Shown here one piece after another: positions 1 through 64,000 of a DNA stretch of 64,000 bases. The stretch lies in NCBI GenBank assembly GCA_001872605.1, contig MNXM01000153.1, positions 5,100-69,099 of the forward strand, read 5' to 3'. A model generated the notes under the pieces. The model saw nothing but the letters and a program-made list of their open reading frames with translations, did not search any database and was not told where the DNA came from. How positions within the stretch are numbered: the first letter of the stretch is position 1; each line of letters begins with the position of its first letter. Origin of the DNA: Armatimonadetes bacterium CG2_30_59_28 (GTDB lineage Bacteria > Armatimonadota > Abditibacteriia > CG2-30-59-28). The translations under genes were made by a program, and so were the position numbers.

Positions 1-100
1 ATGTCTGACTGCATCCATGTGAGAACGTTTTCCACCCAACCACGGCTTCTGTTCTACTCTCTGCTACCACCGTGGCGCGGAACAGCGCATTGGCGTTCCG

Positions 101-1702
101 TCAAATCAAGAAACGCAACGCCAGCGTCGCCAGTCCGAGAAAAAAAAGAAATCCACAGCAGTCGGTTACGGTGGTGACAAAAATGGCCGATGCCAACGCA
201 GGGTCGACTCCAATGGCGCGCAGTCCGAGGGGAACAACGACGCCAGCGCCCGCGGCGCAAGTGAGGTTCAAGAGCATTGCCACGGCGATGATTGCGCCGA
301 GCAGGATGCTGCCCTGCCACAGCCACATCACAGCCCCCACGAGGAATCCGATGGCAAGACCATTCAGCGCTCCCACCCCCAGTTCCTTCCAAAAGGCGCG
401 CCACGCGCCGCGACGGTCGATCTCTCCCAGCGCCAGACCGCGTACCATGATGGTCAACGTCTGGGATCCTGCATTGCCTCCCTGCCCCGCAACGATGGGC
501 ATCATCACGGCAAGCACGGATAGACGGGCGATGGTGTTCTCAAAGAGACTGACCACCCCCGCCGCCAGCAGCGCCGTCAGCAGGTTTACGGTCAACCACG
601 TAATGCGTCGACGCGCCGACTGGAAAACCGGAGCGAATATCTGCTCCTGGTGTGGCAGACCGACCATCACGTTGGCGTCTTCGGCAGCCTCCTCCTCGAT
701 CACTTCCACCACGTCATCCACCCGAACAACACCCTCCAGCACGTTGTTGTCGTCGACCACAGGGAGCGCGAGATAGTGATATTTTCTGAAAAGTCGGGCC
801 GCTTCTTCCTGATCTTCATCCACCTTCACTCGCACCACGTCATCAAGCATCAAGTCTGCAATTGAGATGGTGGGCGAGGCGGTTACGAGACGATGGAGAG
901 GCACAACGCCCAGCAATTCTCCCCGGTCTCCGGTCACATAGAGGTAGTGTGGACTTTCGCTGTCCTCCGCCCACTGCCGGATCGCCTCAATGGCTTCTGC
1001 AACTGTGCGGTCCATCGTGAGCGCGAGGAACTCGATGCTCATCTGCCCGCCGATGGAGTCGTCGGGGTGGGACATCAGCTCCGCGATATCAGTTCGTTCG
1101 TCGGGATCGACCCGCGCAAGCATATCTGCAGCGGTGTCCTCGTCCATCTCCTGAAGGAGGTCGGCGGCCTCCCGGGGATTTACGACTTCGAGAATGTCCG
1201 CGGCTTTCTCCGGCGCCAGCGCTTCGAGGATGTCGGAGGCTTCATCCTCCCCCATCTCCTCCAACACATCCGCGGCAACATCCAGCGAAAACTGCCCCAG
1301 CAGTTCGGCGGCCCTGCTCGTAGGAACGATCTCCAGCACGTCCGCGATATCTTCGGGCGCCATGCCCTCCAAGAGATCGGCTGCCGTGCCGGGTGACATC
1401 GCAAGGAGAACATCTGAAGCGTGGTCGTCCTCCATCTCATCGAGAACGTCTGCCGCCGTTTCGTGCGGCAGGTCTTCGAGCATGTCACGCGCATGTTCCG
1501 GATGGACCTCCTCCAGAGCATCAGCGGCGGATTCCGCTTGCATGCTCTGAAACAGAATCGACGTATGATCCTGGAATGCGTCCAGAACGGAAATAAGATC
1601 CTCAACGGAACGATGAGACAACAAACCGGCGAGCCGTTCCGAGTTCTTCTCTGCCAACGCGGCCCGCACGTCGCCCAGCCACAGTTCTTGATTATCCATC
1701 AT
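101..1702 (-). CDS. mgtE: Magnesium transporter MgtE with expanded N-terminal acidic repeat domain
   Basis: MgtE_N-like helical repeats, CBS pair (YLYVTG...GVVPLHRL; KYHYLALPVVD), TM motifs MPIVAGQGGNAGSQ and VDPALASAIFVTTVTDCCG; GGAGG RBS before ATG at 1702. Confidence 0.93.
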   Translation of the reverse strand: MMDNQELWLGDVRAALAEKNSERLAGLLSHRSVEDLISVLDAFQDHTSILFQSMQAESAADALEEVHPEHARDMLEDLPHETAADVLDEMEDDHASDVLLAMSPGTAADLLEGMAPEDIADVLEIVPTSRAAELLGQFSLDVAADVLEEMGEDEASDILEALAPEKAADILEVVNPREAADLLQEMDEDTAADMLARVDPDERTDIAELMSHPDDSIGGQMSIEFLALTMDRTVAEAIEAIRQWAEDSESPHYLYVTGDRGELLGVVPLHRLVTASPTISIADLMLDDVVRVKVDEDQEEAARLFRKYHYLALPVVDDNNVLEGVVRVDDVVEVIEEEAAEDANVMVGLPHQEQIFAPVFQSARRRITWLTVNLLTALLAAGVVSLFENTIARLSVLAVMMPIVAGQGGNAGSQTLTIMVRGLALGEIDRRGAWRAFWKELGVGALNGLAIGFLVGAVMWLWQGSILLGAIIAVAMLLNLTCAAGAGVVVPLGLRAIGVDPALASAIFVTTVTDCCGFLFFLGLATLALRFLI

Positions 1703-1722
1703 TCCACCTCCAGTTCCCCACG

Positions 1723-2490
1723 TCACCCACGGCGGTCAGCGCCATGTCTGATTCCCTCAATCAATTCTCGCCGATACACCGGCGAGCACGCTAACAGAGG
1801 TCCGCCCGCTTTCCCGTCCAGTGATATCCGCGGAATGCCGTGCAAGTCAGTCACTTCCGCACCCGATTCCTGCAATATGCACAGGCCCGCTGCCACGTCC
1901 CAGATACTCCATCCCTCCAGGAGCGCTCCGACACACGTCCCGCGGGCCACATAGCACAGGTGGGCGGCGGTGCTGCCAAAACTACGCACTTTCTGAGGGA
2001 AGCTGAATGAGTACTCGGAGATGTAGGACGGAACGATAAAAATCTCTTCATCGTGCGAGCGTCTGTTTGCCGTAACTTTACATCGCTTCCCGTTGAAGTG
2101 TGCCCCTCGACGCTCAACCGCCCAATAGGTTTCCCGTATCTCCGGGAGATGCACCACCCCAAGAACCGGGATATTGTTCCGCAGGAGCCCCGCCGATACC
2201 CCCCAGTGCGGCAGCCCGGAAGCGTAGTTCACCGTCCCGTCGATGGGGTCGATGGCCCAACAGTATTCTGCCGTTCCCTTGTTGCCGCGTCGTCCCATTT
2301 CCTCGCCAACGATGTGGTGGTCGGGGCATGCGTCACGGATCCGGGAACGCAGCAGCGCCTCGACGGCCTTATCGGCTTCTGTTACCAGTGAACCGTCCAA
2401 CTTGGTGGACACGGCCACTTTCCCGCGTTGCGCCATAGCCAATTCTCCAGCCTCAACGGCCCAATCAACGGCTTGTTTGACATCGATCAT
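1723..2490 (-). CDS. Inositol monophosphatase (SuhB-like) family protein
   Basis: Motifs VTEAD, GEE, WAIDPIDGTVNY, SFGS, WDVAAG; ATG at 2490 chosen. Confidence 0.88.
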   Translation of the reverse strand: MIDVKQAVDWAVEAGELAMAQRGKVAVSTKLDGSLVTEADKAVEALLRSRIRDACPDHHIVGEEMGRRGNKGTAEYCWAIDPIDGTVNYASGLPHWGVSAGLLRNNIPVLGVVHLPEIRETYWAVERRGAHFNGKRCKVTANRRSHDEEIFIVPSYISEYSFSFPQKVRSFGSTAAHLCYVARGTCVGALLEGWSIWDVAAGLCILQESGAEVTDLHGIPRISLDGKAGGPLLACSPVYRRELIEGIRHGADRRG

Positions 2491-2816
2491 ATCGGGGTAC
2501 TCCTTCTGTGCGCGACCACCCACGTCAATACCTAAAACTAACTCACCCCGACCGGGCAGGCTGCCACCGAATCCAGAATAAGGCGCATACGCACGCGCGC
2601 GACCAGCGACGGTTATGAAGGCGCAGGGGGGCGCCTGCCAACCCGAAAAAACGATGGCGGCGCGAACGGCACGTATCAGTTATTCTACTGAATCCGGGTG
2701 CGATTTGGCAAATAGGATCGTGTCTGCGGGATTGATGGATCGGTCCCCACCCATTCCCTATTGCCCTCGATGCCGCTGGCAAGGTAAAGTATGCGGGTTA
2801 CACAATCCAACACAGG

Positions 2817-3722
2817 ATGGACACTCAGATGACAAACTACATCTTCCATTACGATTTAGAGAACGCAGAGATTTGCCCGAAGGCCGCCGTCGTGTTGCGC
2901 GAACTGCATGAAAAATTTCAGATTCCAGCCACCTTCTTCTGCCTTGGAAAGGTCCTTGAGCAACGCGGACCCGATCTCCTCAAGATTCTTGGAGATACGG
3001 ATTTGTTTGACATCCAGTCACACACCTACTCACACCAACTGCTGCGCGACAGCAAGATGCATGGTCCCGGCGTGTCGCTGGATGAATTGCGGAAGGAGGT
3101 CTCACTCGGGAAACGACTGGTGGAGGATGTGTTTCAGCGGGAGTGTATCGGCATCCGTTCCGGGTGCGGCTTCTACCGGGGACTTCAAGGCGAACCGGAA
3201 CGTCTCGCCATCGTTGTGGAGGAAGGTGCGAAGTACATCAGCACCGATCTGCGGGGACCCGCGGACTCCATTCCATCAGGTCTGGTGCAGGCGTACTGGT
3301 ATGACGAAGATGCTTCTCCCGGGTTGTTGGAGATGCCCGGGCATGGCTGGCATGACAACGTGCTGAAAATGGAGGAGTTCTACTGCCTGCTTTCGCCCTG
3401 GCCACGCTACGTCGAATGGGGCATTCCGCGACGTCCGGTGAAGAACCCCGAGGAGGAGTTCGAAGTACAAAAAATGTGGATCGATCACGCAGTGCAATTG
3501 GGGCTGGATTACGTGTCGCTCGTCTACCATCCGTGCTCAATCTTTCGCATGAGTCCCGACTGCCGCATCATCGAGCACATGATGCGGTATGTCACCGATC
3601 AAAGCATCCCCGCGACCACGTACACCCAACTCTACCGGCAGTATGCTGACTCACCCGCGAGCGTACCCGGGAGAAACGCCTGGACATGGGAATCCGAAAA
3701 ACAAACAGGCGACCTGTGGTAG
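2817..3722 (+). CDS. Polysaccharide deacetylase (NodB/CE4-like) family protein
   Basis: HYDLE, PATFF, IQSHTYSH and YHP motifs. Confidence 0.75.
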   Translation: MDTQMTNYIFHYDLENAEICPKAAVVLRELHEKFQIPATFFCLGKVLEQRGPDLLKILGDTDLFDIQSHTYSHQLLRDSKMHGPGVSLDELRKEVSLGKRLVEDVFQRECIGIRSGCGFYRGLQGEPERLAIVVEEGAKYISTDLRGPADSIPSGLVQAYWYDEDASPGLLEMPGHGWHDNVLKMEEFYCLLSPWPRYVEWGIPRRPVKNPEEEFEVQKMWIDHAVQLGLDYVSLVYHPCSIFRMSPDCRIIEHMMRYVTDQSIPATTYTQLYRQYADSPASVPGRNAWTWESEKQTGDLW

Positions 3723-3737
3723 AAGGGGGGTTACGCA

Positions 3738-4109
3738 ATGGACAAATCTGAAATGCTGGACCACTTGCTGACTCTTGCCGAACGGCTGGGAGTTGCGGTT
3801 CGCACCGGCCGCTACGAGGGCAAAGGGGGAATGGGGCTTGTGCGCGGTGAATGGGTGTTGCTCATCGACCGTTCGATGCCGGGAGAGTCACGCGTCGATT
3901 TACTGATCGATGAGTTGTGCCGCCTCGACTACGGCGATCAATACCTGCCTCCCATCATTCGCGACCTCCTCGACAAGGCCGCGGAGAGCATTGCTGAAGC
4001 CGAGCCACAGACACGGGAGAGCGGCATCGAGAGTGATAGGAGTCTCGCAGATGACTTGGCAACAGCGGAAGGAGAGGCGTATGACGTGCGCGGTGCAGAC
4101 GGGGATTGA
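3738..4109 (+). CDS. Hypothetical protein, weak resemblance to the IrrE/ImmA N-terminal fold without HExxH
   Basis: GAAGGGGG RBS, compact ORF whose end overlaps the next gene; LAERLGVAVR...VLLIDRSM...RVDLLIDEL. Confidence 0.5.
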   Translation: MDKSEMLDHLLTLAERLGVAVRTGRYEGKGGMGLVRGEWVLLIDRSMPGESRVDLLIDELCRLDYGDQYLPPIIRDLLDKAAESIAEAEPQTRESGIESDRSLADDLATAEGEAYDVRGADGD

Positions 4110-5247
4110 CGTTCTGAGAGACAACCACTTCGCCGACCTGCGCGGACGACGGGTCGGACTCCTCACCCATCGGGCGGCGGTAAGCTCTGATGGTCACACC
4201 ACTCTCGATCTGCTCCTGAATGCGGATGGCGTTGAGGTGGTCGCCGTCTTCACGCCGGAACATGGATACGGCGCGCAAATGGATGCAGCGGTGCCATCGA
4301 TCATCGACTCTGAAACCGGACTGCCCTTCCACAGTCTCTATGGAGCATCGCGCCGCCCGACTGCCGAACAACTGGCCGGCATCGATCTGCTTCTATTCGA
4401 CTTGCAGGACGTGGGCGCACGATTCTACACATACATCACCACGATGGGCCACACGATGGAAGAAGCCGCCCGGCTCGGGATTCCGTGCATCGTGTTGGAC
4501 CGACCTAATGTCATCACCGGTACCAAGCTCGAAGGCCCGATCATGGACCCAACTCTCAAGTCCTTTGTCGGGTACTTCCAGTTTCCCATTCGACACGGGA
4601 TGACAGTGGGAGAGGTGGCGCGTTGGCACGCAATCCAGGAAAAGCTGGACGTCGACTTGCGCGTGGTCAGTATGGTGGGTTGGGTGCGGACCATGTGGTT
4701 CGACGATACGGGGTTGCCGTGGACGCCGCCATCACCGGCGATGCGCTCTCCGACAACCGCCACCCTTTATCCGGGAATATGCTGCCTGGAACGCAGCAAC
4801 GTGTCTGTCGGGCGCGGGACCGACCATCCGTTTGAGTGGGTCGGAGCACCATGGGTTGACGAAAATTCTCTCGCAGGCATCCTTGAGGAAAGGCAAATTC
4901 CCGGCGTCAGTTTTCGAGCGATTGACTTCTCTCCTGCTGCCTCCTTGTATGCCGACGAGCTTTGCCACGGCATCGCTATTGAAGTCACCGACCGCGAACT
5001 TCTGAACTCCGTGCAGCTTGGATTTCAGGTGCTGGACGCCATCCACCGACAGAACCCTGTGGAGCTTGATTTCGGCAACTGCATTCCGCTGCTCGGGGAC
5101 GCGGCGTCCGTCTCGGCGCTGCAATCCTTCATACCGGTCGATGAGATTTTCGACACGTGGGAAAATGACCTGGGTACATTTTCCGAGGCGCGGAAGGAAG
5201 CGCTGCTGTATGCCGACCGCGTCAGACTTGGGGCAGTGGAAGAATGA
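4081..5247 (+). CDS. namZ: Exo-beta-N-acetylmuramidase NamZ family (DUF1343)
   Basis: TGIDVL, FTPEHG, LFDLQDVGARFYTYITT, VLDRPN, RHGMTVGE, PPSPAM, SVGRGTDHPFE; ATG at 4081. Confidence 0.88.
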   Translation: MTCAVQTGIDVLRDNHFADLRGRRVGLLTHRAAVSSDGHTTLDLLLNADGVEVVAVFTPEHGYGAQMDAAVPSIIDSETGLPFHSLYGASRRPTAEQLAGIDLLLFDLQDVGARFYTYITTMGHTMEEAARLGIPCIVLDRPNVITGTKLEGPIMDPTLKSFVGYFQFPIRHGMTVGEVARWHAIQEKLDVDLRVVSMVGWVRTMWFDDTGLPWTPPSPAMRSPTTATLYPGICCLERSNVSVGRGTDHPFEWVGAPWVDENSLAGILEERQIPGVSFRAIDFSPAASLYADELCHGIAIEVTDRELLNSVQLGFQVLDAIHRQNPVELDFGNCIPLLGDAASVSALQSFIPVDEIFDTWENDLGTFSEARKEALLYADRVRLGAVEE

Positions 5248-5618
5248 AGCATTCCTCTTTAGGAACGATCTGCGGTTCACTCGCGGCAGTGACGCTGGTT
5301 TTGTCCGGCTGTTCTCAGGGCTTTGAGGGTGCTCGCAACAGCCCTCCTTCTCCTCCCGTAACGCAAGCTGAGTCGGCCCTCGGAGACTCGCCATCTCCTG
5401 ATAGCGAACCCGCAACGGCGCCTGTTGTTGATCCCAGGTTGCGGATCCTGATGTCGAAGATAAACCTCAGAGCAACCGTTCAGGTGTCGACAGGAACGCC
5501 CCCAGTTTCACACTGGGGGGCTCTGCACTCAACTGAACGATTACACCTCCGATACATCAACATGATAAAGAACCGGGACGAGACGGGTGTAAGTAAGATT
5601 TGTGATGCGTGGTGGTAA
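5244..5618 (+). pseudogene. Putative lipoprotein interrupted by a MITE at 5585
   Basis: Lipobox VLSGC and ATGA overlap with namZ; the last 11 codons and the stop lie inside the MITE. Confidence 0.55.
5540..5568 (-). promoter_or_regulatory. Sigma-70-like promoter (TTATCA-N17-TGTAAT), antisense, 16 bp from the MITE end
   Basis: Reverse complement of 5563-5568 is TTATCA and of 5540-5545 is TGTAAT; 17-nt spacer. Confidence 0.4.
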
Positions 5619-5881
5619 TCAGCCCCCTGGGGCCGGGCAGGCATAAACGAAAGGTTGGGGAAACCTACGCGAGTGAACGGGGACAGTAACAACCCCCATC
5701 CGGTCTTCGACCACCTTCCCCTGTGCGAACCGTTTTGGTTCGATAACGGGGGAAGGTGCGAACCCTTTGGGTTCGAGGATGGGGGTTGTTGCATGAGCTC
5801 ACTCAGGACCGACGAACCGCGAACTGCGTTACACAATCACTGTCGGCTTCCAGACTATAGGCGCCTATGGTTCCGGCTGGG
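5585..5881 (+). mobile_element. MITE family A, copy 1 (one TIR lost)
   Basis: Begins GGGTGTAAGTAAGATTTGTGA; collinear with the reverse complement of 50939-51225 up to ...CCGGCTGGG, then the distal TIR is missing. Confidence 0.85.
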
Positions 5882-6133
5882 AGAGATGCTTCGGAGGTGG
5901 CCCGACTGCTTTCCGACGCCAAACTGTTTTCGACACAAACCGACTATCGCGAGCTACTGAAAAAAGCGGGTGGAGAAAGCACAACAGCTTGTCCGGCAGG
6001 CGAAGAGGGGCGCCGTTGGCAATACGAGCGACAGCATAGAAGACCTGGTCCGCACCATGGCAGACTGCTCCCCATGTGACACGGACTTTCTCCGGACCCG
6101 GTCATCCGATCCTCAACTGCAAAGGTGAGTACC

Positions 6134-7474
6134 ATGTTAACCGAAATCCGCAAACCATACCTTCCGGCAACGCCGATAGACGAAGACGCTTTGCGCATCA
6201 CGAAGATGGAAACCGTGATCCCAGAGGACGTTTTCCCGGGGTTGCTGCTGCTCCGTGTCCACACCACCGAGGGAATTGTCGGGCACGGCGAGACTTACTA
6301 CTGCCCCCACGCCGTAGCGGCGATGGTGCACGATTGGATGGCGCGCCGGCTTCTCGGCGCGGACGCCCTGGCTATCGAGAGCCATTGGCGGTTCCTGTAT
6401 GAACGCGCAGCCAACTTCGGCGCGCGCGGTGCGGAGCTGCGCGCCATCTCCGCCATCGACCTCGCCCTCTGGGACATCCTTGGACAAGTCTGCAACCAAC
6501 CGATCTACCGGCTTCTGGGCGGGCCGGTGCGCGACAGGATTCCCGTCTACAACAGTTGTGGGAATCCGACCTACGGAATCAAGGCGAATGGCGATCAGGG
6601 GTGGCCTGGGTACGGCAGCCTCGGAGAGCCTGGCCCACTGTCCGACTCATTCAACTTCTTTCACGATCCTGCCGCGCTGGCGCAGGACCTGCTGGAATCC
6701 GGCTATTCAGCAATGAAAGTGTGGCCGTTCGACGCGGCGGCCCATCAGCACGGCGGGATGCGGATTTCGCGGGAAGACGTCGAGCGGGCTATCACTCCTT
6801 TGCGGAAGATTCGTGAGGCGTTCGGGACGCGCATGGAGTTCATGATAGACGGACACGCGTTCTTCCTGCTCCCCGCAGCGCTGCGGATTGCCGATGGCTT
6901 GCGTGACCTGAACCCGCTCTGGCTTGAGGACATTCTGAAGATGGACAACCTCGAAACTCTCGCAGACTTCCGCCGCCAATCACGCCTGCCCATCTCCGCC
7001 AGCGAGATGCTGTTGGCGCGCCCCGACTTCGCGGAACTGTTGCAGAAACACGCAGCCGACTACGTGATGATTGACCCAACGTGGGTGGGGGGAATTTCCG
7101 AGACAGCGCGGATCGCTCATCTCGCGCAAGCCCACAACATACCCGTCACCATGCACGATTGTACCGGCCCGCTCACTCTCTACGCCGGTCTGCACGTCAA
7201 CGCCGCCGTCGCAACCTGCTGCTACCAGGAGACCGTTCGAGCACACATCCACACCGTCTATCCCAGGCTAATCGACAAACAGATTGAGGTCAGGGACGGT
7301 TTCGTTGACATCCCCCGCGGCGCGGGATTGGGCGTCACGCTCAACCCGGATTTGTTCGACACGAGGTCCACGACATACCGCAGCAGTGAATGGGAGGTAC
7401 GTTCCCGTGACGATGCCGGAACCGACGAGAAAAGGCAATATGGCCGATCCGGCAGGGGCCGGGTTACACGTTGA
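6134..7474 (+). CDS. Mandelate racemase/muconate lactonizing enzyme (enolase superfamily) protein
   Basis: GIVGHGET, ISAIDLALWDILG, KVW, DGH, WLED, ASE, HDC motifs. Confidence 0.88.
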   Translation: MLTEIRKPYLPATPIDEDALRITKMETVIPEDVFPGLLLLRVHTTEGIVGHGETYYCPHAVAAMVHDWMARRLLGADALAIESHWRFLYERAANFGARGAELRAISAIDLALWDILGQVCNQPIYRLLGGPVRDRIPVYNSCGNPTYGIKANGDQGWPGYGSLGEPGPLSDSFNFFHDPAALAQDLLESGYSAMKVWPFDAAAHQHGGMRISREDVERAITPLRKIREAFGTRMEFMIDGHAFFLLPAALRIADGLRDLNPLWLEDILKMDNLETLADFRRQSRLPISASEMLLARPDFAELLQKHAADYVMIDPTWVGGISETARIAHLAQAHNIPVTMHDCTGPLTLYAGLHVNAAVATCCYQETVRAHIHTVYPRLIDKQIEVRDGFVDIPRGAGLGVTLNPDLFDTRSTTYRSSEWEVRSRDDAGTDEKRQYGRSGRGRVTR

Positions 7475-10400
7475 AGTACCTCGCGTCGGGGTGGTGGACG
7501 ACGAGGGCGGAGGTGGATTGTTCGGGTTCGAGTTGATAGCCGGTGGTCAGCCTGACGCCGATGGAGTTCTCTGCATCGAGAACCCGTACCAGCTTTTCCT
7601 GGTCTTCGAGATCAGGACACGCGCCGTAGCCAAAGCTGTAGCGCTTGCCGCGGTATTGCTGGTGGAAGATTTGCTCTACTTCGGGAGCGTCATCTCCCGC
7701 GATGCCGAGTTCCTCACGGATGCGCTTGTGGACAAGCTCTGCGAGACCTTCAGCAGCTTCCACGCTGAGTCCGTGGAAGTAGAGGTACTTGGTGTACTTA
7801 TCCTTCGCAAAATACTCCCGGCTGAGTTCGGTTGCCTTCGCCCCGATCGTGACAAGTTGGAGCGCTACCACGTCCATGACGCCGGAACCCACCGACATGA
7901 AGTAATCGGAGATGCAGGACTGGCTGCGGTCTTTCTGTCGGGGAAAAGTGAAGCGACACATTTCCCGACTCCCCTCGGGTTCGTAAAGGACGAGGTCGTC
8001 TTGTTCTGACTGGCACGGGAAGAAACCGTAGACAGCGCGCGGCGCGAGATGTCCATCACCAATGACCTCCTCCTGCAGTTCCTGCAACAAGTCCCGATAT
8101 TTTTCTGCGACGGCCGTCTCGAATCCCTTCCTGCTCAATCCGCGAATCTGCCATTGCCCTTTGAAGAGGGCAATGGGATTGACATAGCGGAAGACCTCGC
8201 GGAGATCGAGATCGTCGACGACTCGCGTCCCCCAGAAGGGCGCCACTGGAATGACAATGTCGCGACGAGTCTCAGTGCGTGCGCGATCTGAAGTCCGAGA
8301 CATTCTCCGGGCGGTTTTTTTCGCCTCGTTGCCTCCGACCGCGTCTGTGTGGGAATCACAGATGCGGCGCCCTTCATCCAGCTTCGCAGCTCTCCTGCTG
8401 GTGTCCATCAGCGCGTCCATTGTTTTCAGACCGGCAAAGGCGTCATCCCCATAGAATACCCCGTGGCGATAGGTCTGCCGCAGATCTTTCTCTACGTACC
8501 GCCGTGTCAGCGCCGCGCCGCCGCAGAGCACCGGGATGGTGAGTTCACGTCGCGCGAGATCCTCCAGGACATGCTTCATTTCAACCGTGGATTTGACGAG
8601 CAGCCCGCTGAGTCCGATGGCGTCCGCCTGCTGTTCCAAGGCCGCGGAGATGATGTTGTCCGACGGTTGCTTGATGCCAAGGTTGACGATCTGGTAGCCG
8701 TTGTTGGACAGGATAATATCGACCAGGTTCTTGCCGATGTCGTGCACGTCTCCCTTCACGGTGGCCAGCACCACCTTGCCCCGTGACATTCCCTCCAGCC
8801 TGTCCAAGTGAGGTTCCAGAAAAGTGACGGAAGCCTTCATCACCTGCGCCGCGTCGAGAACGGAAGGGAGCTGCATCTTCCCGTTGCCGAAGAGGTCGCC
8901 CACGGTTCGCATCCCGTCGAGGAGGATAGTGTTGATGATCTCCAGCGGCGCGCGCTCCTGCATCGCCTGTTCCAGCAGCTCTTGAATCCGCACCTGCCGA
9001 CCACCGATGCCAGCAACTCTCTCCCCGTTGATGAGCATGTGTTTGATGCGCTCCTCGAGAGTCATCACTCGGTCTGGCAAGCGCTCTGCTTGAGGCGCGG
9101 TCCCCTTGTGTGTATCGAAGTGGTTCATGTAGTTGGCCAGCGGGTTTCCATTGGAGGTGTCATGCTCAATCAGTCGACGGGCGAGATCAACTTCCTCATC
9201 CGGAATCTTGAAGAGAGGGAATATCTTCTCATAGTTGACGATGGCCATGTCGAGACCGCGCTCGACAGCCTTATGCAGAAAGACACTATTGAGAACTCGT
9301 CGCGAGTGCGGGGACAACCCGAAGGAGATGTTGCTGACACCCAGGTTGGTGAAACAGCCGGGCAACTTCTCCTTGATGAGAAACACGGCCTCCAGCGTTT
9401 CCATCCCCGCGGTGCGGTATTCCTCCTGTCCGGTGCTGATGGGCAACACCAGTGGGTCGAAGATCAGGTCCTGCGGGCGAAGTCCGTGTTTAACGGTGGC
9501 GATGGAATGGATGCGCTCAGCAATCTCCAACTTCTTCTGTGCGGTGAGAGCCATGCCGTCTTCGTCGATGGTCAGGGCAATGACGGCCGCGCCAAACTCC
9601 CGAGCGAGAGGACAAACACGATCCGTGCGCTTCTCGCCGTCTTCGAGGTTAATCGAGTTAATGATCGCCCTTCCGGGAATGTGCTTCAGCGCTTCCTCGA
9701 TGGCGTCGGCTTCCGTGGAGTCGATCACGAGGGGAGCCGAAACGCGTGTGGCAAGAGACGAAATTACCTTCCGCATATTCGCTTTCTCATCTTCACCGAC
9801 AATCGCAACACAAACGTCCAGAGCGTGTGAACCCTCATTCACGAGACCGCGGGCCAGGGACAGCATTTCGTCGAATCGCTCTTCCTGGACCATCTCCCGA
9901 AAAAGACCGGACTGCGTGGTGGCATTCATCTTCTCGGCGACGATGGTTGGCGCGGGTTCCTGTCGAATCGGCGCGCTCGTGTAGCAACTTGCGATGGAGG
10001 GAGCGTACTGCGCCTCGCGTCTCCGAGGAGTGCAGTTGCCGACAGCCTCGATCAGCGCTTTCAGGTGCTCCGGTGTCGTTCCGCAACACCCGCCCACGAT
10101 GCTCACTCCGTACTCCGTGACGAACTCTCTGAGCGACAACGCAAAGTCTTCAGGAGTCAGATGGTAAACGGCTTTCCCGTCGTCACTGGTGGGAAGACCC
10201 GCGTTGGGGACACAGGACACAGGCGCGGGACTGTACTCTCCCAGGTAACGGATGGCATCATTCATTTCCGCAGGTCCAGTGGCGCAGTTCATCCCGATGG
10301 CATCCAAACCGTAAGGCTCCAGCGTCGTTAGCGCCGCGTCGATTGCAGTGCCGACGAGCATGGCGCCCGTCGTCTCGATGGTCACCTGCACCATCATCGG

Positions 10401-10958
10401 CAGCCCGACTCCAGCAGAAACCTTAGCACGACGCGCTCCCGCGATGGCCGCCTTTGCCTGAAGGATGTCCTGGCAAGTTTCGATAAGAAGGACATCGCAT
10501 CCACCATCAATCAACCCCAGCGCCTGCTCCTCGTAGCTGACGGTGAGGTCGTCAAACGAGATGTGCCCCAACGAGGGGAGCTTCGTCCCCGGTCCCATGG
10601 AGCCGATCGTAAAGCGAGGGTTCGTCGAAGTGGAATAGCTCGCAACCACTTCGCGAGCGAGGCGCGACGCTGCGAGGTTGATTTCGTACGCGCGGTCTGC
10701 GATGCCATACTCCGCAAGCACCACGCGGTTGGCTCCGAAAGTGTTGGTCTCAACGGCATGACAGCCCACCTGCAAGAAAGAGGAGTGGATGTCGCGAATG
10801 ATGTCCGGACGGGACAGACACAATATCTCGTTGCATCCCTCCAGTCCGCGGAAGTCATCGAGGGAGAGATCGCACAACTGGATGGAAGTGCCCATCGCTC
10901 CGTCCAGGACAGCGACGCGCTCGCGCACGTGTCGGACGAATAGGTTGTCAATCAACAT
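7464..10958 (-). CDS. metH: Cobalamin-dependent methionine synthase
   Basis: LDGAMGT, GGCCGTTPEH, pterin domain DSTE/NSINLEDG, B12 motif GDVHDIGKNLV...GLSGLL, activation domain GKRYSFGYGACPDL; ATG at 10958. Confidence 0.96.
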   Translation of the reverse strand: MLIDNLFVRHVRERVAVLDGAMGTSIQLCDLSLDDFRGLEGCNEILCLSRPDIIRDIHSSFLQVGCHAVETNTFGANRVVLAEYGIADRAYEINLAASRLAREVVASYSTSTNPRFTIGSMGPGTKLPSLGHISFDDLTVSYEEQALGLIDGGCDVLLIETCQDILQAKAAIAGARRAKVSAGVGLPMMVQVTIETTGAMLVGTAIDAALTTLEPYGLDAIGMNCATGPAEMNDAIRYLGEYSPAPVSCVPNAGLPTSDDGKAVYHLTPEDFALSLREFVTEYGVSIVGGCCGTTPEHLKALIEAVGNCTPRRREAQYAPSIASCYTSAPIRQEPAPTIVAEKMNATTQSGLFREMVQEERFDEMLSLARGLVNEGSHALDVCVAIVGEDEKANMRKVISSLATRVSAPLVIDSTEADAIEEALKHIPGRAIINSINLEDGEKRTDRVCPLAREFGAAVIALTIDEDGMALTAQKKLEIAERIHSIATVKHGLRPQDLIFDPLVLPISTGQEEYRTAGMETLEAVFLIKEKLPGCFTNLGVSNISFGLSPHSRRVLNSVFLHKAVERGLDMAIVNYEKIFPLFKIPDEEVDLARRLIEHDTSNGNPLANYMNHFDTHKGTAPQAERLPDRVMTLEERIKHMLINGERVAGIGGRQVRIQELLEQAMQERAPLEIINTILLDGMRTVGDLFGNGKMQLPSVLDAAQVMKASVTFLEPHLDRLEGMSRGKVVLATVKGDVHDIGKNLVDIILSNNGYQIVNLGIKQPSDNIISAALEQQADAIGLSGLLVKSTVEMKHVLEDLARRELTIPVLCGGAALTRRYVEKDLRQTYRHGVFYGDDAFAGLKTMDALMDTSRRAAKLDEGRRICDSHTDAVGGNEAKKTARRMSRTSDRARTETRRDIVIPVAPFWGTRVVDDLDLREVFRYVNPIALFKGQWQIRGLSRKGFETAVAEKYRDLLQELQEEVIGDGHLAPRAVYGFFPCQSEQDDLVLYEPEGSREMCRFTFPRQKDRSQSCISDYFMSVGSGVMDVVALQLVTIGAKATELSREYFAKDKYTKYLYFHGLSVEAAEGLAELVHKRIREELGIAGDDAPEVEQIFHQQYRGKRYSFGYGACPDLEDQEKLVRVLDAENSIGVRLTTGYQLEPEQSTSALVVHHPDARYFNV

Positions 10959-11079
10959 AGTCAGGACTTTCAGATGTATCAGCGCGGACTCATGAGTCCA
11001 ACGAGGATGGCGTCGGAATGACATGATAGCAGGACATCGGGTGAACGCGGAAGAGGAGACGGATGTCCGGTCTGCGGCC

Positions 11080-11255
11080 GGGTGTCAGTCAGATTTGTGA
11101 GAATCCACCCCAGCCGGAACCATAGGCGCCTGTAGCCTGAAACCCGACAGTGATTGTGTAACGCAGTTCGCGGTTCGTCGGTCCTGAGTGAGTTCATGCC
11201 TGGCCGACCCCAGGGCGCTGATTACCTCCGCGCGTCACAAATCTGACTTGCACCC
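11080..11255 (+). mobile_element. MITE family A, copy 3 (176 bp, palindromic core deleted)
   Basis: TIRs GGGTGTCAGTCAGATTTGTGA and TCACAAATCTGACTTGCACCC; flanks TCTGCGGCC/TCTGCTGCT (degenerate 9-bp duplication, 7/9). Confidence 0.88.
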
Positions 11256-11271
11256 TCTGCTGCTGCCACGA

Positions 11272-11299
11272 TTGACAGCATTCGCCACAGGTCTATAAT
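11272..11299 (+). promoter_or_regulatory. Consensus sigma-70 promoter TTGACA-N16-TATAAT for the FIST-mqnA unit
   Basis: TTGACA at 11272-11277, TATAAT at 11294-11299. Confidence 0.8.
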
Positions 11300-11309
11300 C
11301 AACTGTGAT

Positions 11310-12560
11310 ATGCGTGAGACAAAGTGTAAACGCGGACTCACAGAGTCCGAGATGATACAGTCCGGCGTTGGTTTCTCAACCGCATCAACCGGTCGGACGG
11401 CTGCTGACCAAGCGGTGGCGCAAGCCATGGGCCATGCTGGTATTGACCGGGCCGATTTTGCCGTAATGTTCGCCACCCCGCATTATGCCTGTGAGTACAC
11501 ACGGATGCTCAATGCTGTCCACACGGCGACGGGCGCCCCGCACATCGTCGGCTGCAGCGGAATGGAGGTCCTCACTTCCATCGGCGAGGTTGAGCAAAGT
11601 CCGGGGGTGGCGGTATTAGTCGGCACCAGCGATGGCTTGCACCTGTCCAGCTTTATCCTTCCTGACGCAGATGCAGCCTCGCATCTGGCCTCCGAATTGG
11701 CGAGTTCACCCCCACACGATCACACCGGTTCTCCCCTTCTGATGCTGTTCTCCGATGTCATGCATATTCACCCAACATCCCTGCTGAACGCCTTCGGGGC
11801 CGCGCTGCCGGGCGTTCAGATCGTGGGCGCGGGCGCTTCGGGGTCTCTTGAAAAGATGGAAGCATACCAGTGGGCGTGGAGGAACGGCGTTGAGACTCTC
11901 AATGACTGCATTTCACATCGCGGCGTCTCCGGCTTGATGATCCGTGGTGACTTCTCGCCGCTCATTGCCGTCGCAAGGTCGTGCAGACCCCTTGGCGAAT
12001 CCTATGTAATCACCAGTGCCGATGGACATCTGATACGCGAGATAGCCAATCGGCCAGCGATGGAAATCCTGCAGGAGTCCGCAGCATCTCTGAAGGAAGC
12101 CGAGAAGCAGCACGTTGAGCGTGCGCTCGTGGCGGGGTTGGTGGTGGATGAAGAAAAGTACCCTCTCGAAATCGATGACTTTGTCTTCCGTAACATCGCT
12201 GGCGTCGAGCCGTCATCGGGTTCTTTAGTCATCTCCGAACGGGTCCGCGTCGGGCAGACCATCCAGTTCCATATCCGCGATAAGAATGCAGCGCGCCAAG
12301 ATATGGAGCGGGTTCTCCAGGACCTCTCGGAAAAGGCCGCGGGGAAGCGTATCGCCATGGGCTTCTACTTCAATTGCCTGGCGCGGGGTGCGGGTTTCTA
12401 CGGGGAGTTCAACCACGACACAAAAGTCATTCGTCGCTATTTCCCCGACGTGCCCATCGTCGGCTTCCTCGGCAACGCCGAATTCGCGCCCGTGGGTGGG
12501 AGCAGCGTGTTACACAATTACACGGGAGTTCTTGTGCTCGTAGCGGAGGAAGTCCGCTAG
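11310..12560 (+). CDS. FIST N/C domain sensory protein
   Basis: VGCSG, GAGASG, QTIQFHIRD, YFNCLARG, GFLGNAEFAP, HNYTGVLVL; start may be 11352. Confidence 0.85.
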   Translation: MRETKCKRGLTESEMIQSGVGFSTASTGRTAADQAVAQAMGHAGIDRADFAVMFATPHYACEYTRMLNAVHTATGAPHIVGCSGMEVLTSIGEVEQSPGVAVLVGTSDGLHLSSFILPDADAASHLASELASSPPHDHTGSPLLMLFSDVMHIHPTSLLNAFGAALPGVQIVGAGASGSLEKMEAYQWAWRNGVETLNDCISHRGVSGLMIRGDFSPLIAVARSCRPLGESYVITSADGHLIREIANRPAMEILQESAASLKEAEKQHVERALVAGLVVDEEKYPLEIDDFVFRNIAGVEPSSGSLVISERVRVGQTIQFHIRDKNAARQDMERVLQDLSEKAAGKRIAMGFYFNCLARGAGFYGEFNHDTKVIRRYFPDVPIVGFLGNAEFAPVGGSSVLHNYTGVLVLVAEEVR

Positions 12561-12569
12561 GATCACCAC

Positions 12570-13400
12570 ATGACGCATCAACACCTCAGAATTGGTTCTG
12601 TCCCTTACCTGAACGCGGCTCCGCTGGTGCATTTTCTCGACGGCGCTCTCGATGCAACGAATATCGATGCGTCCGTCAGCATACAACGATCTCCGCCGTC
12701 TCAACTCTCAGAGGCGCTGCAGCGGGGCGAATTGGACATCGCTTTGATGCCCGTCATCGACTACCTCCGCGGGTCCGGCGTGTACATCCTTCCCGATATC
12801 TCCATCTCGTGCGTGGGATCCGTGGGGAGTGTTCTCCTCTTCCACCAAAAACCGTTAGAGAGCCTCAGCCGGGTCGGTCTCACCACGGCTTCCAGGAGTT
12901 CCGTTGCGCTTCTGAAAGTTCTGCTGAAGGAACGCTGGCGCGTCGACGCGCGCTTCGAGCCGTTGCCTGTCGTCCCCGACGCCATCCCTGACGATTTGGA
13001 CGCCATGTTGCTCATTGGCGACGATGCACTGACGGCGCGCAAACGTGTTCCTGCTGACATCTGCGATCTCGGGAATGTGTGGCACGAGTGGACAGGTCTG
13101 CCATTCGTCTTTGCCGCTTGGATTGTCGGTGACACCGGAGACGCGGAATCGCTGTACTCTTTATTGATCGCTTCGAAAGAAGAGGGAGTCAACCGATTGC
13201 AGGAAGTCATCGACGCCCACGTGAACGTTGCGGGGATGACCGCAGATGAGGTAGCATACTACTTTACACACAACGTCAACTTCGATCTGGGCGAAGAACA
13301 CATCCGAGGCATCCTGCGGTTCCAGACACTTTGTCACAGATGCGGGATTCTACACGGATCCACTCGGGGTCTAACGTTCTGGGATCCATCGGCTATTTGA
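12570..13400 (+). CDS. mqnA: Chorismate dehydratase (futalosine menaquinone pathway)
   Basis: RIGSVPYLNAAPL, VGSVLLF, SRSSVALL, LLIGDDAL, DLGNVWHEWTGLPFVFAAW. Confidence 0.9.
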   Translation: MTHQHLRIGSVPYLNAAPLVHFLDGALDATNIDASVSIQRSPPSQLSEALQRGELDIALMPVIDYLRGSGVYILPDISISCVGSVGSVLLFHQKPLESLSRVGLTTASRSSVALLKVLLKERWRVDARFEPLPVVPDAIPDDLDAMLLIGDDALTARKRVPADICDLGNVWHEWTGLPFVFAAWIVGDTGDAESLYSLLIASKEEGVNRLQEVIDAHVNVAGMTADEVAYYFTHNVNFDLGEEHIRGILRFQTLCHRCGILHGSTRGLTFWDPSAI

Positions 13401-13439
13401 CGGGCGACGACGAATCACGTGAACGGAGGCAGTGTCAGT

Positions 13440-14633
13440 ATGAAGAAAGTGCGTATTGGGTTGGTGGGTACGGGTTTTGCCGCTAACTTCCACCTGAATT
13501 CCTATGCGACCGTTCCACACGCGGAGGTGGCAGCTGTGTCATCACGCGTTCGCGCGCGCGGACAGGAGTACGCGGCAAAGCACGGGATAGAGAGCGTTTA
13601 CTCAGACTATCGAGAAATGCTCGATCGCGACGACATACAGCTTGTGGACGTCACCACTCCAGTTCACGTGCACGCTCCGATTGTGATCGACGCAGCCAAC
13701 GCAGGCAAACATGTGATCTGCGAGAAGCCACTGACGGCTTACTGTGGTGAGGACCGGCCGGAGGATGAACTGATTGGCAACACCGTCCCTCGCCGTGAGA
13801 TGTACGAGAAAGCCTTGGCCAGCGCCGACTTGATGATTGATGCGGCGAAACAGAACCACGTTAAGCTGATGTACGCCGAGAACTGGATTTACGCCCCGGC
13901 CCTGACACGCGCGAAGGAATTGATCGACAGCGCAGGCGGGAGCATTATCGACATTCGCGCTGAGGAATCCCACAGCGGGTCTCACTCCCCCTTCGCGTTC
14001 CAGTGGAGGACTTCGGGAGGCGGCGCGCTTCTGCGCTTAGGCTCCCACCCGATCGGCGCGGCCCTTCACCTGAAGGCGTTTGAGGGCTACGTGAAGAACG
14101 GCAAACCCATCGTTCCCGAGTCCGTTGTCGCTGACGTGGCGAATCTGGCAAGCTCGAAAGCCTTCAAGTCCGGGGCCGGGCCGGAGGGGAAACAATGGCT
14201 GGTGGACAAGTGGGAAGACGTCGAGAACTGGGCCAGCCTGGCCATCCGTTTTTCCGACGGGTCCCGAGCCACCATCCTCGCATCGGACACAGTTCTCGGC
14301 GGCATCAAGAACTTCATCGAAATCTTCATGACCAATGCGCGTGTTCAGTGCAACATTGACCCCAACAATATGCTGGTTGCATACACACCGGATTCCGCGG
14401 CCTTTGCGGATGTTGAAGTCGCTGAGAAGATTGAGACCAAGACCGGCTTCACCTTTCCTTCCGTCGGAGGGATATGGTTTGACGGCAAAGCACAGGAGGT
14501 ACGCGACTTCGTAGACTGCGTCCTCGAACCCGATCGGCAACCTATCTCAAAGGGTGAGTTGGGGCGTGATGTGTTACGCGTCACCTACGCCGCCTACCTG
14601 TCCGCCGAAGAAGGAAGGCGCGTCGATCTCTGA
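13440..14633 (+). CDS. Gfo/Idh/MocA family oxidoreductase
   Basis: IGLVGTGFAA, HVICEKP, GGGALLRLGSHP. Confidence 0.88.
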   Translation: MKKVRIGLVGTGFAANFHLNSYATVPHAEVAAVSSRVRARGQEYAAKHGIESVYSDYREMLDRDDIQLVDVTTPVHVHAPIVIDAANAGKHVICEKPLTAYCGEDRPEDELIGNTVPRREMYEKALASADLMIDAAKQNHVKLMYAENWIYAPALTRAKELIDSAGGSIIDIRAEESHSGSHSPFAFQWRTSGGGALLRLGSHPIGAALHLKAFEGYVKNGKPIVPESVVADVANLASSKAFKSGAGPEGKQWLVDKWEDVENWASLAIRFSDGSRATILASDTVLGGIKNFIEIFMTNARVQCNIDPNNMLVAYTPDSAAFADVEVAEKIETKTGFTFPSVGGIWFDGKAQEVRDFVDCVLEPDRQPISKGELGRDVLRVTYAAYLSAEEGRRVDL

Positions 14634-14681
14634 TACCGGATGGCGCGTTCACGAGCGTGTGCAACGGAGGGATAATCAACG

Positions 14682-16238
14682 ATGGATAGAGACTGGCGCC
14701 AAGGCGTTGAACTTCTGAAATCCGGCAACCTGCCGGACGCGCTGCGCGTTTTGCGCGATGCGTCGCGGGCAAATCCGGAATCATTTGATTCCCACTTCTA
14801 TCTTGGCATTGCAGAAGCGAAGGCGGGGAAACTCTCCCAGTCCCGTGAGTCTTTCCAGAAAGCCCTCTCCCTGCAACGCGATCATGCTCCCACCTACTTC
14901 AATCTGGGACTGGCCTTTGAGAAAGAGGGACGTCTGCGGGAGGCCATGGCCCACTACCAGCAGGCGTTGCGGTATGCGCCCGGTCATGTGCCTGCGCGTG
15001 AGGCGGTTGCGAGGCTGACCCCGCGTTCCGCTGTAGAGATTGCCCCCCGACCGGGTTCGACGTCCACTCCCCCGGATGAAGCGGAGCGCGTTCTCTGCAA
15101 GCTTTGCGGAATGCAGACGCGCGAGGGCGATGCCTGTGAGTGGTGTCATCAGCCGCTGGAAGCTGTCCAGCCCCACCTTCTGCTGTCACCCGATTCCCGT
15201 CCAGGCGTTCCCCCCGCCGCGGCCAGCGAGCCACCGCGCGTTCCGGCCCACGCCAGTGTTCCTTCCGGAACGTCCGACCCCACCGCCACCATGGGATTGC
15301 CGGTTCTGCGCGGACAGGTGATGCCGCAGTACCATCGCTCTACCGGCTTCTTCGACAGTCTCAGTCGAGGATGGCTGTTCATCCAGAGCGCATACTCGCT
15401 GGCGTTCCAAAAAAAGGTTCTCCTCTTACCGGTATTGTATGGAGGGATTGCCAGCTTCATTTACAGCGCGGCAATCCTTGCCGTCGCATTACTGACGTGG
15501 CATGCTGCTGGTCGGCCAACCGGAGACGCGCTTAAGCAGTGGTCGGAGATGAACCGCGCACTGCTTTCAATCCTGTCCGTCGCGATACTGTTTGGCTCCA
15601 TGTCCATCGGGTACTTCTTCATGGGGATGACGGTCAACATGATCGATGCCTACCTGAAGGGTCGTGAACCGAACGTCCGCGTCGCGTGGCGCGACGCAAT
15701 GAAGAACATCGGCGCCATCTGCGCTCTGGCTGTGGTCGGCACCCTTGTTGAACTTGTTCTCTCCGCTATCAAACGACGATCACGCGAGGCTGGCGGTCTG
15801 GGAGGGATGGTCACCGCTGGCATCGCGTCCGCGATCGAGACGGCCTGGACGGTGCTTTCGTTTCTTCTCATGCCAGTCATCATCATCGAAGACACCACCC
15901 TCCGCAATGCGCTTGCGCGAGTTCGCGATATCCATCGCAGGAATCTCCTGCAGATCGGCGTTGGCGAGGTGGGTTTGAGGATTGTGGTGTCGGTGATCGG
16001 GATGCTCTTTGTATTGGCGCTTTTCGGTCTCGGAAGGTTGCTGCTTCCCGCCGGGGTTCCGGGTATCGCATTCTTCGCTGTCATCGGTGTGACGGGTCTC
16101 GCCATCATCAACTTGCTCAACGCCTTCGCCCGCGCCAGTTACTACACTTGCCTCTATCTTTGGGCCGTGGAAGTGGAGCATGCGCCCGTGGCGTCCCGCG
16201 CTCTCGTCCCTCAACCACTGGCCGCGGCGCTCGCATGA
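14682..16238 (+). CDS. TPR repeat + Cys4 zinc ribbon + Pro-rich linker + DUF6159-like membrane domain protein
   Basis: Three TPR-like repeats, CKLC...CEWC, C-terminal multi-TM region with WTVLSFLLMPVIIIE and YYTCLYLWA. Confidence 0.6.
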   Translation: MDRDWRQGVELLKSGNLPDALRVLRDASRANPESFDSHFYLGIAEAKAGKLSQSRESFQKALSLQRDHAPTYFNLGLAFEKEGRLREAMAHYQQALRYAPGHVPAREAVARLTPRSAVEIAPRPGSTSTPPDEAERVLCKLCGMQTREGDACEWCHQPLEAVQPHLLLSPDSRPGVPPAAASEPPRVPAHASVPSGTSDPTATMGLPVLRGQVMPQYHRSTGFFDSLSRGWLFIQSAYSLAFQKKVLLLPVLYGGIASFIYSAAILAVALLTWHAAGRPTGDALKQWSEMNRALLSILSVAILFGSMSIGYFFMGMTVNMIDAYLKGREPNVRVAWRDAMKNIGAICALAVVGTLVELVLSAIKRRSREAGGLGGMVTAGIASAIETAWTVLSFLLMPVIIIEDTTLRNALARVRDIHRRNLLQIGVGEVGLRIVVSVIGMLFVLALFGLGRLLLPAGVPGIAFFAVIGVTGLAIINLLNAFARASYYTCLYLWAVEVEHAPVASRALVPQPLAAALA

Positions 16239-17116
16239 ACAACAACCATGCAATGAGCGCCGCGTCGCCAGACCCGATCGCTTACCATCGATCCCGCGCA
16301 GGGGCGCTCGCCCTCTTCGGCATCTGCTCCCTCGTGGGTTGCGCGAGCCGCGAAAACATTCATGCTCCTATGGATCGAGGGGGTCCGCCGTCAATGCCCT
16401 CGCAGTCTGTGCCTCGACCCAACGAAGTCAAACCTGAACGCCGCGGCGCTCCGCCGAGGCAATCACCTCTGTCCGAAAGTAGCCTCACTGCTACCCGCTG
16501 CTTCCCCCTCGCCGAGGGCAACCACTGGCTGTACGAGGTCGAGGACTCCAAGGGCGCGAGATACTACTCCGAATACCAGATCGAAAGAATTGAGGAAATT
16601 GACGGGAAGAAGTTCTACGTTTCGCTCAATACCATGAGCAATCAGCCCAATTTGTTCACCCGACTCTACCTCACCCACACTCCAGCCGGGTTGAGCAACC
16701 ACCGAATCATCACTACGTCCGGGCACAAATCGGCTGTTGTGGACTATGGTTCCCGGTCAGACCTGCCTGTTCAACTCCCCACTCGCCTCACTTCTGACAC
16801 CGAGTGGCAGTCGCGAGTCGATGCGAAAGTATACGCGACGCATACCACGGAGACTTACCACCTCCGCGGAAGAGTCGAGGGCGAGGAAGTGATCTCAGTC
16901 CCGGCGGGGGAGTTCGCGGCGGCGCGAGTCGTTACGGTGACGCAGTGGCAAGGGAAGTCATCAACCACCACGGCGTGGTATGCGCCCGGGGTTGGTCAGA
17001 TCAAGTTTACGAACGTGACCGGCGATTGGAGGCATACCTACTCGCTGCGTGGCGCCCGTTTGGGCGACAGAAAGTACGGTTCCTTCTCGCAGAATGAGGT
17101 TGCCGACACGCGCTGA
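16235..17116 (+). CDS. Putative lipoprotein with beta-rich domain (DUF3108/TapB-like)
   Basis: Lipobox LVGC; FPLAEGNHWLY, EVISVPAGEF, WYAPGVGQIK; ATGA overlap with upstream gene. Confidence 0.6.
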   Translation: MNNNHAMSAASPDPIAYHRSRAGALALFGICSLVGCASRENIHAPMDRGGPPSMPSQSVPRPNEVKPERRGAPPRQSPLSESSLTATRCFPLAEGNHWLYEVEDSKGARYYSEYQIERIEEIDGKKFYVSLNTMSNQPNLFTRLYLTHTPAGLSNHRIITTSGHKSAVVDYGSRSDLPVQLPTRLTSDTEWQSRVDAKVYATHTTETYHLRGRVEGEEVISVPAGEFAAARVVTVTQWQGKSSTTTAWYAPGVGQIKFTNVTGDWRHTYSLRGARLGDRKYGSFSQNEVADTR

Positions 17117-17119
17117 AGA

Positions 17120-17148
17120 TTGCCCTTTCGCCGATCCTTTGGTAGAAT
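17120..17148 (+). promoter_or_regulatory. Sigma-70-like promoter TTGCCC-N17-TAGAAT
   Basis: Hexamers at 17120-17125 and 17143-17148, upstream of the M42 gene. Confidence 0.5.
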
Positions 17149-17204
17149 CCATTCGTTACTGAATTCTTGCAGAGGCAATTCCTCACTACATTTTGGAGTG
17201 CAAC

Positions 17205-18269
17205 ATGCGTCAAGAGTCATTGGATTTCTTACGAGAGATGATCGAGACCCCCAGCCCTTCGGGATACGAACAGCCTGTTCAGAAAGTGATCCGCAAGCGA
17301 GTTTCCTCGTTTGCCGATGAGGTGCGTACCGATGTTCACGGCAATGTCATCGCCGTAAAGAACCCCGAAGGATGGCCGCGCATTATGTTCGCCGGTCACT
17401 GCGATCAGCTCGGTTTGATGGTGCAGTACATCGACGATGAGGGGTTTCTGTTTGTCAACAGCATCGGAGGGCACGACCCCATCGTCCTCGTCGGACAAGA
17501 CGTTGTCGCCTGGGGACCCAAAGGCCCCATTCCGGGAGTGATGGCCCGCAAACCGGTCCACCTGCTGGCACACGACGATAACGAGTTGAAAAAGGCGCCG
17601 AAGGTCTCCGACCTATGGGTGGACCTGGGGGCGAAAGACAAGAAGGAGGCCGAGACACTCGTTAGTATCGGCGACCCCATCACTTGGGACCTGAGAATGA
17701 CGGAAATGCGCAATGAGCTGGCTGCAGCTCCTGGATTTGACGACAAGACGGGGGCGTGGGTTGTCATGGAGACCCTCCGCCTGCTCAGCCGACGCGAGTT
17801 GGACGCGGCGGTTTTTGCCGTGTCCACCGTGCAGGAAGAGATTGGGCTCCGCGGCGCCACCACCAGCGCCTTCGGTATTGACCCTCAGGTTGGCATCGCT
17901 GTTGACGTGACCTTCGCCACCGACCACCCGTCCATGGAAAAGAAGATCACCGGGGAGGTGAATCTCGGAAAGGGACCTGTCATCTATCGAGGTCCTAACA
18001 TCAACCCGCGCATCTTTGATTTGCTTCACGGTACGGCGAACAGCAAGAAGATTCCTCATCAACTCGCAGGGGTTGCCAAAGCAACGGGGACCGACGCCAA
18101 CGCCATGCAACTCAGCCGCGCGGGGGTGGCAACCGGACTCGTTTCAGTCCCGAATCGCTATATGCACAGTCCTGTGGAAGTCGTCTCCCTCAAGGACTTG
18201 ACGAATTGCGCCAGACTGCTCGCGGAGTTTGCGCTCTCCGTCACCAAGCACACTGACTTCACTCCCTGA
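17205..18269 (+). CDS. M42 family aminopeptidase
   Basis: PSPSGYE, AGHCDQLG, FDDKTG, VQEEIGLRGA, AVDVT, GTDA, PNRYMHSPVE. Confidence 0.92.
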   Translation: MRQESLDFLREMIETPSPSGYEQPVQKVIRKRVSSFADEVRTDVHGNVIAVKNPEGWPRIMFAGHCDQLGLMVQYIDDEGFLFVNSIGGHDPIVLVGQDVVAWGPKGPIPGVMARKPVHLLAHDDNELKKAPKVSDLWVDLGAKDKKEAETLVSIGDPITWDLRMTEMRNELAAAPGFDDKTGAWVVMETLRLLSRRELDAAVFAVSTVQEEIGLRGATTSAFGIDPQVGIAVDVTFATDHPSMEKKITGEVNLGKGPVIYRGPNINPRIFDLLHGTANSKKIPHQLAGVAKATGTDANAMQLSRAGVATGLVSVPNRYMHSPVEVVSLKDLTNCARLLAEFALSVTKHTDFTP

Positions 18270-18276
18270 GGTCAGT

Positions 18277-18352
18277 TCGGACTCGTGAGTCCGCGTCGGA
18301 CTCGTGAGTCCGCGTCGGACTCGTGAGTCCGCGTCGGACTCGTGAGTCCGCG
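18277..18352. repeat. Four perfect tandem copies of a 19-bp palindromic unit (TCGGACTCGTGAGTCCGCG)
   Basis: Units start at 18277, 18296, 18315 and 18334; internal hairpin GGACTC-GT-GAGTCC; no spacers. Confidence 0.95.
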
Positions 18353-18445
18353 GTCAACCAGAAACCGGAATCTGCCCACAACTCGCGGCAGGGCGTCAGC
18401 GGACGTGAAAAGTCCTACAGTGAGCTGCCTCGAAAATGGCTGAAT

Positions 18446-21400
18446 ATGGCATCAAGTACTCCCACGAGACTCGCATCGGTATTCCGCGCGGTCTTCTCCC
18501 GCCCGGCTTTGCCGGCGCACGCCGCGGTGGTTCTCGCTGGGCTTTCCGTGGGCTACTGTTTTTCGCACGGAAGCTACATATTCACGCTGCTACTCACCGG
18601 GATACCGACCGTCTACGGACTCTGGTTCATCACATCGCTCGTGCTCACTTCTCCCCACGACGACGGCGCAGAGCGTGTGGTCAGAGCTGACGGGTTGTCC
18701 TATGGCGTGCTGGCGCTCGCGCCGCTTCCATCCCTCCTCGGCATAGCGTGGTTCACCATCTCCAGCAACCTGATCGCCGCCCTCCTGTTCGCTCTGACGC
18801 TCCTTCTTCTGCTGAAGATGCCACTCCTTAGACAAGACATCTCACGGTTCACGACGTGGAGCGCCCGGCGGGGCAGTCCCTGGGCATGGGCTACCGGCAT
18901 CTTGGCCGCGACGTACGCGGTTGTGTTCTCCATCATGTCCTATCAGGAGTATGCGTCATTCACCTACAATACGTCGTATTACGACCTTGCACACTTCTCC
19001 CAGGCAGCATGGAACACGCTTCAGGGACGATTCCTCGAGTTCACATTCTCCGACGGACATGTTGGCTACCCGATGAGCCGGCTGGGTTTGCACGTAGACC
19101 CGATCATTGCTCTCTGGTCGATCTTCTACCTGATTAACGACAGCCCCGTGACGTTACTGGTGATCCAATCCGTGGTGATTGCCGCGGCGACGTGGCCTCT
19201 CTACCTCCTCTCCATGAGACTTCTGCGGAATCCATTTCTAAGTTTCTGCGTCTGTCTCGCGTACCTGCTGCATCCGGGCATTCAATACGGCAACCTCTCA
19301 CAGTTCCATGCCGTAAGCGCTGCCCCTTTGGGACTTGTGGCGCTGTTCTACGCGCTCGAGACCCGACGATGGAAGATTCTCCTGCCAGCTTTGCTATTCA
19401 CCTTCTTGTGCAAGGAACACTTGCCACTAACCGTCTTTGGCATAGGGCTGTGGTCCCTTGTGCGCAAAGGCGACAAACGGATGGGCTGGGCGCTTTGTGT
19501 CCTCTCCGTACTCTGGTTTGTGGCGTGCCAGAAGTGGATCATCCCCCACTACCTCGCCGGGAAACAAACTGTCTACCTGGAGATGTTTTATGAGAAAGCG
19601 GGGGGCAGTTTCCAGGGCATCGCTGCGCGGTTCATCAGCGACCCCGTGGACTCCGTCGCCCATCTTCTCACGAAGTCCAAACTTTTCTACCTCGACTCAC
19701 TGTTCTTCCAGGTGGGTTACCTGCCACTCATAGTTCCAAGCACACTCCTTTTTTCCGGTCCCGAATTGCTTGTGAACACCCTCAGCGACTTCCCCCACAT
19801 GCACGTGCTCACCGAACACTACAACTTTGTGACGGCCACGTGTCTCATCGTTGCCGCGGTCTACGCCCTGAGCGGAATTCTTCGGACTCGTGAGTCCGCG
19901 CTGAAGACTGCACAACGATACGGGGACGGCAGTGTACAAGTTGGCAACGTAGCCGTTGCTCTGGCATTTCTTGTCCTGCTTCCTACGCAGTTGTCCCACC
20001 GCGTGGGATTCGCCCCGTGGGCCAATACCTACAGGGAGATTCTGTCATGGAAACCCCCACAACACGCCCTCGCTTCCGAGCGAATTCTCAGGCAGATTCC
20101 TCCCGAGGCTTCTGTCACCGCCAGCTCAATTCTCATGGGGCACCTGGCACACCGGCGCACCCTCTATGTGACGCCGTACCTTGGGGACGCAGAATACGCG
20201 ATTGTGGACATCTCGGAAGTCGAACTGCCCCACGGGAAGGCGCGGCAGGACTACGAGTTGATGGCATGGTTGCGCGGGGAAGGCAACTACACGCTGAAAA
20301 GCGAAGCGGAGGGGATATTCCTCTGGCAGAGAAAGCCCTACGCTTCGCCGGTCGCGCCCAAGGTGAACTTTGATTTTCAGGATGGCTTCACCGTTGTTGC
20401 CCCGAAGGAAACCCAGTCGGATGCAGCAGTCAAGCTCGGTGTCAGCGCGCTCAGTGGCGCTGTCGGGAGAGCGCTTGATTTTGCATCCGCCGAAAAGGCA
20501 CTCGAGAATCCGTCAGCTTTACAGGGACCCGCCCTGGTGCTGCTCAAGGTGGGAAACCCGGAGTTCTCCACGGAAGCGATGGAGATAGTGCAGCTATGGG
20601 AAAGGACAAAGGCAGTCCCGGAATCCGCGGAGGGGTACCTTCTCCGCACAAGAGAACACCTTGGGCATCCATGCCTGTTTGTGGTGTCCAAGTCCGAGCT
20701 TGGACTTGCCTACGGGCTTTTCCACATTGCCGACGAACTGAAAGAAACCCTCACAGCGAAGGACCGTTCCTGGAATGCCACACGCGAACCTGCATTGAGT
20801 CTGCGGCTCATGTCGACTCCCTTTATGAAGGACAAGTTCTACGACAACCCCGAAACTGCGCTCAGGTACGGATTCAACGCTGTTATGATTGACCCCTGGC
20901 CGGCGCTGATCACTTATCACGATTTCGATCACCGAATCTACGGAGAAAAACGAAACCAGGCTGCCTTCGCATCCTTGCAGTATCGTCGTCAGGAAGTGAG
21001 AAAGACCATCCAGCGCACGAAGTCCCTGCACCTCAGAGTTGTTGCCATGGGCGACGTGTTCAGCTTCCCGAAATCACTTTATCAAATCTACGGTTCGCGG
21101 ATACGCCACGTCAACGTATCCCGGTTCTCCGACCAGGAGTTCACTGTCTGTGCCGGGCAGTCGCTTCCCTACAAAATACTTCAGCAGGGACTGGACGAAC
21201 TGCTCAGGGAGGTCCCGGGAATCGACTACGTCATGGTTCGTACCGGGGAGAACTATCCCACGGGACTCACGACAGGCAGCGGACCCTCTTCGGGGAGATG
21301 CCGACTGTGTCGCGGGGTCGACTATTCCGCTGCCCTCACGAAAACCATCAACACGATCCATGCCATTGTCGTTGGGAAACATCACCGCCAGTACATCCAC

Positions 21401-22498
21401 CGCGCATGGGATTTGGGGAGAGGTGGATTCCACGCCAACCCGAATATCTACGAGAAAATCACTCGGGGGATAGTCCCCTCCAACGACGTAACAGTCTCCC
21501 TGAAGATGACAGAAACGGACTTCTGGAGGTTCAATCCCCTCAACCCGAATATCGGTCGCGGTCCCCTCAAACAGATGGTGGAGTTCCAGTGTGCGCGGGA
21601 GTATGAAGGAAAGGGAGCGTTTCCCAATTACCTGGGCGAGCTTTTCTGCCGCGGCGCGCCCGAGACTCACCCCCAGCGCGGGCTTCTGTACGCAACATCC
21701 GTCGGCGTGGAGTCTGGTTGGGCGTGGGCCCGAGGCGGGGGATGGGGTGGCCCTTACCTCAAATCAAGAATATGGGTCGATGCAAATGTCCACGCTCTCA
21801 GCCGACTCATGTGGAATCCATTTCTGGATCCAGGAGAGCTTGCAAAACGATGGGCAACGCGCACCTTCGGTGCGAAAGCGGCCCCCACCGTCGCCAATAT
21901 CTTACTGAACTCGCCGGATGCCGTGGCTCTGTCCCGGTACTTCTCGGCAATCGCGGGTCAACCGGACGTATGGAAGCCGAGCCTCAACTGGACTCGTGAT
22001 GACCGGATCGAGGGATTCAGTCGGCTTTACCCACTTTACACGAAATGTGACGAGACGTGGCAATTTGATGCAACCCTCTACGATCAACAGAAAGCGAGTC
22101 GCATCGTAGCGTCGTCCATTGAGAAGTTCCAGAGGGTAATGCGCGATGTTCCCGACGCAGTGGTCGCACAGCAGGCAATGGATTCCCTCCGGTTCCAGTT
22201 GGCTCTGTACAGGGTGCGCCAGACTTACGTCACCGGCAGCTTCAACTATTTCGCTTGGCTGGATTCCCGTGGAACGTCCGACGACTCGCGGACAGCGGCC
22301 ATCTGCGCTTTTCAGCAGTGGCAGAGAGACTGGGACCACTTCAATACCAATATCCCGCGGCTCAAGTGGGGTCCCAGCCTGTATCGTAGTCACGGAATGG
22401 TGGAAGACGTACAGTATGCCATGTCTGTGCTTCTGAATCCTCCCGAGGGCGGGGTCCATCCGCAACACGCTCTCCGTGGTGGATCTCAACGACCATGA
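18446..22498 (+). CDS. DUF2079 membrane domain fused to a C-terminal glycoside-hydrolase-like (GH20/GH67-type domain + TIM barrel) module
   Basis: YDLAHFSQAAWNTLQG, LGLHVDPII, FHAVS, LCKEHL (DUF2079-like); GYLLR...LFVVSKSELGLAYGLFHIAD, HRAWD, VEFQCAREYEGKGAFPNY; ATG at 18446. Confidence 0.65.
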   Translation: MASSTPTRLASVFRAVFSRPALPAHAAVVLAGLSVGYCFSHGSYIFTLLLTGIPTVYGLWFITSLVLTSPHDDGAERVVRADGLSYGVLALAPLPSLLGIAWFTISSNLIAALLFALTLLLLLKMPLLRQDISRFTTWSARRGSPWAWATGILAATYAVVFSIMSYQEYASFTYNTSYYDLAHFSQAAWNTLQGRFLEFTFSDGHVGYPMSRLGLHVDPIIALWSIFYLINDSPVTLLVIQSVVIAAATWPLYLLSMRLLRNPFLSFCVCLAYLLHPGIQYGNLSQFHAVSAAPLGLVALFYALETRRWKILLPALLFTFLCKEHLPLTVFGIGLWSLVRKGDKRMGWALCVLSVLWFVACQKWIIPHYLAGKQTVYLEMFYEKAGGSFQGIAARFISDPVDSVAHLLTKSKLFYLDSLFFQVGYLPLIVPSTLLFSGPELLVNTLSDFPHMHVLTEHYNFVTATCLIVAAVYALSGILRTRESALKTAQRYGDGSVQVGNVAVALAFLVLLPTQLSHRVGFAPWANTYREILSWKPPQHALASERILRQIPPEASVTASSILMGHLAHRRTLYVTPYLGDAEYAIVDISEVELPHGKARQDYELMAWLRGEGNYTLKSEAEGIFLWQRKPYASPVAPKVNFDFQDGFTVVAPKETQSDAAVKLGVSALSGAVGRALDFASAEKALENPSALQGPALVLLKVGNPEFSTEAMEIVQLWERTKAVPESAEGYLLRTREHLGHPCLFVVSKSELGLAYGLFHIADELKETLTAKDRSWNATREPALSLRLMSTPFMKDKFYDNPETALRYGFNAVMIDPWPALITYHDFDHRIYGEKRNQAAFASLQYRRQEVRKTIQRTKSLHLRVVAMGDVFSFPKSLYQIYGSRIRHVNVSRFSDQEFTVCAGQSLPYKILQQGLDELLREVPGIDYVMVRTGENYPTGLTTGSGPSSGRCRLCRGVDYSAALTKTINTIHAIVVGKHHRQYIHRAWDLGRGGFHANPNIYEKITRGIVPSNDVTVSLKMTETDFWRFNPLNPNIGRGPLKQMVEFQCAREYEGKGAFPNYLGELFCRGAPETHPQRGLLYATSVGVESGWAWARGGGWGGPYLKSRIWVDANVHALSRLMWNPFLDPGELAKRWATRTFGAKAAPTVANILLNSPDAVALSRYFSAIAGQPDVWKPSLNWTRDDRIEGFSRLYPLYTKCDETWQFDATLYDQQKASRIVASSIEKFQRVMRDVPDAVVAQQAMDSLRFQLALYRVRQTYVTGSFNYFAWLDSRGTSDDSRTAAICAFQQWQRDWDHFNTNIPRLKWGPSLYRSHGMVEDVQYAMSVLLNPPEGGVHPQHALRGGSQRP
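19881..19900. repeat. Single intragenic copy of the 18277 palindrome
   Basis: TTCGGACTCGTGAGTCCGCG, identical to 18276-18295. Confidence 0.9.
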
Positions 22499-22538
22499 AG
22501 GGACTCGACCCGATATCGCTTTAAGCTGGAACCAGCAC

Positions 22539-23807
22539 ATGACACAGATGCGTCTCTCCAAGCTACCTCCCTTTCAGAGCTGGGACTGTCGCGCCTGTGG
22601 ACGCTGTTGCCGCGGCATTTACTCTGTTCCGGTTACCGAAGACGAGAGATCGGCTATCCTCGCTCGGGGATGGGCAGATGACGAGCGCTGCGCTCGACAA
22701 GGGCTTTTCACTACATGGAGAAATCACTCCTATCTCGCTCGCAACGACGACGGTGCGTGCGTTTTTCTTTCGGAGCAAGGCATGTGCCGCATTCACGAAA
22801 GACTGGGAGAATCCGCCAAACCCCTCGCCTGCCGACTCTACCCGTTCGTGTTGACCCCCGTAGGCAAACACGTGCACGTGGGACTTCGCTTCGATTGCCC
22901 TGCCGTGCTGGACAACCACGGGAGACCACTGCCCGAACATGTCACCGGAATCAAGCGCTTCATCCCGGAGGTACTGCCTTGCGCACGCATGTGTCTTCCC
23001 CGTCCCATGTTCGACCGGGGCCGATCCGTCACGCCCGAGCAACTCATGCGCATTACACAGGCATTTGATTCGCTCCTGTCCGAGACATCGTTGGGAATAA
23101 CGCGCCGATTGCTCGCGTGCGCGTCCGTGGCGCACCTGCTTCATGTCAGCATCATCGATGAACTTCAGAATCGGCTGGAGGAATTCCTCGCGGCAGCCAC
23201 TGCTGTGGCGCTCAAAGCAGCGGAAACCGATCCCTTGGAGCGAGTGCAACCCCGGAAAGGAGTCCTGGTCAACTTCCGCCAGATGGCCGGTCTCTTCAAT
23301 CGCTGGGACAGAGTGGAGGACGCAACGGGAACAGCCATCAACCGGTTGCGAGTCCTGCGAACACGCCTTCGTCACTCACTCATCCTCAGCCGTGGGAAAG
23401 GCGGTGTTCCTCCGCTGCGAACGGGCTTCCCGGAAGTCCCGTTCTCGACCATCGAGGAACCATTCCCCATTCCGACTGGACCGTGCGAAGAACTTCTCGC
23501 GCGTTACTACCGCATAAAACTCGCGGGCATGGATTTCTTTGGGCCCCCTTTCCACAACTATTCCTATGTGAACGGAATGAAGAGTCTGCTTCTTACCTTC
23601 CCGGTTATCATGTGGACCGCGCGGGCCTTCGCTATCGGTGCCGGCGATACGGAGATCAACTCAGAGTCACTCTGCCTCGCCCTGCAGGGAGTGGATGCCC
23701 AGTTGGGCAGGTCCCTGGCGTTTGGACTGGCCAACGAACGACGGCGCATCAGCGTGTTGAGCAGGGAGGAACATCTTCGCCCGCTGACCGTATGGTACGG
23801 AACGTGA
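22539..23807 (+). CDS. YkgJ/FliB-like cysteine-cluster protein with long C-terminal helical domain
   Basis: CRACGRCC...CVFL...CRIH...KPLACRLYPF...CP. Confidence 0.75.
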   Translation: MTQMRLSKLPPFQSWDCRACGRCCRGIYSVPVTEDERSAILARGWADDERCARQGLFTTWRNHSYLARNDDGACVFLSEQGMCRIHERLGESAKPLACRLYPFVLTPVGKHVHVGLRFDCPAVLDNHGRPLPEHVTGIKRFIPEVLPCARMCLPRPMFDRGRSVTPEQLMRITQAFDSLLSETSLGITRRLLACASVAHLLHVSIIDELQNRLEEFLAAATAVALKAAETDPLERVQPRKGVLVNFRQMAGLFNRWDRVEDATGTAINRLRVLRTRLRHSLILSRGKGGVPPLRTGFPEVPFSTIEEPFPIPTGPCEELLARYYRIKLAGMDFFGPPFHNYSYVNGMKSLLLTFPVIMWTARAFAIGAGDTEINSESLCLALQGVDAQLGRSLAFGLANERRRISVLSREEHLRPLTVWYGT

Positions 23808-23863
23808 GCACGCTCGTGCCGACCGCAGTCTGTCGGATGCCCGTCCTTTGTTGATCCCGTCAG

Positions 23864-23892
23864 TTGACACTGCAATTCCTTCCATGTAGAAT
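23864..23892 (+). promoter_or_regulatory. Sigma-70 promoter TTGACA-N17-TAGAAT
   Basis: Hexamers at 23864-23869 and 23887-23892. Confidence 0.7.
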
Positions 23893-23903
23893 GCCAGAAA
23901 CCA

Positions 23904-25094
23904 ATGAAAAGCTCACGACTGCTCAATCCACTGTTATCACTTTTCCTGCTGTGCGCCTGCGCGTCATTGGTGTACGGCACATCAGAGAGCAATGGTCCTT
24001 CGCCAGAGGTCCGGGATGAGAACCAGCCGGAGCAGGTTGAGATGTATCGACTGAGCGTTGAGAACAGCGTTGGGGGCGGTATCGCCCTGAGCCGCGACGG
24101 GGGGAAGACATGGATTCGCCTTGGGCAGGTCGCCACGCCCACGCGCAAGGTGAATACAAACGGCTTTACGGCGAGCCAGTGGGCTATCTCTGGCCGAGTG
24201 TGTGCGACGGCCGTCAACGCCATCCATGTCAAGGTGCGAAACGATCCGACTTCCGGTAGAGGCGTTGTATTCAGCATTGTTCCGGCGGAACAAGGGACGA
24301 GCTTCAAGGCGGGGGCCGCGAGCGCCAACCCAACGGCGGTCATCTATACGGACATTCCAGGTGGCACTGGTATCTTTGGGCGGTGGACGCCACTCGTCAA
24401 CGGCCGTGTGATCGTTGTGCGCAACGGCAGCGAGTCCCCATTGAGTGAGGACTATGCGCCGGAAGCAAATGATAGGCTTGTCTTTCCGGTGGAACGGGTC
24501 AAGCGGCTGCCGAAAGCGATTGAGTTTGAGAACCGCTTTGGCGGACTGATTCGCATACTCTACCCGGAAGAAACGCGCATCATCGGCGAGGTGCTCCGAC
24601 CGGTGTTGGGGGTGGGACGGTTTGACGGATCGCTCTTCGCAGATGTGGGACGCGTGCGGGCCAATCATCCCGGAGTCCTCGACATCTCCACTTCGCCCTA
24701 TGGTGAAGTGGGCGGATTCCAGATTGTTCCGGCAAACCACGCGATGAGCCAGGAAACAACATACGTCCGGCGACACACCCAGTGGATGGTTGTCGGACCG
24801 GTGAACGCCACGGATCCATCGTGGGAGGGCACCGCGCCACTGTTTGCGTACTTTATCCAGCCAAGATATGATCCCGGTGACTTGTATGCGGACGACTGGG
24901 CGGAGAGATTGCTCTCTCGGTTCCGGATAGAGGTTCGGCTAAACGGTGGCGACTGGCAGTCGATGCCCGCCGTTTCCGTCGATTCTGACCTGAAGAAGGC
25001 ACTGCCGGAGAGCGCTTTTATTGCCCTCAAGGATGTCACCCACATCCGTATATTGTTCCCGGATCCGTGGTACTACGGTGGGGAGGGGGCATGA
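23904..25094 (+). CDS. Secreted hypothetical protein with an internal two-fold repeat
   Basis: Signal peptide; VENSVGG...GQVATPT...GRVCATAVNAIHV parallels FENRFGG...GEVLRPV...GRVRANHPGVLDI. Confidence 0.6.
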   Translation: MKSSRLLNPLLSLFLLCACASLVYGTSESNGPSPEVRDENQPEQVEMYRLSVENSVGGGIALSRDGGKTWIRLGQVATPTRKVNTNGFTASQWAISGRVCATAVNAIHVKVRNDPTSGRGVVFSIVPAEQGTSFKAGAASANPTAVIYTDIPGGTGIFGRWTPLVNGRVIVVRNGSESPLSEDYAPEANDRLVFPVERVKRLPKAIEFENRFGGLIRILYPEETRIIGEVLRPVLGVGRFDGSLFADVGRVRANHPGVLDISTSPYGEVGGFQIVPANHAMSQETTYVRRHTQWMVVGPVNATDPSWEGTAPLFAYFIQPRYDPGDLYADDWAERLLSRFRIEVRLNGGDWQSMPAVSVDSDLKKALPESAFIALKDVTHIRILFPDPWYYGGEGA

Positions 25095-25816
25095 ACCAGT
25101 TCCTGAGAAAGTGCCGAACCGACAGGATCTCGCTGATCGTCAGCCTTCCAGCCAACTCGCCGGAACTGGCGATAGCGGCCATTGCCGGTGGCGCAGAGTG
25201 CCTGAAGGTACACATCCGTGTTCACCACGATGCCAGCGGAACTCACTTTGGCAGCCTGGAGGATGAACGGGGGAATCTCGAATCCATTCTTTCGGTTGCG
25301 GGGACTGTCCCCGTCGGGATCGTTGCCGGAGCAGAGGATGCAGCAACTCCGGAAGAAATGAGCAGCTTGGCAGAAATGGGTTTTGATTTCTTTGACCTGT
25401 ACGATTATTGTATGCCTGCATGGATGCTGAACGAGACATCCATGACTCGGGTCGTCGCCATCGGGCCGGAGTGGAATCCGGACCAATTGCGTTCGCTGCA
25501 GTCCATGGGAGGGGCGGACATCCTCGAAGCGGCCATCGTGCCCCATGATCGATACGGAGAGCCGCTGTCGGTAAGAGACATCACTCAGTATCGCGCCATT
25601 TCGGGATTCGCCGACGCGCCGGTCATCGTCCCAACCCAGAAGAAGGTGAGACCTGAGGAAGTCCCGGTGCTTGTTGATGCTGGAATTCGGGCGCTGATGA
25701 TTGGCGCCATTGTTACCGGAAAGCATCCCGAAGGCATCGAGAATGTGACATCCCATTTTCGGTCTCAGATCGACGAAGTACGCAGCCAGTTTTCCAACCA
25801 GGAGGCAATCAGATGA
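25091..25816 (+). CDS. Hypothetical TIM-barrel (aldolase/epimerase-like) protein
   Basis: LIVSLPAN, LKVHI, PVIVPTQK, MIGAIVTG phosphate-site-like motif; ATGA overlap. Confidence 0.5.
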   Translation: MNQFLRKCRTDRISLIVSLPANSPELAIAAIAGGAECLKVHIRVHHDASGTHFGSLEDERGNLESILSVAGTVPVGIVAGAEDAATPEEMSSLAEMGFDFFDLYDYCMPAWMLNETSMTRVVAIGPEWNPDQLRSLQSMGGADILEAAIVPHDRYGEPLSVRDITQYRAISGFADAPVIVPTQKKVRPEEVPVLVDAGIRALMIGAIVTGKHPEGIENVTSHFRSQIDEVRSQFSNQEAIR

Positions 25817-26790
25817 ACCTTTCCAGCTTCACCCACCGTGTTACCGCGATCTCCCTCGCCGCACTCGCCTCGTTTCTCCTTACGGGATGCGATCTCTCCG
25901 TGGAAACAAGCGTCAATAGCAGCGGGAAAGTGCAGCAGACCATCACCATTGCGGTGCCGGAAGACGATTTTACCGTCACTCAGAAGGCGGCGGAGAAGTA
26001 CCTCCGCGACATGTCGGAGAATTGGAGGGTCACCACGCGCAAGGAGCGTGAGATTGTGGCGATGCGCAAGTTCCACGCCGCCCATCCCGGCGACCGTGAC
26101 CTCTTGGAGAACGTAAGATTCACCAGAGACCGACGACCCTTCATGGGGTGGCTCATCCCCGTTGACAGGATTGCATACGAACAGGCCATCAACGCAAACG
26201 AGATCATCAACTCGGAACAAAAACGCGCCCTCGCCGAACAGGTCGAGGCGAAGTGCTTCCTGACATTACCGGGCAGAATCGACAGAGACAGCGCGGCGGG
26301 AGCATCCAAGGTGCAGGGCGGCACCGCGATGTGGAAGGCGCGCGCCGACCAGGGGATCGTCATCAAGGCCCGATCCACCGCTTTCCGTTGGTGGTGGTTC
26401 GTGATGGAGTTGATTCTGCTGGGTCTGCTGGTATGGGCCCTGATGCCGGTGATTGCATGGTTCAGCGACGCATCGGGGCGATACGGCGAGAAGCGAAAGA
26501 CAGCACGCGTGGATAAGATGCGCAAGAGAGAACAGATTGCCGCAGCAAAAGCGGAGAAGCGCGCGGCCAGGAACGCTGCCGCGAAAGCGCGCGACGTTGA
26601 ACGCCAGAAGAAGGCGGACGCGGCGGCTATAAAGCGCGCCGAGAAGGAGGAGGCTCGCAGGCTCAGGGAGGAACAGGCGCAGAAGAAAAAGACAGCGCAG
26701 GAAGCCAAACAGCGCGCCAAACAGGAACAGAAGCAGAAGTCCGCCAACGCCGATCCCGCGGGAACGGCAGAGAACGCAGACACCAAGTGA
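25813..26790 (+). CDS. Membrane-anchored lipoprotein-like protein with charged coiled-coil C-terminus
   Basis: Lipobox LTGC, TM segment WWWFVMELILLGLLVWALMPVIAW, K/E/A-rich tail. Confidence 0.55.
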   Translation: MNLSSFTHRVTAISLAALASFLLTGCDLSVETSVNSSGKVQQTITIAVPEDDFTVTQKAAEKYLRDMSENWRVTTRKEREIVAMRKFHAAHPGDRDLLENVRFTRDRRPFMGWLIPVDRIAYEQAINANEIINSEQKRALAEQVEAKCFLTLPGRIDRDSAAGASKVQGGTAMWKARADQGIVIKARSTAFRWWWFVMELILLGLLVWALMPVIAWFSDASGRYGEKRKTARVDKMRKREQIAAAKAEKRAARNAAAKARDVERQKKADAAAIKRAEKEEARRLREEQAQKKKTAQEAKQRAKQEQKQKSANADPAGTAENADTK

Positions 26791-28127
26791 GTACGTCCAT
26801 GAGAAGGAGGAATTCTAACGTGCAACGTTTTGTGACCACCGTAGCGCAGGTCGCTGCCCTGATGCTGGGATGCCTGGGCGCGCGCGCGGCAGACACCGCC
26901 GGCCCAAGCCTCCTATGGCACCGCCAGACAGGTTACTGCCGACAGCCCGGCCTCGTCGATGTGAACGGCGACAATATCCTCGACCTGATCATCGCGTCCG
27001 ATAAGGGAACTGTGCAGGCCGTTTCCGGCAGCACCGGAGAACCTTACTGGGAGTTCAGGGCCAGCGGAGGCTTCGTATCGTCTCCGGCAGTGGCAGATCT
27101 CAACGCCGACGGAGTGCTGGACGTTGTGCTTTCCTGCTTGAATGGTAGTGTCTATGCGATTTCCGCGCGAGACGGTTCCGTGTTGTGGAGTTTCAAGGGC
27201 ATTGCCCCGTTCGTGGCGTCACCGGTTTTGGGCAACCTCAACCGCAGCGGTCCACCAGAAGTCGTCGTTGCCAGCCAAAATGGCGACATCTACGCTCTCA
27301 CCGGCGCGCGCGGGAAGGTCTACTGGATGTTCCGGGTTCCCGGTGGGGTGACCGCTTCTGCCGCGATTGGCGATGTCGATGGCGATGGGAAACCTGATGT
27401 TGCCGTGGCAACTTCTTCCGGCGCGCTGCTCGTTCTCAACGGGAAAGACGGCAATAAGCTTGACGAACGCTCCGTGGAGTATGCTCCACTCACTGCGCCC
27501 GTGCTTGCTGACATCAATAACGACAGGCGCGAAGACATCATCGTGGCTGCATCCTATGTTCACGCGTTCGGGTATGACGGACGACACTGGAAGAGGTTGT
27601 GGAGCTACAACCCGGAAGGTCCACGGGTCTCCGCCGATCCCGCCATCGGCGATGTCAACGGTGATGGACTCCTGGAAGTTGTCGTCTCCCTCAGCGACGG
27701 GAGCGTCGCATCGCTACGCCTGAAAGACGGTACACCATTGTGGAAGACCCGCCCACTGGAAACGGTCGGCTCGCAGTCGTCTCCGGTGGTTGGGATGCTC
27801 TCGGCAGTTGAGGCGACCGATGTCGTCATTGGAAGTCAATCCGGTGGACTGACATCCATATCGGGTTCTGATGGCGCGATCCGTTGGCAGACGTACCTCG
27901 GCGCCAGAACGGACGGGTCACCGATTGTGGCCGACTTCCAGGGCGATGGCACCTGGGAAGTCGGAATCTCCACGGAATCCGGCGAATTTTTCGTTCGCTC
28001 AACAGGCATTTCGGGGACGCTCTACTGGGCAAAGCCGCGTGGCGACTTGTACAACTCGGGGAATGCTCTCCACGCCTCCGCCTTCGCCCGGTCGATCTGT
28101 CCGCCCACTCGGAGGTCCAGCCGTTAA
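26787..28127 (+). CDS. FG-GAP/PQQ-like beta-propeller secreted protein
   Basis: Repeated SPAVADLNADG / IGDVDGDGKPDV / IGDVNGDGLLEV Ca-binding blades. Confidence 0.8.
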   Translation: MSTSMRRRNSNVQRFVTTVAQVAALMLGCLGARAADTAGPSLLWHRQTGYCRQPGLVDVNGDNILDLIIASDKGTVQAVSGSTGEPYWEFRASGGFVSSPAVADLNADGVLDVVLSCLNGSVYAISARDGSVLWSFKGIAPFVASPVLGNLNRSGPPEVVVASQNGDIYALTGARGKVYWMFRVPGGVTASAAIGDVDGDGKPDVAVATSSGALLVLNGKDGNKLDERSVEYAPLTAPVLADINNDRREDIIVAASYVHAFGYDGRHWKRLWSYNPEGPRVSADPAIGDVNGDGLLEVVVSLSDGSVASLRLKDGTPLWKTRPLETVGSQSSPVVGMLSAVEATDVVIGSQSGGLTSISGSDGAIRWQTYLGARTDGSPIVADFQGDGTWEVGISTESGEFFVRSTGISGTLYWAKPRGDLYNSGNALHASAFARSICPPTRRSSR

Positions 28128-28190
28128 GGTCAGCACGCGGTTACGACATGGGAATGTACGCAACCTGCGACATGAAATCGATGGAGAACA

Positions 28191-29222
28191 GTGTCCTTGC
28201 GCAGAAAACAGACTGATTCACATAACCCACAAAAGTCGACGGAACTTCCAGCACTGGTGGACGGCCATGCGGGCGACCCCAACGGCAACGGTGGAGATGC
28301 AGGACGTAAGACCTGCGAATTTAGCCACACCGCGCCTGATCCCAATCCACATTTCGCGGATACACAAGGGACAAAGGACGTTCTCTTCCTGGACTCCGGC
28401 ACCGGCGTTTATGATCAGTGGTCCCGCGAGCTCAGCAAACGTCCCTTGTTGTCACGCGAGGATGAAGTTCGGCTCGCCAAACTGGTGGAAGCAGGCGATG
28501 ACGACGCCCGCGCGCGCTTCATCGAGTCCAACCTCAAGCTTGTCGTGAGCATCGCCAAACGCTACCGTGGCTGTGGAGTACCCATGGAAGACCTCATTCA
28601 GGAAGGCAACCTTGGGCTGATCAAGGCGGTTGACCGTTTTGACTACCGCAAAGGGTGCCGTTTCAGCACATGCGCGGTAACGTGGATTGAGGGGCAGATT
28701 CGTCGAAGTATCGCGAACCTGAAACACAATATCCACCTGCCCTTGCGAGTGGTGGCTGAGCTGAGAAAGATCAACCGAGTGGTTGACACGCTCTCCCATC
28801 GTCTGGGACGTCAACCAAGCGCGGAGGAAATTGCGTCTACCTTGGAGGCCCCGGCGGAACACGTCAAGGACATGCTCTCCCTGCCCGCCGACGCAGTTTC
28901 ACTCGATGCAGCGCTCGATGAGGACTTAGACAAGTTCCTCGGCGACGTCATCGAGGATGCTGAGGCCGTGTTCCCCGATGACGCCTTGCTGGTGGAGCAG
29001 AACCGTCGTGAAATCAACGAAGCCGTGGCCAAGCTTCCGCCTCGCCACCAAACGGTCGTCAGAATGCGATACGGGTTGGGAGGCGAGAAGGAGCACACAC
29101 TTGAGGAGATCGGACAGAAGCTGAACCTCACCCGACAACGTGTCTGGCAGATCGAGACCGCCGCTCTGAAGAAGATTGAGTGTCTCGATTGCGACCACCT
29201 GCGCCAGTATCCCAACAATTGA
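28191..29222 (+). CDS. Sigma-70 family RNA polymerase sigma factor (RpoD/RpoS-like regions 1.2-4) with atypical region 2.3-2.4
   Basis: PLLSREDE, ESNLKLVVSIAKRY, DLIQEGNLGLIKAVDRFD, TLEEIGQKLNLTRQRVWQIE; start uncertain. Confidence 0.9.
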   Translation: MSLRRKQTDSHNPQKSTELPALVDGHAGDPNGNGGDAGRKTCEFSHTAPDPNPHFADTQGTKDVLFLDSGTGVYDQWSRELSKRPLLSREDEVRLAKLVEAGDDDARARFIESNLKLVVSIAKRYRGCGVPMEDLIQEGNLGLIKAVDRFDYRKGCRFSTCAVTWIEGQIRRSIANLKHNIHLPLRVVAELRKINRVVDTLSHRLGRQPSAEEIASTLEAPAEHVKDMLSLPADAVSLDAALDEDLDKFLGDVIEDAEAVFPDDALLVEQNRREINEAVAKLPPRHQTVVRMRYGLGGEKEHTLEEIGQKLNLTRQRVWQIETAALKKIECLDCDHLRQYPNN

Positions 29223-29296
29223 GAGCTTCTTACACGCCTCGTCTCCCGCGCATGGCCAACCGGCAAAGGCCTTTAGGCCACCGCGCCCTCGCACAC

Positions 29297-29325
29297 TTGA
29301 CGCTGCACCGACAAGTAATCAGAAT
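29297..29325 (+). promoter_or_regulatory. Possible sigma-70 promoter TTGACG-N17-CAGAAT for the Fe-S cluster genes
   Basis: Hexamers at 29297-29302 and 29320-29325. Confidence 0.4.
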
Positions 29326-29518
29326 GCGAATGAGTACCCATGACTCTACAGAAAATTTGGGCTATCCCCGCAGAACACGCGGAACCTTCAATACAGGTTG
29401 TTGGCTCGAAAGTGCTCCTCTCCTTCCGCGATTTCTGCGTATTCTGCGGGAGCTTTGATTTTTTCAGTGGACTCACCAATCCGTAACCAGGCCAACAGCA
29501 GAAAGCGAGCATTCACAC

Positions 29519-30613
29519 ATGTCACTTGAAGGAGAAAATACAAAGGAAGCCGTACTTCAGGCGCTATCGGAGATCACCGATCCGGCCTTTGACCAGAATA
29601 TCGTCGAACTTGATTACGTCCGCCACGTCCGAGCCTGCGGCGGGGTCGTGGCCTTTGATCTCGTATTGCCGACTCCCGCACATCCTCATCGAGCCATCCT
29701 TCAGGAAGCCGCCCGACAGCGGGTATCTGCTCTGCCCAGTGTGACACAGGTCAACGTGACGGTCGACGCCGAAGTGAGGAGCGCCACCCCAGGCCGGTCC
29801 GTTCCTTCCTCCGTCAAGAATATCATTGCTGTCGCCAGCGGCAAGGGCGGCGTGGGAAAATCTACCGTTGCAGCCAATCTCGCCCTCGCGCTTTCCCAAA
29901 CAGGGGCGCGGACGGGACTCATGGACGCCGACGTGTATGGTCCAAGCATTCCCATTCTGATGGGAGTTTCCCAACAACCGCAGATCTCCGCCTCGGAGAA
30001 GCTGCTTCCGCTCGTCAGCCACGGCGTAAAGCTCATGTCTATCGGCTTCCTGGCCGGCGACGGGGCTCCGGTCATCTGGAGGGGTCCCATGGTCAGCAAA
30101 CTCCTCCAGCAGTTTCTGAGTGACGTTGACTGGGGGGACCTCGACTACCTCGTGATTGACCTGCCACCTGGCACCGGCGACGCGCAACTGACGCTCTGCC
30201 AGACGGCAACGCTTTCCGGCGCGGTGGTTGTCACTACGCCACAGGAGGTAGCCCTCGAGGATGTGAACCGCGCGATCAACATGTTCGCGAAGGTGAATGT
30301 CCCTATCATTGGCATTGTGGAAAACATGAGCTATTTCGTTTGCAGGCATTGCGGGGAGCGTGAAGATATCTTTCTGCACGGCGGAGGACGCCGCGCGGCG
30401 GAATCGTTAGGAGTTCCCTTTCTCGGAGAAATTCCCATCGACCCACAGATATGTTCGGGAGGAGACAACGGCACTCCCATCGTCGTGCAGTATCCGGATT
30501 CGCCACAGTCGGTTGCCTTTTGCGGCATCGCCGCACAGGTAGCGGTCTCTCTAAGCCGCATGGCATCCGAAACTCCTGCGGAACCCGAGGACCTCCTGAG
30601 AGTGATCTCCTGA
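29519..30613 (+). CDS. mrp: Mrp/ApbC (NBP35-like) Fe-S carrier ATPase
   Basis: N-terminal DUF59-like domain, SGKGGVGKST, DADVYGPS, WRGPM, DLPPGTGD, CRHC. Confidence 0.93.
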   Translation: MSLEGENTKEAVLQALSEITDPAFDQNIVELDYVRHVRACGGVVAFDLVLPTPAHPHRAILQEAARQRVSALPSVTQVNVTVDAEVRSATPGRSVPSSVKNIIAVASGKGGVGKSTVAANLALALSQTGARTGLMDADVYGPSIPILMGVSQQPQISASEKLLPLVSHGVKLMSIGFLAGDGAPVIWRGPMVSKLLQQFLSDVDWGDLDYLVIDLPPGTGDAQLTLCQTATLSGAVVVTTPQEVALEDVNRAINMFAKVNVPIIGIVENMSYFVCRHCGEREDIFLHGGGRRAAESLGVPFLGEIPIDPQICSGGDNGTPIVVQYPDSPQSVAFCGIAAQVAVSLSRMASETPAEPEDLLRVIS

Positions 30614-30649
30614 AGCCACACTGCCCGAGCCTGACACGTGCGTGCAACC

Positions 30650-31858
30650 ATGACCTCACCGCCCAATCATCCCATCAGTTACCTCGACCACGCCGCAACC
30701 ACACCGATCGATCCGGCGGTGTTGCAGGCGATGCTTCCGTATCTGTCCAAGCAGTATGGCAATCCCAGCAGCATTTACCAGCTCGGCCGCGCCGCGCGGC
30801 AGGCCATCGAGGACAGCCGTGAGAGCATCGCCAGCTCCATCGGGTGCCGGCCCACGGAGGTCGTGTTCACCGGCAGCGGAACGGAGGCAGACAACCTTGC
30901 CATCAAGGGGATGGCCTGGGCACGATCGGAGCGAGGGAAGCACATCATCACTTCGTCTATTGAGCATCACGCCGTCCTCCACGCCTGTCAATCACTGAAA
31001 AAACGCGGATTCGAGGTGACGTATCTGCCCGTGGATCAGTATGGCATGGTCGATGTTGCCTCCGTCCACGCGGCGATTCGCCGAGACACGATCCTGATAT
31101 CCGTTATGCACGCCAACAACGAAATTGGCACACTGCAGCCCATTGAGGAGATCGGCGCGATTGCGCGTGAACACGATGTTCCGTTCCACACCGATGCGGT
31201 TCAGACATTTGGTCAGATCCCAACAAAGGTGAACGATATGGGGTGTTCCCTGATGAGCCTATCCGCTCACAAGATCTATGGTCCTAAAGGTGTCGGCGCA
31301 CTCTACGTTCGAAGAGGATGCCGACTCAGCCCTCTGCTGGACGGAGGAGGGCAGGAGAAGAACCGTCGGTCGGGGACGGAGAATGTCGCCGGCATTGTCG
31401 GCTTTGGCACGGCGGCAACACTCGCCTGCGAACGAATGAACGCAAACGAAGCCCAACGCATCCTCCTTCTGCGAACGAAGCTCGCTCAAGGGCTGGAGGC
31501 AAACATCCCGGATCTGCGCTTGAACGGCCATCCGGAGAAACGACTCCCGAACAACCTGAATTATTCCGTCCGTTTTCTCGAAGGTGAAGCGATGCTGTTG
31601 GGGCTGGACCTCCGAGGCATCTGCGCTTCCAGCGGATCTGCCTGCACATCGGGAAGCTTGGAACCCTCACACGTGCTCGCTGCCACACGCGTTTCGCGAG
31701 AGTGGGCGCGCGGAACCGTGCGATTCTCACTGGGGAAGGATAACACGGAGGCCGACATAGCCAGCGTGGTGGAGGTCTTCCCACCGATCATCAGCGAACT
31801 GCGCTCGCTGCAGACGCGCGGCAGAAAGAGAGACGACAGAGAGATCGTCGCATGGTAG
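30650..31858 (+). CDS. iscS: Cysteine desulfurase (IscS/NifS group I)
   Basis: YLDHAATT, GNPSS, HTDAVQ, SAHKIYGPKG, RSGTENV, SSGSACTS. Confidence 0.93.
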   Translation: MTSPPNHPISYLDHAATTPIDPAVLQAMLPYLSKQYGNPSSIYQLGRAARQAIEDSRESIASSIGCRPTEVVFTGSGTEADNLAIKGMAWARSERGKHIITSSIEHHAVLHACQSLKKRGFEVTYLPVDQYGMVDVASVHAAIRRDTILISVMHANNEIGTLQPIEEIGAIAREHDVPFHTDAVQTFGQIPTKVNDMGCSLMSLSAHKIYGPKGVGALYVRRGCRLSPLLDGGGQEKNRRSGTENVAGIVGFGTAATLACERMNANEAQRILLLRTKLAQGLEANIPDLRLNGHPEKRLPNNLNYSVRFLEGEAMLLGLDLRGICASSGSACTSGSLEPSHVLAATRVSREWARGTVRFSLGKDNTEADIASVVEVFPPIISELRSLQTRGRKRDDREIVAW

Positions 31859-31860
31859 AC

Positions 31861-31948
31861 TATACTCGTCACGGGTGAAAATACGCCTTGCCCCGAGCGT
31901 TCCGTTGTAGGGGATACAAGAGGTGGATTTCCACGGGCGACGAGTATA
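31861..31948. mobile_element. Small TIR element (MITE-like, 88 bp)
   Basis: Perfect 10-bp IR TATACTCGTC/GACGAGTATA extending imperfectly to 22 bp (18/22). Confidence 0.5.
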
Positions 31949-31993
31949 TACAGGCGCGTTCGTGCCGCGCCATAGTAGATTCCAGGAGGAGTG

Positions 31994-32593
31994 ATGGAAG
32001 AGACAACCGCAACCACCGAATTGTCCGCCACGGAAGCCGGAATGACCCTTATTGAGGAGCTGCCCGACGGCGGTCTATTCCTCGGAACGCTCGACACTGT
32101 CTTCAATTGGGCCCGGAAGTCGTCACTCTGGTACATGACCTTTGGGCTGGCCTGCTGTGCCATCGAGATGATGGCCACCGCTGCCTCGGACTTTGACTTC
32201 GATCGTTTCGGGATGATCCCGCGAGCCTCTCCCCGTCAGTCCGACCTCATGATCGTCTCAGGAACCGTCACTCTGAAGATGGCGACCCGAGTGAAGAAGC
32301 TCTATGACCAGATGCCTGAGCCGCGGTACGTTATCGCGATGGGAGCGTGCGCCACCTCCGGCGGCCCGTTTCGCGAAGCCTACAGTGTCCTTAATGGAGT
32401 CGACCGGGTGATCCCGGTGGATGTGTACGTGGCAGGTTGCCCGCCGCGCCCCGAGCAACTCCTCGATGGAGTGCTGCTTCTGCAGAAGAAGATTATGAGT
32501 CAGACGATGACCGCTCAACGCGGAGCGTCCCCTCTTGCGAAGCTGCTTTCCCGCAAGACCCAATGCAAGGCGTCGCCGCAAACGCAAGCATAG
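31994..32593 (+). CDS. nuoB: NADH-quinone oxidoreductase subunit B-like protein (orphan)
   Basis: [53 protein letters not shown]. Confidence 0.9.
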
Positions 32594-32629
32594 CCGACGC
32601 CTGGTGAACGCAAGGAGTGAACAATAACA

Positions 32630-32992
32630 ATGCTGACACTAACAGAAAAAGCTGCCGAGCATGTAAAAGGAATATTGGACAAACAGGATGGACCAGGCGC
32701 TGCCCTTCGCCTGTTCGTGAAAGGCGGAGGTTGTTCGGGATTGCAGTACGGCATGGCGATTGACCAACCCGGAGACGATGACAACGTATACGAGTTCTCC
32801 GGCGCCCGCGTGATGACCGACCATGACACCCTCCCCCTCATCGACGGTTCCGAGATCGACTATGAGGAGAATTTGATGGGAGGCGGGTTCAAGATATCGA
32901 ACCCGCAGGCGGTGCGTTCGTGTGGCTGTGGAACCTCTTTCCGTACCGCAGACACGAAGTCGGAAGGCGCGCCCTGCGGGTCACAGAATTAG
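32630..32992 (+). CDS. iscA: A-type Fe-S carrier (IscA/ErpA/HesB family)
   Basis: GGGCSGLQY, NPQAVRSCGCGTSF. Confidence 0.9.
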   Translation: MLTLTEKAAEHVKGILDKQDGPGAALRLFVKGGGCSGLQYGMAIDQPGDDDNVYEFSGARVMTDHDTLPLIDGSEIDYEENLMGGGFKISNPQAVRSCGCGTSFRTADTKSEGAPCGSQN

Positions 32993-33094
32993 GCGCTTGC
33001 AGTCGCAGTTCATTCGCTCCTGTTGGTGAGATTGAGCTCCCGGCCACAAGCCGTCAATCCATGTATCCACGTCGGCAAATGTCACAGTTACCAG

Positions 33095-33664
33095 ATGGCT
33101 GAACTCCAAATACGCTACCTCGGCGCCCCTGTTCTCCGCCGCAAAGCCAGGACTGTCGGAAGAATGACCTCCGACGAACAGAAGCTACTCGACGATATGG
33201 TCGACACCATGGTCGCGCGTGAGGGCATCGGTCTCGCGGCTCCGCAGGTGGGGATCGCAAAGCGGGCCATCGTAGCTCGACCGCCCGAGTGCGAGGTCAT
33301 CCAGCTCATCAATCCGGAGATTGTCGAGCGAACCGCGGAGACCGTTATCGGCACGGAAGGCTGTCTGAGCGTTCCCGGATTTCAGGGCGATGTCGAAAGG
33401 CATTTCGCGATTCGAGTGAAAGGAAAGGGCGCCGACGGCAAGCCCGTCGAGTTGGAGCTGCTGGACTTCCCTGCCCGTGTCATCCAACACGAGATTGACC
33501 ACCTTGATGGGAAACTCTTCATCGATCGAGCCATTCCCGATTCCCTGCAGTCAGTGGATTACGAAGACGACCCCGAGACCGGCGAAGAAACTGCCGTCCT
33601 GACACCGGTCACTTTGGAGGAGATCCGCCGCTTCTTCGCTCAACAAATGCGCACCTCCTCTTAG
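33095..33664 (+). CDS. def: Peptide deformylase
   Basis: GIGLAAPQVG, EGCLS, QHEIDHLDG. Confidence 0.95.
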   Translation: MAELQIRYLGAPVLRRKARTVGRMTSDEQKLLDDMVDTMVAREGIGLAAPQVGIAKRAIVARPPECEVIQLINPEIVERTAETVIGTEGCLSVPGFQGDVERHFAIRVKGKGADGKPVELELLDFPARVIQHEIDHLDGKLFIDRAIPDSLQSVDYEDDPETGEETAVLTPVTLEEIRRFFAQQMRTSS

Positions 33665-33694
33665 AGTGCCTATCAGTCACCGACATCCCTTGCC

Positions 33695-34555
33695 ATGCCA
33701 CTACTTGGAGCACACATGCCAACAGCCGGAGGGCTCTACCGCGCCGTCGAGCGCGGTGAAGCTATCGGCTGCGATGCCATCCAGATATTTACCCGTAATC
33801 CCAACCAGTGGGAGTCCAAGCCCCTGACCGACGCGGACATTCAGCGGTTTGCCGACGCGCTCGCGAAGTCCCGTGTCCGGGCCGTTGTTGCCCATGACGC
33901 TTATCTCATCAACCTCGCCGCTCCCGACCGAACCGTTCTCAAGAAATCCCTCATTGCCTTCCAGGACGAGATCGAGCGTTGCCACCTGCTTGGAATTCCG
34001 CACCTTGTCACCCACATGGGTTCACATATGGAGGCAGGAGAAGACAAAGGACTGCGACGCCTTTCCGACAGCATCGCGAAAGTCATCGGCAAGACGGCGA
34101 AGTCCTCCGTCCGCGTGCTCATCGAGACCACTGCCGGGCAGGGAACCGGGCTTGGTTACCGGTTCGAGCATTTGCGTACCGTCATGGACAACGTCAACCA
34201 GCCTGAACGACTCGGCGTGTGCCTGGACACCTGCCACATCTTCGCCGCCGGATACAACCTGCGCACACAATACGCCTACCGGAAGACCATGCGGAAGTTC
34301 GGCGAGATTGTCGGGGTTAACAATCTCTTTTGCATTCACGCCAACGACGCAAAGAAACTTTTCGGCAGCCGCGTCGACCGACACGCTCACATCGGTGAGG
34401 GCGAGATCGGCGCCGACGCGTTCCGCTTCCTCGTCAACGACCGCCGTTTCCGCAACACCCCTATCCTCCTCGAAACCCCCGAAGCGGAGGCAATGCACCC
34501 AGTGAACCTCCGCAAGCTGCGCGGGATGATTCGACGAACCCGCGGAACTGTATAG
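33695..34555 (+). CDS. nfo: Endonuclease IV
   Basis: LGAHM, QIF, HDAYLINLA, IETTAGQG, CLDTCHIFAAG, HANDA, DRHAHIGEG, LETP. Confidence 0.95.
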   Translation: MPLLGAHMPTAGGLYRAVERGEAIGCDAIQIFTRNPNQWESKPLTDADIQRFADALAKSRVRAVVAHDAYLINLAAPDRTVLKKSLIAFQDEIERCHLLGIPHLVTHMGSHMEAGEDKGLRRLSDSIAKVIGKTAKSSVRVLIETTAGQGTGLGYRFEHLRTVMDNVNQPERLGVCLDTCHIFAAGYNLRTQYAYRKTMRKFGEIVGVNNLFCIHANDAKKLFGSRVDRHAHIGEGEIGADAFRFLVNDRRFRNTPILLETPEAEAMHPVNLRKLRGMIRRTRGTV

Positions 34556-34610
34556 CGGAATGAACGGGTGATGGCGTTGCGGATGCGCGGGGAGAAAGTT
34601 CCCTCTACCC

Positions 34611-34759
34611 GTAACTGCTCAGCTACGATCGATTCACCGTGGAAAGACGCGGAAAGTACGCCGTTTCGCGTGTCACGTAACACTTCCGGCGTTGTTTCAG
34701 CGGAAACCAGGGCTATACATCCATGGTGGAAGAATCACATCACTGACCTGAGCAGTTAC
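34611..34759. mobile_element. MITE with 12-bp perfect TIR (GTAACTGCTCAG), 149 bp
   Basis: GTAACTGCTCAG at 34611-34622, CTGAGCAGTTAC at 34748-34759, CCC on both flanks. Confidence 0.7.
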
Positions 34760-34944
34760 CCCTGCCAATACAGCACCGTGCCGTAGATGATGGGGCACAT
34801 GCGTTCCCACGGCTGATCGGATACAAGCACCGCGTCGGGATACTTCTTCGGCTGGTGCCACACGCGGGAAACAAAGGTGGCGTCTTCGATCCACCGTTCA
34901 TCGAGGAAGAGCTGCGGGCAGGACGTGCCGGGGTTTTCGGACAT
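34756..34944 (-). pseudogene. 5' fragment of a beta-propeller glycosidase-like gene truncated by the MITE
   Basis: QLFLDERWIED...RVWHQPKKYPDAVLVSDQPWE...GTVLYWQG; stop TAA comes from the MITE TIR; no continuation beyond the MITE. Confidence 0.6.
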
Positions 34945-34999
34945 TACATTCGTTGCTCCCTTCGCTGGAGGCAGTTGTCACGCCGCAATGATAGCACAT

Positions 35000-35016
35000 C
35001 AAATCTGACTTGCACC
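35000..35016. mobile_element. Isolated TIR stub of MITE family A
   Basis: CAAATCTGACTTGCACC, identical to 17 nt of the family A terminus. Confidence 0.55.
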
Positions 35017-35175
35017 AAGCCAGCAGACTTGCATCTCCGACGTGCCGTATGAGACAATCCACCAGTGCTTCGCCGGTAACTGGGTGTTGTTGCCGAACTC
35101 GCGAAATTCGGGCGGACAGGCGCAACGACAATCAGGTGGTGATGCTCGCTATCCCGGGACAAAAGGAATTACCGT

Positions 35176-35544
35176 TTATTGACTTAGCTCACACGGGATT
35201 TACCTGAAGCATCGGAGGCACACCTGATTCTTCAGAATCAGGTTCCTGACACAGCGGAGGCACACCTGATTCTTCAGAATCAGGTTCCTGACACAGCGGA
35301 CTACGAACCGCCCTACCGCTGACCTCGCGCACCCTGACTTTCAAGTCTCGAACTCTGCGAGTTCGCGGGTTCCTGACACAATGGGCTGAGGACCGCTGCA
35401 AGAGCCAATTGTGTGAGCTACCGCCGGCTGACGCTCGGCGGTGTCTATGGACGACGCGGCAGGCTTCCCGTGTAGCCATTTGCATGAGTCTCCGCTGGCT
35501 GAAGCACAGCGGTGTCATGATAACCGTGTGAGCTAAGTCAATAA
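35176..35544. mobile_element. MITE with 21-bp perfect TIR (TTATTGACTTAGCTCACACGG), 369 bp
   Basis: IR at 35176-35196 and 35524-35544; no coding capacity; contains REP-like hairpins. Confidence 0.8.
35213..35300. repeat. Tandem duplication of a 42-bp hairpin unit
   Basis: CGGAGGCACACCTGATTCTTCAGAATCAGGTTCCTGACACAG x2; 10-bp perfect stem ACCTGATTCT/AGAATCAGGT. Confidence 0.9.
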
Positions 35545-35610
35545 GCATTATGACAAATAGCGAGGATAGATGCAAAACAGAAGGCGATGGATAAGACGGT
35601 AGCGCGCGGC

Positions 35611-36048
35611 TTAGTCCGAACCGTCCCCGAGCGGCGGACCCTCGACGGGAACTTCCTCCACCTGCATCTCCAGGAATCGGTTACACTTGGGACACGCCGC
35701 TGGCTGGCCTTTCTCTATGTCGGGATGCGACGGGCAGAAGTAGATGTCCTCCGTGCCACTGGGGACATCGGCGACGAGGTACTTGCCGCATTCCGGGCAC
35801 TTTCCTGGATCGATGCTCAGTACCTGCGAATGCCTGAGACACCTTTACTTAATGCGATCCAATTCAGGATCGGGCTTGGCCTTACTGTTCGCAGGCTCAT
35901 CTTGCGCTATTGGCGTTGGATTCCGTTGGATGGAAGGTGGAGTGCGAGATGCGTCGCCGCCGGTCTCTCCAGGTCGCGACGCGCATCCGTTTATCAAGAG
36001 ACCTGCGCCGCACAGCGCGAGCGTCGCAAACAAATGCCCGTGGATCAT
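35611..36048 (-). pseudogene. Heavy-metal-binding-domain (HMBD x2) lipoprotein with one in-frame TAA
   Basis: Lipobox INGC; after TAA (35845-35847) the frame continues RCLRHSQVLSIDPGKCPECGKYL...YFCPSHPDIEKGQPAACPKCNRFLE to TAA at 35611. Confidence 0.8.
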
Positions 36049-36049
36049 C

Positions 36050-38380
36050 CTACAAGCGTGTCTCCTTCAGCCGCAGTGCGTTGGAGATGACGGAAACCGA
36101 GCTGAATGTCATCGCCGCCGCGGCGATCATCGGGCTCAGAAGCAGCCCTGATAAAGGATAGAGCACTCCGGCCGCAATGGGAATACCGAGACCATTATAC
36201 AGCAACGCGAAGAACAGGTTCTGCCGAATGTTCCGCATGGTGGCTTTGCTCAGCCGGCGCGCCCGAACAATCCCCCGCAAGTCGCCCTTGACGAGCGTCA
36301 CGCTTGCGCTCTCCACGGCCACATCGGTGCCGCTCCCCATCGCGATACCCACGTGTGCCTGGGCCAGGGCGGGAGCGTCATTGATACCGTCACCGGCCAT
36401 GGCCACGGTGTGCCCGTCGGACTGAAGTCGTTTGATAATACTGCCCTTGTCCTCCGGCAGAACCCCCGCCTCCACTTCGTCAATCCCCAATTGGCTGGCA
36501 ACCGCCTGCGCAGTGGCCAAGTTATCGCCAGTCACCATGATCAGCCTGATACCGTCGGCGCGCAGATCACGAATTGCTTCAAGCGTTGTCTCTTTGATGG
36601 GATCGGAGACGCCGAAAACTCCGGCAAGTTGTCCGTCCACAGCAACGAACATCACGGTCTGCGCCTGCGCTCGCAGTTCGGCGCTTTTCCGTGCTCCAAG
36701 TTCAGTGTCCACGGCGAATTCGTTCATCAATGCTTGGTTCCCGATCGCGACCTCTCGACCGTCCACCTTGCCGGTAACCCCCTTGCCGGTGGTCGAGGCA
36801 AATTCTTCCGCAGGAGTCACTGGGACGCCTCGATCGTGCGCTCCTGCGACCATCGAGGCCGCGAGGGGATGCTCGCTGTTTTGTTCGAGGCTTGCGGCAA
36901 CACGGAGCAGCTCCGATTCGTCCATACTGCCGCAAGTGTAGATTGAGGTGAGTCTCGGTCTGCCTTCCGTCAGAGTGCCCGTCTTATCGGCGACCAGAGT
37001 GTCAACCCGTTCCATCACTTCGAGAGCTTCTGCGTTTCGGATGAGCACTCCCACGCTCGCGCCGCGTCCGGTTCCCACCATGATGGACATCGGGGTCGCC
37101 AACCCCAGCGCGCACGGACAGGCGATGATGAGCACAGCTACCGCATTGACCAGCGCGTAGGCCAACCGAGGTTCGGGACCGAAGATACTCCAGAGAAGAA
37201 AAGTGGCGGCGGCAACACCCACCACGATGGGCACGAAGTAGCCTGCAACCACATCGGCGACGTGTTGAATGGGGGCGCGGCTGCGCTGCGCCTCGTTGAC
37301 CATCTTCACGATGCGCGCGAGCAGCGTGTCACTGCCGACACGTTCCGCCTGCATGATAAAGCTGCCGGTTCCGTTCACCGTCCCGCCCGTCACCTTGTCT
37401 CCGGCTGCCTTTCCAACGGGCAGTGGCTCTCCCGTAATCATCGACTCATCCACCGGACTCCTGCCGTCAACCACGCTCCCATCGACGGGCACTTTCTCTC
37501 CGGGGCGCACGCGGAGCCGGTCACCAACCTGCACCTCTTCCAGTGGCACATCCACTTCGGCCCCCGCTTGGGCGACGCGGCGCGCGGTGCTGGGCGCCAG
37601 TCCCAGCAGAGCCTTGATGGCGCTGCTGGTCCGGCTGCGGGCCCGCAACTCAAGTATCTGCCCGAGCAATACCAGAGTGACGATCACCGCGGCGGCCTCA
37701 AAGTAGACAGCGACCTGACCTCCGTGACCGCGGAAGGACGCGGGGAAGATGTCCGGCGCCAGCGTCGCGATGGTACTGTAGACATACGCCGTTCCGGTCC
37801 CGATCCCGATGAGGGTGAACATATTCAGGTTTCGCGTCTGAATGGATCTCCATGCCCGCTGAAAGAATGGGAATCCTCCCCACAGCACCACCGGGGTCAC
37901 GAGAAGCAACTGAATCCAGTTCTTCGCTGTGTGGGACAACACTCTCCCCACCGGATCTCCGGGAATCATCGCGGCCATCGCCAGTGCAAACACCGGCACG
38001 GTGAAGACAATGGAGACCCGGAAGCGGCGCGTCATGTCCTCGAGTTCCGGGTTCGCCTCCTCAAGCACCACGGCCTGTGGCTCCAGCGCCATGCCGCACT
38101 TGGGGCATGTGCCCGGCCCCACTTGACTGACCCCCGGACACATCGGGCAGATGTAAGTTGCACCTTCGGACGTTTGCTGCGTCTTCTTCTCTTGTGGGAG
38201 GTATTCCTGCGGGTTTTGATTGAATTTCTCCAGGCAATGTCTGCTGCAGAAGTAGTATGGAGTCCCCTGGTAATCAAAAGAGCCGGCCGCCGACTCCGGC
38301 TCAACCTTCATCCCGCAGACTGGGTCTATTCGGCCGCCATTGGTCTCTCCGCCCTTGTGATGACAACAACATTCCTCCAT
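36050..38380 (-). CDS. copA: Cu(I)-translocating P1B-1 ATPase with YHS and HMBD N-terminal domains
   Basis: DPVCGM...YYFCS..C (YHS), YICPMC...[42 protein letters not shown] and MTFSS. Confidence 0.95.
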
Positions 38381-38395
38381 TGTTAATCACCTCCT

Positions 38396-39274
38396 TCAAG
38401 TTGTACCGGTAGCGATTCGGCGCGCCCCCGCGTACTTTTGCACGTAGTATGGATCATCCAGATTGCCAATGGTTACGCGACCGCGGCCGCTGGAAGCGTG
38501 GAGGAACTCGTTGCCTCCAACATAGAGACCTACGTGAGAAATGCCCGGTTTGTAAGTATTCGTGAAGAAGACAAGGTCCCCTGGTTGCAGGGCGCCATCG
38601 ACCTGTTGTCCCAATTTGAACAACTCCGCTGCAGAGTGAGGCGCGACGATACCATGCCGCCGCAACGTTGCGAGAATCAAGCCGGAACAGTCCATCCCGC
38701 TGAAGCTTGCCCCGCCCCAAAGATACGGGACCCCCAGGAACTCGCGAGCGGTCTCCAAGAACGGATGCAACTTTGCTTTGGCGCCATGCGCTCGTCTCAA
38801 TTCCGTCTCCATCTCATGCAGACGGTTTGCGAGGTTCTGCAAGTTGTCCTCAGCGGAGACCACCTGCTCGCCCAATTTTCGCAGTTGATTTTCACTCTCC
38901 AGCAATTGCACCTGCCATTGCCTCAACTGCTCGTGAGATTCGCTCGTCGAGGTCGTCGGCATCAACGCCAACGGCTGCAAAGGCGCACGCGCCGCAACGG
39001 ACTTTGACGATTGAAGGTCCGCATCGGGTGTCGGGGTGCTCTCTCGCCGCGCGGCTTCCAGTCGTTTGGCCGACGCTTCCAGCTCTCCCCGCGAGATTGC
39101 TCCCTCGGCGAACAAACGCTCATCGAGGGCATACTCCTCCAAAGCTTTGTCGAGAGCGATTTTGGCAGAAACCGACAGAGTTGCAGGTTCGAGTTGCGCC
39201 TCGGTCCTTCCAGGACTGGTTGGGGCGACGAACACGGCGGCAATGGAGAGTAAAAGAATCGGGCGAGACGTCAC
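38396..39274 (-). CDS. Secreted coiled-coil + NlpC/P60 peptidoglycan endopeptidase
   Basis: Signal peptide, coiled coil, LGVPYLWGG, DCSG, PGDLVFF, SHVGLY, FLHAS; GTGA overlap with the TolC gene. Confidence 0.88.
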   Translation of the reverse strand: MTSRPILLLSIAAVFVAPTSPGRTEAQLEPATLSVSAKIALDKALEEYALDERLFAEGAISRGELEASAKRLEAARRESTPTPDADLQSSKSVAARAPLQPLALMPTTSTSESHEQLRQWQVQLLESENQLRKLGEQVVSAEDNLQNLANRLHEMETELRRAHGAKAKLHPFLETAREFLGVPYLWGGASFSGMDCSGLILATLRRHGIVAPHSAAELFKLGQQVDGALQPGDLVFFTNTYKPGISHVGLYVGGNEFLHASSGRGRVTIGNLDDPYYVQKYAGARRIATGTT

Positions 39275-40614
39275 TGCCTCTCCCCTCTGACCGGCGCGCC
39301 GACCGCCCGTTCCAGCATGTCAATCGCGACGTTCTGCTCAAACAGCGCCTGGACGAGGTTGGTCCTCGCCCGGGTCAAGGCAGACAGAGCATCCAGCGGC
39401 TCGAGGTTGATGCCTTTGCCTGACGAATAGCGCAGTTGCGCCAGTCGGTAATCTTCCTCGGCAGCCTTAACGGCGGCTTGCGCGGTGGTGATATTCTGCG
39501 TTGCGGCGGTGAGTTGCAGCAGCGAAGTATGCACCTGCTTCGTCACGATCAACTTGATTTGCTCCCCGTCCTGCCTAACCTTCTGCACGTCGGCTTTCGC
39601 TTCGGCAACCTGCGCCTTGCGCGATCCGCCGTCCAGCAATGGCAGACTGGCTATCACACCCACCGTTACACCGGCATCGTTTCCCGCTCCGCGCTGGGAT
39701 CGCCAGTCGGTTACCGCGGCGAAGTCGACCTGGGGCTTGAACGCGCTGTGAGCGACTTTGACCTCGGCCCCTGCAGCTTCGAGCCGTTTGGAGACGGCCT
39801 GTAACTCGGGCCGTGATTCCAGGGCGAGTTGTTGCACCGTGTCGCCTTCCGGGTTCAAGTTCTCTAACGCCAATTGTTCGGACGGTACAAAATCGGACTT
39901 CTGGTCGACACCCATCACGGTCTTCAGGTCTACCCGCGCGATGTTGAGGTCCCGCCGCGCGTCGGTCAACTTCTGTTGTGCGTCTGCCAGGTCGGCTTCG
40001 TTCCGCAAAACATTGACCAACGGCACTTTTCCCGCGTCGTACATCGCCCGATCGATTCTTAATCGCTCCTGGTCGGCGTCAACAAGGGCTTGGAAGATGT
40101 CCACAACCGCGCGGGTCCACAACACACGACGATAGGCGACCCGTGTGTCCAACTGAATGTCCTGGCGCACGGTCTCCTCGTCGGCCTGTATGGACTCATA
40201 CAGAGACCGGGCAGACGTGACACGGCTTTTCAGCCGTCCGCCGGTGTAGAGCGGAAAGAGAGCCGTCAGATTTTGGTTGAACGACGCGCTGGGCCCTATC
40301 ATTTCCATGTCACTCGGCATCACGGAAGACGGCCCGGACAGCATGTTGACACCATCACCCGCGGTGACGTGGCTGGTTGCCGAGCCAATCAGGCGCGTGT
40401 CGGCCACGGCTCGGCGCAACCGCGCGCGCGCGCCCTCAACCTCAGCACTCTGGCCTTTTACCATCGGACTTTCCCGAAGGGCCGTTGTGACGGCCTCGTT
40501 CAGCGACAGCGGCCCCGACAGGACAAAGCGTTCTCCCGGACTTTGCCCCCAACTTACAGCGGTCCAGCCCAGAAGAGCGAGACCTCCCCATAGACAGATT
40601 TGCATTCTTTGCAC
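39271..40614 (-). CDS. TolC family outer-membrane channel
   Basis: Signal peptide, LSLNEAVTTAL, PLYTGG, SRPELQA, PLLDGG, YSSGKG, duplicated helical halves. Confidence 0.88.
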   Translation of the reverse strand: MQRMQICLWGGLALLGWTAVSWGQSPGERFVLSGPLSLNEAVTTALRESPMVKGQSAEVEGARARLRRAVADTRLIGSATSHVTAGDGVNMLSGPSSVMPSDMEMIGPSASFNQNLTALFPLYTGGRLKSRVTSARSLYESIQADEETVRQDIQLDTRVAYRRVLWTRAVVDIFQALVDADQERLRIDRAMYDAGKVPLVNVLRNEADLADAQQKLTDARRDLNIARVDLKTVMGVDQKSDFVPSEQLALENLNPEGDTVQQLALESRPELQAVSKRLEAAGAEVKVAHSAFKPQVDFAAVTDWRSQRGAGNDAGVTVGVIASLPLLDGGSRKAQVAEAKADVQKVRQDGEQIKLIVTKQVHTSLLQLTAATQNITTAQAAVKAAEEDYRLAQLRYSSGKGINLEPLDALSALTRARTNLVQALFEQNVAIDMLERAVGAPVRGERQ

Positions 40615-40620
40615 TTCCTT

Positions 40621-41277
40621 TCATGATGATTCAACGGTGTTCGCAGGTTGGCTGCGACTTCCCTGCAATGGAGTTTGCGGTCGCAAAGCCCGCTGCCGAA
40701 GCTCTTCGGCCCGCTTGCGTTGTGAGGGAGTCAGGATTTGCATCGCGCGCTCCCAATACTCCAGTTTCAGATTCCCATACTCTCTCGAAAACTGAGACAC
40801 CGGTTCGGCCCGGCGCTGAAGCTCTACGAGATTCCCCTTGCCGGACTTGGCCTCCTCCTCGGCAAACTCACGGAACTTTGTGGCTTCATTGTCGAGTTCT
40901 CGTTTCAGAGGACCGGAGAAACGTCTCCAATCTTCCGTCAAAGCTCGCAGCTTGGACTGCTGTTGTGGGGTCAGGTTGAGAGCGCCTGCGCCCTCCAGCA
41001 AAACACCCATCTCAGGCGCGAAGCGAGTGGGCGCGGGACCTCCGGGGATCACGCGGCTCTGAACGACCGGAGGCGGCTGCGGCTTCATTGTCTCCTGCCA
41101 ACGAGAGTACACCACGTAGGCAGAGACCATCAGGGCGACAGCAATCCCCGGCCCGAAGTTGAGCCGGCGGTACCTGCTATTGTTGGTAGACTGCCCAACC
41201 ACCGTGGAGTCTGGGGAATGTTGCTGATTGCGCGATCTCTTGTTCAAGCTTTTTTCTCGATTTCTGTTGGTTGACAA
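40621..41277 (-). CDS. Membrane-anchored Spy/CpxP-like periplasmic helical protein
   Basis: TM anchor, then LNLTPQQQSKL ... ILTPSQRK (LTxxQ motifs); start uncertain. Confidence 0.55.
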   Translation of the reverse strand: MSTNRNREKSLNKRSRNQQHSPDSTVVGQSTNNSRYRRLNFGPGIAVALMVSAYVVYSRWQETMKPQPPPVVQSRVIPGGPAPTRFAPEMGVLLEGAGALNLTPQQQSKLRALTEDWRRFSGPLKRELDNEATKFREFAEEEAKSGKGNLVELQRRAEPVSQFSREYGNLKLEYWERAMQILTPSQRKRAEELRQRALRPQTPLQGSRSQPANTVESS

Positions 41278-41286
41278 GGCCTTCTA

Positions 41287-41533
41287 TTGCTGAGCACAAT
41301 TCGGCGCGTAAACCGGACGCAACTGCGCAATGCTATTCTGACTGAAACGGTTGAACTCGACATCAGCAGCCACGCTCATATCGAGGGTTACAAGGATGGA
41401 CTGACAGAGCAATATATGCAACGAGCGGTTTTGGAGGGCGCGGTAATCGCAGACTACCTCGACCGAGGGCGCAAACTGCTCTTGCGTTCCCGACGACACG
41501 GTTTGGCATCCAAACTATAAGATTCGAAAGTAA
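41287..41533 (+). pseudogene. DUF4258-like toxin remnant (internal deletion + frameshift)
   Basis: ISSHAH...RAVLEGAVIADYLDRGRKLL in one frame; C-terminal VPDDTVWHPNYKIRK* in the +1 frame. Confidence 0.65.
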
Positions 41534-41544
41534 CGGTGATCAAC

Positions 41545-41751
41545 ATGCGTCGATGCTCCAATTGCGACAAGCAAACCGAATTTTGTTTTACAACCAACAC
41601 CTATACCAGAAAAGATTCCGAGGTGGAAACAGCCAGTCAGATCACTGAATGCATCTCACCGGTATTTGATGCGGCCAAGGGGCTGCACAAATTACCCGCG
41701 CCCAGAGTCTCTGTCACCTTCCCCGAAACGGTCCAGGCCAAAGCGGCGTAG
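41545..41751 (+). pseudogene. YgiT/MqsA-type zinc-finger antitoxin remnant lacking the second CxxC
   Basis: MRRCSNC...TTNTYTRKDSEVE directly followed by TASQITE; only one CxxC; follows the DUF4258-like gene. Confidence 0.55.
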
Positions 41752-41785
41752 CCACTCCCATACACACCCACACCCCCATACTTCT

Positions 41786-44700
41786 TCACTCCTTCCCCTC
41801 CTGCTCCGCCAACTGCGCTGTCAGATCCTGGTCTGTTTCGGTGACCGGCCATTCCCAGTCGCGGTTGAGGAATGCCTTGTTGAGCCACTTAATGAAGTCG
41901 TCCACGTACGTGTGCATAATTGGGATATCGAAGAGACTCAGAATCGTTCCAATGATCAGTCCCCCGATGACGACGACCCCGACGGACGAATAGGCATCCA
42001 TTCCGGTCTTGGGGAAGAAGGCAACGGGTATCATCACGATAATGGTGATGATCGAGGTCATCACAATGGGGCGCATCCTTTGCGGGCAAGCCTCAGTCAC
42101 GGCCTGGTCGCGCGGGACACCGCGGTCCCGATAGCGCATGATCATATCGATCAGCAGGATGGCTGTCGTGATGTCCATGCCGGTCAATACAATGACCGCC
42201 ATGATCGACACCGTGGAAAATGCCTGGTGTGTCAGCCATAGAGCCACGAACACACCTGCCATCTCCAGAGGCAGGGAAAAGCCCATTTGCAGCGGTTGCA
42301 GGAACCCACGGAACTGGGCTACCAGAACGAGCAGCATGAATATGATCGCCAGCACCAGTCCGGTGAGGAGGCGCCGGAACGAGTCCATCATCTGCGTCAT
42401 GTCGCCGCGAACTTCCAGACCGTAGCCTGGGGGCCAGTTCAGTTCCGCCATGGACTTCATCTCTATCTCCATCGCGAGGTCCATCGAGGGGGGGCCATTG
42501 CGACGATAGTATCCGAGGATCGTGTTGACCCGTCGGATACCGTCGTGTTCGATGACCGTCGGTGCGCGTCGCGGCTCAAGATCTGCGACGCTTTTGAGCG
42601 GGACCTGCCTTCCACCGTCGCCGGTGATGTACAATTCCTCCAGATTCTTCGAGGTGGCTCGGCTATCGGGTTTATACCGGACCTGGATGACATTCTGGCG
42701 AATGTTGGGGATCCGATAGAATTCGTTCGTAAACCCGCCGCGCAGAGAGTAGTAGGCTTGCTCGGCGATTTCGTTCACGGTCAATCCCAACTCCTGTGCG
42801 CGGCTGGGATTCACTTTGACTTCCCAGTCCGGCAGCCCCATGGTCCAACTGGTAGCAACCTGGTGCATGCCGTAGGTATGCTCCGCAATCTCTGCGACTT
42901 GCTTTCCCATTTGATCGAGGGTATTGAGGTCAGGGCCGTAGACAATCAACGCGATGGGCGCCTGCGAAGAGGCCATGACATCCGACCCCATTTCCTTGAT
43001 CTGGAAGCGGCGGATTCCCGGGATGGTGTCCATCGCCTCTCTCTGTACGCCGTCTATTACCTTCCACATGTCGCGCGTCCGTTCGCTCCGGTCGGACAGC
43101 GTCAACATAAATGTGGCGGAATTCACGAGCGGCATTGCATAGCCGGTAAAGTAGGTTCCCGTGCTTTCCAGCATGTTCTCAAAGCCCATCTCGATGGAGG
43201 CTTTCTCAACCTCAGGATGTCTCAAGATTATGCGCTCAACCTGCTCCACCGCGCGCTCGGTCTGTTCGAAAGACGTGCCTGGCTGCATTTCCAGTATCCC
43301 ATAGGCTTGCCCTACATCCGCCAACGGCATCATCTCGCTGCCGATGAAGTAGTAGAAGCCGAATCCCACGATGACCGTTGCCAGGATGCGCGCCATGTTG
43401 GAAAAGCGATGTTTCAGCATCCAGGCGATGATTTTGGAATAACCCGTCTCAAGTCGGTTCAAGAAATGCTGGAAGGGCATCAACGCATAGTTGTAAAGAT
43501 ATGCGTAAGGTCTAAACCGCAGGTCCTTTTCGCGTTCATCTTCGTGCCGCAACAGATTGGCGCACAACAGAGCGGTCAGGGTGAAGGAGACCAGCATCGA
43601 GGCCATCAGACCGAAGATGAGCGGCCAGACCAGCTCGCGAAACATCAACTCCACAATACCGCCGCAGAAGAGCATTGGGGCAAGCGCCAGAACGATCATG
43701 AAAGTTGAGGCTATGACGGCCAGTCGCACCTCCGCAATGCCGTCGATGGTGGCTTCCTTTGGGCTCTTGCCCATCCGCAGGTGGCGTTCCACCGAGTGGA
43801 CATCAATGATGGTGTCATCCACCAGACGGCCAATGGACAAGAGAAGACCGATCAGCGTCCCGCTGTTGAGCGTCATCCCAGCCGCGTGAAGACACAGAAT
43901 GGCGATCGCCAGAGACATGGGAATGGTAATCAGGGAAATCAGGGTTCCCCGCCACTCCCCCAGGAAGAAGAAGACCACGATGCCGCACAGGAGGATCGCT
44001 ATCGCCAACTCATGCATCATGTTCTCAAACAGGATGTCCACAAAGTGGGCGTTGCTGTAGGACTCCTCGAATTTGACTCCCGGGTTATTGCTTTCTATCT
44101 GGCGCAGAACCTTGTTGACGCCCTGGATCGTCTTCCAGGAACTCGCCCAGGGGTTCTGGAGCACAGCGACCTCGATGGAAGGGATGACTTCCCCCATCGT
44201 CCCCGGCTCGTGTTTGAGAAAATGATAAGCGCTGCGTCGCTCCCAGTGGGTGTCGAGCACCCGGGCGACGTCTTTCACATAGACAATCCGCGGGCTTTGT
44301 GCCGGTCCCAGTAAAGTGGTTTGTGGTTGGGGGTTGGGGGTTGACGAGGACGCCTGTGAACTTCCTCCCATCGTCCCCATGCCGCTTCCACCGGCGCCGC
44401 CAGCGCCGCGCTGGGTGCGGCCGGTGGAAGGATTGACGGCGGCAACGGGATAGTTGAGCACCATGTCTGCGCTGATCGCGCGCGTGTCGAAGCGGACAAT
44501 AGCCTCGTTGTCTCCAGATGTCAGAGTTCCCCCAGGGCGGCTCACGTTGTATCGGTCGATGGCGTTGCGCACGTCCAGGATGGAAAGCCCGTAGGCTGCG
44601 GCTTTCTCCCGATCAACAACCACCTGCAACTGCCGGCGATATCCGCCGAACGGAACAACCGAGTAGACGTCCGGCACGACCTTGAGCCGGTTCACGACCT

Positions 44701-45241
44701 CGTTATCAGCGAATTCACGTAACCCGACCTTGTCCCAGCCCTTTCCTGTAAGGCTTAGAGTGACAATCGGGATATTAAGAGGATCAATGGGAAGCACCCA
44801 GGAAGGTTTCAGGTTGGCGCCGGTCGCGGGCAGGTTTGCCTGTACCACATTCATCAGAGCTTGAACGTCGAAGAGGGCCTTCTTCATGTCAACGCCATAC
44901 CAGAATTCCAGACTGACAATGGAGAACCCATCCTGTGACGTGGAGCGGATATAGTGGAGGTTCTGGATGTTGACCATCTGCTCTTCGATGGGTTTGCTGA
45001 TGTACAGCTCCATCTCCTCGGCAGACAGACCGGGCATCATCGACACGACGCCGATCATGGGGCTTTCGACATAGGGCATGAACCGGCGCGGCATGAACTT
45101 AAGAGCCAGAACTGATAGCACCACCATGGCGAAGTAGAAGGCGATGATTACATACGGGTGCTCAATCGACCACTTATGGATCAGATGCAGCGGGTTGACG
45201 CCGCGACTTTCCCAGCGAGGTTTGTGAACAGAATCAGCCAT
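41786..45241 (-). CDS. RND efflux permease (AcrB/CusA superfamily), Met-rich, atypical TM4/TM10
   Basis: GLSAEEME...IE, VVPFGGYRRQLQVVVD, IGRLVDD, RMRPIVMTS, VVIGGLIIGTILSL. Confidence 0.93.
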   Translation of the reverse strand: MADSVHKPRWESRGVNPLHLIHKWSIEHPYVIIAFYFAMVVLSVLALKFMPRRFMPYVESPMIGVVSMMPGLSAEEMELYISKPIEEQMVNIQNLHYIRSTSQDGFSIVSLEFWYGVDMKKALFDVQALMNVVQANLPATGANLKPSWVLPIDPLNIPIVTLSLTGKGWDKVGLREFADNEVVNRLKVVPDVYSVVPFGGYRRQLQVVVDREKAAAYGLSILDVRNAIDRYNVSRPGGTLTSGDNEAIVRFDTRAISADMVLNYPVAAVNPSTGRTQRGAGGAGGSGMGTMGGSSQASSSTPNPQPQTTLLGPAQSPRIVYVKDVARVLDTHWERRSAYHFLKHEPGTMGEVIPSIEVAVLQNPWASSWKTIQGVNKVLRQIESNNPGVKFEESYSNAHFVDILFENMMHELAIAILLCGIVVFFFLGEWRGTLISLITIPMSLAIAILCLHAAGMTLNSGTLIGLLLSIGRLVDDTIIDVHSVERHLRMGKSPKEATIDGIAEVRLAVIASTFMIVLALAPMLFCGGIVELMFRELVWPLIFGLMASMLVSFTLTALLCANLLRHEDEREKDLRFRPYAYLYNYALMPFQHFLNRLETGYSKIIAWMLKHRFSNMARILATVIVGFGFYYFIGSEMMPLADVGQAYGILEMQPGTSFEQTERAVEQVERIILRHPEVEKASIEMGFENMLESTGTYFTGYAMPLVNSATFMLTLSDRSERTRDMWKVIDGVQREAMDTIPGIRRFQIKEMGSDVMASSQAPIALIVYGPDLNTLDQMGKQVAEIAEHTYGMHQVATSWTMGLPDWEVKVNPSRAQELGLTVNEIAEQAYYSLRGGFTNEFYRIPNIRQNVIQVRYKPDSRATSKNLEELYITGDGGRQVPLKSVADLEPRRAPTVIEHDGIRRVNTILGYYRRNGPPSMDLAMEIEMKSMAELNWPPGYGLEVRGDMTQMMDSFRRLLTGLVLAIIFMLLVLVAQFRGFLQPLQMGFSLPLEMAGVFVALWLTHQAFSTVSIMAVIVLTGMDITTAILLIDMIMRYRDRGVPRDQAVTEACPQRMRPIVMTSIITIIVMIPVAFFPKTGMDAYSSVGVVVIGGLIIGTILSLFDIPIMHTYVDDFIKWLNKAFLNRDWEWPVTETDQDLTAQLAEQEGKE

Positions 45242-45272
45242 GTTTCTCTCCAGTAGACAAATCCATCTCTCT

Positions 45273-45339
45273 TCCGCAGATTTCGCGGATGGACGCTGAT
45301 CAAGGTTCCTGAATCTGCGCCATCCGCGTCATCTGCGGA
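45273..45339. repeat. Imperfect palindrome of the CGCAGAT/ATCTGCG type (REP-like)
   Basis: TCCGCAGATTTCGCGGATGGACGCTGAT ... ATCTGCGCCATCCGCGTCATCTGCGGA. Confidence 0.6.
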
Positions 45340-45375
45340 CAGGGCTGTTTGTAGGAGTCGAATCCTTGCGAAGAT

Positions 45376-45978
45376 TCAGCAGCCTCCACCTCGCGAACCG
45401 CAGCAGGAGCCGCCCCCGCTGTGGTCGTGACCCTGAGTCCCGGCCTTCCCTTCCTGCCGGGAAGTCGCCCCGACAGTCTCCGGCACGACCTGGTAACCGC
45501 CAGACTCCAGTGCGGCGATCAACTGGGTCAGCGTCGCGTTCCCCTGGGGACCGAATTGCACGAGGACCGTTCCTTCCTTCTCCTGCACTCGGGCGCTTTT
45601 GACCCCGGGGGTGGCTTCCAGGGCCTTTACCGCACTCTCCGACGAGGATTCGCTTGAGTTGGGCTTGATCTTCAAGACCAAAGACAGGACGTAGGGTTCC
45701 CCGTGCGCATTACGGGCCTTGCCGGCTGCGATCGACATGAACTGGACGTCCGTCTTTTCGGGAGCAAATTGGACAACGGTTCTTTTCTGTTTGAGATCAG
45801 TCGAGACCGCCGCAACGCCGGTAACTTTCTTCAGACCGGATTCCAGGTTCGGCACGCACGCGGCGCATCGGAAACCCTCCACCTCGTATGTCGCCTGCTG
45901 CGGCTTGGATAAAGCAGACAACACAGCGGTACACATTCCTGTAACTAACACTCCCATCAATGCTAACCTGATATTCAT
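45376..45978 (-). CDS. Secreted tandem HMA-domain metal chaperone
   Basis: Signal peptide; first domain YEVEGFRCAACV...LKKVTGV; second HMA-like fold lacks CxxC; His/Cys tail HDHSGGGSCCGSRGGGC. Confidence 0.8.
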   Translation of the reverse strand: MNIRLALMGVLVTGMCTAVLSALSKPQQATYEVEGFRCAACVPNLESGLKKVTGVAAVSTDLKQKRTVVQFAPEKTDVQFMSIAAGKARNAHGEPYVLSLVLKIKPNSSESSSESAVKALEATPGVKSARVQEKEGTVLVQFGPQGNATLTQLIAALESGGYQVVPETVGATSRQEGKAGTQGHDHSGGGSCCGSRGGGC

Positions 45979-46043
45979 TTCTTCCTCCTTAAGAACACTT
46001 CCTACTGACTAACTCCGAGCAACGCCCCACCCTTCGAGTGGCG

Positions 46044-48788
46044 TTAACCCGTCTTTTCCAGCTTCATGCCGCACTTCGGACAATCCCCTGGCTTGTCTGA
46101 CTTCACTTCCGGGTGCATCGGACAGGTATACATCGCTTCGGCTTCAACACCTCCTTTACTTACCGGCTCCAAACGCATCCCGCACTTGGGACAGTCGCCC
46201 GGTTTGTTCGACTTGACCTCCGCGTGCATCGGGCAGGTGTAAGTCACCTTGGATTTCACTTCCACCCGGACCTTGGGCTTGGGAGGCGCACCGTAGGACT
46301 TGTGCGATACAACGGTCGGCTCAAGGCGCATGCCGCATTTTGGGCAGTCGCCCGGCTTGTTCGATTTGATCTCCGGGTGCATCGGGCAACTGTAGACTTT
46401 CCCGGGAGCGGTTCTTGACCCCTGAGCGGGTGACTTCATCGCGTGGTCTCCATGGCCGGTTCCCGCTGGCTCTTCCACCGGGGTGACTTGAGGCGGCGCT
46501 TCTTCCGAGGGTTTCAGCGTTGCGGGACCCTCTTTCCCCCATGCTGTCGGGAACACGGAATCCCCTTCCTTCAGCTTCTCGTGCCCGGCCCAGATGACCG
46601 AGTCGCCTTCGTTGAGCCCCGACAGGACGACCGTCCGCTTGCCATCGGTGGGCCCCAGCGTCACCATCACTCGATGCGCCCGGAACTGGCCGCCCTTGGT
46701 CATCGGCTCCAGCTTCATGCTACACTTTGGGCATTTGCCCGGCTTGTCCCGCACAATCTCCGGGTGCATGGTGCAGTAGTACTGCATCTTGCCGGTCTCC
46801 TTGCGCCCGATAGCCACCCAGACTGCCGGCTGCTTTTCGGTATAGAAGACACCGGTCGCTTGTGGTGTAACGTGCATAATTGCCTGGTTGGGAACAGTGA
46901 TAGCCTCCGGAATTCCTCCCGTGGCAATTCTCATCGTGATAAATTCGCCGGGGAGAAAGCGCTTATCCGGGTTGGGTGTGAGCGCCTCAACCACGGCGGT
47001 GCGCGCGGTTGGGTCGACAGCGGGGAAGACCGACGTAACCTTTGCGACAATGGGTCTATCGGGGTGTTTTGCGCTGGTCACCATTATACGGTTACCCACC
47101 TGAATGTTGTTAAGGTCCTGCTCCGCGACATTGGCTTGCAGTCGGATGGGATCGATCTCAGCAATTCGCAGGATCGGGGTGCCCGGACTGACAAGGACCC
47201 CGGGGCTGACGAGCCGCTGAATGACGACGCCCGGCCGAGTCGCGCGGATTTCGGTGTAGCCTCGCACGGTGGTGGCGGCGGTGAAGCCTGCCGCAGTTTG
47301 TCCCACCATGGCCGACATCTGCGCCACCTTCGACGATGCGCCCTTCACCTCTGACTCGGCGGAGCGAACCATCGACTTCGTCGCAGTGATGCCCGCCCGC
47401 GCCTGATCGACTTTTGCCTGGGTAGCAGAGACTACGGCGCGGTTCTGCTCGATACGAGCCTTCACGCGATCTACCTCCGCCTCGGCTGTTGCGATCATTG
47501 TTCGGGTCACATCCACATTGGCCCGATAGTGATGCACGTGAGAGTCCGCGGTTTTGATCATCGCCTGCGCCTTGCGAACCCTTGCCTGAACCTGGTCCAC
47601 TTTGGCCCTGGCGCTGTCGTGCTGAGCCTTTTCCCGCTGAAACTCCTCCGCCGAAATGGCGCCCTGCTTAACCAATTGCTGTTCCCTCTTAAGTTCTTCG
47701 ACCCAGTAGGCATAGTCCGCCTGTGCGGCTACGAGGTCGGCCTGGGCGTCGCCTAAATCCGCGCGGGCCGCCTCTGACTCCGCCTCCATCGCGTCAGACT
47801 CGTGCTCCATCGCCACGAGTTCTTGACGACTCGCGAGCAGCTTCTTTTCGGCGACAGTCAGTTCCTTCTGCGACTCAACCACCATTGCTCTCGCGCTCTC
47901 GACGTCCCGCTGGGCCTCCGATAACATCGCCTGACTTCGGTTGACCTCCGCTTCAGCCTGAGACCGCGCGGCACTGGCTTTTCCTACCTGAGCGGAGGCT
48001 TCACGCTGGCCGTGGGCGGCAGCTTCGCGACTGTACGCAGCCTCCCGTTCCCGCGCTCCCAGCTCCACGCTGTCCAGGCGCGCGATCAGTTGTCCGGGCT
48101 GCACGCGGTCGCCGGGATAGACCGGCAGCGACACGATCTTGCCGACGACGCGTGGATAGATATCCTCATCGTTCTTTGCGACAACCTGTCCGGTATAGGT
48201 GACCGCTGCCTCGAAATCACGACGCGCAATCTTCTCGATGGCGACCGGCGCCGCACCGACAGGAGGTTTCATCGCACTCATATCCATCGCCTGCGCCTCA
48301 ATCACCGTCATGGAGCCTGGCTTGCGGTACTTCTTGACGACGTGACGTACACCGATCAGAATGACCACCAAAGTCAACGTCCCGACCACAAATTGCCGGT
48401 TGAGCAGTTTCCGGGGAGACAGCTTCATCCCTCTCCGGGCGGACATGACAACCCCCAGGAGAACAAGTACGCCTATTCCGAGAAACAAGAAGAGCCGGGA
48501 TCGCGGGTTTGCTTGCTTCATCCCCGGCATCGCCCTATCTCCTCCGGCGTTCTGCTCCTGCTTGCCCATGTCACTCATGCCTTCGTGGCTGTCCATGTCG
48601 CTGCCCGACTGAGCGTGCACGGGAGCCAGCCACACCGTCCCGCCGGGGTGCGGAGCCCACGCTGTCAGGAGCGTCAGGCACAGACTCATCAGAGCAACCG
48701 TTATCCTGTCGGATTGACGCGCCGCCTCAAGGAATCTCTCACCTCCGCGGAGAGACTTGGTCGTTTTCTTACATTGATGCTTCAACAT
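46044..48788 (-). CDS. RND periplasmic adaptor (MFP) with very long hairpin and four HMBD repeats
   Basis: IYPRVVGKIVSLPVYPGDRVQPGQLIARLD, IRATRPGVV, VDPTART, four YxCxMH-x-CPKCxMxL repeats; RBS AGGGAGG before ATG 48788. Confidence 0.9.
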   Translation of the reverse strand: MLKHQCKKTTKSLRGGERFLEAARQSDRITVALMSLCLTLLTAWAPHPGGTVWLAPVHAQSGSDMDSHEGMSDMGKQEQNAGGDRAMPGMKQANPRSRLFLFLGIGVLVLLGVVMSARRGMKLSPRKLLNRQFVVGTLTLVVILIGVRHVVKKYRKPGSMTVIEAQAMDMSAMKPPVGAAPVAIEKIARRDFEAAVTYTGQVVAKNDEDIYPRVVGKIVSLPVYPGDRVQPGQLIARLDSVELGAREREAAYSREAAAHGQREASAQVGKASAARSQAEAEVNRSQAMLSEAQRDVESARAMVVESQKELTVAEKKLLASRQELVAMEHESDAMEAESEAARADLGDAQADLVAAQADYAYWVEELKREQQLVKQGAISAEEFQREKAQHDSARAKVDQVQARVRKAQAMIKTADSHVHHYRANVDVTRTMIATAEAEVDRVKARIEQNRAVVSATQAKVDQARAGITATKSMVRSAESEVKGASSKVAQMSAMVGQTAAGFTAATTVRGYTEIRATRPGVVIQRLVSPGVLVSPGTPILRIAEIDPIRLQANVAEQDLNNIQVGNRIMVTSAKHPDRPIVAKVTSVFPAVDPTARTAVVEALTPNPDKRFLPGEFITMRIATGGIPEAITVPNQAIMHVTPQATGVFYTEKQPAVWVAIGRKETGKMQYYCTMHPEIVRDKPGKCPKCSMKLEPMTKGGQFRAHRVMVTLGPTDGKRTVVLSGLNEGDSVIWAGHEKLKEGDSVFPTAWGKEGPATLKPSEEAPPQVTPVEEPAGTGHGDHAMKSPAQGSRTAPGKVYSCPMHPEIKSNKPGDCPKCGMRLEPTVVSHKSYGAPPKPKVRVEVKSKVTYTCPMHAEVKSNKPGDCPKCGMRLEPVSKGGVEAEAMYTCPMHPEVKSDKPGDCPKCGMKLEKTG

Positions 48789-48904
48789 CGTTCTTTCCTC
48801 CCTGCGTACAATCAAAGGGCAGTGGGTTGAGTCTACTCCTCATGCAGGTGCAATGAGAAAAGAGCACTCGATCCGAGAGGAGAGGTGTCCCCTCCCCAGC
48901 ACTG

Positions 48905-49330
48905 CTAATGGTCCTCGTCGTGTCCATGGCCCTCGTGGGCATGGCCAATCTTAGCTTCCAAGAACATCCCGCATTCCGAGCATTTTCCTGGTTTGTCCCG
49001 TTTCACTTCAGGATGCATGGGGCAGATGTAAGTGACCTTGGTTCCTTCCGGCGCTTTTGCCTGGAGGAACATTCCGCACTTTGGGCATTTCCCCGGCTTG
49101 TCCTGCTGGACGTCGGGATGCATCGGACACGTGTACGTGATATTCGCGGCGTCCGTGCCACTTTCACTGCCGGATTCCGGCGTCGCTGCCGGCGCTTCCG
49201 GCGGAGTCGCCATCGGAGGGGGAGCCACTCCCCCTTCTGACGACAAGTTGCTGCTGTTCTTGCTGCACCCCCACAGGGCGAAAGCTGCGATTCCGAGCAG
49301 CAGTCCCAGGATTGTTACGCGTTTCAACAT
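48905..49330 (-). CDS. Lipoprotein with two HMBD repeats and His-rich tail
   Basis: Lipobox LWGC; YTCPMHP...CPKCGMFL, YICPMHP...CSECGMFL; HAHEGHGHDEDH. Confidence 0.88.
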   Translation of the reverse strand: MLKRVTILGLLLGIAAFALWGCSKNSSNLSSEGGVAPPPMATPPEAPAATPESGSESGTDAANITYTCPMHPDVQQDKPGKCPKCGMFLQAKAPEGTKVTYICPMHPEVKRDKPGKCSECGMFLEAKIGHAHEGHGHDEDH

Positions 49331-49411
49331 CTAACCTTACCTCCAATCAAGTGTTTCCCTCGGCGGGATTCATCCATTCACATCGCGGGCGGCGGTCTCT
49401 TCGTTACCTTC

Positions 49412-49574
49412 GGGTGCATCCCGGAATTACGGAAAAGCGGATACATCGATTTTGTCGCCGTAGGATAAAGCTCCAGCTTTGTCAGTGGCAGACCTCTTTC
49501 CCGCAATTCCAATGTGTATCTGACAAAGCTGGAGCTTTATCCTACGGCAATCTCCGTAATTCCGGGATGCACCC
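49412..49574. mobile_element. MITE family B (GGGTG...CACCC ends, 163 bp) enclosing a REP doublet
   Basis: Perfect 22-bp TIR GGGTGCATCCCGGAATTACGGA; flanks TTACCTTC/TTACCTTT. Confidence 0.88.
49457..49548. repeat. GTAG-type REP doublet (REPIN-like), 29-bp perfect inverted arms
   Basis: GCCGTAGGATAAAGCTCCAGCTTTGTCAG and its exact inverse; GTAG followed by hairpin GATAAAGCT-CC-AGCTTTGTC. Confidence 0.8.
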
Positions 49575-49588
49575 TTACCTTTTGCGTA

Positions 49589-50242
49589 TCAGTGAGTATG
49601 TCGATGGCCACCTCCTTCATCGCCCTCGTGATGGTCGGGAGAGGGAGTGGCGGTTTGGTGATGTTCCTCCGCCTCGGCAGGCATTTCAGTTTCCGCAGGG
49701 GTTTGCATGTTCTCGTGGTGACCGCCGGGAGACGCGCCACCGTGGTGATGAAACACTTCTTCAGCAGGCGCCACGAGGGGCACGGCGATTCTAACGGCCG
49801 CCCCCTCAACGAACACCATGCGGCTCCCAATATCCGCCGTTTGCAGGATCAGCAGCACGGTGACGGCCAACACGGCCACGAACGCCCACATACCTTTGGG
49901 TTGCGACTGACTCTGCCAAAAGCTCCAGAGGGTGAGGGCCCCCGCAAGCCCGAGGGTCATCCATCCTACTGCCTTGTGCGTTTGCATCATGGCATGTATC
50001 GTCGCATTGTGAGGGAAGGACTCCTGCGCCCCCAGACCAGTCAGAAAAGCAAGCAAAACGCCCGCAGTGCCCAGATAAAGGCACGTTCTGCCAGCGCCCG
50101 AGAAGAACGGTTTCTTCAGAACCGCTCCGAGAAAGTATAGCAACAGTGCGCTGGGGAACAGCGCGATAGGGAAATGAACGAACATGGGGTGGACATTGTA
50201 GACCTCCCGAATTCCCTGAAAACCCAAGTGACTGAAATTCAT
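49589..50242 (-). CDS. DUF2231-like membrane protein with His-rich C-terminal tail
   Basis: NVHPMFVHFPIAL, LTGL, THK, TADIGSRMVF; 4 TM; HHH-rich tail. Confidence 0.82.
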   Translation of the reverse strand: MNFSHLGFQGIREVYNVHPMFVHFPIALFPSALLLYFLGAVLKKPFFSGAGRTCLYLGTAGVLLAFLTGLGAQESFPHNATIHAMMQTHKAVGWMTLGLAGALTLWSFWQSQSQPKGMWAFVAVLAVTVLLILQTADIGSRMVFVEGAAVRIAVPLVAPAEEVFHHHGGASPGGHHENMQTPAETEMPAEAEEHHQTATPSPDHHEGDEGGGHRHTH

Positions 50243-50421
50243 GGCGTCGCTCCTTCGTTCTCAATGCATCATACGGGGGATTCGAATTGCCAGACCATCC
50301 CCTCAGGGACATATCCTGAAGGAAAGCTGCGTGGGCCGCCGCCTGCGGTATGCGCACGAAGTGCGGTGGGATAGTGTCTATTTATCGTTCATCCCCTGCG
50401 CAAATCGTTGCAGGTTCTGGA

Positions 50422-50862
50422 TTAGACGGTTTGAGGAGGGGCGCGAAGGCGCCTGGGTTGTTTAGTGTTGGATTGCAGGAGTAAATTGGGATGTTGAGCA
50501 AGTGCGAGCGCGGGCCCTATTTGGGGGACGATGAGAATGGGCCCGGGGACGTGTGCGCCGACGCTATCGTTCGTCCGTTCACATACGCGCTTCTCGGGAA
50601 GGGGATAGCACTCGTCGAGAGGGGCCCGGGGGGAAGCCTTCAGGGCGCAACCGCAATCTTTCCCTGGGGAGGCGGCGGAGTCGCAACAGCAAGAGCCACC
50701 GGATCCCGAACTCGGGCAACGCACTGAGACGGCGCGTAATTGCCCATTTTCCCTTGGGCAGCAGAGGCGCATCGGCGCAATTACTGCCACCGATGCCACC
50801 CACACCAGCAGCAGAAGCAACGCCGTTTGCGCCCTGATTCTACAATTGCCTTGCAGGTTCAT
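50422..50862 (-). CDS. Cys-rich exported leader protein ending in RAPP (DUF2946/CutF/CruR-like arrest peptide candidate)
   Basis: Hydrophobic signal-like segment, 11 Cys (CC, CCC, CGC), C-terminus RRLRAPPQTV*; GGAG RBS; first ORF after the promoter. Confidence 0.72.
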   Translation of the reverse strand: MNLQGNCRIRAQTALLLLLVWVASVAVIAPMRLCCPRENGQLRAVSVRCPSSGSGGSCCCDSAASPGKDCGCALKASPRAPLDECYPLPEKRVCERTNDSVGAHVPGPILIVPQIGPALALAQHPNLLLQSNTKQPRRLRAPPQTV

Positions 50863-50893
50863 TCTGTTTTCTCTCCGAGTGACTTCCGACCAT

Positions 50894-50922
50894 AGTATGC
50901 GCTATGAATGCTCAACTGTCAA
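50894..50922 (-). promoter_or_regulatory. Sigma-70 promoter of the metal island (TTGACA-N17-CATACT)
   Basis: TGTCAA at 50917-50922, AGTATG at 50894-50899; alternative -10 TACTAT at 19-nt spacing. Confidence 0.7.
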
Positions 50923-50938
50923 GCGCCACAAAACATCC

Positions 50939-51225
50939 GGGTGCAAGTCAGATTTGTGAGAATCCACCCCAGCCGGAACCATAGGCGCCTATAATTTCGA
51001 AACCGACAGTGATTGTGTAACGGAGTTCGCGGTTTGTCGGTCCTGAGTGAGTTCATGCAACAACCCCCATCCTCGAACCCTTTGGGTTCGCGAACCCTTT
51101 GGGTTCGAGGATGGGGGTTGTTACTGTCCCCTTTCACTCGCGTAAGTCTTTCCAACCTCTCGTTTACGCCTGCCCGGCCCCAGGGAGCTGATTGCCACCA
51201 CGCATCACAAATCTTACTTACACCC
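50939..51225 (-). mobile_element. MITE family A, copy 2 (complete, 287 bp)
   Basis: TIRs GGGTGCAAGTCAGATTTGTGA / TCACAAATCTTACTTACACCC; flanks AAAACATCC/GAAACATCC; central nested palindrome. Confidence 0.92.
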
Positions 51226-51234
51226 GAAACATCC

Positions 51235-51315
51235 GGGTGCAAGTCAGACTGGTGGCAGCCGACATTCCCGTAAGGGCGTTTCGCGGTGGGCGCGTCGGCC
51301 TGCCCGGCCAGGGAG
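51235..51315. mobile_element. Older diverged family A-related MITE remnant abutting copy 2
   Basis: Starts GGGTGCAAGTCAGA right after the duplicated target; contains CCTGCCCGGCCAGGGAG similar to the family A internal motif. Confidence 0.6.
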
Positions 51316-51339
51316 ACCGTCCCCCATACAAGGCATCTT

Positions 51340-54300
51340 TCACTCCACTGCCGCCATATCATTGGTGACGACGATACGACCCAGCCGGGCGTCCTTCGAC
51401 AACTCGTCCAATGTCAGTTCATGGCGGCCTGCGGTGAGTTTGAGGACGGCTACCCGAACCCACGCCCATGTGCCGGCGGATCCCTCCAAGTCGCCGACCG
51501 ACTTGCCATCAACCTTAAGGATGGCGAGTTGCCCTTTTCCTGCGGCGCGAACCCAGATCGCGAAGCCACCTTCGTGGGGAATGTCTATTGTCCACGTCGC
51601 GCTTCCAGGTCCGCGGAGATATTCGCGCTGAGGGGGGCGTCCGTTCGAAGCAAGTGACGCGCCGGCGGCCAGCGTTGCCTGCTGCACATCCCCGCGGAGA
51701 TACGCGCCACTGTCTTCCGTGGATTCTGTTACGCGAGACAGAGACACATCATCGAGGTACAGTTCCGCCTCCACCGCCTCGCGTGAGTTCGTGTTGAGTG
51801 CGAGGTAGTTCCCTGTATTCCATTCGGGGATAGTCCCGTCCGCAGACAGTTTCTGCCAGGCGCCCATGCGATTCAGGTCGTAGGCATTGGTAATCTGTCC
51901 GCCGCGTGAGCCGTGAACGTCTCGGTAGGTGACACGCAGCGATGGCGCTGGGGTGCCGGGGCTGAGCTTGTCAACTCGCAGCCAACAGGTGAGACGGTAG
52001 TTCACTTCGGGTTTCAGCCACGTGATCTCCGTCGGGTCCCCGCCAGTATCGTAGCGTGTGTTGAAGTATTCGTTTTGTCCCCTCAACCGGCCGCGCCACA
52101 TGAGGGATGCCGCGCCGGAATGCTTCACATTCGTCGTGCGAACCATCTCCCCGCCGCGCGGCGTCCATCCGGCGATATCTTCTTCAAAGTCCGGGTTGGG
52201 GACATTGGTGGGCAGCAAGCGACGCGCGGGGTTCTTTAACTCAGCCTGAATTTTCGCGAGGTACGTGGCGAAAGGACTGCCGGGCAGTCTTGCGAATTGA
52301 TCCAGTCCCTGCACCAGCGAGCAGAGAGAATAGGCGCTGTGTTTTCCCACACCGCCGATCGTTTGCCAGGAAGCCGCGAGGGACTGCCGGAGAATCTGGT
52401 TGATTTCTTCGTTCTTCATCCGTTGAGCGCCGAAGGCAAGCCCTTCCAGCATGATGGCGATGGAAGCCGGCCCCGCTCCCGATTCCGGGCAAGAGGTGTA
52501 GTGGAAACCCATTACGTCCGGTTCCCACATAGTATCGATGATGAACTTTGCGATGCCGGTGATGGCTTCCGCGGCTTGCGGGTCGCGGGTGGCATCGTAG
52601 TACATCTTCAGCCCCGTCATCAGAACGCCCAGCATAAAACCCGCTTCGCCGAAGTGTTTCTTTTCACAGTTGCAGTGGCCGGTTGGCAGTTCATGATAGT
52701 AGAAACCGCGACCTCCGGTGGCCGCTGACTTCTCCTGCACCTTCCGCATCATCAGACGCGCTGCGTTAAGGTAGTACGGATCCCGCGTCGCGTTGTAGGC
52801 GCCCATGACGAGAATGGTCATCCAGCCTGGCTCGCGGGCGTTGCCGAAGTCGAAGTTGGTCGTCTGCGGTCCGGCAGCCCAGTCGGAAATCAGCTTCGCC
52901 GTCTCCCAGGATCGTCGGTCGCCTCCGAAGAGGAAGTGCTCGCAAAGTCCCTGTGCCCAGATGTGTCCTCGATTATCCGACCACCCGGTACCGGCGTATC
53001 CTTTCATGTCCTTATACTTGTTGTCGTAGTAGCCCGCGGTGTGACCGATGGAGTGAATCCACTGCTGGCCGACGCGACGATCGTCGGTGGCGTGGTGACG
53101 CGTGTCCACGTCGCCTTCGTGGAGGGCCGCCTCTGCGGCGCGGTGGAAGAACACCGCGTCTCCCGTTCGAGCGAACTGGGTCAGCATGGCGTGGGCCATG
53201 TCGTATTCCAGATTGCCCCAGTTCCATGCGCGTTCGCCGTACCAGTCGCCGAAGTTCATTATTCCGTATTCACGCTGAGCGGCGCGTCTCCCGAGCACGT
53301 TCTCGGCTGTCGCTTTCAGCGCCTCGTCATAGCCGGGGAATTGATCCCGCGCGGCCACCGCCAACCCACGCAATGCGCCGGTCTTCTCGATGTAGTCCGG
53401 CGGACAGGAAGCCACCGGCGGGTCGCCAACAAGTGAGTCTGCCTCTGGCAATGAGGCTGGTGCCAACCACAGCGTGTGCGTCTTGCTGAATCCCTGCCGG
53501 AAAGCGTAGTTGCCGTCGCGCAGATGGAAGTAGAGCTTGTCTTCATCGAGCCGACCTGCGTAGAAACCCGCGGGCAATGCCGGACAAATCCCAAGCGCCA
53601 ATCCTTCCCCGGTGGCGCCCACGGACTTCGGATACTGCTCCCAGCAGTGGCGCACAAGCAGCCGCGCCCCGCCGCACTTGACCCCGCCGGCGAGACGCTT
53701 TCCCTTCCCAGTGCCCGGTTCCACCACCCATTCGCTGTCTTCCCTCTGGATGACCCGCTGCCCCGTGGTCAGTGTCAGCGGCGCTCCGTCGGTGAAGACT
53801 GTTGGTTGACCGATCAGTCCATCGAAGCGCAGATCAAGCTGACGGAAGGAGGTCATCTCCTGCGTCGTGATGTCATTGGCAAACGTGTAGTCGCAACGAA
53901 GGTAGGGCTTCCCCGCAAACGCGTACCACCGCATCACGTATCCGAAGTGGGACTTGCCATCCGTTGACCGGTGGTGCCCGTCGATGCGAACAACGGTCCG
54001 GATTGGGCCCTGCTCCTCCACGACCACAGATTCTGGTGTGGCGGAATAAGTGACGCCGTCTCCGGCAATGAGCGCGGCGCGCGGCAGTGGCATGTCCTGT
54101 GTTCCGAGTCGAACGATTCCTGTCCCGTCCGTCCGCCCTTCGATGGAAGCCGATGCGCCAATAACCCGAAACGACTTACCTTCAACCTTCACCGTCGCGT
54201 GAGGCGTGGGTGATGTTGGGCGGACTTGCCGCCCGTACTCAAGGGTAACCTTGCTGTCTAACTTGGGGGCAAGGAAGGAGACCCGCAACCAACAGATGCT

Positions 54301-54894
54301 GCCATCATCGTAGCGGGAAACCACTTCCGGCTGGAACGACAATGCCCCCCCATCGCTCACCAACCGGAGCGCCTGCGCAGAGAAGACAACACCACGAGCG
54401 AAGGGAACACCGACGACCACGGGAGGAGAATCCAGCTTCCATTCGCAACGATCGATCTGGAGCGGAATTCTGCCCGAGGCAGTCGCAGCGAGGAGAGTCG
54501 TTCGCGGCAGTGAAACGCTGCCCGTCTCCGTGGTCACTTCTTTCCCGGCCGCGTCGGTGGCGTGGACGCGGTAGTAAAACGGTTTGCCTGCCTGCCAGGG
54601 AACGTCAGCCCGATGGTTATTGGCAAAGCCGCGGCCTGATTCGCGCGCATTAGTTGAGCCGCGCAGCGAGGAGGAGTCTTCCTCAACGCGTTCGCCCAGC
54701 GTCGGCGCGGCGCCATATTCCACCCACCCCTTGCTGGGCACGCGGGTGGTCCACCGTACCTGCGCAATGGGGCCGGTTCCTGTCTCGATGGCCCTTGTTG
54801 CAAGATCATCGACAGTCCAGTCCTGGGCTTCGCAGATCGGCGAACCGCCGGACAAAAGCAGCAAAACTACCAACACTCCTGATCGGGTATGCAT
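51340..54894 (-). CDS. Large secreted multidomain protein: Fn3-like + PcRGLX/YetA-like lyase/hydrolase core + CBM-like domains
   Basis: Signal peptide; VRWTT...WVEYG; VVVGVPFARG; EEQGPIRTVVRIDG; YGIMNFGDW...WGNLEYD; NPDFEEDIAGW; C-terminal GRHELTL. Confidence 0.65.
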   Translation of the reverse strand: MHTRSGVLVVLLLLSGGSPICEAQDWTVDDLATRAIETGTGPIAQVRWTTRVPSKGWVEYGAAPTLGERVEEDSSSLRGSTNARESGRGFANNHRADVPWQAGKPFYYRVHATDAAGKEVTTETGSVSLPRTTLLAATASGRIPLQIDRCEWKLDSPPVVVGVPFARGVVFSAQALRLVSDGGALSFQPEVVSRYDDGSICWLRVSFLAPKLDSKVTLEYGRQVRPTSPTPHATVKVEGKSFRVIGASASIEGRTDGTGIVRLGTQDMPLPRAALIAGDGVTYSATPESVVVEEQGPIRTVVRIDGHHRSTDGKSHFGYVMRWYAFAGKPYLRCDYTFANDITTQEMTSFRQLDLRFDGLIGQPTVFTDGAPLTLTTGQRVIQREDSEWVVEPGTGKGKRLAGGVKCGGARLLVRHCWEQYPKSVGATGEGLALGICPALPAGFYAGRLDEDKLYFHLRDGNYAFRQGFSKTHTLWLAPASLPEADSLVGDPPVASCPPDYIEKTGALRGLAVAARDQFPGYDEALKATAENVLGRRAAQREYGIMNFGDWYGERAWNWGNLEYDMAHAMLTQFARTGDAVFFHRAAEAALHEGDVDTRHHATDDRRVGQQWIHSIGHTAGYYDNKYKDMKGYAGTGWSDNRGHIWAQGLCEHFLFGGDRRSWETAKLISDWAAGPQTTNFDFGNAREPGWMTILVMGAYNATRDPYYLNAARLMMRKVQEKSAATGGRGFYYHELPTGHCNCEKKHFGEAGFMLGVLMTGLKMYYDATRDPQAAEAITGIAKFIIDTMWEPDVMGFHYTSCPESGAGPASIAIMLEGLAFGAQRMKNEEINQILRQSLAASWQTIGGVGKHSAYSLCSLVQGLDQFARLPGSPFATYLAKIQAELKNPARRLLPTNVPNPDFEEDIAGWTPRGGEMVRTTNVKHSGAASLMWRGRLRGQNEYFNTRYDTGGDPTEITWLKPEVNYRLTCWLRVDKLSPGTPAPSLRVTYRDVHGSRGGQITNAYDLNRMGAWQKLSADGTIPEWNTGNYLALNTNSREAVEAELYLDDVSLSRVTESTEDSGAYLRGDVQQATLAAGASLASNGRPPQREYLRGPGSATWTIDIPHEGGFAIWVRAAGKGQLAILKVDGKSVGDLEGSAGTWAWVRVAVLKLTAGRHELTLDELSKDARLGRIVVTNDMAAVE

Positions 54895-54973
54895 CGCCCG
54901 CAAGCCTCCCGTTTTTTTCTCAAGTTCATGGAGTTGCTTGTTCGTTACACTCTCCGGTGGGAAACTCGGCTGT

Positions 54974-55190
54974 TTAGAGTAGTTGCCTGAACCGGTCGAT
55001 GGTTAGACCGGCAGGCATCCTGCACTATCCCAGCCATGGTGAGAGCGTCCACCGGGTTGGCTCGAGGGATCGTAATAATGCGGTCCCCATCGGTCATGAC
55101 GATATGCTTGCCTTGCCTGGCAATCCAAAATCCAGCTTTCTGGAAAGCGCCCACGGCGCAGAGGTGATTGACTCCTGGCAGCTTGGGCAC
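54974..55190 (-). pseudogene. hicA: HicA toxin frameshifted by a 4-bp duplication
   Basis: MPKLPGVNH...AGFWIARQGKHIVM...TIPRANPVDALTMAGIVQDA; TGCC duplicated (55010-55017); removal restores AGLTIDRFRQLL*. Confidence 0.8.
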
Positions 55191-55193
55191 TGC

Positions 55194-55379
55194 TCACACC
55201 GCGACTTCCACATAACGGAATTCTTGGTTCTCCGCCAACTCCTCGACGACCTCGAGATATTCAGCAATGGCCGCACGCATGTTCTCCAAGGCTTCATCTT
55301 CGGTATTCTCCTGAGACCAGCAACCGGGAAGCCCGGGACATCGCACAGCATATCCCTCGTCCGTATTGAAGATGTTCAC
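55194..55379 (-). CDS. hicB: HicB-like antitoxin (N-terminal domain only, start degraded)
   Basis: VNIFNTDEGYAVRCPGLPGCWSQENTEDEALENMRAAIAEYL; only a GTG start, overlapping the upstream stop. Confidence 0.65.
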   Translation of the reverse strand: MNIFNTDEGYAVRCPGLPGCWSQENTEDEALENMRAAIAEYLEVVEELAENQEFRYVEVAV

Positions 55380-56623
55380 CTGTCCATCAACCTCCTCACG
55401 ATCCTGCACGCTTCTGCGACGCGGTCTTTCATGGAACCGTTGAGGGGGTTGGTGTCGCGAAAGATCAGTTCCACGAAATTATCCTTGGCGATGTCGAGTG
55501 TCTCCCGGATATGCGCCTCGAATGCGGCGGCGTCGAAAGTTGGACTGCAGAGCTTCAGCGGGTGAGGTTTGCGGGAGAGCACGACGTTCCTGCCGACGGA
55601 CGCGGCGATGGACTCCTGATCGCACCACGGCGACACGGTCACTTTGCGGAGGTTTTGGAACTGCTTCAACACCGGCCACTGAGCGTGGACTGGCTCGCAG
55701 CACCCGTAGTAGACCAGTCCGTACCGGTCGGCGGTGCGTCGCTGGTAGGGGTGGATGAACTCGCCGTACTGCTCCGCGGAAAGCCCAACCGATTCCTGCG
55801 CCTCGTGGAATCCCCAGCAATCTTCGGGAGAGAAACGATCACCCCCGACGACTGACCGTCGGGGCAGCTCATCGGTGTAACCGCAACTGCCGGACCCGAC
55901 ATAGAATTCGCCGTGGTTGGGTGTGATGAGCTTCTCGGCTTCCAGCCAGTTAAGGAACTCAATTGATTCCGTGGCGATGAAATCGAAGAATTGGTGGACG
56001 TTCTCCGGCTGCTCGATCATCGCCACATAGAAGTTGTCCATGCCCATCCATGTCACGGCCTTGTGGGCGAGGCCGGTTCCTGCACTGAGCGTGTGGGGAC
56101 CGATGATTTTCACCGGCAGGAGATCGCCAAACGCTTTCTCCGCCATTTCGACCCGTCGGTAGGTTTCCTCGCGGTTCACCGAAAACTCGTCACGCCGCAA
56201 TTGCTTCAGCCCATTCGCCAAGTCGGCCAATGGTTCGTTGGTTGCGTAGCCGAGAGGCCGCCCGGTGGAGTCGGGCACTTTTTTGATTTTGAGGTCGGGG
56301 CACATGCTCGGACGCGAAACCTGCCAACTCACGCCGCAGTATGGTGGGAACACCCGGTCGTCATCGATGAGCCGGTGGTTGGTGATGGCGTGCAGCAATT
56401 CCAGTTCCATGTCGCGTTCCACCTCGCCCTCGCACCGAGTAGGAGGTGTCAGGTCCGCAAAAAACGACCCGTTGTCCTCGATCTGAAACGGCACGGTTCG
56501 TTCTTGCAGGCGGTTGCTCAGCCGCCAGATTTCACGCCGGGCGTTCATGGTGTCGCTGTTGACAATCGCGGCATACTCCGCGGCGAGAGAGCGGAGACGG
56601 TTGCGGTCTTGGTATGAGGTCAT
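55376..56623 (-). CDS. Uroporphyrinogen decarboxylase-like (URO-D/MtaA-like TIM barrel) protein
   Basis: WMGMDNFYVAM..QPE.VH, QESVGLS..QYGEF, YYGCCEP, SVSP-like VTVSPW, LSRKP. Confidence 0.65.
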   Translation of the reverse strand: MTSYQDRNRLRSLAAEYAAIVNSDTMNARREIWRLSNRLQERTVPFQIEDNGSFFADLTPPTRCEGEVERDMELELLHAITNHRLIDDDRVFPPYCGVSWQVSRPSMCPDLKIKKVPDSTGRPLGYATNEPLADLANGLKQLRRDEFSVNREETYRRVEMAEKAFGDLLPVKIIGPHTLSAGTGLAHKAVTWMGMDNFYVAMIEQPENVHQFFDFIATESIEFLNWLEAEKLITPNHGEFYVGSGSCGYTDELPRRSVVGGDRFSPEDCWGFHEAQESVGLSAEQYGEFIHPYQRRTADRYGLVYYGCCEPVHAQWPVLKQFQNLRKVTVSPWCDQESIAASVGRNVVLSRKPHPLKLCSPTFDAAAFEAHIRETLDIAKDNFVELIFRDTNPLNGSMKDRVAEACRIVRRLMDR

Positions 56624-56684
56624 GGTGTTCCTTCTCTATGTGATGGATGGAGGGGCGAGCGGGGGGGCAGAAAATGGGATTCTC

Positions 56685-57779
56685 TTACCTCACCCTCATG
56701 AACATGTTCCCCGGCAGTCTGCGCGCGTAGCCTTTCATCTCGAGCATCATGAGGGAGGCGTTGACTTCGGCAGGTGTAAGTTTAACTGCGCGGGTGATAT
56801 CGTCGACATGCTTTTCTTCCCGGCCCAGTCCTCGCAGAACGGCAGTCTCGTTGGGTGAGAGGTTGGCGGCCTCCTGCGGTTCCTTTTCTTCGCCGAAGTT
56901 GAGGGACGTCTGTTCTTCCTCCAGTCCAAGGGCGCGAAGAATATCATTCGCATCTTCAACGAGGGTGGCGCCTTCTTTGAGAAGCCGATGCCCGCCACGG
57001 TTATTGTTGAGCGTCACGTTGCCGGGGACGGCGAAGACTTCCCGCCCCTGCTCCAACGCGCAGTCGGCAGTGATGAGCGCCCCGCTGGCGTCGGGCGCCT
57101 CGACGACGACCACGCCCAACGACAGGCCGCTGATGATTCGATTCCGGGCGGGGAAGTGCCATTTCTCCGGCGTCGTTCCGAAGGGAAGTTCGCTGAGCAG
57201 CGCTCCTCGTGTCACGATCTCTTCTCGCAGCTTTGAGTTGGCTGCGGGGTAATTAGCCTCCAGCCCGCAACCGCAGACTGCGATGGTTCTTCCCCCGGCG
57301 CGTAAGGCGCCGCGATGGGCTTCCGTGTCCACGCCCAACGCCAGACCAGAGACTACCGTAACGCCGTAGCGCGATAGGTCGGCCGCGAGTCGCTCGGAAA
57401 TGATTCGCGCGTAGGTGGACGCGCGGCGTGTTCCCACGATGGCGACGGAGCGGAACTCGTCTGACTTCAGTTCTCCCCTAACGAAGAGCAGCGGAGGAGG
57501 GTCGTGGATTTCCTTGAGTTGCTGGGGATAGGAGGAATCATCCCATGTCACCATCCGGATGCCCAGCTTTTCCATGAGGCTGAGTTCATTGTTCCAGTCG
57601 GTCTTTGCTGCCACTTCACGGATGGCGTCAACATTCTCCCGGGTCACGCCCTCAACACGGAGGAGGTCGGACTGTGGAGCTCGAAGAACTTCTGCGGGAG
57701 AACCGAAGCGGAGGAGCAGCGCGCGTTGCTTTCGCGGAGAGAGGTTGAGCTTGTTGAATTGAAGCCAGGAGTTGCCCAT
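56685..57779 (-). CDS. dprA: DNA-processing protein DprA
   Basis: YPQQLKEIHDPP, VAIVGTR, VVSGLALGVD, HFPARNRIISG, SGALITA, GREVFAVPG, winged-helix tail. Confidence 0.95.
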   Translation of the reverse strand: MGNSWLQFNKLNLSPRKQRALLLRFGSPAEVLRAPQSDLLRVEGVTRENVDAIREVAAKTDWNNELSLMEKLGIRMVTWDDSSYPQQLKEIHDPPPLLFVRGELKSDEFRSVAIVGTRRASTYARIISERLAADLSRYGVTVVSGLALGVDTEAHRGALRAGGRTIAVCGCGLEANYPAANSKLREEIVTRGALLSELPFGTTPEKWHFPARNRIISGLSLGVVVVEAPDASGALITADCALEQGREVFAVPGNVTLNNNRGGHRLLKEGATLVEDANDILRALGLEEEQTSLNFGEEKEPQEAANLSPNETAVLRGLGREEKHVDDITRAVKLTPAEVNASLMMLEMKGYARRLPGNMFMRVR

Positions 57780-57860
57780 GGGTCGATGCGGACTCTCCGT
57801 GTCCGGTAGACTTTCGCGACCGCCGCCATTGTCCGCGTTGCCTCCGGGATTAGGGGAGAG

Positions 57861-58310
57861 TTACTCTGTGGACTTCTCGCCTTCCGAGAGCGCCTGCGGC
57901 GTAGCGACCGAAATCTCGCCCTCAAGCGCGCTCGCGGCCTCCGGGGCACGGGAGAGTTCGAGAACTTTCAACGTAAATTCGTGAATGCGCCCCTCGTAAT
58001 CCTGGAGGCTCTTCTCGACGTGGCGAAGCCGGTCTCGCGTCTCACCAATCTCAAGTTCCTTTGCCCGCAGTTGCTTCCTGAGAAACCGGCTGCCTTTCAG
58101 CGAACAAAGCCACGAGATCACAGCCGAGGCCACGGCGCTCCCCAATATCAGCGCCCAGACGGGAACGGCCACAGCCTTGTAGCCGTCCCCGTAAAATAGC
58201 CAGTCGAAAAAACCAGCGGGGACAATCTGGAAGTCGATGCTGTTGCCCAGATTCGCCCATGCAAAGAAAGCAAACACAATCGCCAGTAGCAGCGCAAGAA
58301 CAAATCCCAT
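57861..58310 (-). CDS. LapA-like small membrane protein with coiled-coil tail
   Basis: FAFFAWAN, VPVWALILGSAV, coiled coil; ATG at 58310 with GGAG RBS. Confidence 0.6.
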   Translation of the reverse strand: MGFVLALLLAIVFAFFAWANLGNSIDFQIVPAGFFDWLFYGDGYKAVAVPVWALILGSAVASAVISWLCSLKGSRFLRKQLRAKELEIGETRDRLRHVEKSLQDYEGRIHEFTLKVLELSRAPEAASALEGEISVATPQALSEGEKSTE

Positions 58311-58372
58311 CTTGTTTTCCTCCCTGTGGAAGTGATCGTTGGGTTTCCGTTTTTCCTGTATTGGGTGCGTTC

Positions 58373-60040
58373 CTAAAAGGGCATCCCTATGCCCGGCCCT
58401 GTATCCGTCGTTGTGGAGGTCTTTCCCACGGCGTCCGGTGGCGGCAGTTGATTGTTGATGATGAGCTTGTACTGGCGCAACAGTTCGTTGCCACGCCAAT
58501 CCTTCGCTGAAAGTCCGATGGTGTATCCTCCGTCTGCGATGGCCCGCATGGCAACACCGGGAACGACCTGGGGACCAAGGCTCGACTCAACGATTCCCTC
58601 AACGGAGTTGTAGACCAATTCCTTTGGTTCGTCGTTCATGGTCAGCCCGATGGACGACGGATCGACGCCGCTGCCCAAGTCCGTCAGTGTAACCGAGAAG
58701 AGAATGGGCGGGACACCACGGAGTTGCGGAATCGGGTCCGGGTCGGAAGGCGTTGCTGGATCGAACGAATAGTAGACCATGGCTCCGTCGCGGGCTTTCA
58801 GTTTGACACGCGCATCTGTTGTCTCCGGGGCCGCGAGGTCCATTCCCCAAGGCTTGAAGCCGTAGAGAGCGCCATTGTCGCCAACGATGTAGAGAGACCC
58901 CCTCGATACCGTGGGCGACGCCGCCACGTGATTCCCGCCCTTGGAGAGCCACTCAATGCGGTATTGCCAGAGGGTCTTTCCGTCGTCAGCACTGAGCGCC
59001 AATACAAGTCCCTTCGTTGTACCCACCAGAATCGTGTTCTGCACAATCGTCGGAGTGGACAGCACCGGCAATCCAAGGTTGACTTTCCATGTTGTTCGTC
59101 CCGATCGCGCGTCGATCGCGTAGAAGTCTCCGTCCTTGGTTCCCACATACACGTTGCGGTCATCCATGGCCGGAGACGAAAGAATCTCCCCGTCGGTTGA
59201 GATTCTGTGCTGGACCCTTCCGGTTCGCCGCCGCAGGCCAAACAACAGCTTGCCGTTCGTCAGCCAGATGTAGTCTTCCCCGATTGCAGGCGACGACGAC
59301 TTCTGTCCACCTCCGGGGATAGGCGTTCTCCAATAGGGCTTGCCGTCTGCTTCAGCGCAATAAAGATTGCCGTCGCTGGAGAGAAAGTAATAGTAGCCGT
59401 CACGGGCGGCCGGCCCTGAGATGACATCTCCGCCTGTAGAGAACTTCCATTCCAGCGCGCCGTTGGCCGCCGTGAGGCAATAGACGTTGTTGTCATCCGA
59501 ACCGAAGACGACCTTGCCGTCATGGAACAGGACATGACTTCTCAAGAGACCACTCGTGGGGAACATCCATACCACCGCGCCTGAATCCGCCTGAAATGCG
59601 TACAGCATAGAGTCGGTGGACGGCACAAAGAGCAGCCCGTCTCCCAGGGCCGGTGTGGCGCGGATAGGTCCCTCCACTTGCTGCCACCACACGATGGACC
59701 CGGCTTCGCCGTCCAGACAATAGACGTATCGCTCGGAGAAAAAGTACGTCCGGTCGCCCTGAGTGAGAGCCGAGACGGGATTCTCAAAAAAAGGCTTGGA
59801 GGAGTGTTTCCACATGAGCGCGGGGGGAAGAGAGAGGGAATCTTTCGCTTCACCGGTCTTGGGAGAATCGCCCTTGAACTGAATCCAGTCCGACCCAGTT
59901 GACTCGACGGCGACGCTCTCCTGGGCCCGGCCTACCGGCCCAAACAGAATGAGTTCCGGGATAGCCATGCTCAGCGTCAGAGCCAGCGCCCCACATGTGG
60001 GCCATCGTGATTGCGTTTGAGTCAATTTGTGAAATGACAT
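58373..60040 (-). CDS. Secreted PQQ-like (BamB-type) beta-propeller protein
   Basis: Eight YxLDxxxGxxxW repeats; DWIQFKGD; signal peptide. Confidence 0.82.
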   Translation of the reverse strand: MSFHKLTQTQSRWPTCGALALTLSMAIPELILFGPVGRAQESVAVESTGSDWIQFKGDSPKTGEAKDSLSLPPALMWKHSSKPFFENPVSALTQGDRTYFFSERYVYCLDGEAGSIVWWQQVEGPIRATPALGDGLLFVPSTDSMLYAFQADSGAVVWMFPTSGLLRSHVLFHDGKVVFGSDDNNVYCLTAANGALEWKFSTGGDVISGPAARDGYYYFLSSDGNLYCAEADGKPYWRTPIPGGGQKSSSPAIGEDYIWLTNGKLLFGLRRRTGRVQHRISTDGEILSSPAMDDRNVYVGTKDGDFYAIDARSGRTTWKVNLGLPVLSTPTIVQNTILVGTTKGLVLALSADDGKTLWQYRIEWLSKGGNHVAASPTVSRGSLYIVGDNGALYGFKPWGMDLAAPETTDARVKLKARDGAMVYYSFDPATPSDPDPIPQLRGVPPILFSVTLTDLGSGVDPSSIGLTMNDEPKELVYNSVEGIVESSLGPQVVPGVAMRAIADGGYTIGLSAKDWRGNELLRQYKLIINNQLPPPDAVGKTSTTTDTGPGIGMPF

Positions 60041-60092
60041 CAGGTAACCTTTTCAGAGACAGGAGTCACTGTCGCGTCCATGCGTGCAGCGC

Positions 60093-60122
60093 ATTCTATG
60101 CTCAACGGGAGCCTTATGTCAA
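60093..60122 (-). promoter_or_regulatory. Sigma-70 promoter TTGACA-N18-TAGAAT
   Basis: TGTCAA at 60117-60122, ATTCTA at 60093-60098. Confidence 0.55.
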
Positions 60123-60238
60123 TCCCAAAGCTCCGGAATTGAGATTCCAGCATCGCGGTGGATGCTCCCAATTTCATATCGGAGCATCCGAAACCGAGGT
60201 CGTTCTTATGCCGGAATTTCAGTTGCCGAAGAGACGCC

Positions 60239-60520
60239 TTAATCGTCGTCAATTTCGACTTGGAGCCGAATCTCCCGAAGAACGGACGCCACTTCCTGGC
60301 ACTTCTCCTTATCTCCACAGTAGGCTATCGCGCGACCGCGGGTATGCGCTTCGTATGTGATCTGCTCGGCTCTCTCCAGCGCACAGCCTGTGGCTCTCTG
60401 CACCTGACGGACGACATCATCGAAGGAGTGCCAGTCGTCGTTGTAGATGACGACACTCCAAGGATGTCCGACGCCGGTGCCGGTATCTACGTCTGCACGC
60501 TCAATGGTCTGAACTGGCAT
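60239..60520 (-). CDS. clpS: ATP-dependent Clp protease adaptor ClpS
   Basis: VVIYNDDWHSFDDVV, AHTRGRA. Confidence 0.85.
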   Translation of the reverse strand: MPVQTIERADVDTGTGVGHPWSVVIYNDDWHSFDDVVRQVQRATGCALERAEQITYEAHTRGRAIAYCGDKEKCQEVASVLREIRLQVEIDDD

Positions 60521-60763
60521 CTATTCCATTCTCCCCTGGCGCGATGCTGACATTGGCCACGGTCCTGATCCGGTATCGTTCTCATCTTCCCCGGGGGGTG
60601 TCTCGCCCGAGGCGCATTTGTCGTGCGCGGCCTCAAGTTTGTCGATGAGCCTGCTTTCGGCCAGAGTCACAAAAGATGATCCAATGCCGACATACCCTCC
60701 CGTGGCGTCCTCCGCCCACGTCAGCAGTATCTTCAATTCCTGAACACCCAGATCGACTTTCAT
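60521..60763 (-). CDS. Small hypothetical protein
   Basis: GAGGGG RBS, abuts the clpS start. Confidence 0.45.
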   Translation of the reverse strand: MKVDLGVQELKILLTWAEDATGGYVGIGSSFVTLAESRLIDKLEAAHDKCASGETPPGEDENDTGSGPWPMSASRQGRME

Positions 60764-60924
60764 CCACGTAACCCCTCACACAGACCCCAACCCCGGAAAC
60801 CTCCTGCCGCGCCGTCAGGCAATTTGACCAACATGAGTATACCCGATCCTGTGAGACCGTCAATATTCTACCCGCGCGCCTATCAATGGTCTTGGACAAG
60901 AGCGCGTGAAATCCTCTTTCCCGG

Positions 60925-60953
60925 TTGACATTCTTGCCCGGAATGACTATGAT
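60925..60953 (+). promoter_or_regulatory. Sigma-70 promoter TTGACA-N17-TATGAT
   Basis: Hexamers at 60925-60930 and 60948-60953. Confidence 0.7.
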
Positions 60954-60983
60954 TCGTGCACTCTCAGCACAGGGGGAATAGCG

Positions 60984-61502
60984 ATGCCCGAAAACGACTC
61001 TTCAGTGAACGAGTTGAAGACGGAACGCAGGATTTCCGCGAAAGACTTCATGCGACTTTACGTCGTGTGCGGGTTCGTCACTCTCGCCGCGTGGATTCTT
61101 GCCTTCAGCACTTCATCCACCTCTTGGAGGTGGATTGGTTTACTCATCGGCATTCTCGCGGTGCTCTTCGCGGTCGTGTATGTGAAGCTGCAAGTATTGA
61201 ACACTCTCTACCGGGTGTACGGAGATCGCGTTGAGATCGAGTCGGGAATCCTCACCAAGAAAATCGAGAACGTTGCGCTCTTCCGCATTCGGGACATCGG
61301 CTTGAAGCAAGGTTTTCTCGGGCGGATACTGAACTTTGGGGATATCAGTCTCGCGTCCACCGACGCCAGCGCGCCTCAGATGGTGATTCGAGGAGTGGAT
61401 CAGCCGCGAGAGCTCTACGAATCGCTGCGGGAGCTGATTTCTCAATCCAAGGCTGAGCACAAGACGATGATCATTGAGGGCGACGCCGACCAATTGAACT
61501 GA
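60984..61502 (+). CDS. Bacterial PH-domain (bPH_2, YdbS-like) membrane protein
   Basis: Two TM, then YRVYGDRVEIESGIL...IRDIGLKQGFLGRILNFGDI. Confidence 0.8.
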   Translation: MPENDSSVNELKTERRISAKDFMRLYVVCGFVTLAAWILAFSTSSTSWRWIGLLIGILAVLFAVVYVKLQVLNTLYRVYGDRVEIESGILTKKIENVALFRIRDIGLKQGFLGRILNFGDISLASTDASAPQMVIRGVDQPRELYESLRELISQSKAEHKTMIIEGDADQLN

Positions 61503-61537
61503 GAGTGCGCAAACCTCTCCCGCGCGGTTGCTCATGG

Positions 61538-61568
61538 AAACGCCCTCCTGTCTGACAGGAGGGCGTTT
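61538..61568. terminator. Bidirectional intrinsic terminator between convergent genes
   Basis: Perfect 15-bp stem AAACGCCCTCCTGTC-T-GACAGGAGGGCGTTT. Confidence 0.8.
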
Positions 61569-61602
61569 CAACATGAGCAGCGCTGCATAACCGGCTCGAG
61601 CA

Positions 61603-63018
61603 TCAGATGTCGAAGTACAGCGCGAATTCGTGCGGATGGGGCCGTAGTCGCACCGCGTCTACCTCGTGCTCCCGCTTGTAGGCGATCCAGACGTCGATGA
61701 GGTCCTTGGTGAACACGTCGCCCTTCATCAAAAAGTCATGATCCTTCTCAAGGGCGTCGAGCGATTCCTCGAGACTCCCCGGCGTCTTCTTGATGTTCTT
61801 GGCTTCCTCGGGTGGAAGGTCGTAGAGGTCCTTGTCGATGGGCGGACCCGGATCGATCTTGTTCTGAATCCCGTCGATCCCGGCCATCAGCATGGCCGCA
61901 AAGGCAAGGTAGCCATTACACGATGGATCTGGGCAGCGGAACTCCACTCGTTTCGCCTTGGGCGACTGAAAGTACATCGGAATCCGGACACACGCCGAAC
62001 GGTTACGCTGCGAATAGACGAGATTGACCGGTGCTTCGTATCCGGGGACCAGGCGTCGATACGCGTTCGTTGTCGGCGCGGCAAAGGCAAGCACGGCGGC
62101 CGTGTGTTTGAGCAGACCCCCGATGTAATACCTCGCCATGTCGCTGAGTCCGGCGTATCCCTTTTCGTCGTAAAACAGATTTTCGTTGCCCTTCCAGATG
62201 CTCTGGTGACAGTGCATTCCGGAGCCGTTGTCCTGGAAGATTGGTTTGGGCATGAATGTCGCCGTCATGCCGTGTTTGCGGGAGATGTTCTTGATGATGT
62301 ACTTGAAGATCATCAGCCGGTCGCCCATGGTAACCAACTTGTCATACTTCATGTCGATCTCGCACTGCCCGGCGCTGGCGACCTCATGGTGGTGGACCTC
62401 CACTTCAACGCCCACCTTCTTAAGTGTCAACATCATCTCGGAGCGGATATCCTGGAGAGTGTCCATCGGTGGGACGGGGAAGTAGCCTTCCTTGTGGCGA
62501 ACTTTGTAGCCGAGGTTGGGCCCCTCATCCCTTCCGCTGTTCCAGATTCCCTCCCGGGAATCCACCTCGAAAAACGCGAAATTTGGGCCGCTGTCAAACC
62601 GGACGTCGTTCAGGATAAAGAACTCCGGTTCCGGACCCCAGTATGACTCCTCGCCAATCCCGGCTTGCTTGAGGTAGTTTGCGGCTTTCTGCGCGACGAA
62701 CCGTGGGTCCCGACTGTATGGCTCCAGCGTCATGGGGTCCTTCACGTTACAGATGATCGCGAGAGTCGGGTACTCCAGACAGGGATCAATGAACGCTGTC
62801 TCCGGGTCTGGCGCCAGAAGCATGTCGCTCTCCTGAATATGCTGGAACCCACGGATGCTCGACCCATCAAACCCCGCTCCTTCCTCGATGAACTCCTCGG
62901 TGAACGCCTCCACCGGAATGGAGAAGTGCTGCCAAATCCCCGGAAGATCTGTGAATCGTAGATCCACTATCTGTGCCGCCGCCGCCAGGGCAACTGCATC
63001 TTTGGCCGTCTTGGGCAT
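61603..63018 (-). CDS. glnA: Glutamine synthetase type I
   Basis: [63 protein letters not shown]. Confidence 0.97.
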
Positions 63019-63124
63019 TTCCTACTGACTCCTTTCAGAAATATAAATGGTTAACCGTTGATGGACAAGGAGGCGGAGCGACGAAAGGGAGGTCCATCGA
63101 CCATTCGCCCTCAAGCATTCCAAC

Positions 63125-63463
63125 TCACAGAGCGTCCGCCCCGCGATCACCGGTCCTGACGCGAACGGCGTCCTCCAGCGGAAGCACGAAAATCTTGCCG
63201 TCCCCGATCTCTCCCGTTCGGGCGGCCTTTGCGACACAATCCGCGGCCGCCTCCAACTGGTCATCGTCAACAACAATCTCCAGTCGGACTTTCGCAAGCA
63301 GGTCGATGGTGTATTCCGAACCACGATACCGCTCGACGTGCCCCTTCTGCCTTCCGCAGCCGCGCACATCACTGACCGTCATTCCGGAGATGCCAATCTC
63401 TGACAGCGCGCTCTTTACGTCTTGAAGCTTGTGGGGACGGATCACCGCAATCAGCATCTTCAT
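63125..63463 (-). CDS. glnB: P-II nitrogen regulator
   Basis: AVIRPHKL, GCGRQKG, YRGSEY T-loop, ARTGEIGDGKIFV; ATG at 63463. Confidence 0.93.
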   Translation of the reverse strand: MKMLIAVIRPHKLQDVKSALSEIGISGMTVSDVRGCGRQKGHVERYRGSEYTIDLLAKVRLEIVVDDDQLEAAADCVAKAARTGEIGDGKIFVLPLEDAVRVRTGDRGADAL

Positions 63464-63567
63464 CTCTCTGAACTCCTCGCAGGATGGCCGGTCTCCGAAC
63501 TTCCGCATGTCTGCGTTTCAGGATTTCGCAAGCGGTTCGCGCCAGAACCACCCAATAAATTACTCTC

Positions 63568-63595
63568 AGTGTGTTTCCTGTAGATTTCGTGTCAA
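63568..63595 (-). promoter_or_regulatory. Possible sigma-70 promoter TTGACA-N16-CACACT for glnB-glnA
   Basis: TGTCAA at 63590-63595; weak -10. Confidence 0.35.
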
Positions 63596-63622
63596 TTAAG
63601 TCGGCGTAAATTTTCAGAAGCA

Positions 63623-63958
63623 TCAATTTTCTTTTCTCCGCTGCTTCTCAATGGTCTCATTGATCCAACAGATCGCGGCGAAGGCGCTGGGCCAGCCGTT
63701 AGTGGTCACTGCGAGTATCCCTACGTGAACCAGTTCTTCCGGGGCGAGGCCCGCTTTGAGCGCTCTCCGGGTATGGGCGTTCACCGCTCCTTGTCGTCCC
63801 GAGCCGATGGCAATTGCCAGTTTGACCAACCGCTGAGTCTTCTCATCCAGGGGACCTGCGCACGCGATCGCTGCGCCGAGATTATTGTATGCTTCCCACA
63901 CGTCCGGATAGGCTTCGGCAAACTTCGCCAACACGCCCGGCAATTCCTGCTTTTCCAT
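63623..63958 (-). CDS. Carboxymuconolactone decarboxylase (AhpD-like) family protein
   Basis: GPLDEKTQRLVKLAIA, HTRRALKAG...EEL. Confidence 0.85.
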   Translation of the reverse strand: MEKQELPGVLAKFAEAYPDVWEAYNNLGAAIACAGPLDEKTQRLVKLAIAIGSGRQGAVNAHTRRALKAGLAPEELVHVGILAVTTNGWPSAFAAICWINETIEKQRRKEN

Positions 63959-64000
63959 GCTGCACCTCCTGTAATCTTGGACTGACATTGTAGCAAGTTC

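Follow-up and report, generated by a model that had tools for sequence, protein, structure and literature searches.

Among the 64,000 nucleotides analysed here (referred to as the window), three copies of a MITE each end 16 bp from a promoter-like sequence. This raises the question of which enzyme placed these elements and how a fixed distance to a promoter can be attained. The DNA belongs to a 5.49-Mb metagenome-assembled genome (MAG) of an uncultured groundwater Armatimonadota bacterium, which is 90% complete and comprises contigs of at least 5 kb only. Very probably, the MITEs are deletion derivatives of an insertion sequence (IS) of the ISKra4 family that were moved in trans and placed 16 bp upstream of -35 boxes. 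Throughout, the term promoter denotes a consensus match to the -35 and -10 elements.

The copies in the window

The terminus GGGTGYMAGTMAGATTTGTGA matches exactly at the preserved end of copy 1 and at both ends of copies 2 and 3 (Table 1), where chance would yield no match. Copy 1 is inverted relative to copy 3, to which it is related by the inverted matches I1 and I2 at 89%. A scan of the window and of copy 1 against Rfam matched no family. The preliminary description of this DNA had reported the shared termini as well as imperfect 9-bp duplications at the two complete copies, and both observations are borne out.

Copy 2 occupies the divergent gap between metH (7464-11024, minus strand) and a FIST-domain gene (11310-12560), and the predicted promoter beyond its right end is directed away from the element into the latter gene. 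The predicted promoter of copy 3 is likewise directed outward, into an ORF of 146 aa (50422-50862, minus strand). Both promoters had been assigned the correct distance of 16 bp in the preliminary description, but with their labels swapped, as TTGACA-N16-TATAAT belongs to copy 2 and the minus-strand sequence to copy 3. The accompanying claim of three sites out of three holds for the two strong ones, those of copies 2 and 3, but not in the same way for copy 1. Its promoter-like site points at the 3' end of a NamZ-like gene and at a hairpin repeat of 72 nt. This site is weak, because position 2 of the -10 element is not an A, and it escapes the consensus scan.

Directly past the right duplication of copy 3 the decayed end of an older copy starts. 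We infer from this arrangement that copy 3 hit the promoter after an older copy had done so and pushed the latter away; no other tandem double hit was found in the genome.

Table 1. Positions of the MITE copies, their target duplications, neighbouring promoter-like sites and related termini in the window.
Feature	Position	Strand	Details
Weak promoter-like site TTATCA-N17-TGTAAT	5540..5568	-	16 bp from left end of copy 1
MITE copy 1, truncated	5585..5890 (end approximate)	-	terminus 5585-5605 (match on +); far terminus lost
Left target duplication of copy 2	11071..11079	.	TCTGCGGCC
MITE copy 2, complete, 176 bp	11080..11255	+	termini 11080-11100 (+), 11235-11255 (-)
Right target duplication of copy 2	11256..11264	.	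TCTGCTGCT; 7/9 to left
Predicted consensus sigma-70-type promoter TTGACA-N16-TATAAT	11272..11299	+	12/12; 16 bp past right end of copy 2
Solitary degenerate terminus	34997..35017	-	TGGTGCAAGTCAGATTTGATG; terminus match, 4 mismatches
Member of MITE family B	49412-49575		termini GGGTGCATCCCGGAATTACGG
Predicted promoter TTGACA-N17-CATACT	50894..50922	-	10/12; TTGACA 50922-50917, 16 bp from left end of copy 3
Left target duplication of copy 3	50930..50938	.	AAAACATCC
MITE copy 3, complete, 287 bp	50939..51225	+	termini 50939-50959 (+), 51205-51225 (-); central 32+32-nt palindrome 51059-51122
Right target duplication of copy 3	51226..51234	.	GAAACATCC; 8/9 to left
Decayed end of older copy	51235..51320	+	GGGTGCAAGTCAGAcTGGTGGCAGCC...; degenerate terminus 51235-51255, 3 mismatches; D6 22-nt direct repeat

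Element family and flanking sequences across the genome

With up to two mismatches the terminus occurs 146 times in the MAG, and a reversed-pattern control gave no occurrence. The family comprises about 75 short non-coding mobile elements; 42 paired elements were detected, and 36 complete MITEs of 176-436 bp, all without an ORF, were listed with their sequence. These fall into several internal subfamilies with the terminus as the sole common part. Of 35 complete MITEs, 15 show a perfect 9-bp target duplication, and in 23 it has no more than two mismatches. For a MITE located inside another repeat, removal of the element together with one copy of the duplication restores the uninterrupted paralogue (95.7% over 140 nt). 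Short, non-coding and multicopy, with terminal inverted repeats, target duplications and an autonomous element of the same termini (see below), the family shows the properties of MITEs.

Copy 2 is carried by 10/10 other assemblies with the locus and copy 3 by 4/4. An empty orthologous site was not found among other assemblies and metagenome loci, the only empty site being the paralogous one. Since both copies are present in every other assembly of their loci and no empty orthologous site was seen, there is no evidence of present-day mobility.

The position of promoters was analysed in about 140 distinct outward flanks (139 in most counts). Exact TTGACA begins at base 17 in 19/140 of them, and with at most one mismatch it begins there in 32 flanks (n~140), compared to no more than three at every other position. 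A full promoter with -35 and -10 elements in this register was found in 24/139 flanks, whereas the random rate is 0.0003 (0.03%; binomial P ~1e-58). With a looser definition, 50/139 flanks (36%) are promoter-like at 16 bp versus 1-5 at shifted registers. At base 17 there is no signal in family B (58 ends) or in family 2 (76 ends), two further MITE families that this genome contains. The genome-wide enrichment of TTGACA that had been predicted for the flanks is thus present, exactly at base 17 and nowhere else, and absent in both control families. The 16-bp rule is thereby confirmed as real and far beyond chance genome-wide. Flanks absent from the MAG, taken from other assemblies, also contain TTGACA with at most one mismatch at base 17 (6/29).

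Bases 1-16 of the flanks are unconserved and carry no information content. A promoter match is present in 17 of 35 complete MITEs, on one side only in 16 of those; of the complete elements, roughly one in two lacks a recognisable promoter at base 17. Both types of element end are used equally (8 vs 8), and in all 24 strong promoter cases (24/24) an ORF of the same orientation lies within 400 nt. A small TGTCAA peak at base 18, considered as a sign of inward-facing promoters, proved to reflect TTGACAA at base 17.

The control provided by family B is a close one, and one member is located in the window (Table 1). Similar to the MITEs studied here, this family has GGG termini, 8-9-bp duplications and a comparable size and copy number (58 ends); such termini are typical of ISKra4-family ISs in the phylum (L148, L163, L164). 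In contrast to the studied MITEs it exhibits no promoter targeting whatsoever and therefore serves as a negative control within the genome.

The parent transposon and its transposase

An autonomous IS of 1484 bp with the MITE terminus was identified in public data (L178, bases 336-1819). Its perfect 25-bp inverted repeats GGGTGTAAGTAAGATTTGTGATAGG contain the terminus at 21/21. The encoded protein P0002 (455 aa) matches the ISKra4 model NF033572 with 283.4 bits at a cut-off of 205, and PF06782 is matched as well. With the ISLre2 model it scores 111.4 bits, under the cut-off of 200, which places it outside ISLre2/TnGBS, and no IS256 or Transposase_mut model is among its NCBIfam or Pfam matches.

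Repeats and target sites point in the same direction. The 25-bp repeats ending in G.../...C and the 9-bp duplications of the MITEs agree with the 18-39-bp repeats with terminal C and the direct repeats of 8 or 9 bp given for p-MULT 4 (PMC3942029). For the ISKra4 group, near-perfect repeats were reported, together with a sigma-A promoter that lies, at >20% of the sites, 13-17 bp away from the junction of repeat and genome (PMC3942029); here, the IS repeats agree at 25/25, and promoter-like sequences are found at 50/139 ends and on both sides of the elements. The single ORF, without frameshift or passenger genes, argues against ISMich2 and against the ISAzba1 transposons; for the promoter-targeting ISKra4 branch, a signature motif with a conserved Asp between domains N1 and N2 has been described (PMC3942029). 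The parent transposase belongs to the ISKra4 family (p-MULT 4) and is thus prokaryotic Mutator-like. A Mutator-like transposase flanked on both sides by this terminal repeat had been anticipated in the preliminary description and has been found; of the relatives considered there ISKra4 applies, but not ISLre2/TnGBS or IS256.

The parent IS surfaced only by an exhaustive protein search that used the remnant of a sister IS in the MAG, a 502-bp deletion derivative (C236:11648-12149). In the MAG itself (90% complete, contigs >=5 kb) tblastn revealed no intact parent transposase, and the search inward from 25 solitary termini, with ISLre2 and ISKra4 models and by tblastn gave fragments and the sister-IS remnant only. 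No parent IS was detected in 116 metagenome contigs bearing the terminus, nor by comparison of the remnant DNA with about 400 genomes of the phylum. Among 30 ISKra4 loci of the phylum, those termini that are visible are of the GGGTGCATCC type. The L178 IS derives from another organism, as its flank is merely 69% identical to the MAG, and this one copy (n=1) shows neither a target duplication nor a neighbouring promoter.

Target finding and comparison with known systems

According to the proposed mechanism, the MITEs would retain only the terminal inverted repeat of the parent IS, about 21-25 bp, and would be mobilised in trans by its transposase. The enzyme would cut with a 9-bp stagger at 7 and 16 bp 5' of the -35 hexamer, and after repair the element end would be located 16 bp from TTGACA with the promoter directed outward. 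Either end can face the promoter because both termini are nearly identical. The site itself may be found via promoter-bound RNA polymerase or sigma, without TTGACA being read by the transposase, as has been suggested for TnGBS. That neither the core promoter nor the adjoining 16 bp on its upstream side are damaged presumably explains why such insertions are tolerated. A replacement of UP elements, as proposed in the preliminary description, applies only to DNA beyond about -52; the 16 bp that adjoin the -35 box stay in place, so the proximal UP subsite is kept.

It is possible, albeit doubtful, that TTGACA is read as a sequence by the transposase or by a host DNA-binding partner other than the polymerase, promoters being hit only for containing this hexamer. 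Nearly all target information resides in the -35 hexamer, and several targets have no usable -10 element. At least three independent insertions of this kind adjoin TTGACA within other repeats (module TTGACAAAGCTGGAGCTTTATCC, hit at least three times), and further ones are located in C122, C174, C276 and C288. Direct reading of the hexamer therefore fits these targets equally well as polymerase tethering. Against it stands the enrichment of strong -10 elements beside poor -35 boxes: with three or more mismatches in the -35 box, a strong -10 at the correct distance was observed in 9/95 flanks versus 0.26% at random. Tethering to RNA polymerase is moreover the published model for the TnGBS transposase, itself a proposal (PMC3942029). 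We consider it rather unlikely that the 16-bp rule extends even to a lone TTGACA, in which case the transposase would read the -35 element or bound sigma region 4 directly. If so, comparison of targeting and non-targeting sister families with the same transposase family could pin the determinant to a few residues, which could yield an insertion tool that seeks out promoters as well as a promoter map of uncultured phyla drawn from sequence alone.

That the MITEs, with termini GGGTGTAAGTAAGATTTGTGA, are mobilised by another enzyme of the MAG and that the L178 IS has the same terminus through coincidence or convergence appears improbable. The foreign origin of this IS and the lack of an intact copy in the MAG would be in accordance with such a case, and candidates are an ISKra4-like IS broken at the C20/C296 contig ends and a 457-aa Mutator-like ORF (C318). 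However, the terminus matches at 21/21 within a perfect 25-bp repeat, whereas the C20/C296 IS has a clearly different terminus (GTGTGCATAATCC...) with 3 ends in the genome; even then, the enzyme would still be ISKra4-like.

Random insertion, with selection keeping those copies that reside in harmless intergenic DNA just 5' of promoters, is most improbable. MITEs generally collect between genes, and the population is fixed for copies 2 and 3. Selection, however, would favour any upstream position, whereas registers 16 and 18, like all the rest, do not rise above background, and the two control families, also intergenic, show nothing at base 17. Although outward -35 boxes are located near the ends of many ISs, a longer true element with an outward promoter at each end can practically be dismissed, as the 9-bp duplications directly adjoin GGGTG.../...CACCC, bases 1-16, the spacer and the DNA past the -10 element are unrelated among copies, 16/17 positive elements are single-sided, and the reconstruction of an empty site gives the exact target back.

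ISs of the ISKra4 group (p-MULT 4: ISKra2/4/5/6, ISCasp2/3, ISLfe1/2 and others; PMC3942029) integrate 13-17 bp 5' of sigma-A promoters, with the promoter on either side of the element, and produce 8-9-bp duplications (Guerillot et al. 2014, PMC3942029). They share the transposase family and the near-perfect repeats starting with G with the putative parent, and the 8-9-bp duplications and the orientation-independent location about 16 bp 5' of sigma-A -35 boxes with the MITEs. The latter differ in being non-coding, in their size of 176-436 bp and in their several subfamilies and about 75 copies. Their signal is also sharper, with 36% of the ends at one register compared to '>20% at 13-17 bp', and their host phylum is not listed for p-MULT 4 (PMC3942029). 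A MITE form of ISKra4-group ISs is mentioned neither in PMC3942029 nor in other literature found. As promoter targeting by these ISs was published in 2014 (PMC3942029), the MITEs are a clear new non-autonomous example but no new principle, and the picture of the behaviour of ISKra4-type elements remains unchanged.

TnGBS/ISLre2 elements (p-MULT 3) likewise have their insertion sites 15-17 bp 5' of sigma-A promoters, and their related Mutator-like DDE transposases have PF06782 in common with that of the parent IS. Their orientation is fixed, the right repeat adjoining the promoter, whereas the MITEs use both ends, and conjugation genes, part of TnGBS, are absent from the MITE/parent system. For IS256 (p-MULT 1), random insertion was reported (PMC3942029). 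A fixed distance from a transcription-initiation complex is also kept by yeast Ty3 at RNA polymerase III start sites, an analogy drawn in PMC3942029. Ty3 is a eukaryotic retrotransposon with another enzyme and another polymerase, and the tethering demonstrated there would be only presumed for the MITEs.

Transposition directed at promoters is a rarity among bacteria, and its mechanism is still to be solved. The present family combines about 50 independent base-exact sites with two internal negative controls and a known transposase, and is a good substrate for studying how promoters are found. A comparison of P0002 with the parent transposase of family B could locate the targeting determinant. 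It is also conceivable that the host has co-opted the elements, with the palindromic cores acting as insulators or terminators that shield downstream promoters.

In a phylum nearly without experimental data, the MITEs mark dozens of likely sigma-70 promoters. Use as a genome-wide promoter marker had been envisaged as a possibility in the preliminary description. The consensus derived from the target sites consists of TTGACA/G as the -35 and TATAAT or TATACT as the -10 element, separated by a spacer of mostly 17-18 nt.

Insertion register of the MITE family

The MITE family that the preliminary description had placed 16 bp upstream of −35 boxes is real, and the signal is statistically overwhelming. 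When flanks were taken outward from every distinct element end (n = 139-140), a full −35/−10 promoter (≤3 mismatches in all, spacer 16-18) was found at base 17 in 24 of 139, compared with a random rate of 0.0003 (binomial P ~1e-58). The exact hexamer TTGACA occurs at this base in 19/140 flanks and at every other position in at most one; with ≤1 mismatch the count rises to 32/140 against ≤3 at any other position, a genome-wide enrichment that agrees with the first reading. A looser promoter-like definition gave 50/139 flanks; with the register displaced by 3-6 nt, 1-5 remained. No sequence information is present in bases 1-16 (the duplication and 7 further nt), in the spacer or downstream. A co-oriented ORF begins within 400 nt of each strong site (24/24). 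Among complete elements, 17/35 have a promoter match, which lies on one side only in 16 of these 17, and both types of element end face promoters equally (8 vs 8).

The MAG containing the window (5.49 Mb, 344 contigs, 58.5% G+C, completeness about 90%) shares its taxonomic family with a groundwater Armatimonadetes MAG, and the window loci recur in several groundwater assemblies. With ≤2 mismatches, the MITE terminus has 146 matches in the genome and the reversed-pattern control none; many copies mark points at which the assembly broke and contigs end. In total, 42 terminus pairs delimit complete elements; the 36 with listed sequence measure 176-436 bp. Several internal subfamilies have only the terminal 21-23 nt in common, as would be expected if the terminus were the transposase binding site. 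Among the 35 complete elements with sufficient flank, 15 have a perfect 9-bp duplication and 23 one with ≤2 mismatches. On a metagenome contig one copy lies within a member of another repeat family, and excision of this MITE with one duplication copy restores the host repeat (95.7% over 140 nt); element boundaries and duplication length are therefore correct. A 309-bp element with MITE termini (2 mismatches) at C82:23242-23550 of the MAG is flanked on its two sides by one 50-nt sequence in exact inverted orientation; the arrangement is either an assembly artefact or a palindromic structure of larger size.

Two other MITE families of the same genome served as controls: family B, also GGG-terminated (GGGTGCATCCCGGAATTACGG, 58 distinct ends, duplications of 8-9 bp), and a third family, of MITE-like elements about 175 bp long (termini TATACTCGTTAAGGTTGAG, 76 distinct ends). 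They share an inverted module, GTAGGATAAAGCTCCAGCTTTGTC, and the family B copy in the window surrounds a perfect 29-nt inverted pair, GCCGTAGGATAAAGCTCCAGCTTTGTCAG. TTGACA enrichment is absent from both sets of ends, at base 17 and elsewhere; the 16-bp signal is therefore neither general to intergenic repeats nor produced by the procedure. It was seen again in 29 flanks absent from this genome, taken from other metagenome contigs, the related groundwater MAG and one contig labelled Acidobacteria, with TTGACA (≤1 mismatch) at base 17 in 6 and at any other position in ≤2.

Copies in the window

The window contains five exact matches and one degenerate match to the 21-nt pattern GGGTGYMAGTMAGATTTGTGA, with 0 expected by chance. 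The imperfect 9-bp duplications reported for the two complete copies were confirmed. All three main copies had been described as lying 16 bp from a promoter; this holds for the strong sites at copies 2 and 3, but the site at copy 1 is weak. The promoters of copies 2 and 3 had been interchanged and are assigned correctly in the table.

Positions of MITE copies and neighbouring promoters (window numbering unless a contig is given)
Feature	Position	Properties	Context
MITE copy 1	5585 to about 5890	inverted vs copy 3	far terminus lost
TTATCA-N17-TGTAAT		weak; uncalled by consensus scan	beside copy 1; aimed at 3' end of NamZ-like gene
MITE copy 2	11080-11255	176 bp, complete	9-bp duplication imperfect, 7/9
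TTGACA-N16-TATAAT	11272-11299	perfect	16 bp beyond copy-2 right end; reads into FIST-domain gene at 11310
MITE copy 3	50939-51225	287 bp, complete	9-bp duplication imperfect, 8/9
TTGACA-N17-CATACT	50922-50894	minus strand	16 bp from copy-3 left end; reads into 146-aa ORF
Family B copy	49412-49575	164 bp; 22-nt termini GGGTGCATCCCGGAATTACGGA	duplication TTACCTT(C/T)
Third family copies	MAG contigs C146:4592-4737, C303:14930-15068, C122:1019-1157, ~35 more; public locus L135:6500-6950		

Directly after the right duplication of copy 3, a decayed terminus, GGGTGCAAGTCAGAcTGGTGG, starts at 51235. Its simplest reading is a double insertion: an older copy would have been in place first, 16 bp from the copy-3 promoter, and a second would then have struck in this register, with renewed duplication of the same 9 bp, and pushed the older one away. 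Since this tandem is the sole one in the genome, we infer the double insertion rather than report it as observed. No sign of present activity was found; copy 2 is present in 10/10 and copy 3 in 4/4 other assemblies of their loci.

Further repeats were recorded in the window. One, a conserved hairpin of about 72 nt (GTAACCGTTCAGTTGAGTGCAAAGCCCCCCAGTGTGAAACTGGGGGCGTTCCTGTCGACACCTGAACGGTTAC; 5470-5541, minus strand; ~10 genome copies), shows stem changes that look compensatory; it has no Rfam match, and no T-run stands behind the hairpin. The palindromic motif CGGACTC-N3-GAGTCCG forms a 19-nt tandem array (18258-18352 and 19863-19919), flanks copy 2 on both sides as single copies (10979-11004, 11325-11350) and occurs near one end of a 231-bp MITE subfamily. 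Modules repeated at 35170-35420 (two of CCTGAAGCATCGGAGGCACACCTGATTCTTCAGAATCAGGTT, with GGTTCCTGACACA units) recur beside a solitary MITE terminus at C228:13367 of the MAG. A coding repeat of 78 nt with many Cys and His codons occurs seven times on the minus strand at 38078-49135.

Parent transposase and published relatives

An intact partner transposase was not found in the MAG (about 90% complete). Its contig C236 carries a 502-bp internal-deletion derivative (11648-12149) whose termini match the MITE terminus at all but 3 of 21 positions and in which parts of an ISKra4-family transposase survive (E = 2e-13, last 39 profile positions). An exhaustive protein search with this remnant yielded P0002, a 455-aa transposase with a 74% identical C-terminus and a singleton among 15 billion proteins searched. 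It is encoded on L178, a public 2189-bp contig, by a 1484-bp IS within perfect 25-bp inverted repeats (GGGTGTAAGTAAGATTTGTGATAGG), the first 21 nt of which are identical to the MITE terminus. On the ISKra4 model P0002 reaches 283 bits (cut-off 205), and on the ISLre2 model 111 bits, below the cut-off of 200; IS256 models gave no match. The earlier interpretation is right in substance. Identity between the L178 flank and this genome is only 69%, so the host of P0002 is another organism. The sample behind L178 also contains a sister IS (L179), which has a transposase 57% identical, a terminus of the C236-remnant type and DNA 79% identical to that remnant.

Two related loci were noted in the MAG. 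Another ISKra4-family IS, split by assembly at two contig ends (C20:1-210, C296:9040-9251), has a different terminus, GTGTGCATAATCCATTCTGATG, and shares 51% identity with P0002 over its C-terminal 57 aa. At the start of a contig, an ORF of 457 aa (C318:15-1385, also C106:5161-5337) matches the ISKra4 and ISLre2 models weakly and may encode a divergent Mutator-like transposase.

Guerillot et al. 2014 sorted prokaryotic Mutator-like transposases into five families and showed insertion 13-17 bp upstream of sigma-A promoters for ISLre2/TnGBS (p-MULT 3) and thirteen ISKra4-group ISs (p-MULT 4) (PMC3942029). The latter have repeats of 18-39 bp with a terminal C and duplications of 8-9 bp, and insert on either side of the promoter because their repeats are near-perfect (PMC3942029). 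As far as compared, all these features of distance, two-sided use, repeats and duplications are shared by the present elements. The family is thus a new non-autonomous member of an already published kind of promoter-targeting transposon. MITEs go unmentioned in that paper, and a full-text literature search found no bacterial MITE described as targeting promoters. Armatimonadota, to which the host belongs, is missing from the phyla given there, whereas ISKra4-family genes are common in it (44/301 genomes). The value of the family lies in its sharp signal, internal negative controls and identified transposase.

Recognition of the insertion site

Cleavage 7 and 16 bp upstream of the −35 hexamer gives the 9-bp stagger; the promoter points away from the element, and both orientations occur. 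The proposal that insertion replaces UP elements applies in part: only DNA beyond about −52 is exchanged, but the 16 bp adjoining the −35 box are kept.

We consider it fairly probable that the site is located by tethering to polymerase or sigma. Flanks with a poor −35 box have a strong −10 at the correct distance in 9/95 cases, compared with a random rate of 0.26%, and this enrichment favours tethering to the promoter-polymerase complex, similar to the recognition proposed for TnGBS. Direct reading of the TTGACA hexamer, or of sigma region 4, by the transposase appears rather unlikely, although it is favoured by repeated insertions beside a hexamer that has no usable −10. The TTGACA concerned belongs to a module, TTGACAAAGCTGGAGCTTTATCC, carried by other repeats; that inside the third family, followed by no usable −10, has received at least three insertions of the promoter-seeking MITE at the 16-bp register.

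Follow-up and report, generated by a model that had tools for sequence, protein, structure and literature searches.

In cyanobacteria, the genes of complex I are split into ndhC-K-J and ndhA-I-G-E blocks. A passage of PMC4758237 also mentions a 'split' nuo operon in Bdellovibrio. Eleven-subunit enzymes without NuoEFG (nuoABCDHIJKLMN) are known, for example in Desulfitobacterium (PMC11238625), and their evolution is treated in PMC3144371. Assembly of the Fe-S clusters of complex I in mitochondria requires Ind1/NUBPL, a factor of the Mrp/NBP35 family (PMC6196649, PMC7980591); bacterial ApbC is a general carrier, acting for example in ThiC/ThiH maturation in Salmonella (PMC8593673). In the literature on Armatimonadota nuoB, detached nuoB/nuoI and Mrp-NuoB links, we found no published description of nuoB inserted in an Fe-S biogenesis operon. 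Here we describe such an arrangement in an Armatimonadota MAG (89.8% complete, 344 contigs). Similarly to the split nuo organisations, complex I genes are spread over several loci in this genome and the enzyme would still be complete; unlike them, the detached gene is inserted inside an Fe-S biogenesis operon.

The window, i.e. the whole 64,000-nucleotide stretch that was analysed, carries a co-oriented gene cluster (Table 1). The initial annotation had recognised mrp, iscS, nuoB and iscA as consecutive genes, and all four proved to be real, intact and encoded on the + strand. They are separated by gaps of 24 nt (mrp-iscS), 132 nt (iscS-nuoB) and 36 nt (nuoB-iscA), and the likely ATG of nuoB, at position 31994, is preceded by AGGAGG. 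Upstream of the cluster, at 297 nt from mrp, lies a conserved sigma-70 gene: it is syntenic in a genome of the same family (G001), in a genome of another family (G003) and on two metagenome contigs (L193 and L195). Synteny extends to nfo at these four loci and to def in G001 and L193. An Rfam search of positions 27000-36000 (E up to 0.1) returned no known RNA element. A motif scan gave near-chance numbers of promoter-like sites (4, with 2.2 expected) and terminator-like sites (9, with 6.9 expected). None of the + strand terminator-like sites separates mrp, iscS, nuoB or iscA from the next of these genes, which at such counts says nothing about how the operon is organised. Compared by eye, the iscS-nuoB spacers of four loci, ranging from 17 nt (L193) to ~190 nt, had no evident common motif.

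Table 1. Genes of the conserved cluster and its upstream neighbour (window coordinates).
Gene or product	Position	Strand	Family matches and remarks
sigma-70 family factor gene	28191..29222	+	Pfam Sigma70 regions 1.2, 2, 3, 4
mrp/apbC (NBP35/Ind1-family P-loop Fe-S carrier, N-terminal DUF59-type domain)	29519..30613	+	PF10609 351 bits; PF01883 (FeS_assembly_P) 54 bits
NifS/IscS-type (class I) cysteine desulfurase	30638..31858	+	TIGR03402 FeS_nifS 548 bits; PF00266 281 bits
nuoB (Nqo6/PSST, N2 cluster subunit)	31991..32593	+	TIGR01957 236 bits
A-type Fe-S carrier (IscA/ErpA/SufA family)	32630..32992	+	TIGR00049 112 bits; PF01521
def (peptide deformylase)	33023..33664	+	PF01327 159 bits; TIGR00079 153 bits; co-oriented downstream member
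nfo (endonuclease IV)	33695..34555	+	TIGR00587 296 bits; last co-oriented gene of conserved cluster

The protein encoded between iscS and iscA belongs to the NuoB/Nqo6/PSST family. It matched the NuoB families over its full length (TIGR01957, cut-off 142.7 bits; NF005012, 251 bits with a cut-off of 116; PF01058, 105 bits with a cut-off of 27), scored higher against TIGR01957 than the NuoB encoded in a nuo operon of the same genome (236 versus 202 bits) and shared ~60% identity with subunits of solved PDB structures (Paracoccus NuoB, bovine NDUFS7). The four N2 cysteines noticed in the initial annotation (C55, C56, C120 and C150, including the tandem CC) are invariant in an alignment with operon-encoded copies and line up with those of solved NuoB/PSST. 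Two features set it apart from these homologues: its gene lies apart from every nuo cluster, between iscS and iscA, and its C terminus ends in a clade-specific tail of ~25 residues. In the NuoB tree, the isc-linked proteins formed one clade (support 97/88), nested among Armatimonadota NuoBs that are operon-encoded or paired with nuoI (98/88). The end branch of the window NuoB (0.21) was shorter than the tree median (0.30), indicating no accelerated divergence; G003 and its identical counterpart on L195, both within the clade, had a longer branch (0.65). Two further rows of the tree (G082_855 and G057_7042), with branches >3 and probably mis-extracted ORFs, were left out of account. The window NuoB is thus predicted to be an ordinary subunit of complex I that bears the N2 [4Fe-4S] cluster.

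The complex I partners of this NuoB lie elsewhere. In agreement with the initial annotation, nuoA, nuoC and nuoD are absent from the window, and tblastn found none on its whole contig. The assembly contains exactly two copies each of nuoA, B, C, D, H, I, J, K, L, M and N; since it is 89.8% complete and in 344 contigs, a gene may have escaped these counts. Set 1 falls into three pieces, nuoABCD on contig C186, nuo(F)GHI on C192 and nuoJKLMN on C16, and has its own nuoB and nuoI within these clusters; this answers whether the main nuo operon retains a nuoB. Set 2, on C44, reads nuoA-C-D-H-J-K-L-M-N-ndk, with neither nuoB nor nuoI and no adjacent nuoEFG. Because nuoA and nuoC are only 28 nt apart and nuoH overlaps nuoJ, C44 has no space for either missing gene. 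An orphan nuoI (TIGR01971, 116.5 bits) was found upstream of thiC on contig C185. The NuoB of another genome (G040), encoded there in a nuoA-B-C-D cluster, shares 71% identity with the window NuoB; the NuoA and NuoD of that cluster match the C44 proteins more strongly than those of C186. The window nuoB and the C185 nuoI beside thiC are therefore the presumptive missing parts of set 2. Similarly to the NuoEFG-less eleven-subunit enzymes, nuoD is directly followed by nuoH in set 2, without N-module genes; set 2 differs in having a nine-gene operon (nuoACDHJKLMN), with the Fe-S subunit genes B and I at separate loci. A hidden N-module for set 2 might be sought in the NuoF-like genes on C191 and C130, but these belong to large fused ORFs, beside NuoG-like or ferredoxin-like parts, and resemble soluble hydrogenase or formate dehydrogenase modules.

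Gene order in relatives indicated how the arrangement may have arisen. In a genome of the same class (G025), mrp, iscS and iscA are contiguous, with an iscS-iscA gap of 73 nt, and nuoA-B-C is intact; this layout is, by its gene order, the presumed state before nuoB moved. Since mrp-iscS-iscA is already contiguous there, mrp was in the operon before nuoB arrived. G001 shows both derived states, with sigma70-mrp-iscS-nuoB-iscA-def-nfo at one locus and nuoA adjoining nuoC at another. G003 has sigma70-iscS-nuoB-nfo and a single nuo set with the same detached layout: its nuo operon lacks nuoB and nuoI, a purM-like gene occupies the former nuoB position, and no nuoB other than the one beside iscS was found in the genome. 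Contigs L193 and L195 repeat both arrangements. The position of nuoB in the Fe-S operon is thus kept across at least two families, at 62-78% NuoB identity, and we predict a single relocation, in the common ancestor of a small clade of Armatimonadota, that was then retained through divergence at the family level. Simple operon fragmentation, with a sole nuoB in an unconserved position, had been named as the outcome that would refute the initial proposal. This condition was too narrow: a second nuoB exists and the adjacency is conserved, although the locus is still a product of operon fragmentation.

The neighbours of nuoB could be assigned to families with varying precision. The Mrp protein has a Walker A motif (GKGGVGKS) and a C-terminal CXXC motif (CRHC); its score against the ApbC equivalog model NF008669 was below the cut-off (333 versus 348 bits), and we therefore treat it as a family member and not as an ApbC equivalog. 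The desulfurase passed TIGR03402 (cut-off 530.75 bits) and failed the IscS equivalog (417 bits, cut-off 643); its SSGSAC catalytic loop and SAHK PLP lysine are present. The A-type carrier passed TIGR00049 (cut-off 58.8 bits), scored below the cut-offs of the IscA, SufA and ErpA equivalog models and retains three cysteines (GGGCSG and SCGCG). The cluster shares a class I cysteine desulfurase and an A-type carrier with the canonical ISC operon (iscRSUA-hscBA-fdx), from which it differs in lacking IscU and in having a desulfurase that scores as NifS-type. From the sigma-70 gene through mrp, iscS, nuoB, iscA and def to nfo, hscB/hscA, fdx and iscR were not seen in or around the cluster. The absence of iscU holds for the window, but a complete sufB-C-D-S-U cluster, overlooked when the window was read by itself, lies elsewhere in the genome; sufU, adjoining sufS on contig C141, gave the single NifU_N match of the assembly. 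De novo Fe-S assembly is probably carried out by this sufBCDSU system on the other contig.

Collectively, we consider it probable that the gene is the displaced complex I nuoB of set 2, lodged in a housekeeping operon (mrp-iscS-[nuoB]-iscA-def-nfo) that would couple it to cluster supply. For the specific form of this coupling the chances seem even: nuoB would share a transcript with the genes of the cysteine desulfurase and of two carriers, Mrp and the A-type protein, so that the output of apo-NuoB would be matched to the capacity for building and delivering its cluster, and the carriers encoded beside it would be the likely donors of N2. The iscS-nuoB spacer, 132 nt long here and variable among relatives, speaks against co-transcription. 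Co-regulated maturation of the N2 subunit, one of two readings offered initially, would be consistent with a genuine complex I NuoB whose location in the Fe-S operon is shared between families. As in the Ind1/NUBPL case, there is an Mrp-family P-loop protein bearing a CXXC motif, and its gene precedes that of the N2 subunit by two positions; the relation of Mrp to NuoB, unlike that of Ind1/NUBPL to complex I, is one of gene neighbourhood.

The displaced NuoB could also be genuine and its place in the Fe-S operon an accident of neutral shuffling, kept by inertia and devoid of regulatory or assembly meaning. We give this explanation some credence, short of thinking it likely. The nuo genes are widely scattered in the phylum, as illustrated by the three pieces of set 1; a family (f2) separates nuoAB from nuoC onward, and in G003 the purM-like gene fills the former nuoB site. 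In sister lineages and other Armatimonadota, the detached nuoB lies with nuoI (and thiC), as two nuoB copies in tandem or amid unrelated genes, which shows that NuoB does not need neighbouring isc genes to function; among ~200 sampled genomes of the phylum, the isc linkage is limited to one small clade. Against a neutral accident, the insertion splits two tightly linked operon genes and has survived the divergence between families described above. Two more independent detached nuoBs, from an unbiased sample of ~10 orphan nuoB lineages, also adjoin Fe-S genes: genome G212 has iscS-iscA-nuoB, with a NuoB of a different, unrelated clade and a nuoA-C-D operon without nuoB, and in Thermoflexibacter ruber an orphan nuoB is followed 73 nt downstream by an Nfu carrier gene. 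By a rough estimate, random placement among ~4000 genes would rarely give two such cases, which hint at possible selection for co-expression with cluster donors. Extending coupling to a recurrent, selected design is speculative and on balance doubtful; nuoB would leave the nuo operon and be captured by Fe-S biogenesis or carrier operons, Fe-S supply would gate the N2 subunit and the assembly of the quinone module, and the carriers encoded nearby, whether Mrp in the part of a bacterial Ind1, A-type or Nfu, would be dedicated N2 donors.

Two other explanations fared worse. The detached NuoB (and NuoI) could be isoforms interchangeable between the two complexes I, with separate transcription allowing them to be swapped, for example with iron or oxygen status. 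Two full sets do coexist, and the two Fe-S subunits are those transcribed apart from the rest, but set 1 already holds both genes in its clusters and G003 shows the detached layout with a single set. Furthermore, the two NuoBs (window and C186) are only 46% identical, and so each has probably evolved together with its own NuoD and NuoH. Overall, interchange seems very improbable. The other initial reading, in which a paralogue of NuoB would have been co-opted to act with IscS, Mrp and IscA as an Fe-S scaffold or carrier, independently of complex I, drew on the embedding of nuoB among Fe-S biogenesis genes in a window devoid of a U-type scaffold and is now barely credible, given a second nuo operon without its own nuoB, gene counts of exactly two per subunit, the sole copy in G003, the higher NuoB model score, the short branch nested among operon-encoded NuoBs and a genome that encodes sufBCDSU, with SufU, and therefore needs no new scaffold.

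Coupling of the displaced nuoB to Fe-S supply would bear on how N2 is inserted in bacterial complex I and on Mrp as a possible bacterial counterpart of Ind1/NUBPL, and an operon with the N2 subunit gene between desulfurase and carriers offers a concrete candidate donor-client set. A C44-type operon looks defective without nuoB and nuoI, yet nothing is missing when the scattered genes are taken into account, which corrects metabolic inference based on annotation. If the recurrent linkage between nuoB and Fe-S carriers were true, it would provide a simple regulatory principle tying respiration to iron status, which could be approached in a cultured strain, Thermoflexibacter ruber DSM 9560.

ORF listing and profile searches revealed a co-oriented run of seven genes on the + strand, from a sigma-70 factor through nfo, confirming the initial annotation, which had placed nuoB between iscS and iscA. 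The spacers between mrp, iscS, nuoB and iscA are 24, 132 and 36 nt, respectively, and the nuoB ATG at 31994 is closely preceded by AGGAGG. Further downstream, between nfo and a 776-residue ORF on the - strand (36050-38380), 2.1 copies of a 42-nt unit form a perfect tandem repeat (35213-35300). The ORF, with Cys-rich metal-binding segments at its N-terminus and the motifs DKTGTLT and CPC, looks like a copper or heavy-metal P-type ATPase.

Genes of the Fe-S/nuoB run in the window and of the set 2 nuo operon on contig C44
Location	Gene	Coordinates	Strand	Evidence
Window	sigma-70 family factor	28191-29222	+	Sigma70 regions 1.2, 2, 3, 4
Window	mrp/apbC	29519-30613	+	PF10609 351 bits; N-terminal FeS_assembly_P domain; GKGGVGKS, CRHC motifs
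Window	NifS-type class I cysteine desulfurase (iscS)	30638-31858	+	TIGR03402 548 bits; cut-off 531
Window	nuoB	31991-32593	+	TIGR01957 236 bits; cut-off 143
Window	A-type carrier (iscA)	32630-32992	+	TIGR00049 112 bits; cut-off 59
Window	def	33023-33664	+	PF01327, TIGR00079
Window	nfo	33695-34555	+	TIGR00587
C44	nuoA	255-626		ORF + Pfam
C44	nuoC	655-1284		ORF + Pfam
C44	nuoD	1286-2425		ORF + Pfam
C44	nuoH	2457-3515		ORF + Pfam
C44	nuoJ	3478-4020		ORF + Pfam
C44	nuoK, L, M, N	up to 9441		ORF + Pfam
C44	ndk	after nuoN		ORF + Pfam

The window belongs to contig C340 of a 5.49 Mb assembly (344 contigs), in which the NuoB family model matched two places, the window and C186. The C186 gene lies inside nuoA-B-C-D at the contig end, and its product is 46% identical to the window NuoB. 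A tblastn search of nuo proteins against the whole assembly revealed a third nuo locus on C44. Since its nuoA-nuoC spacer is just 28 nt and nuoH and nuoJ overlap, this operon contains neither nuoB nor nuoI. The NuoI model found two genes above cut-off, one on C192 after nuoG-nuoH (set 1) and an orphan on C185 (2168-2671) with thiC next downstream; nuoJKLMN of set 1 are on C16. Each of nuoA, B, C, D, H, I, J, K, L, M and N was present in exactly two copies in the 89.8%-complete assembly. C186, C192 and C16 (set 1), together with C44 and the orphan nuoB and nuoI (set 2), therefore provide two copies of each core subunit. Set 1 thus has its own nuoB and the set 2 operon does not; the orphan nuoB and nuoI are the genes that set 2 is missing. 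Two NuoF-like (Complex1_51K) domains (C191:5039-5554 and C130:4473-4988), found in large ORFs beside NuoG-like/ferredoxin-like parts, are probably diaphorase modules of soluble hydrogenases or formate dehydrogenases. Set 1 nuoF lacks its N-terminal part because of a contig break at the C192 end.

Related genomes indicated how this arrangement arose. In G025, from the same class, mrp-iscS-iscA is contiguous (iscS-iscA, 73 nt) and set 2 nuoA-B-C is intact. G001, from the same family, carries sigma70-mrp-iscS-nuoB-iscA-def-nfo, and its set 2 nuoA is followed directly by nuoC. G003, from another family, has sigma70-iscS-nuoB-nfo and a set 2 operon A-(purM-like)-C-D-H-J-K-L-M-N-ndk; no nuoB other than the iscS-linked one was detected in this 93%-complete genome. 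G025 represents the state before the move, G001 and G003 that after it. The same two layouts recur on two metagenome contigs (iscS-nuoB gap of 17 nt in L193). In G001, G003 and the metagenome contigs, conservation extends to the sigma-70 family gene upstream of the cluster, and the purM-like AIR synthase family gene of G003 (L174:3503-4603) fills the nuoA-nuoC slot. Other members of the phylum keep set 2 nuoB in the operon, in some cases with nuoI already gone (L194), or carry it paired with nuoI (nuoB-nuoI-thiC contiguous in G037, L119), in tandem nuoB-nuoB pairs, or alone among unrelated genes, indicating that Fe-S subunit genes left the set 2 operon repeatedly. The tandem orphan pairs of Armatimonadota family f18 (L201, L202, L203, L198, L199) lie away from other nuo genes; in the tree, one member of a pair groups with set 2-type and the other with set 1-like NuoBs.

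In a maximum-likelihood tree of 62 NuoBs, the iscS-linked proteins (window, G001, G003 and metagenome contigs) formed a single clade (support 97/88), far from C186-type NuoB. The insertion between iscS and iscA was a single event, in this one clade. The clade is nested within a larger one (98/88) of set 2-type NuoBs from Armatimonadota, which also includes the operon-encoded G025 and L194 copies, nuoB-nuoI pairs and other orphans. The terminal branch of the window NuoB is 0.21 (tree median 0.30); a longer branch (0.65) leads to the G003 NuoB and its identical counterpart on metagenome contig L195. The window NuoB shares 71% identity with that of the relative G040 (contig C9), encoded within a nuoA-B-C-D cluster whose NuoA and NuoD gave stronger hits to their C44 than to their C186 counterparts. 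It is ~60% identical to the solved Paracoccus NuoB and bovine NDUFS7, and C55, C56, C120 and C150 are invariant in the alignment of orphan and operon NuoBs. Judged by sequence, nothing suggests a change of function, and the gene would encode a genuine N2 subunit, an ordinary NuoB.

This agrees with one part of the co-regulated N2 maturation proposed initially; co-regulation itself is plausible. Placement in the operon may or may not tie the production of NuoB to the supply of Fe-S clusters and their delivery by Mrp and the A-type carrier, and we consider the two about equally probable. In favour of a functional link, nuoB is wedged inside the operon and kept at 62-78% NuoB identity. Among parallel loci, fetched solely by NuoB similarity, G212 has iscS-iscA-nuoB, with a different gene order and a NuoB from another well-supported clade, and a nuo operon without nuoB (nuoA-C-D-H-I-J-K-L). 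At L050:5962-6811 in Thermoflexibacter ruber DSM 9560, the gene of a stand-alone 77-residue NifU-like/Nfu carrier (PF01106, 92 bits) lies 73 nt downstream of an orphan nuoB. These are two of the ~10 other independent orphan lineages, a proportion that, by rough estimate, chance placement in ~4000-gene genomes would rarely give. Against such a link, sister lineages get by with nuoB in unrelated settings, the iscS-nuoB spacers are variable and share no conserved motif, and no known RNA element was detected at the cluster. At C185:2168-4217 (L139), the orphan nuoI is flanked upstream by the S-subunit gene of a type I restriction-modification system and immediately downstream by thiC (radical SAM). 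Because maturation of ThiC/ThiH in Salmonella is known to require ApbC/Mrp (PMC8593673), the detached nuoB and nuoI each lie beside Mrp or an Mrp client. In G212 (uncultured bacterium ERP108616_co2_8; L019:5424-11936, L232, L231), both nuoB copies are detached, one adjoining moaA and the other following iscS-iscA at a contig end, and a nuoC-nuoI pair is downstream of lipA.

The alternative, a NuoB paralogue recruited as scaffold or carrier, was rejected on gene counts, with set 2 lacking nuoB, on phylogeny and the ordinary NuoB sequence, on the relatives' loci, and on a complete sufB-sufC-sufD-sufS-sufU cluster (C141), which with a second IscS-like gene (C209) and Nfu/NfuA-like genes (C104, C220) leaves no need for a new scaffold in de novo cluster assembly.

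Split nuo operons are well known, as are NuoEFG-less enzymes of 11 subunits (PMC4758237, PMC3144371, PMC11238625). Mitochondrial complex I Fe-S assembly requires Ind1/NUBPL, of the Mrp family (PMC6196649, PMC7980591), and bacterial ApbC/Mrp is viewed as a general carrier, as in ThiC/ThiH maturation (PMC8593673). Our literature search found no description of an isc or suf operon with nuoB inside it. The arrangement, with an ordinary NuoB, is a previously undescribed form of split complex I organisation. Its significance rests mainly on a possible recurrent linkage of detached nuoB to Fe-S carrier genes, for which T. ruber DSM 9560, a type strain of the Bacteroidota available in culture, could serve as an experimental model, and on the testable hypothesis that Mrp and the A-type carrier may deliver N2.

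Follow-up and report, generated by a model that had tools for sequence, protein, structure and literature searches.

Gene content of the locus and classification of the permease

In silico analysis of a 64,000-nucleotide stretch of contig MNXM01000153.1 from Armatimonadetes bacterium CG2_30_59_28 (here called the window) indicated a gene cluster containing an RND permease, a periplasmic adaptor, a TolC-type channel and several further genes (Table 1). Translation of the permease ORF gave a stop-free, intact protein of 1151 aa, which matched PF00873 over its full length with 629.5 bits (cut-off 28) and is thus of the AcrB/AcrD/AcrF type within the RND superfamily. Its best NCBIfam profile was RND_permease_2 at 542 bits, below cut-off; scores on NF033617, NF000282 and TIGR00915 were 542, 418 and 359 bits against cut-offs of 1250, 1250 and 940, and TIGR00914, the profile of the HME (CusA/CzcA) family, gave 295 bits against a cut-off of 701. 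The AlphaFold model of the pump (mean pLDDT 74.5) showed a secondary structure that agrees with 12 TM helices and two large periplasmic loops, and Foldseek aligned it to all RND structures with TM scores of 0.73–0.78. The top PDB sequence match was MdtB (294 bits); by sequence, the pump is closer to multidrug pumps than to CusA.

Table 1. Genes of the locus and residues of the pump, with their positions in the window.
Feature	Position	Strand	Evidence or remark
CopA-type P1B ATPase, N-terminal YHS and HMBD	36050–38380	-	E1-E2_ATPase, Hydrolase, YHS, HMBD; CPC motif seen
TolC-type outer-membrane factor (OEP)	39271–40614	-	PF02321 OEP, E = 1e-54; conserved in operon
LTXXQ (Spy/CpxP/ZraP-type) periplasmic protein	40621–41277	-	PF07813
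RND inner-membrane permease P0001 (the pump)	41786–45241	-	PF00873 ACR_tran, E = 1.3e-188
Exported protein, two HMA domains and Cys-rich tail, between adaptor and pump	45376–45978	-	PF00403 x2, CopZ/MerP-like
Periplasmic adaptor (MFP), up to 923 aa, four HMBD modules	46044–48815	-	PF19335 x4 stretches, HlyD_D23, RND_mfp
Lipoprotein, two HMBD modules and His-rich tail	48905–49330	-	PF19335 x2 stretches
TM11 motif PQRMRPIVMTS with R1055, T1062	42053–42085	-	Alignment
TM10, residues 1010–1039, with M1022, D1023, T1025, T1026	42125–42214	-	Alignment
M948, M951, M952, N-terminal extension of TM8 (AcrB 863–867, PC2-TM8 linker)	42386–42400	-	
M920, M924, M928 (AcrB A840/M844/A848)	42458–42484	-	i, i+4, i+8, one face of PC2 helix; predicted helix 919–933
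D754-V-M756, first PC2 strand/loop	42974–42982	-	Family-invariant; aligns within 1–2 residues of CusA M672, ambiguous
E636-M637-M638, top of TM7 (AcrB S562-F563-L564)	43328–43336	-	Family-invariant Met cluster
R506 (AcrB Q439, start of TM5)	43724–43726	-	Probable partner of D480
TM4, residues 460–489, with R472, D475/D476, D480, H482	43775–43864	-	Alignment and predicted helix 460–489
Gly/Ser/Ala-rich low-complexity insertion, residues ~270–316, docking subdomain	44294–44434	-	pLDDT < 50, predicted disordered (AlphaFold)

The tripartite arrangement, with MFP and OEP genes accompanying the permease, is conserved in related loci, and the adaptors of 69 of the 70 related loci carry HMBD, YtkA-like or Cupredoxin_1/cupredoxin-like domains (part of them Pfam-confirmed). 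Inspection by eye of the adaptors of the genome's two other RNDs revealed no metal-type motifs. Roughly every second related locus has a homologue of the LTXXQ gene next to the pump, and a counterpart of the two-HMA protein was absent from the 80 related loci. Members of the family nearly always lie among copper-handling genes: the NC10 member has a cupredoxin, a CzcB-like adaptor and a CDF transporter nearby, another adjoins a multicopper oxidase, a further one adjoins CopA/YHS/HMBD genes, and the copies on cyanobacterial plasmids adjoin a MerR-type regulator, FixH, a cupredoxin and a multicopper oxidase. A CopA gene was present within 10 kb in only ~17 of the 80 loci.

Phylogenetic analysis, with CusA and Synechocystis CopA as outgroup, recovered the family as a single clade (100% SH-aLRT) within the HAE-1-like radiation; its members come from Armatimonadota, Eremiobacterota/Xenobia, NC10/Rokubacteria and cyanobacterial plasmids. 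This clade, together with the copper-type genes found nearby in every sampled phylum, supports the original prediction of an uncharacterised heavy-metal RND subfamily. The family, for which no paper or solved structure was found, is an uncharacterised RND family that appears drug-pump-like by ancestry. Within the host phylum it occurs in 64 of 151 genomes and 47 of 98 genera, and this patchy, single-copy distribution fits an accessory resistance determinant.

Relay residues and the position of the relay cation

The strings on which the original prediction relied were found exactly in the ORF translation, with TM4 (residues 469–488) reading SIGRLVDDTIIDVHSVERHL, TM10 (residues 1019–1032) reading LTGMDITTAILLID and TM11 (residues 1055–1063) reading RMRPIVMTS. 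In AcrB, D407/D408 are bridged by K940 while E414/N415 are contacted by R971, and AcrB without K940 is inactive (PMC8277102). A MAFFT alignment of the pump with E. coli AcrB, MdtB, MdtC and CusA (from NC_000913.3) showed that the Asp pair D407/D408 is retained as D475/D476, and R971 and T978 as R1055 and T1062. The other relay residues differ: K940 and N941 are both replaced by threonine (T1025, T1026), and E414 and N415 by histidine and serine (H482, S483). In addition, an arginine stands at L404 (R472) and aspartates stand at V412 (D480) and S938 (D1023). The changes proposed earlier from an alignment by eye, i.e., those at K940/N941, L404, V412, S938 and E414, were thus each borne out. TM10 (TVSIMAVIVLTGMDITTAILLIDMIM) contains no Lys or Arg upstream of the cytoplasmic RYRDR, so that the canonical Lys at 940 cannot be recovered by a register shift. 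Of the ~120 closest database proteins, virtually all keep the substitutions, as do more distant members.

The states of positions 404 and 940 were compared across 142 diverse RNDs representing 50%-identity clusters. None of the 31 sequences with Arg or Lys at 404 had Lys or Arg at 940, and none of the 50 with Lys or Arg at 940 had either residue at 404. An RND tree for which the relay columns had been masked showed the relay types scattered among one another, with at least 11 changes of the R/K404 state; joint changes of D408 and of a cation at 404 or 940 were seen in ~11 of 12 independent pairs, with no opposite changes (sign test, p ~0.001). This mutual exclusion, together with the repeated changes on the tree, indicates that the relay cation moved from TM10 (K940) to TM4 (R404), a relocation that is recurrent among RNDs and not special to the pump. 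It is common to the pump and 31 of the 142 clusters, including a second pump of the same genome (a paralogue on contig C300 that has GRLVDD together with AVSN); another paralogue, on contig C289, has the canonical relay. Unlike the pump, most of these Arg-404/no-Lys-940 RNDs (unnamed, here 'type B') keep V412, E414, N415, V938 and N941 and are without the Met cluster described below, and metal-type adaptors were absent from those checked. Neither a characterised nor a structurally solved type B member was found, leaving the class of pumps with a TM4 relay cation without a structure in our searches. The Lys940-centred relay of AcrB is not the sole workable design, a TM4 arginine having replaced it repeatedly, and the second Asp is retained only alongside one or the other cation. 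These RNDs could serve as natural 'mutants' for questions of protonation state and stoichiometry.

In the pump, Arg472 would sit on TM4 a helical turn above the Asp pair (i-3/i-4) and provide a counter-charge in cis in place of Lys940, while D475/D476, R1055 and T1062 would keep doing proton uptake and release; with these four AcrB positions retained, protons would be the default coupling ion. Asp1023 may pair with Arg472 in the pump's branch, forming a reversed-polarity ionic lock between TM4 and TM10. The NC10/Rokubacteria branch, however, lacks D938, as do two of three cyanobacterial sequences (one plasmid-borne); R/K404 is kept in each of these. Positions 938–941 read M-x-T-V in the NC10 branch and S-x-S-S, S-x-S-A or D-x-A-G in the cyanobacterial members. 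Since D1023 is not family-wide, the reversed lock cannot be a general mechanism, and of the 'charge-swapped relay' originally proposed it is the relocation of the cation to TM4, exclusive with K940, that stands, and not a general R(TM4)/D(TM10) lock. The TM4 aspartate at 412 (Asp480) co-varies with the new TM5 arginine Arg506, with which it would pair, and not with TM10. The two sites hold Asp/Arg in the branches of Armatimonadota, Eremiobacterota and NC10 and Asn/Met in two NC10-type members, and Asp/Arg is also present independently in Synechocystis CopA. His482 takes the place of Glu414, the AcrB contact of Arg971.

Methionine positions and the Gly-rich insertion

The periplasmic part of the pump had been described as Met-rich and reminiscent of the CusA Met triad. 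The alignment did not bear out this likeness: none of the nine CusA Met positions checked (three of the triad and six of the relay) is Met in the pump, and the triad M573/M623/M672 aligns to I/L/V, with an uncertainty of 1–2 residues around M756. The results showed instead a different cluster of methionines (Table 1), which all four branches of the family have without variation and which is missing from 37 other RNDs. M948 and M951 are family-invariant, M952 being Glu in the NC10 branch, and no residue type other than Met was gained at eight or more of the invariant positions. Among the three strings cited originally as Met-rich, DVMASS holds the family-invariant D754 and M756, whereas the other two have no family-invariant residues, M652 of ILEMQ being conserved only within the closest clade. 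AcrB residues 562 and 837 can be cross-linked and are thus in contact (PMC13139501), so that the PC2 helix bearing M920/M924/M928 would touch the top of TM7. All four groups, i.e., EMM636–638, D754/M756, M920/924/928 and M948/951/952, would sit at the junction of the periplasmic PC2 subdomain and the membrane. The insertion described as Gly/Met-rich does exist, but a conserved metal site in it is not supported; its length varies from 4 to 66 aa in homologues, it is predicted to be disordered and its composition is 26% Gly, 16% Ser, 15% Ala and just 4% Met.

Probable substrate, alternatives and relation to known pumps

We consider that the system is probably a three-part envelope efflux pump, proton-driven and exporting periplasmic Cu(I) and likely Ag(I). 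Gene context and residue chemistry make Cu(I)/Ag(I) the most likely substrate, and this role most likely arose separately from CusA. The metal-binding domains of the adaptor would pass soft metal ions to the Met cluster, with thioethers as ligands, and adaptor, permease and TolC-like channel would together expel the metal from the periplasm with the proton gradient.

The top profile and PDB matches of the pump are multidrug pumps and the family is nested in the HAE-1-like radiation, as would be expected of an ordinary HAE-1 exporter of amphiphiles or drugs, or of an organic copper chelator or copper-damaged envelope molecules, that travels with copper genes and whose methionines line a hydrophobic entrance; the region of the Met cluster corresponds to the entrance of the TM7/TM8 groove for amphiphiles in AcrB. 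Such a role is unlikely, however, given that metal-binding domains of three types are fused to the adaptor across several phyla, which a pump that never meets metal would hardly explain, that methionine alone was gained at eight or more invariant positions, and that paralogous pumps of the same genome are without these features. Export of a divalent cation (Zn, Cd, Ni, Co or Cu(II)), with the extra Asp, His and Glu residues serving cation/proton exchange as in CzcA or ZneA, would be suited by D480, H482, D1023 and E993 in the membrane domain, by the LTXXQ (ZraP-like) gene of the operon, by the CDF transporter next to the NC10 member, and by the lack of strict copper specificity of HMBD and HMA domains. 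We nevertheless regard it as quite unlikely, as the signature invariant in the periplasmic part is built on methionine, a feature typical for Cu(I)/Ag(I) but not for divalent ions, CopA-type ATPases with YHS/HMBD, multicopper oxidases and cupredoxin-like domains occur as neighbours, and the HME1/2 TM4 motif DFG-DGA-VEN is missing from the pump.

The remaining alternatives concern the relay. Sites for Na+ in other membrane machines typically have Asp and Thr/Ser ligands, and Thr stands at both K940 and N941 in the pump's branch, so the D-x-T-T of TM10 and the TM4 Asp pair might form a Na+ site or an extra proton site and thereby change the coupling ion or stoichiometry. This is very unlikely in view of the lack of family-wide conservation of D938 and T941, the retention of D407, D408, R971 and T978, and host organisms from soil and fresh water, where Na+ coupling is not obviously needed. 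A non-pumping or degenerate subunit, of which the altered relay would be the sign, might be suspected from the loss of AcrB activity without K940 (PMC8277102), yet the ORF is intact, shows 60–80% identity throughout the phylum and has the altered residues without variation, pumps of the Arg-404 type have evolved many times over, and, the gene being single-copy, the operon offers no partner permease; we hold this to be highly improbable. For a Cu(I)/Ag(I) exporter, a more far-reaching version, which we regard as unlikely, would have coupling unlike that of both AcrB and CusA: a cis-neutralised Asp pair, the Arg(TM4)-Asp(TM10) reversed lock as repeat switch and a titratable chain D1023/R472/D475/D476/D480/H482, with another H+ (or Na+) stoichiometry or a metal route via the membrane domain, so that the pump, with its Met cluster, would represent a second and independent origin of a Cu(I) pump from drug-pump stock among RNDs.

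In comparison with E. coli MdtB/AcrB, the pump shares the fold, 12-TM topology and ACR_tran domain, the tripartite set-up with an adaptor and a TolC-type channel, and the residues D407, D408, R971, T978 and G403. It differs in lacking K940/N941, in its Arg-404 and the His/Ser for E414/N415, in the extra D412, D938 and R439, in the invariant Met cluster at the PC2/TM7/TM8 junction, in the metal-binding domains of its adaptor, and in a gene context of copper and not of drugs. With E. coli CusCFBA (HME4) it would share the probable substrate class and logic, i.e., proton-driven periplasmic metal export, Met ligands and a metal-binding adaptor, the metallochaperone-like periplasmic partner being CusF there and the two-HMA protein here. 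The structural match to CusA is as good as to any RND (TM 0.76), but the structurally aligned residues are only ~18–19% identical; in the tree CusA is part of the outgroup, its Met triad and Met pairs are not Met in the pump, and its relay D405/E939/K984 aligns to D/T/I, unlike HME4. HME1 and HME2 share the TM4 motif DFG-x3-DGA-x3-VEN (PMC3637150), which is absent from TM4 of the pump (SIGRLVDDTIIDVHS), and by this motif the pump falls outside these families. Membership in HME5 was likewise rejected on comparison with Synechocystis CopA, which is 24% identical and groups with CusA as outgroup.

Genes of the family are currently annotated as 'HAE1 multidrug exporter' or under the generic name 'efflux RND permease'. 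If the family exports copper or silver, counts of metal resistance are too low and those of drug efflux too high in Armatimonadota, Eremiobacterota, NC10/Rokubacteria and cyanobacterial plasmids, and RND metal specificity would have arisen at least twice, with methionines at different positions each time. The CopBAC/NrsBAC system of Synechocystis PCC 6803 (HME5, copper and nickel) is, like the present one, a copper-linked RND from a non-proteobacterial phylum. TM4 of its CopA (GSVVDDSIVDMEN) has the Asp-Asp pair and Asp-412, with Arg at the TM5 position, as in the pump; unlike the pump, it is without Arg-404 and the Met cluster and has Arg at the 940 position. PGAP assigns Synechocystis CopA to the CusA/CzcA family, and gives the cyanobacterial members of the pump's family a generic name only.

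The pump ORF and its relay residues

The coordinates of all features were derived and translated afresh. Translation of the RND pump gene gave 1151 codons without a stop, and Pfam identified the product as an AcrB-type RND permease (PF00873 at E = 1.3e-188); the strings SIGRLVDDTIIDVHSVERHL, LTGMDITTAILLID and RMRPIVMTS, quoted in the original prediction, were all found in this translation. The pump and its relatives were aligned with the references AcrB, CusA, MdtB and MdtC from E. coli K-12, and the alignment was redone on larger sets. The results showed that G403 of AcrB is kept in the pump, as are D407/D408 (D475/D476 in the pump), R971 (R1055) and T978 (T1062). The relay changes that had been read by eye were all real in the alignment with AcrB, i.e., the loss of K940 (T1025), the added Arg in TM4 (R472, at AcrB L404), the loss of N941 (T1026), the added Asp residues in TM4 (D480, at V412) and TM10 (D1023, at S938) and the change of E414 to His (H482); in addition, N415 is replaced by S483. 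A register shift giving K940 back, the alternative which the original prediction had named, was ruled out because TM10 of the pump is without any basic residue. The substitutions are also kept in homologues: the nearest ~120 database proteins are 67-84% identical to the pump over residues 380-1120, and nearly all of them carry GRLVDD[STN]IID[IV]H[AS] in TM4 and GMD[IV]TTA in TM10. Those with a name come from Armatimonadota, among them Chthonomonadaceae, Fimbriimonadaceae and the cultured Abditibacterium utsteinense, whose homologue shares 68% identity with the pump over the same residues. The predicted structure of the pump has a normal RND fold (mean pLDDT 74.5), and a Foldseek search with this model matched CusA and drug pumps equally (TM 0.73-0.78), so that the classes were not told apart. 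Clade-specific polar residues also lie inside other membrane helices, namely E993 in TM9 (AcrB G908; window ~42263-42265) and D1105 and H1110 in TM12 (AcrB F1021 and F1026).

Relay types across RND permeases

A census of the relay positions, in AcrB numbering, covered 142 sequences, made up of 135 full-length proteins that each represent a 50%-identity cluster, together with the four E. coli references, the pump and the two other RNDs of its genome. Type A (50 sequences) has a hydrophobic residue at 404, D407 with D408, and Lys/Arg at 940; type B (31 sequences) has Arg/Lys at 404, the same Asp pair, and Ser/Thr/Ala at 940; type C has a residue that is not basic at 404, D407 only, with Asn/Ala/Ser/Cys/Phe at 408, and Asn at 940, hence no cation. 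Across this alignment the numbers of relay acids and relay cations varied in step, and Arg/Lys-404 and Lys/Arg-940 had zero joint occurrences, either way, among the 142 RNDs. In a tree made after masking the columns of TM4 and TM10, the relay types were interspersed, with 11 changes of the Arg/Lys-404 state, and D408 and a cation at 404 or 940 co-changed in ~11 of 12 phylogenetically independent pairs, with 0 opposite changes (sign test, p ~0.001). Among the independent pairs for R404 versus K940, few differed in K940, because the neighbours of Arg-404 sequences are mostly of the Asp-Asn type; the pairs for D408 and a cation at either site were the informative ones. The source genome itself holds a canonical RND on contig C289 and one with GRLVDD and AVSN on contig C300. 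On this comparison of sequences, the exchange of K940 for an Arg in TM4 is an alternative that recurs widely and no peculiarity of the pump; thus, the altered relay of the original prediction stood, and its standing as something special to this protein did not, since the exchange recurs across RNDs.

In AcrB, K940 bridges D407/D408 (PMC8277102). The simplest reading of the census would be that the second relay Asp requires a buried counter-charge, which could come in trans from TM10 (K940) or, alternatively, in cis from an Arg one TM4 turn up, at i-3/i-4 spacing to the Asp pair. The top chains in a PDB peptide search with the GRLVDD-type TM4 had only Ile/Leu-404, and therefore there is apparently no solved Arg-404 pump; a literature search found GRLVDD and similar motif strings in no paper. 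Type C, with a single TM4 Asp and no buried cation, made up ~37% of the sampled clusters (53/142).

Family phylogeny and a family-specific Met cluster

In an IQ-TREE phylogeny of 71 sequences, the pump fell inside a 100%-supported clade of four branches: G1 (Armatimonadota), G2 (Eremiobacterota, Xenobia and others), G3 (NC10/Methylomirabilis and Rokubacteria) and G4 (cyanobacteria, known from copies on plasmids of Nostoc and Stanieria). Leptolyngbya, Acaryochloris and others gave further plasmid matches of this kind, at 44-47% identity. This clade is nested among HAE-1-like (drug-pump-like) sequences, with CusA and Synechocystis CopA as the outgroup. The latter is the HME5 copper pump (PMC7060636), and membership of the pump in HME5 was ruled out, the pSYSX-encoded CopA being 24% identical to it and falling in the outgroup; Synechocystis CopA independently has Asp at 412 and Arg at the TM5 position, as do G1-G3. 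Outside Armatimonadota, the family includes single proteins of ~1300-1520 aa (P0128 at L089:8001-12566, P0300, P0302 and P0306; one of these proteins is named Eremiobacteraeota) in which the PF00873 permease is joined to a PF02321 outer-membrane factor, an odd join of inner- and outer-membrane parts.

The original prediction had likened Met motifs of the periplasmic part to the CusA Met triad. This homology was ruled out: the aligned positions in the pump are I/L/V, and the alignment placed no Met of the pump at the triad or Met-pair positions of CusA. The sole near-match is M756, which lies within 1-2 residues of CusA M672, and we do not claim equivalence because the alignment is ambiguous there by that distance. 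The metal signature is instead a Met cluster of the family's own. Residues present in all of G1-G4 but in none of the other 37 aligned RNDs were E636-M637-M638 at the top of TM7 (AcrB 562-564), D754 and M756 in a PC2 strand/loop, M920, M924 and M928 along one side of a predicted PC2 helix (AcrB 840, 844 and 848), M948 and M951 in the PC2-to-TM8 linker (AcrB 863-867), D1082, Y1084 and the TM4 R/K404; M952, in the same linker, is kept except in G3. A disulfide link is possible between AcrB residues 562 and 837 (PMC13139501), and therefore, by homology, the EMM motif is in contact with the Met-bearing side of the PC2 helix. The entire Met set may come together as a single thioether-rich site where PC2, TM7 and TM8 meet. 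The Gly/Met-rich insertion named in the original prediction turned out to be a Gly/Ser/Ala/Pro-rich loop of the docking subdomain, variable in length (4-66 aa), of low confidence in the model and confined to the Armatimonadota branch, with only occasional GGMGG runs.

The added acids differ in their distribution. D412, H414 and R506 (pump numbering; AcrB Q439, at the start of TM5) were found in G1-G3, and D412 and R506 co-vary, being Asn and Met in two NC10-type members. This favours a salt bridge between TM4 and TM5 over an added TM4-TM10 relay link, and R506 is the likelier partner of D480; the predicted gain of this Asp was correct as to the residue and probably not as to its role. D938 is present in G1, G2 and Nostoc; G3 has Met at this position, and the other cyanobacterial members have Ser. 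A strict R404-D938 coupling was ruled out, as NC10 has Met-938 and two of three cyanobacterial sequences have Ser-938 with Lys-404.

Gene context, substrate and distribution

The pump lies in a copper island in which every gene is on the minus strand.

Features of the copper island around the pump (window positions)
Feature	Position	Strand	Remarks
Cys-rich ORF	50422-50862	-	146 aa; heads the island; end ...RRLRAPPQTV, with Arg-Ala-Pro-Pro motif
DUF2231 membrane protein	49589-50242	-	His-rich
Lipoprotein	48905-49330	-	two HMBD modules
Adaptor	46044-48815	-	four HMBD modules
Exported two-HMA protein	45376-45978	-	Cys-rich C-terminal HDHSGGGSCCGSRGGGC tail; between adaptor and pump
RND pump	41786-45241	-	
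Pump-to-LTXXQ gap	41278-41785		508 bp, non-coding
Weak promoter-like site	41543-41514	-	in the gap
LTXXQ protein	40621-41277	-	
TolC-like channel	39271-40614	-	
NlpC/P60 peptidoglycan hydrolase	38396-39274	-	between TolC-like gene and copA; start overlaps end of TolC-like gene
CopA-type ATPase	36050-38380	-	YHS and HMBD

The order adaptor-pump-(LTXXQ)-channel is kept across the best 80 related loci, and at least one of an HMBD, a YtkA/FixH-like domain (with Met motif) and a C-terminal Cupredoxin_1 is fused to the adaptor in 69 of the 70 loci whose adaptor ORF is near-complete (nine examples Pfam-confirmed). Inspection by eye found no motifs of the HMBD, YtkA or cupredoxin type in the adaptors of the source genome's two other RNDs. 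The metal-gene link also holds outside Armatimonadota: genes for a cupredoxin, a CzcB-type adaptor and a CDF transporter lie close to the NC10 member, one G2 member is accompanied by a multicopper oxidase and an adaptor that bears YtkA, a second G2 member has CopA, YHS and HMBD genes close by, and the cyanobacterial plasmid copies occur with a MerR-type regulator, FixH, a cupredoxin, a multicopper oxidase and a two-component pair. That metal domains are repeatedly fused to the adaptor of the pump itself argues most strongly for a soft metal ion as substrate, most likely Cu(I)/Ag(I), judging from gene content; protons would be the default coupling ion. The literature search returned nothing relevant on Armatimonadetes copper RNDs or YtkA-linked RNDs. 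Together with the clade support and the metal-type context, this upholds the main point of the original prediction, an uncharacterised, metal-linked RND subfamily whose relay is altered. Copper RND pumps based on Met appear to have arisen a second time in this family, and its chief interest lies there and in the natural relay variants thereby exposed; we found no prior study of it, its relay alteration recurs across RNDs, and its metal signature is distinct from the CusA triad.

The two-HMA protein, which may have a CusF-like role, had a counterpart in none of the best 80 loci, and its gene therefore seems to have been inserted into the operon recently. The pump-to-LTXXQ gap contains no inverted repeat and no terminator, and the genes downstream of it may have their own promoter.

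In a pattern scan of 185,579 species genomes, the best 80 loci (59-81% identity) were almost all from Armatimonadota. There the single-copy pump gene is carried by 64 of 151 genomes and 47 of 98 genera, and is both present and absent inside single genera, a patchy distribution that rules out a housekeeping or phylum-core gene and fits an accessory determinant. Pump homologues in four Armatimonadota genomes (G042, G125, G088 and G099) contain 1-2 in-frame stops (TAG, or TAG and TAA), so that each is either a pseudogene or the product of an assembly error.

Follow-up and report, generated by a model that had tools for sequence, protein, structure and literature searches.

A 163-bp repeat lying between two genes of a metal-handling operon is probably a non-autonomous DDE-type MITE, with ends that we call O, that carries as its cargo an outward-GTAG ('HH') doublet of the main REP unit of the genome. 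In the literature, REPs and REPINs on the one hand and MITEs on the other are separate kinds of mini-repeat with different enzymes and dynamics: REPINs depend on a Y1/HUH RAYT and are slow, vertically inherited and long-lived, whereas MITEs are moved by DDE transposases and are fast and short-lived. Here a single element bears both signatures, a concrete and testable instance of hitch-hiking by one class of repeat on a second. Each of the two classes is well known; the finding is computational and comes from fragmented MAGs.

The window, that is, the whole 64,000-nt stretch of DNA analysed, belongs to a MAG (G000) of 5.49 Mb in 344 contigs, with a GC content of 58.5% and a completeness of 89.8%; numbers preceded by C designate its contigs. 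Comparisons were made with a sister genus (G001) and with a genome of another family (G003, 66% GC). All of these genomes are fragmented MAGs, 72–93% complete, with contigs broken by repeats.

Anatomy of the element

The first-pass annotation of this DNA had described 22-bp terminal inverted repeats, a nested 29-bp inverted pair and a target duplication matching at 7 of 8 positions, and all three are present as described. The outer arms, 22 nt each, are 100% complementary and stand 119 nt apart; the inner arms, 29 nt each and likewise 100% complementary, are separated by 34 nt. Each inner arm has the layout GCC-GTAG-GATAAAGCT-CC-AGCTTTGTC-AG, so that the proposed GTAG plus imperfect hairpin is indeed there, as a 9-bp stem with one T.G pair following the tetramer. 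The element is 163 bp long and has no coding capacity. Its parts and the two neighbouring genes are the following (strand given where one applies):

48905–49330, minus strand: small HMBD heavy-metal-binding protein gene, downstream in the operon (PF19335, E 4.5e-31)
49404–49411: left target-site duplication TTACCTTC, 7/8 match to 49575–49582
49412–49433: left terminal inverted repeat O, GGGTGCATCCCGGAATTACGGA, one half of a perfect 22-nt pair
49434–49456: 23-nt spacer, unpaired partner of the opposite 4-nt spacer, a 19-nt bulge in the predicted fold
49457–49485, plus strand: REP arm I, with the conserved 26-nt unit CCGTAGGATAAAGCTCCAGCTTTGTC at 49458–49483; GTAG tag and hairpin, conserved T.G
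49486–49519: 34-nt loop between the REP arms, family-specific, with a 5-bp apical hairpin in the predicted fold
49520–49548, minus strand: REP arm I', the inverted copy; GTAG ends point outward, the 'HH' dimer of Di Nocera et al. (PMC3733652)
49549–49552: 4-nt spacer AATC
49553–49574: right terminal inverted repeat O', in perfect pairing with the left O
49575–49582: right target-site duplication TTACCTTT, 7/8 match to the left flank
49589–50242, minus strand: DUF2231 membrane protein gene, upstream in the operon (PF09990, E 2e-18)

The outer repeats bound a MITE family

Full-length 163-bp elements were found on about 12 contigs of G000, in unrelated intergenic contexts and with pairwise identities of 91–98%. 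Two positions separate the window copy from the family consensus, and the perfect 22-nt terminal pair is conserved in all full copies. Both flanks are available for 11 copies. Five of these lie between perfect 8- or 9-bp direct repeats that differ from copy to copy (TACGTCTG, GTGACAATG, CTGGGATG, ATGGAAGA and CTCTCTGCC; the expected chance of a perfect abutting 8-mer is about 1.5e-5 per copy), two, including the window copy, have a repeat matching at 7/8, and four have no recognisable target duplication. Copy-specific 8–9-bp duplications thus accompany 7/11 copies, the mark of a staggered-cut insertion of the DDE type.

The same order of parts (O, short spacer, REP, loop, REP, spacer, O) recurs in G001, in versions of 140–142 bp whose spacers and loops are unlike those of G000. 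Both of the G001 versions inspected have perfect 9-bp duplications (ATCCCACTC and GATGAGGGA). Separately, there is a collapsed 30-bp O>O< relic with a duplication matching at 8/9. The DDE-type ends claimed at first pass are therefore borne out by duplications in two genera, and by its sequence hallmarks the 163-bp element is a true non-autonomous DDE-type MITE. O ends would be recognised in trans by a transposase making 8–9-bp staggered cuts in its target, and the composite of O ends and REP doublet was amplified as one unit in both G000 and its sister genus.

Genome-wide, O ends have 64 matches in G000, almost always adjoining a REP arm. In 99 metagenome stretches, paired O ends delimit elements of 30, 105, 156, 163, 206, 211 and 259 bp. 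Within the 163-bp family the loop is the most variable segment (4.7% vs 1.4–2.7% elsewhere), and conservation of the arms and ends does not significantly exceed that of the spacers (Fisher p 0.07 and 0.19).

Apparently symmetric 144-bp copies on contigs C86 and C327, and also copies at C115:996 and on C174, were rejected as assembly fold-back artefacts. The contig ends concerned (C86:1–1124, C327:28622–29745, C115:~1–2070 and C174:~15600–16333) double back at a palindromic repeat, their flanks being reverse-complementary over 490 bp at 99.8–100%, and all four copies were left out of the counts.

Could O instead be a further, TIRtron-type palindromic unit in a BIME-like mosaic assembled and spread by HUH/Y1 enzymes or by host recombination? 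Di Nocera et al. (PMC3733652) have described TIRs in which degenerate GTAG units are combined with unrelated stem-loops. A near-palindrome, CCGGAATTACGG, lies within O, O scarcely ever occurs apart from a REP arm, and mosaic and hybrid variants are numerous (see below). However, the copy-specific 8–9-bp duplications abut O exactly in 7/11 G000 copies and in 2/2 of those inspected in G001, and Y1/HUH transposition leaves no target duplication. Moreover, O ends flank none of the Y1 genes. We give such a mosaic very little credence next to a DDE-type MITE with a REP cargo.

The inner arm belongs to a GTAG-REP family

The 26-nt unit CCGTAGGATAAAGCTCCAGCTTTGTC has sharp boundaries and 191–193 copies in G000, against 0 for the reversed motif. 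With about 12 full-length copies, and with this number of REP cores against none for the reversed core motif, the 163-bp structure is far beyond chance. In a more general form, a GTAG tetramer plus a hairpin of 9 pairs, no more than one of them a G.T wobble, was counted 154 times, vs 4–35 times for four control tetramers. Minor REP types (GTTAGAGCTCCAGCTCTGAC; GATAGAGCT..AGCTCTGTC; GTTAGACCT..AGGTCTGAC; GTTAGGGCTCCCGCCCTGAC) keep the 5' CCGTAGG and the T.G pair, and their stems are altered by paired, compensatory substitutions: GTTAGAGCT/AGCTCTGAC, GATAGAGCT/AGCTCTGTC, GTTAGACCT/AGGTCTGAC and GTTAGGGC/GCCCTGAC, with five stem variants showing paired changes in all.

Units are arranged as singlets, in head-to-tail tandem series and in hetero-doublets that combine two types. 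Outward-GTAG doublets that are bare, lacking both TIRs and flanking duplications, and whose loops are unique are present in G000 and G003. A repertoire of singlets, dimers and clusters (REP/BIME) was described for GTAG REPs by Di Nocera et al. (PMC3733652). In a search of 401 genomes from the phylum and of the full set of 185,579 species representatives, the exact unit was limited to G000, G001 and G003. In G003, which has no O ends, the identical 26-mer occurs only as bare doublets whose loops are unrelated; the contigs that bear it have a GC content of 65–67% and are therefore G003's own.

Where do the units of G000 reside? Of 193 units, 65 lie in O-type elements, 77 in elements of a second, B-type family (see below), 7 in B/O hybrids and 44 near neither MITE end, so that 77% are inside one of two MITE families. 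The first-pass annotation had called the arms REPs and proposed to count arm and TIR separately. Counted in this way, the REP arm is often found without O (as singlets, as bare doublets and in the second MITE), while O is almost never found without REP, and the 44 free units belong to the same GTAG family. The REP unit occurs outside the TIR pair and is therefore not confined to it. On this distribution the unit is an independent family of about 190 copies that is older than the composite, and form and distribution together identify the cargo as a REP.

One tandem array, at C260:10830–10985, has a 74-nt period and runs off the contig end; each period is a hetero-doublet in which CCGTAGGTTAGGGCTCCCGCCCTGAC runs forward and the main REP unit runs in reverse.

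A second MITE family encloses the same REP doublet

B-type elements measure about 181 bp, have the ends TATACTCGTTAAGGTTGAG.../...CTCAACCTTAACGAGTATA and contain the REP doublet at their centre; there are about 20 full copies and further partial ones, some 35 REP-bearing B copies in all. What appeared to be '79-bp doublets' are not bare and sit at the centre of such elements. TA is found at both extremities of every REP-bearing B-type copy. Since the REP arm occurs in two MITE families with unrelated ends and different duplications, it is part of neither transposon's end. No REP-free B copy with matching inner sequence was found that would mark a clean REPIN insertion site within a B element.

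The B end has 245 matches in G000 and bounds many elements with quite different nested palindromes inside. Ends of this superfamily, TATACTCGTTA[A/C]GG..., are seen for example at C340:77729–77850, outside the window, and at 31861–31879 within it. TA borders the superfamily's elements on either side, which suggests the TA duplication of IS630/mariner-type elements. Members of 46, 53, 94, 104 and 122 bp have different nested G/C-rich palindromes as their interiors.

Several features of the B copies point to rearrangement around the REP core: (i) the loop between the REP arms is found in both orientations; (ii) in some copies (C75:5170, C94, C104:19618 and C59) the doublet is collapsed to a single hairpin; and (iii) B/O hybrids with one O end, one B end and a joint REP core occur at C100:14537–14603, C289:1101–1213, C26:6526–6676, C290:6705–6855 and C104:3530–3688. 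The first of these hybrids was also found at the metagenome loci L103, L119, L120 and L121; its recurrence in four independent samples indicates that it is real. B/O hybrids may mark recombination between elements at different loci, and the REP arms are evidently substrates for hairpin- or homology-driven rearrangement. In the collapsed copies the doublet is reduced to one perfect 34-bp palindrome, GCCGTAGGATAAAGCTCCAGCTTTATCCTACGGC, corresponding to a deletion between the hairpin centres of both arms.

The history of the repeat that these observations support best would start from an older family of REP doublets, bare in G003. The doublet would have been enclosed by O ends before G000 and G001 split, or by later transfer between them. 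In G000 it would have been enclosed by B ends too, and thereafter would have spread mainly as MITE cargo. The REP population would then have grown chiefly by hitch-hiking on DDE transposition and not through a RAYT. More tentatively, REP doublets might in this way escape dependence on a RAYT altogether, through two unrelated MITE captures, with most of the REP population now replicating as cargo and its cognate RAYT gone, and with the REP core as a hub at which ends are swapped, a scenario that we consider possible but rather less likely than not to hold in full. Recombination at the shared core would then yield the B/O hybrids, the loop flips and the collapsed forms.

No RAYT found beside this REP

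The first-pass annotation had proposed to look for a RAYT flanked by this REP. None was found in G000, G001 or G003: among 8 PF01797 matches in G000 and 9 in G001 and G003 (MAGs 72–93% complete), none has this REP within 1.5 kb, and a tblastn search with the G000 Y1 proteins against all fetched loci likewise returned no such gene. The label 'RAYT substrate' is therefore one of form. Four Y1 genes of G000 (C308:1189–1674; C14:7366–end plus C33:start–265; C41:6432–7424; C78:4748–5587) are each flanked by tandem repeats of their own. Their arrays represent four mutually different REP-like classes in the REPtron layout, none of them the CCGTAGGATAAAGCTCCAGCTTTGTC unit.

Two candidate locations for a hidden RAYT were rejected. 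On C32, a tandem REP array reaches the contig end, and PFTT01000598.1 reads through it to reveal a B-element remnant between two epimerase genes. On C136, C155 and C290, REP clusters lie 2–3 kb apart and the intervals hold only ordinary genes.

Two of the four array-flanked Y1 proteins (279 and 330 aa) contain a tandem pair of Y1 domains, and CTGTAGCC occurs in the repeats of both. Another Y1-type gene, at C115:20909–21715 on the minus strand, has a C-terminal HTH-like extension and is interrupted near its 5' end by a B-type MITE fragment, as is also seen in the metagenome (L165:500–1100); it is probably a pseudogene.

These results bear on a simpler account, in which the element is a plain MITE whose interior happens to be palindromic: the arm would belong to the MITEs of this lineage as a structural module unrelated to RAYT-type REPs, and the bare copies would be decayed MITE remnants. 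No cognate RAYT is found in three genomes, as this account would have it, and 77% of the units are within MITEs; B-type MITEs hold many other nested palindromes as interiors, and the tandem arrays examined proved to be inside B-element remnants. Yet bare doublets with unique loops and flanks and with neither TIR nor duplication exist in G000 and also in G003, which has no O ends, and one and the same arm sits inside two MITE families that differ in ends and duplications. The GTAG tag, the sharp 26-nt unit, the compensatory stems and the hetero-doublets are, besides, defining features of REP/BIME repeats (PMC3733652). We therefore regard a mere internal palindrome as improbable, if the most serious competitor of a MITE carrying a true REP doublet.

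The parent transposase and the ISKra4 group

Which transposase would act on O? An autonomous IS bounded by O was not found in G000, in G001 or in the 99 metagenome stretches; in these MAGs, IS copies collapse at contig ends. Single O ends of G000 have no autonomous IS attached, and pairs of O prefixes 0.4–4 kb apart enclose no IS; the sole 3-kb pair encloses a YidC-like gene. The IS256/Mutator-type transposase domain PF00872 is absent from G000 and G001, and matches to PF01609 (IS4/IS5-type) have ends unrelated to O.

C-terminal fragments of ISKra4-family transposases were found at contig ends (C20:1–200, C296:9050–9251 and C236:11650–12068); this IS has several copies, which the assembly has collapsed. 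Two copies define its end as ...GGATTATGCACAC (...TCCCTGACATCAGAATGGATTATGCACAC), which reads GTGTGCAT from the outside in and agrees with the O terminus GGGTGCAT at 7/8, the two being unrelated beyond 8 nt. The 8–9-bp target duplication expected of a Mutator-superfamily derivative is found in the O family, although duplications of this length are not specific, with IS1, IS903, ISAs1 and other families making similar ones. ISKra4 is a member of the prokaryotic Mutator superfamily, and part of the group inserts upstream of sigma-A promoters (PMC3942029). O copies have no preference for sites 15–17 bp upstream of sigma-A/sigma-70 promoters: the best promoter score beside 12 O copies averages 4.4 of 12, equal to that of 3000 random sites, and none reaches 10.

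The 'Mutator-like' label proposed at first pass is thus weakly favoured by the ISKra4 fragments and the 7/8 match of the ends, and disfavoured by the lack of PF00872 and of an IS with matching ends. We consider this assignment of the O family a reasonable lead, under which the parent IS would lie in the ISKra4 group, within the prokaryotic Mutator superfamily. The wider claim of two mobility signals in one element holds as regards the DDE-type MITE and the form and distribution of its REP cargo; it does not extend to a RAYT link or to a firm Mutator label.

Another MITE of the window, family A, has the ends GGGTGCAAGTCAGATTTGTGA (GGGTGCAAGTC...) and lies at 50939–51225 and 11080–11255, with a further copy at C215:12232–12515 in G000. 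It has the terminal heptamer GGGTGCA in common with the O ends and is flanked by 8–9-bp duplications. Its reported placement 16 bp upstream of -35 boxes fits the promoter-targeting of ISKra4, ISLre2 and TnGBS transposases (PMC3942029).

Relation to known mini-repeats

The closest relatives of the cargo are the REPs and REPINs (REP/BIME with TnpA-REP in E. coli and the REPINs of Pseudomonas fluorescens; PMC3733652; PMC3116915), which share the 5' GTAG tag, the imperfect hairpin and a copy number above 100. Also shared are singlets, HH dimers with variable spacers, tandem clusters, hetero-dimers and compensatory sub-types, as well as bare doublets without target duplication. The present family differs in that no RAYT was found flanked by it, though four other Y1 genes have arrays of their own, and in that 77% of its units reside in DDE-type MITEs and were evidently copied along with them.

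The composite as a whole resembles DDE-derived MITEs such as Correia/NEMIS of Neisseria, ERIC/YPAL, RUP, Nezha and MITEAba12, being small and non-coding with TIRs and a target-site duplication. Like them it is multi-copy and intergenic, with copies of this class often inside operons, and is predicted to form a long RNA hairpin. In contrast to these MITEs, its interior is an independent REP doublet and not the remnant of a deleted IS, and no parent IS with matching ends was found. ISKra4-group IS (p-MULT 4; Guerillot et al. 2014, PMC3942029) share the 8–9-bp duplication length and the terminal 7/8 match, but their ends diverge from O past 8 nt, no intact cognate IS was found, and the insertion 15–17 bp upstream of sigma-70 promoters is not seen. 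Finally, the composite REP-plus-stem-loop TIRs of Pseudomonas, the 'bizarre structures' of Di Nocera et al. (2013), also combine a GTAG REP with an unrelated inverted-repeat module in many copies. Those, however, are tied to Y1 transposase genes and have no reported target duplications, whereas O appears to be the end of a DDE transposon.

According to the census, most REP copies would have been spread by DDE transposition, within two independent MITE backbones and with no cognate RAYT visible. This might explain why some REP families have no RAYT. If it were true generally, it would blur the distinction between REPINs and MITEs and provide a route by which REPs could persist or expand after the loss of their RAYT.

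The window copy is fixed within a metal operon

The element lies on the antisense strand of a row of minus-strand genes. Consistent with the metal-operon context claimed at first pass, this row comprises the DUF2231 gene, the HMBD gene and, downstream of the latter, a gene for a CusB-like membrane-fusion protein (MFP) with HMBD repeats. The element had been placed just past the DUF2231 stop codon, which is its location; the gap from the TGA (49589–91) to the element end at 49574 is 14 nt, not 15 nt as given then. On the other side, 81 nt separate the element from the ATG of the HMBD gene, which is preceded by a GGAGG Shine-Dalgarno sequence.

The locus is present in 23 independent contigs from other assemblies. 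At 6/6 listed places with both genes, the spacer between DUF2231 and HMBD is 258 nt long and identical in sequence to the window. Neither an empty site nor a presence polymorphism was found at the locus, every other assembly with the locus carrying the insertion; for such an empty-site comparison, the operon is absent from G001 and G003 is too distant. The window copy is fixed in the sampled population, and the original DUF2231–HMBD spacer was about 87 nt. The copy inserted into this 87-nt spacer of a copper-handling operon.

What would such an insertion do to the operon mRNA? As RNA in the operon direction, the element alone has a predicted folding energy of -104 kcal/mol, with helices of 24 and 31 bp separated by a 19-nt one-sided bulge; a 281-nt region is predicted to fold at -124.5 kcal/mol (z -9.9). 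No promoter, terminator or U-tract was found in the operon direction, and without a U-tract the element would not act as an intrinsic terminator. No Rfam family matched at threshold, with only generic miRNA-hairpin matches far below gathering scores. The hairpins of Correia and ERIC elements are known for RNase III processing and altered mRNA stability. Once transcribed, the element would fold into a 55-bp interrupted stem. By analogy with these elements and with REPs, the likeliest effect would plausibly be processing by RNase III or a block to 3'-exonucleases, uncoupling the levels of the upstream and downstream messages.

The stem might also be read as a dedicated cis-regulatory RNA, an attenuator or processing site that evolved for the metal operon and is no mobile insertion. 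Its position 14 nt past a stop codon within an operon, its fixation in all sampled assemblies and its extreme stability would suit such a role. But near-identical copies occupy about 12 unrelated intergenic contexts, a target duplication brackets the element, and the searches of Rfam and for a U-tract or terminator signal in the operon direction gave nothing to match it. A dedicated origin of this kind strikes us as highly unlikely. For a MITE with a REP cargo, secondary co-option as a regulatory RNA is possible, and the 55-bp hairpin, fixed as it is between two metal-handling genes that are transcribed together, may be a point of post-transcriptional control.
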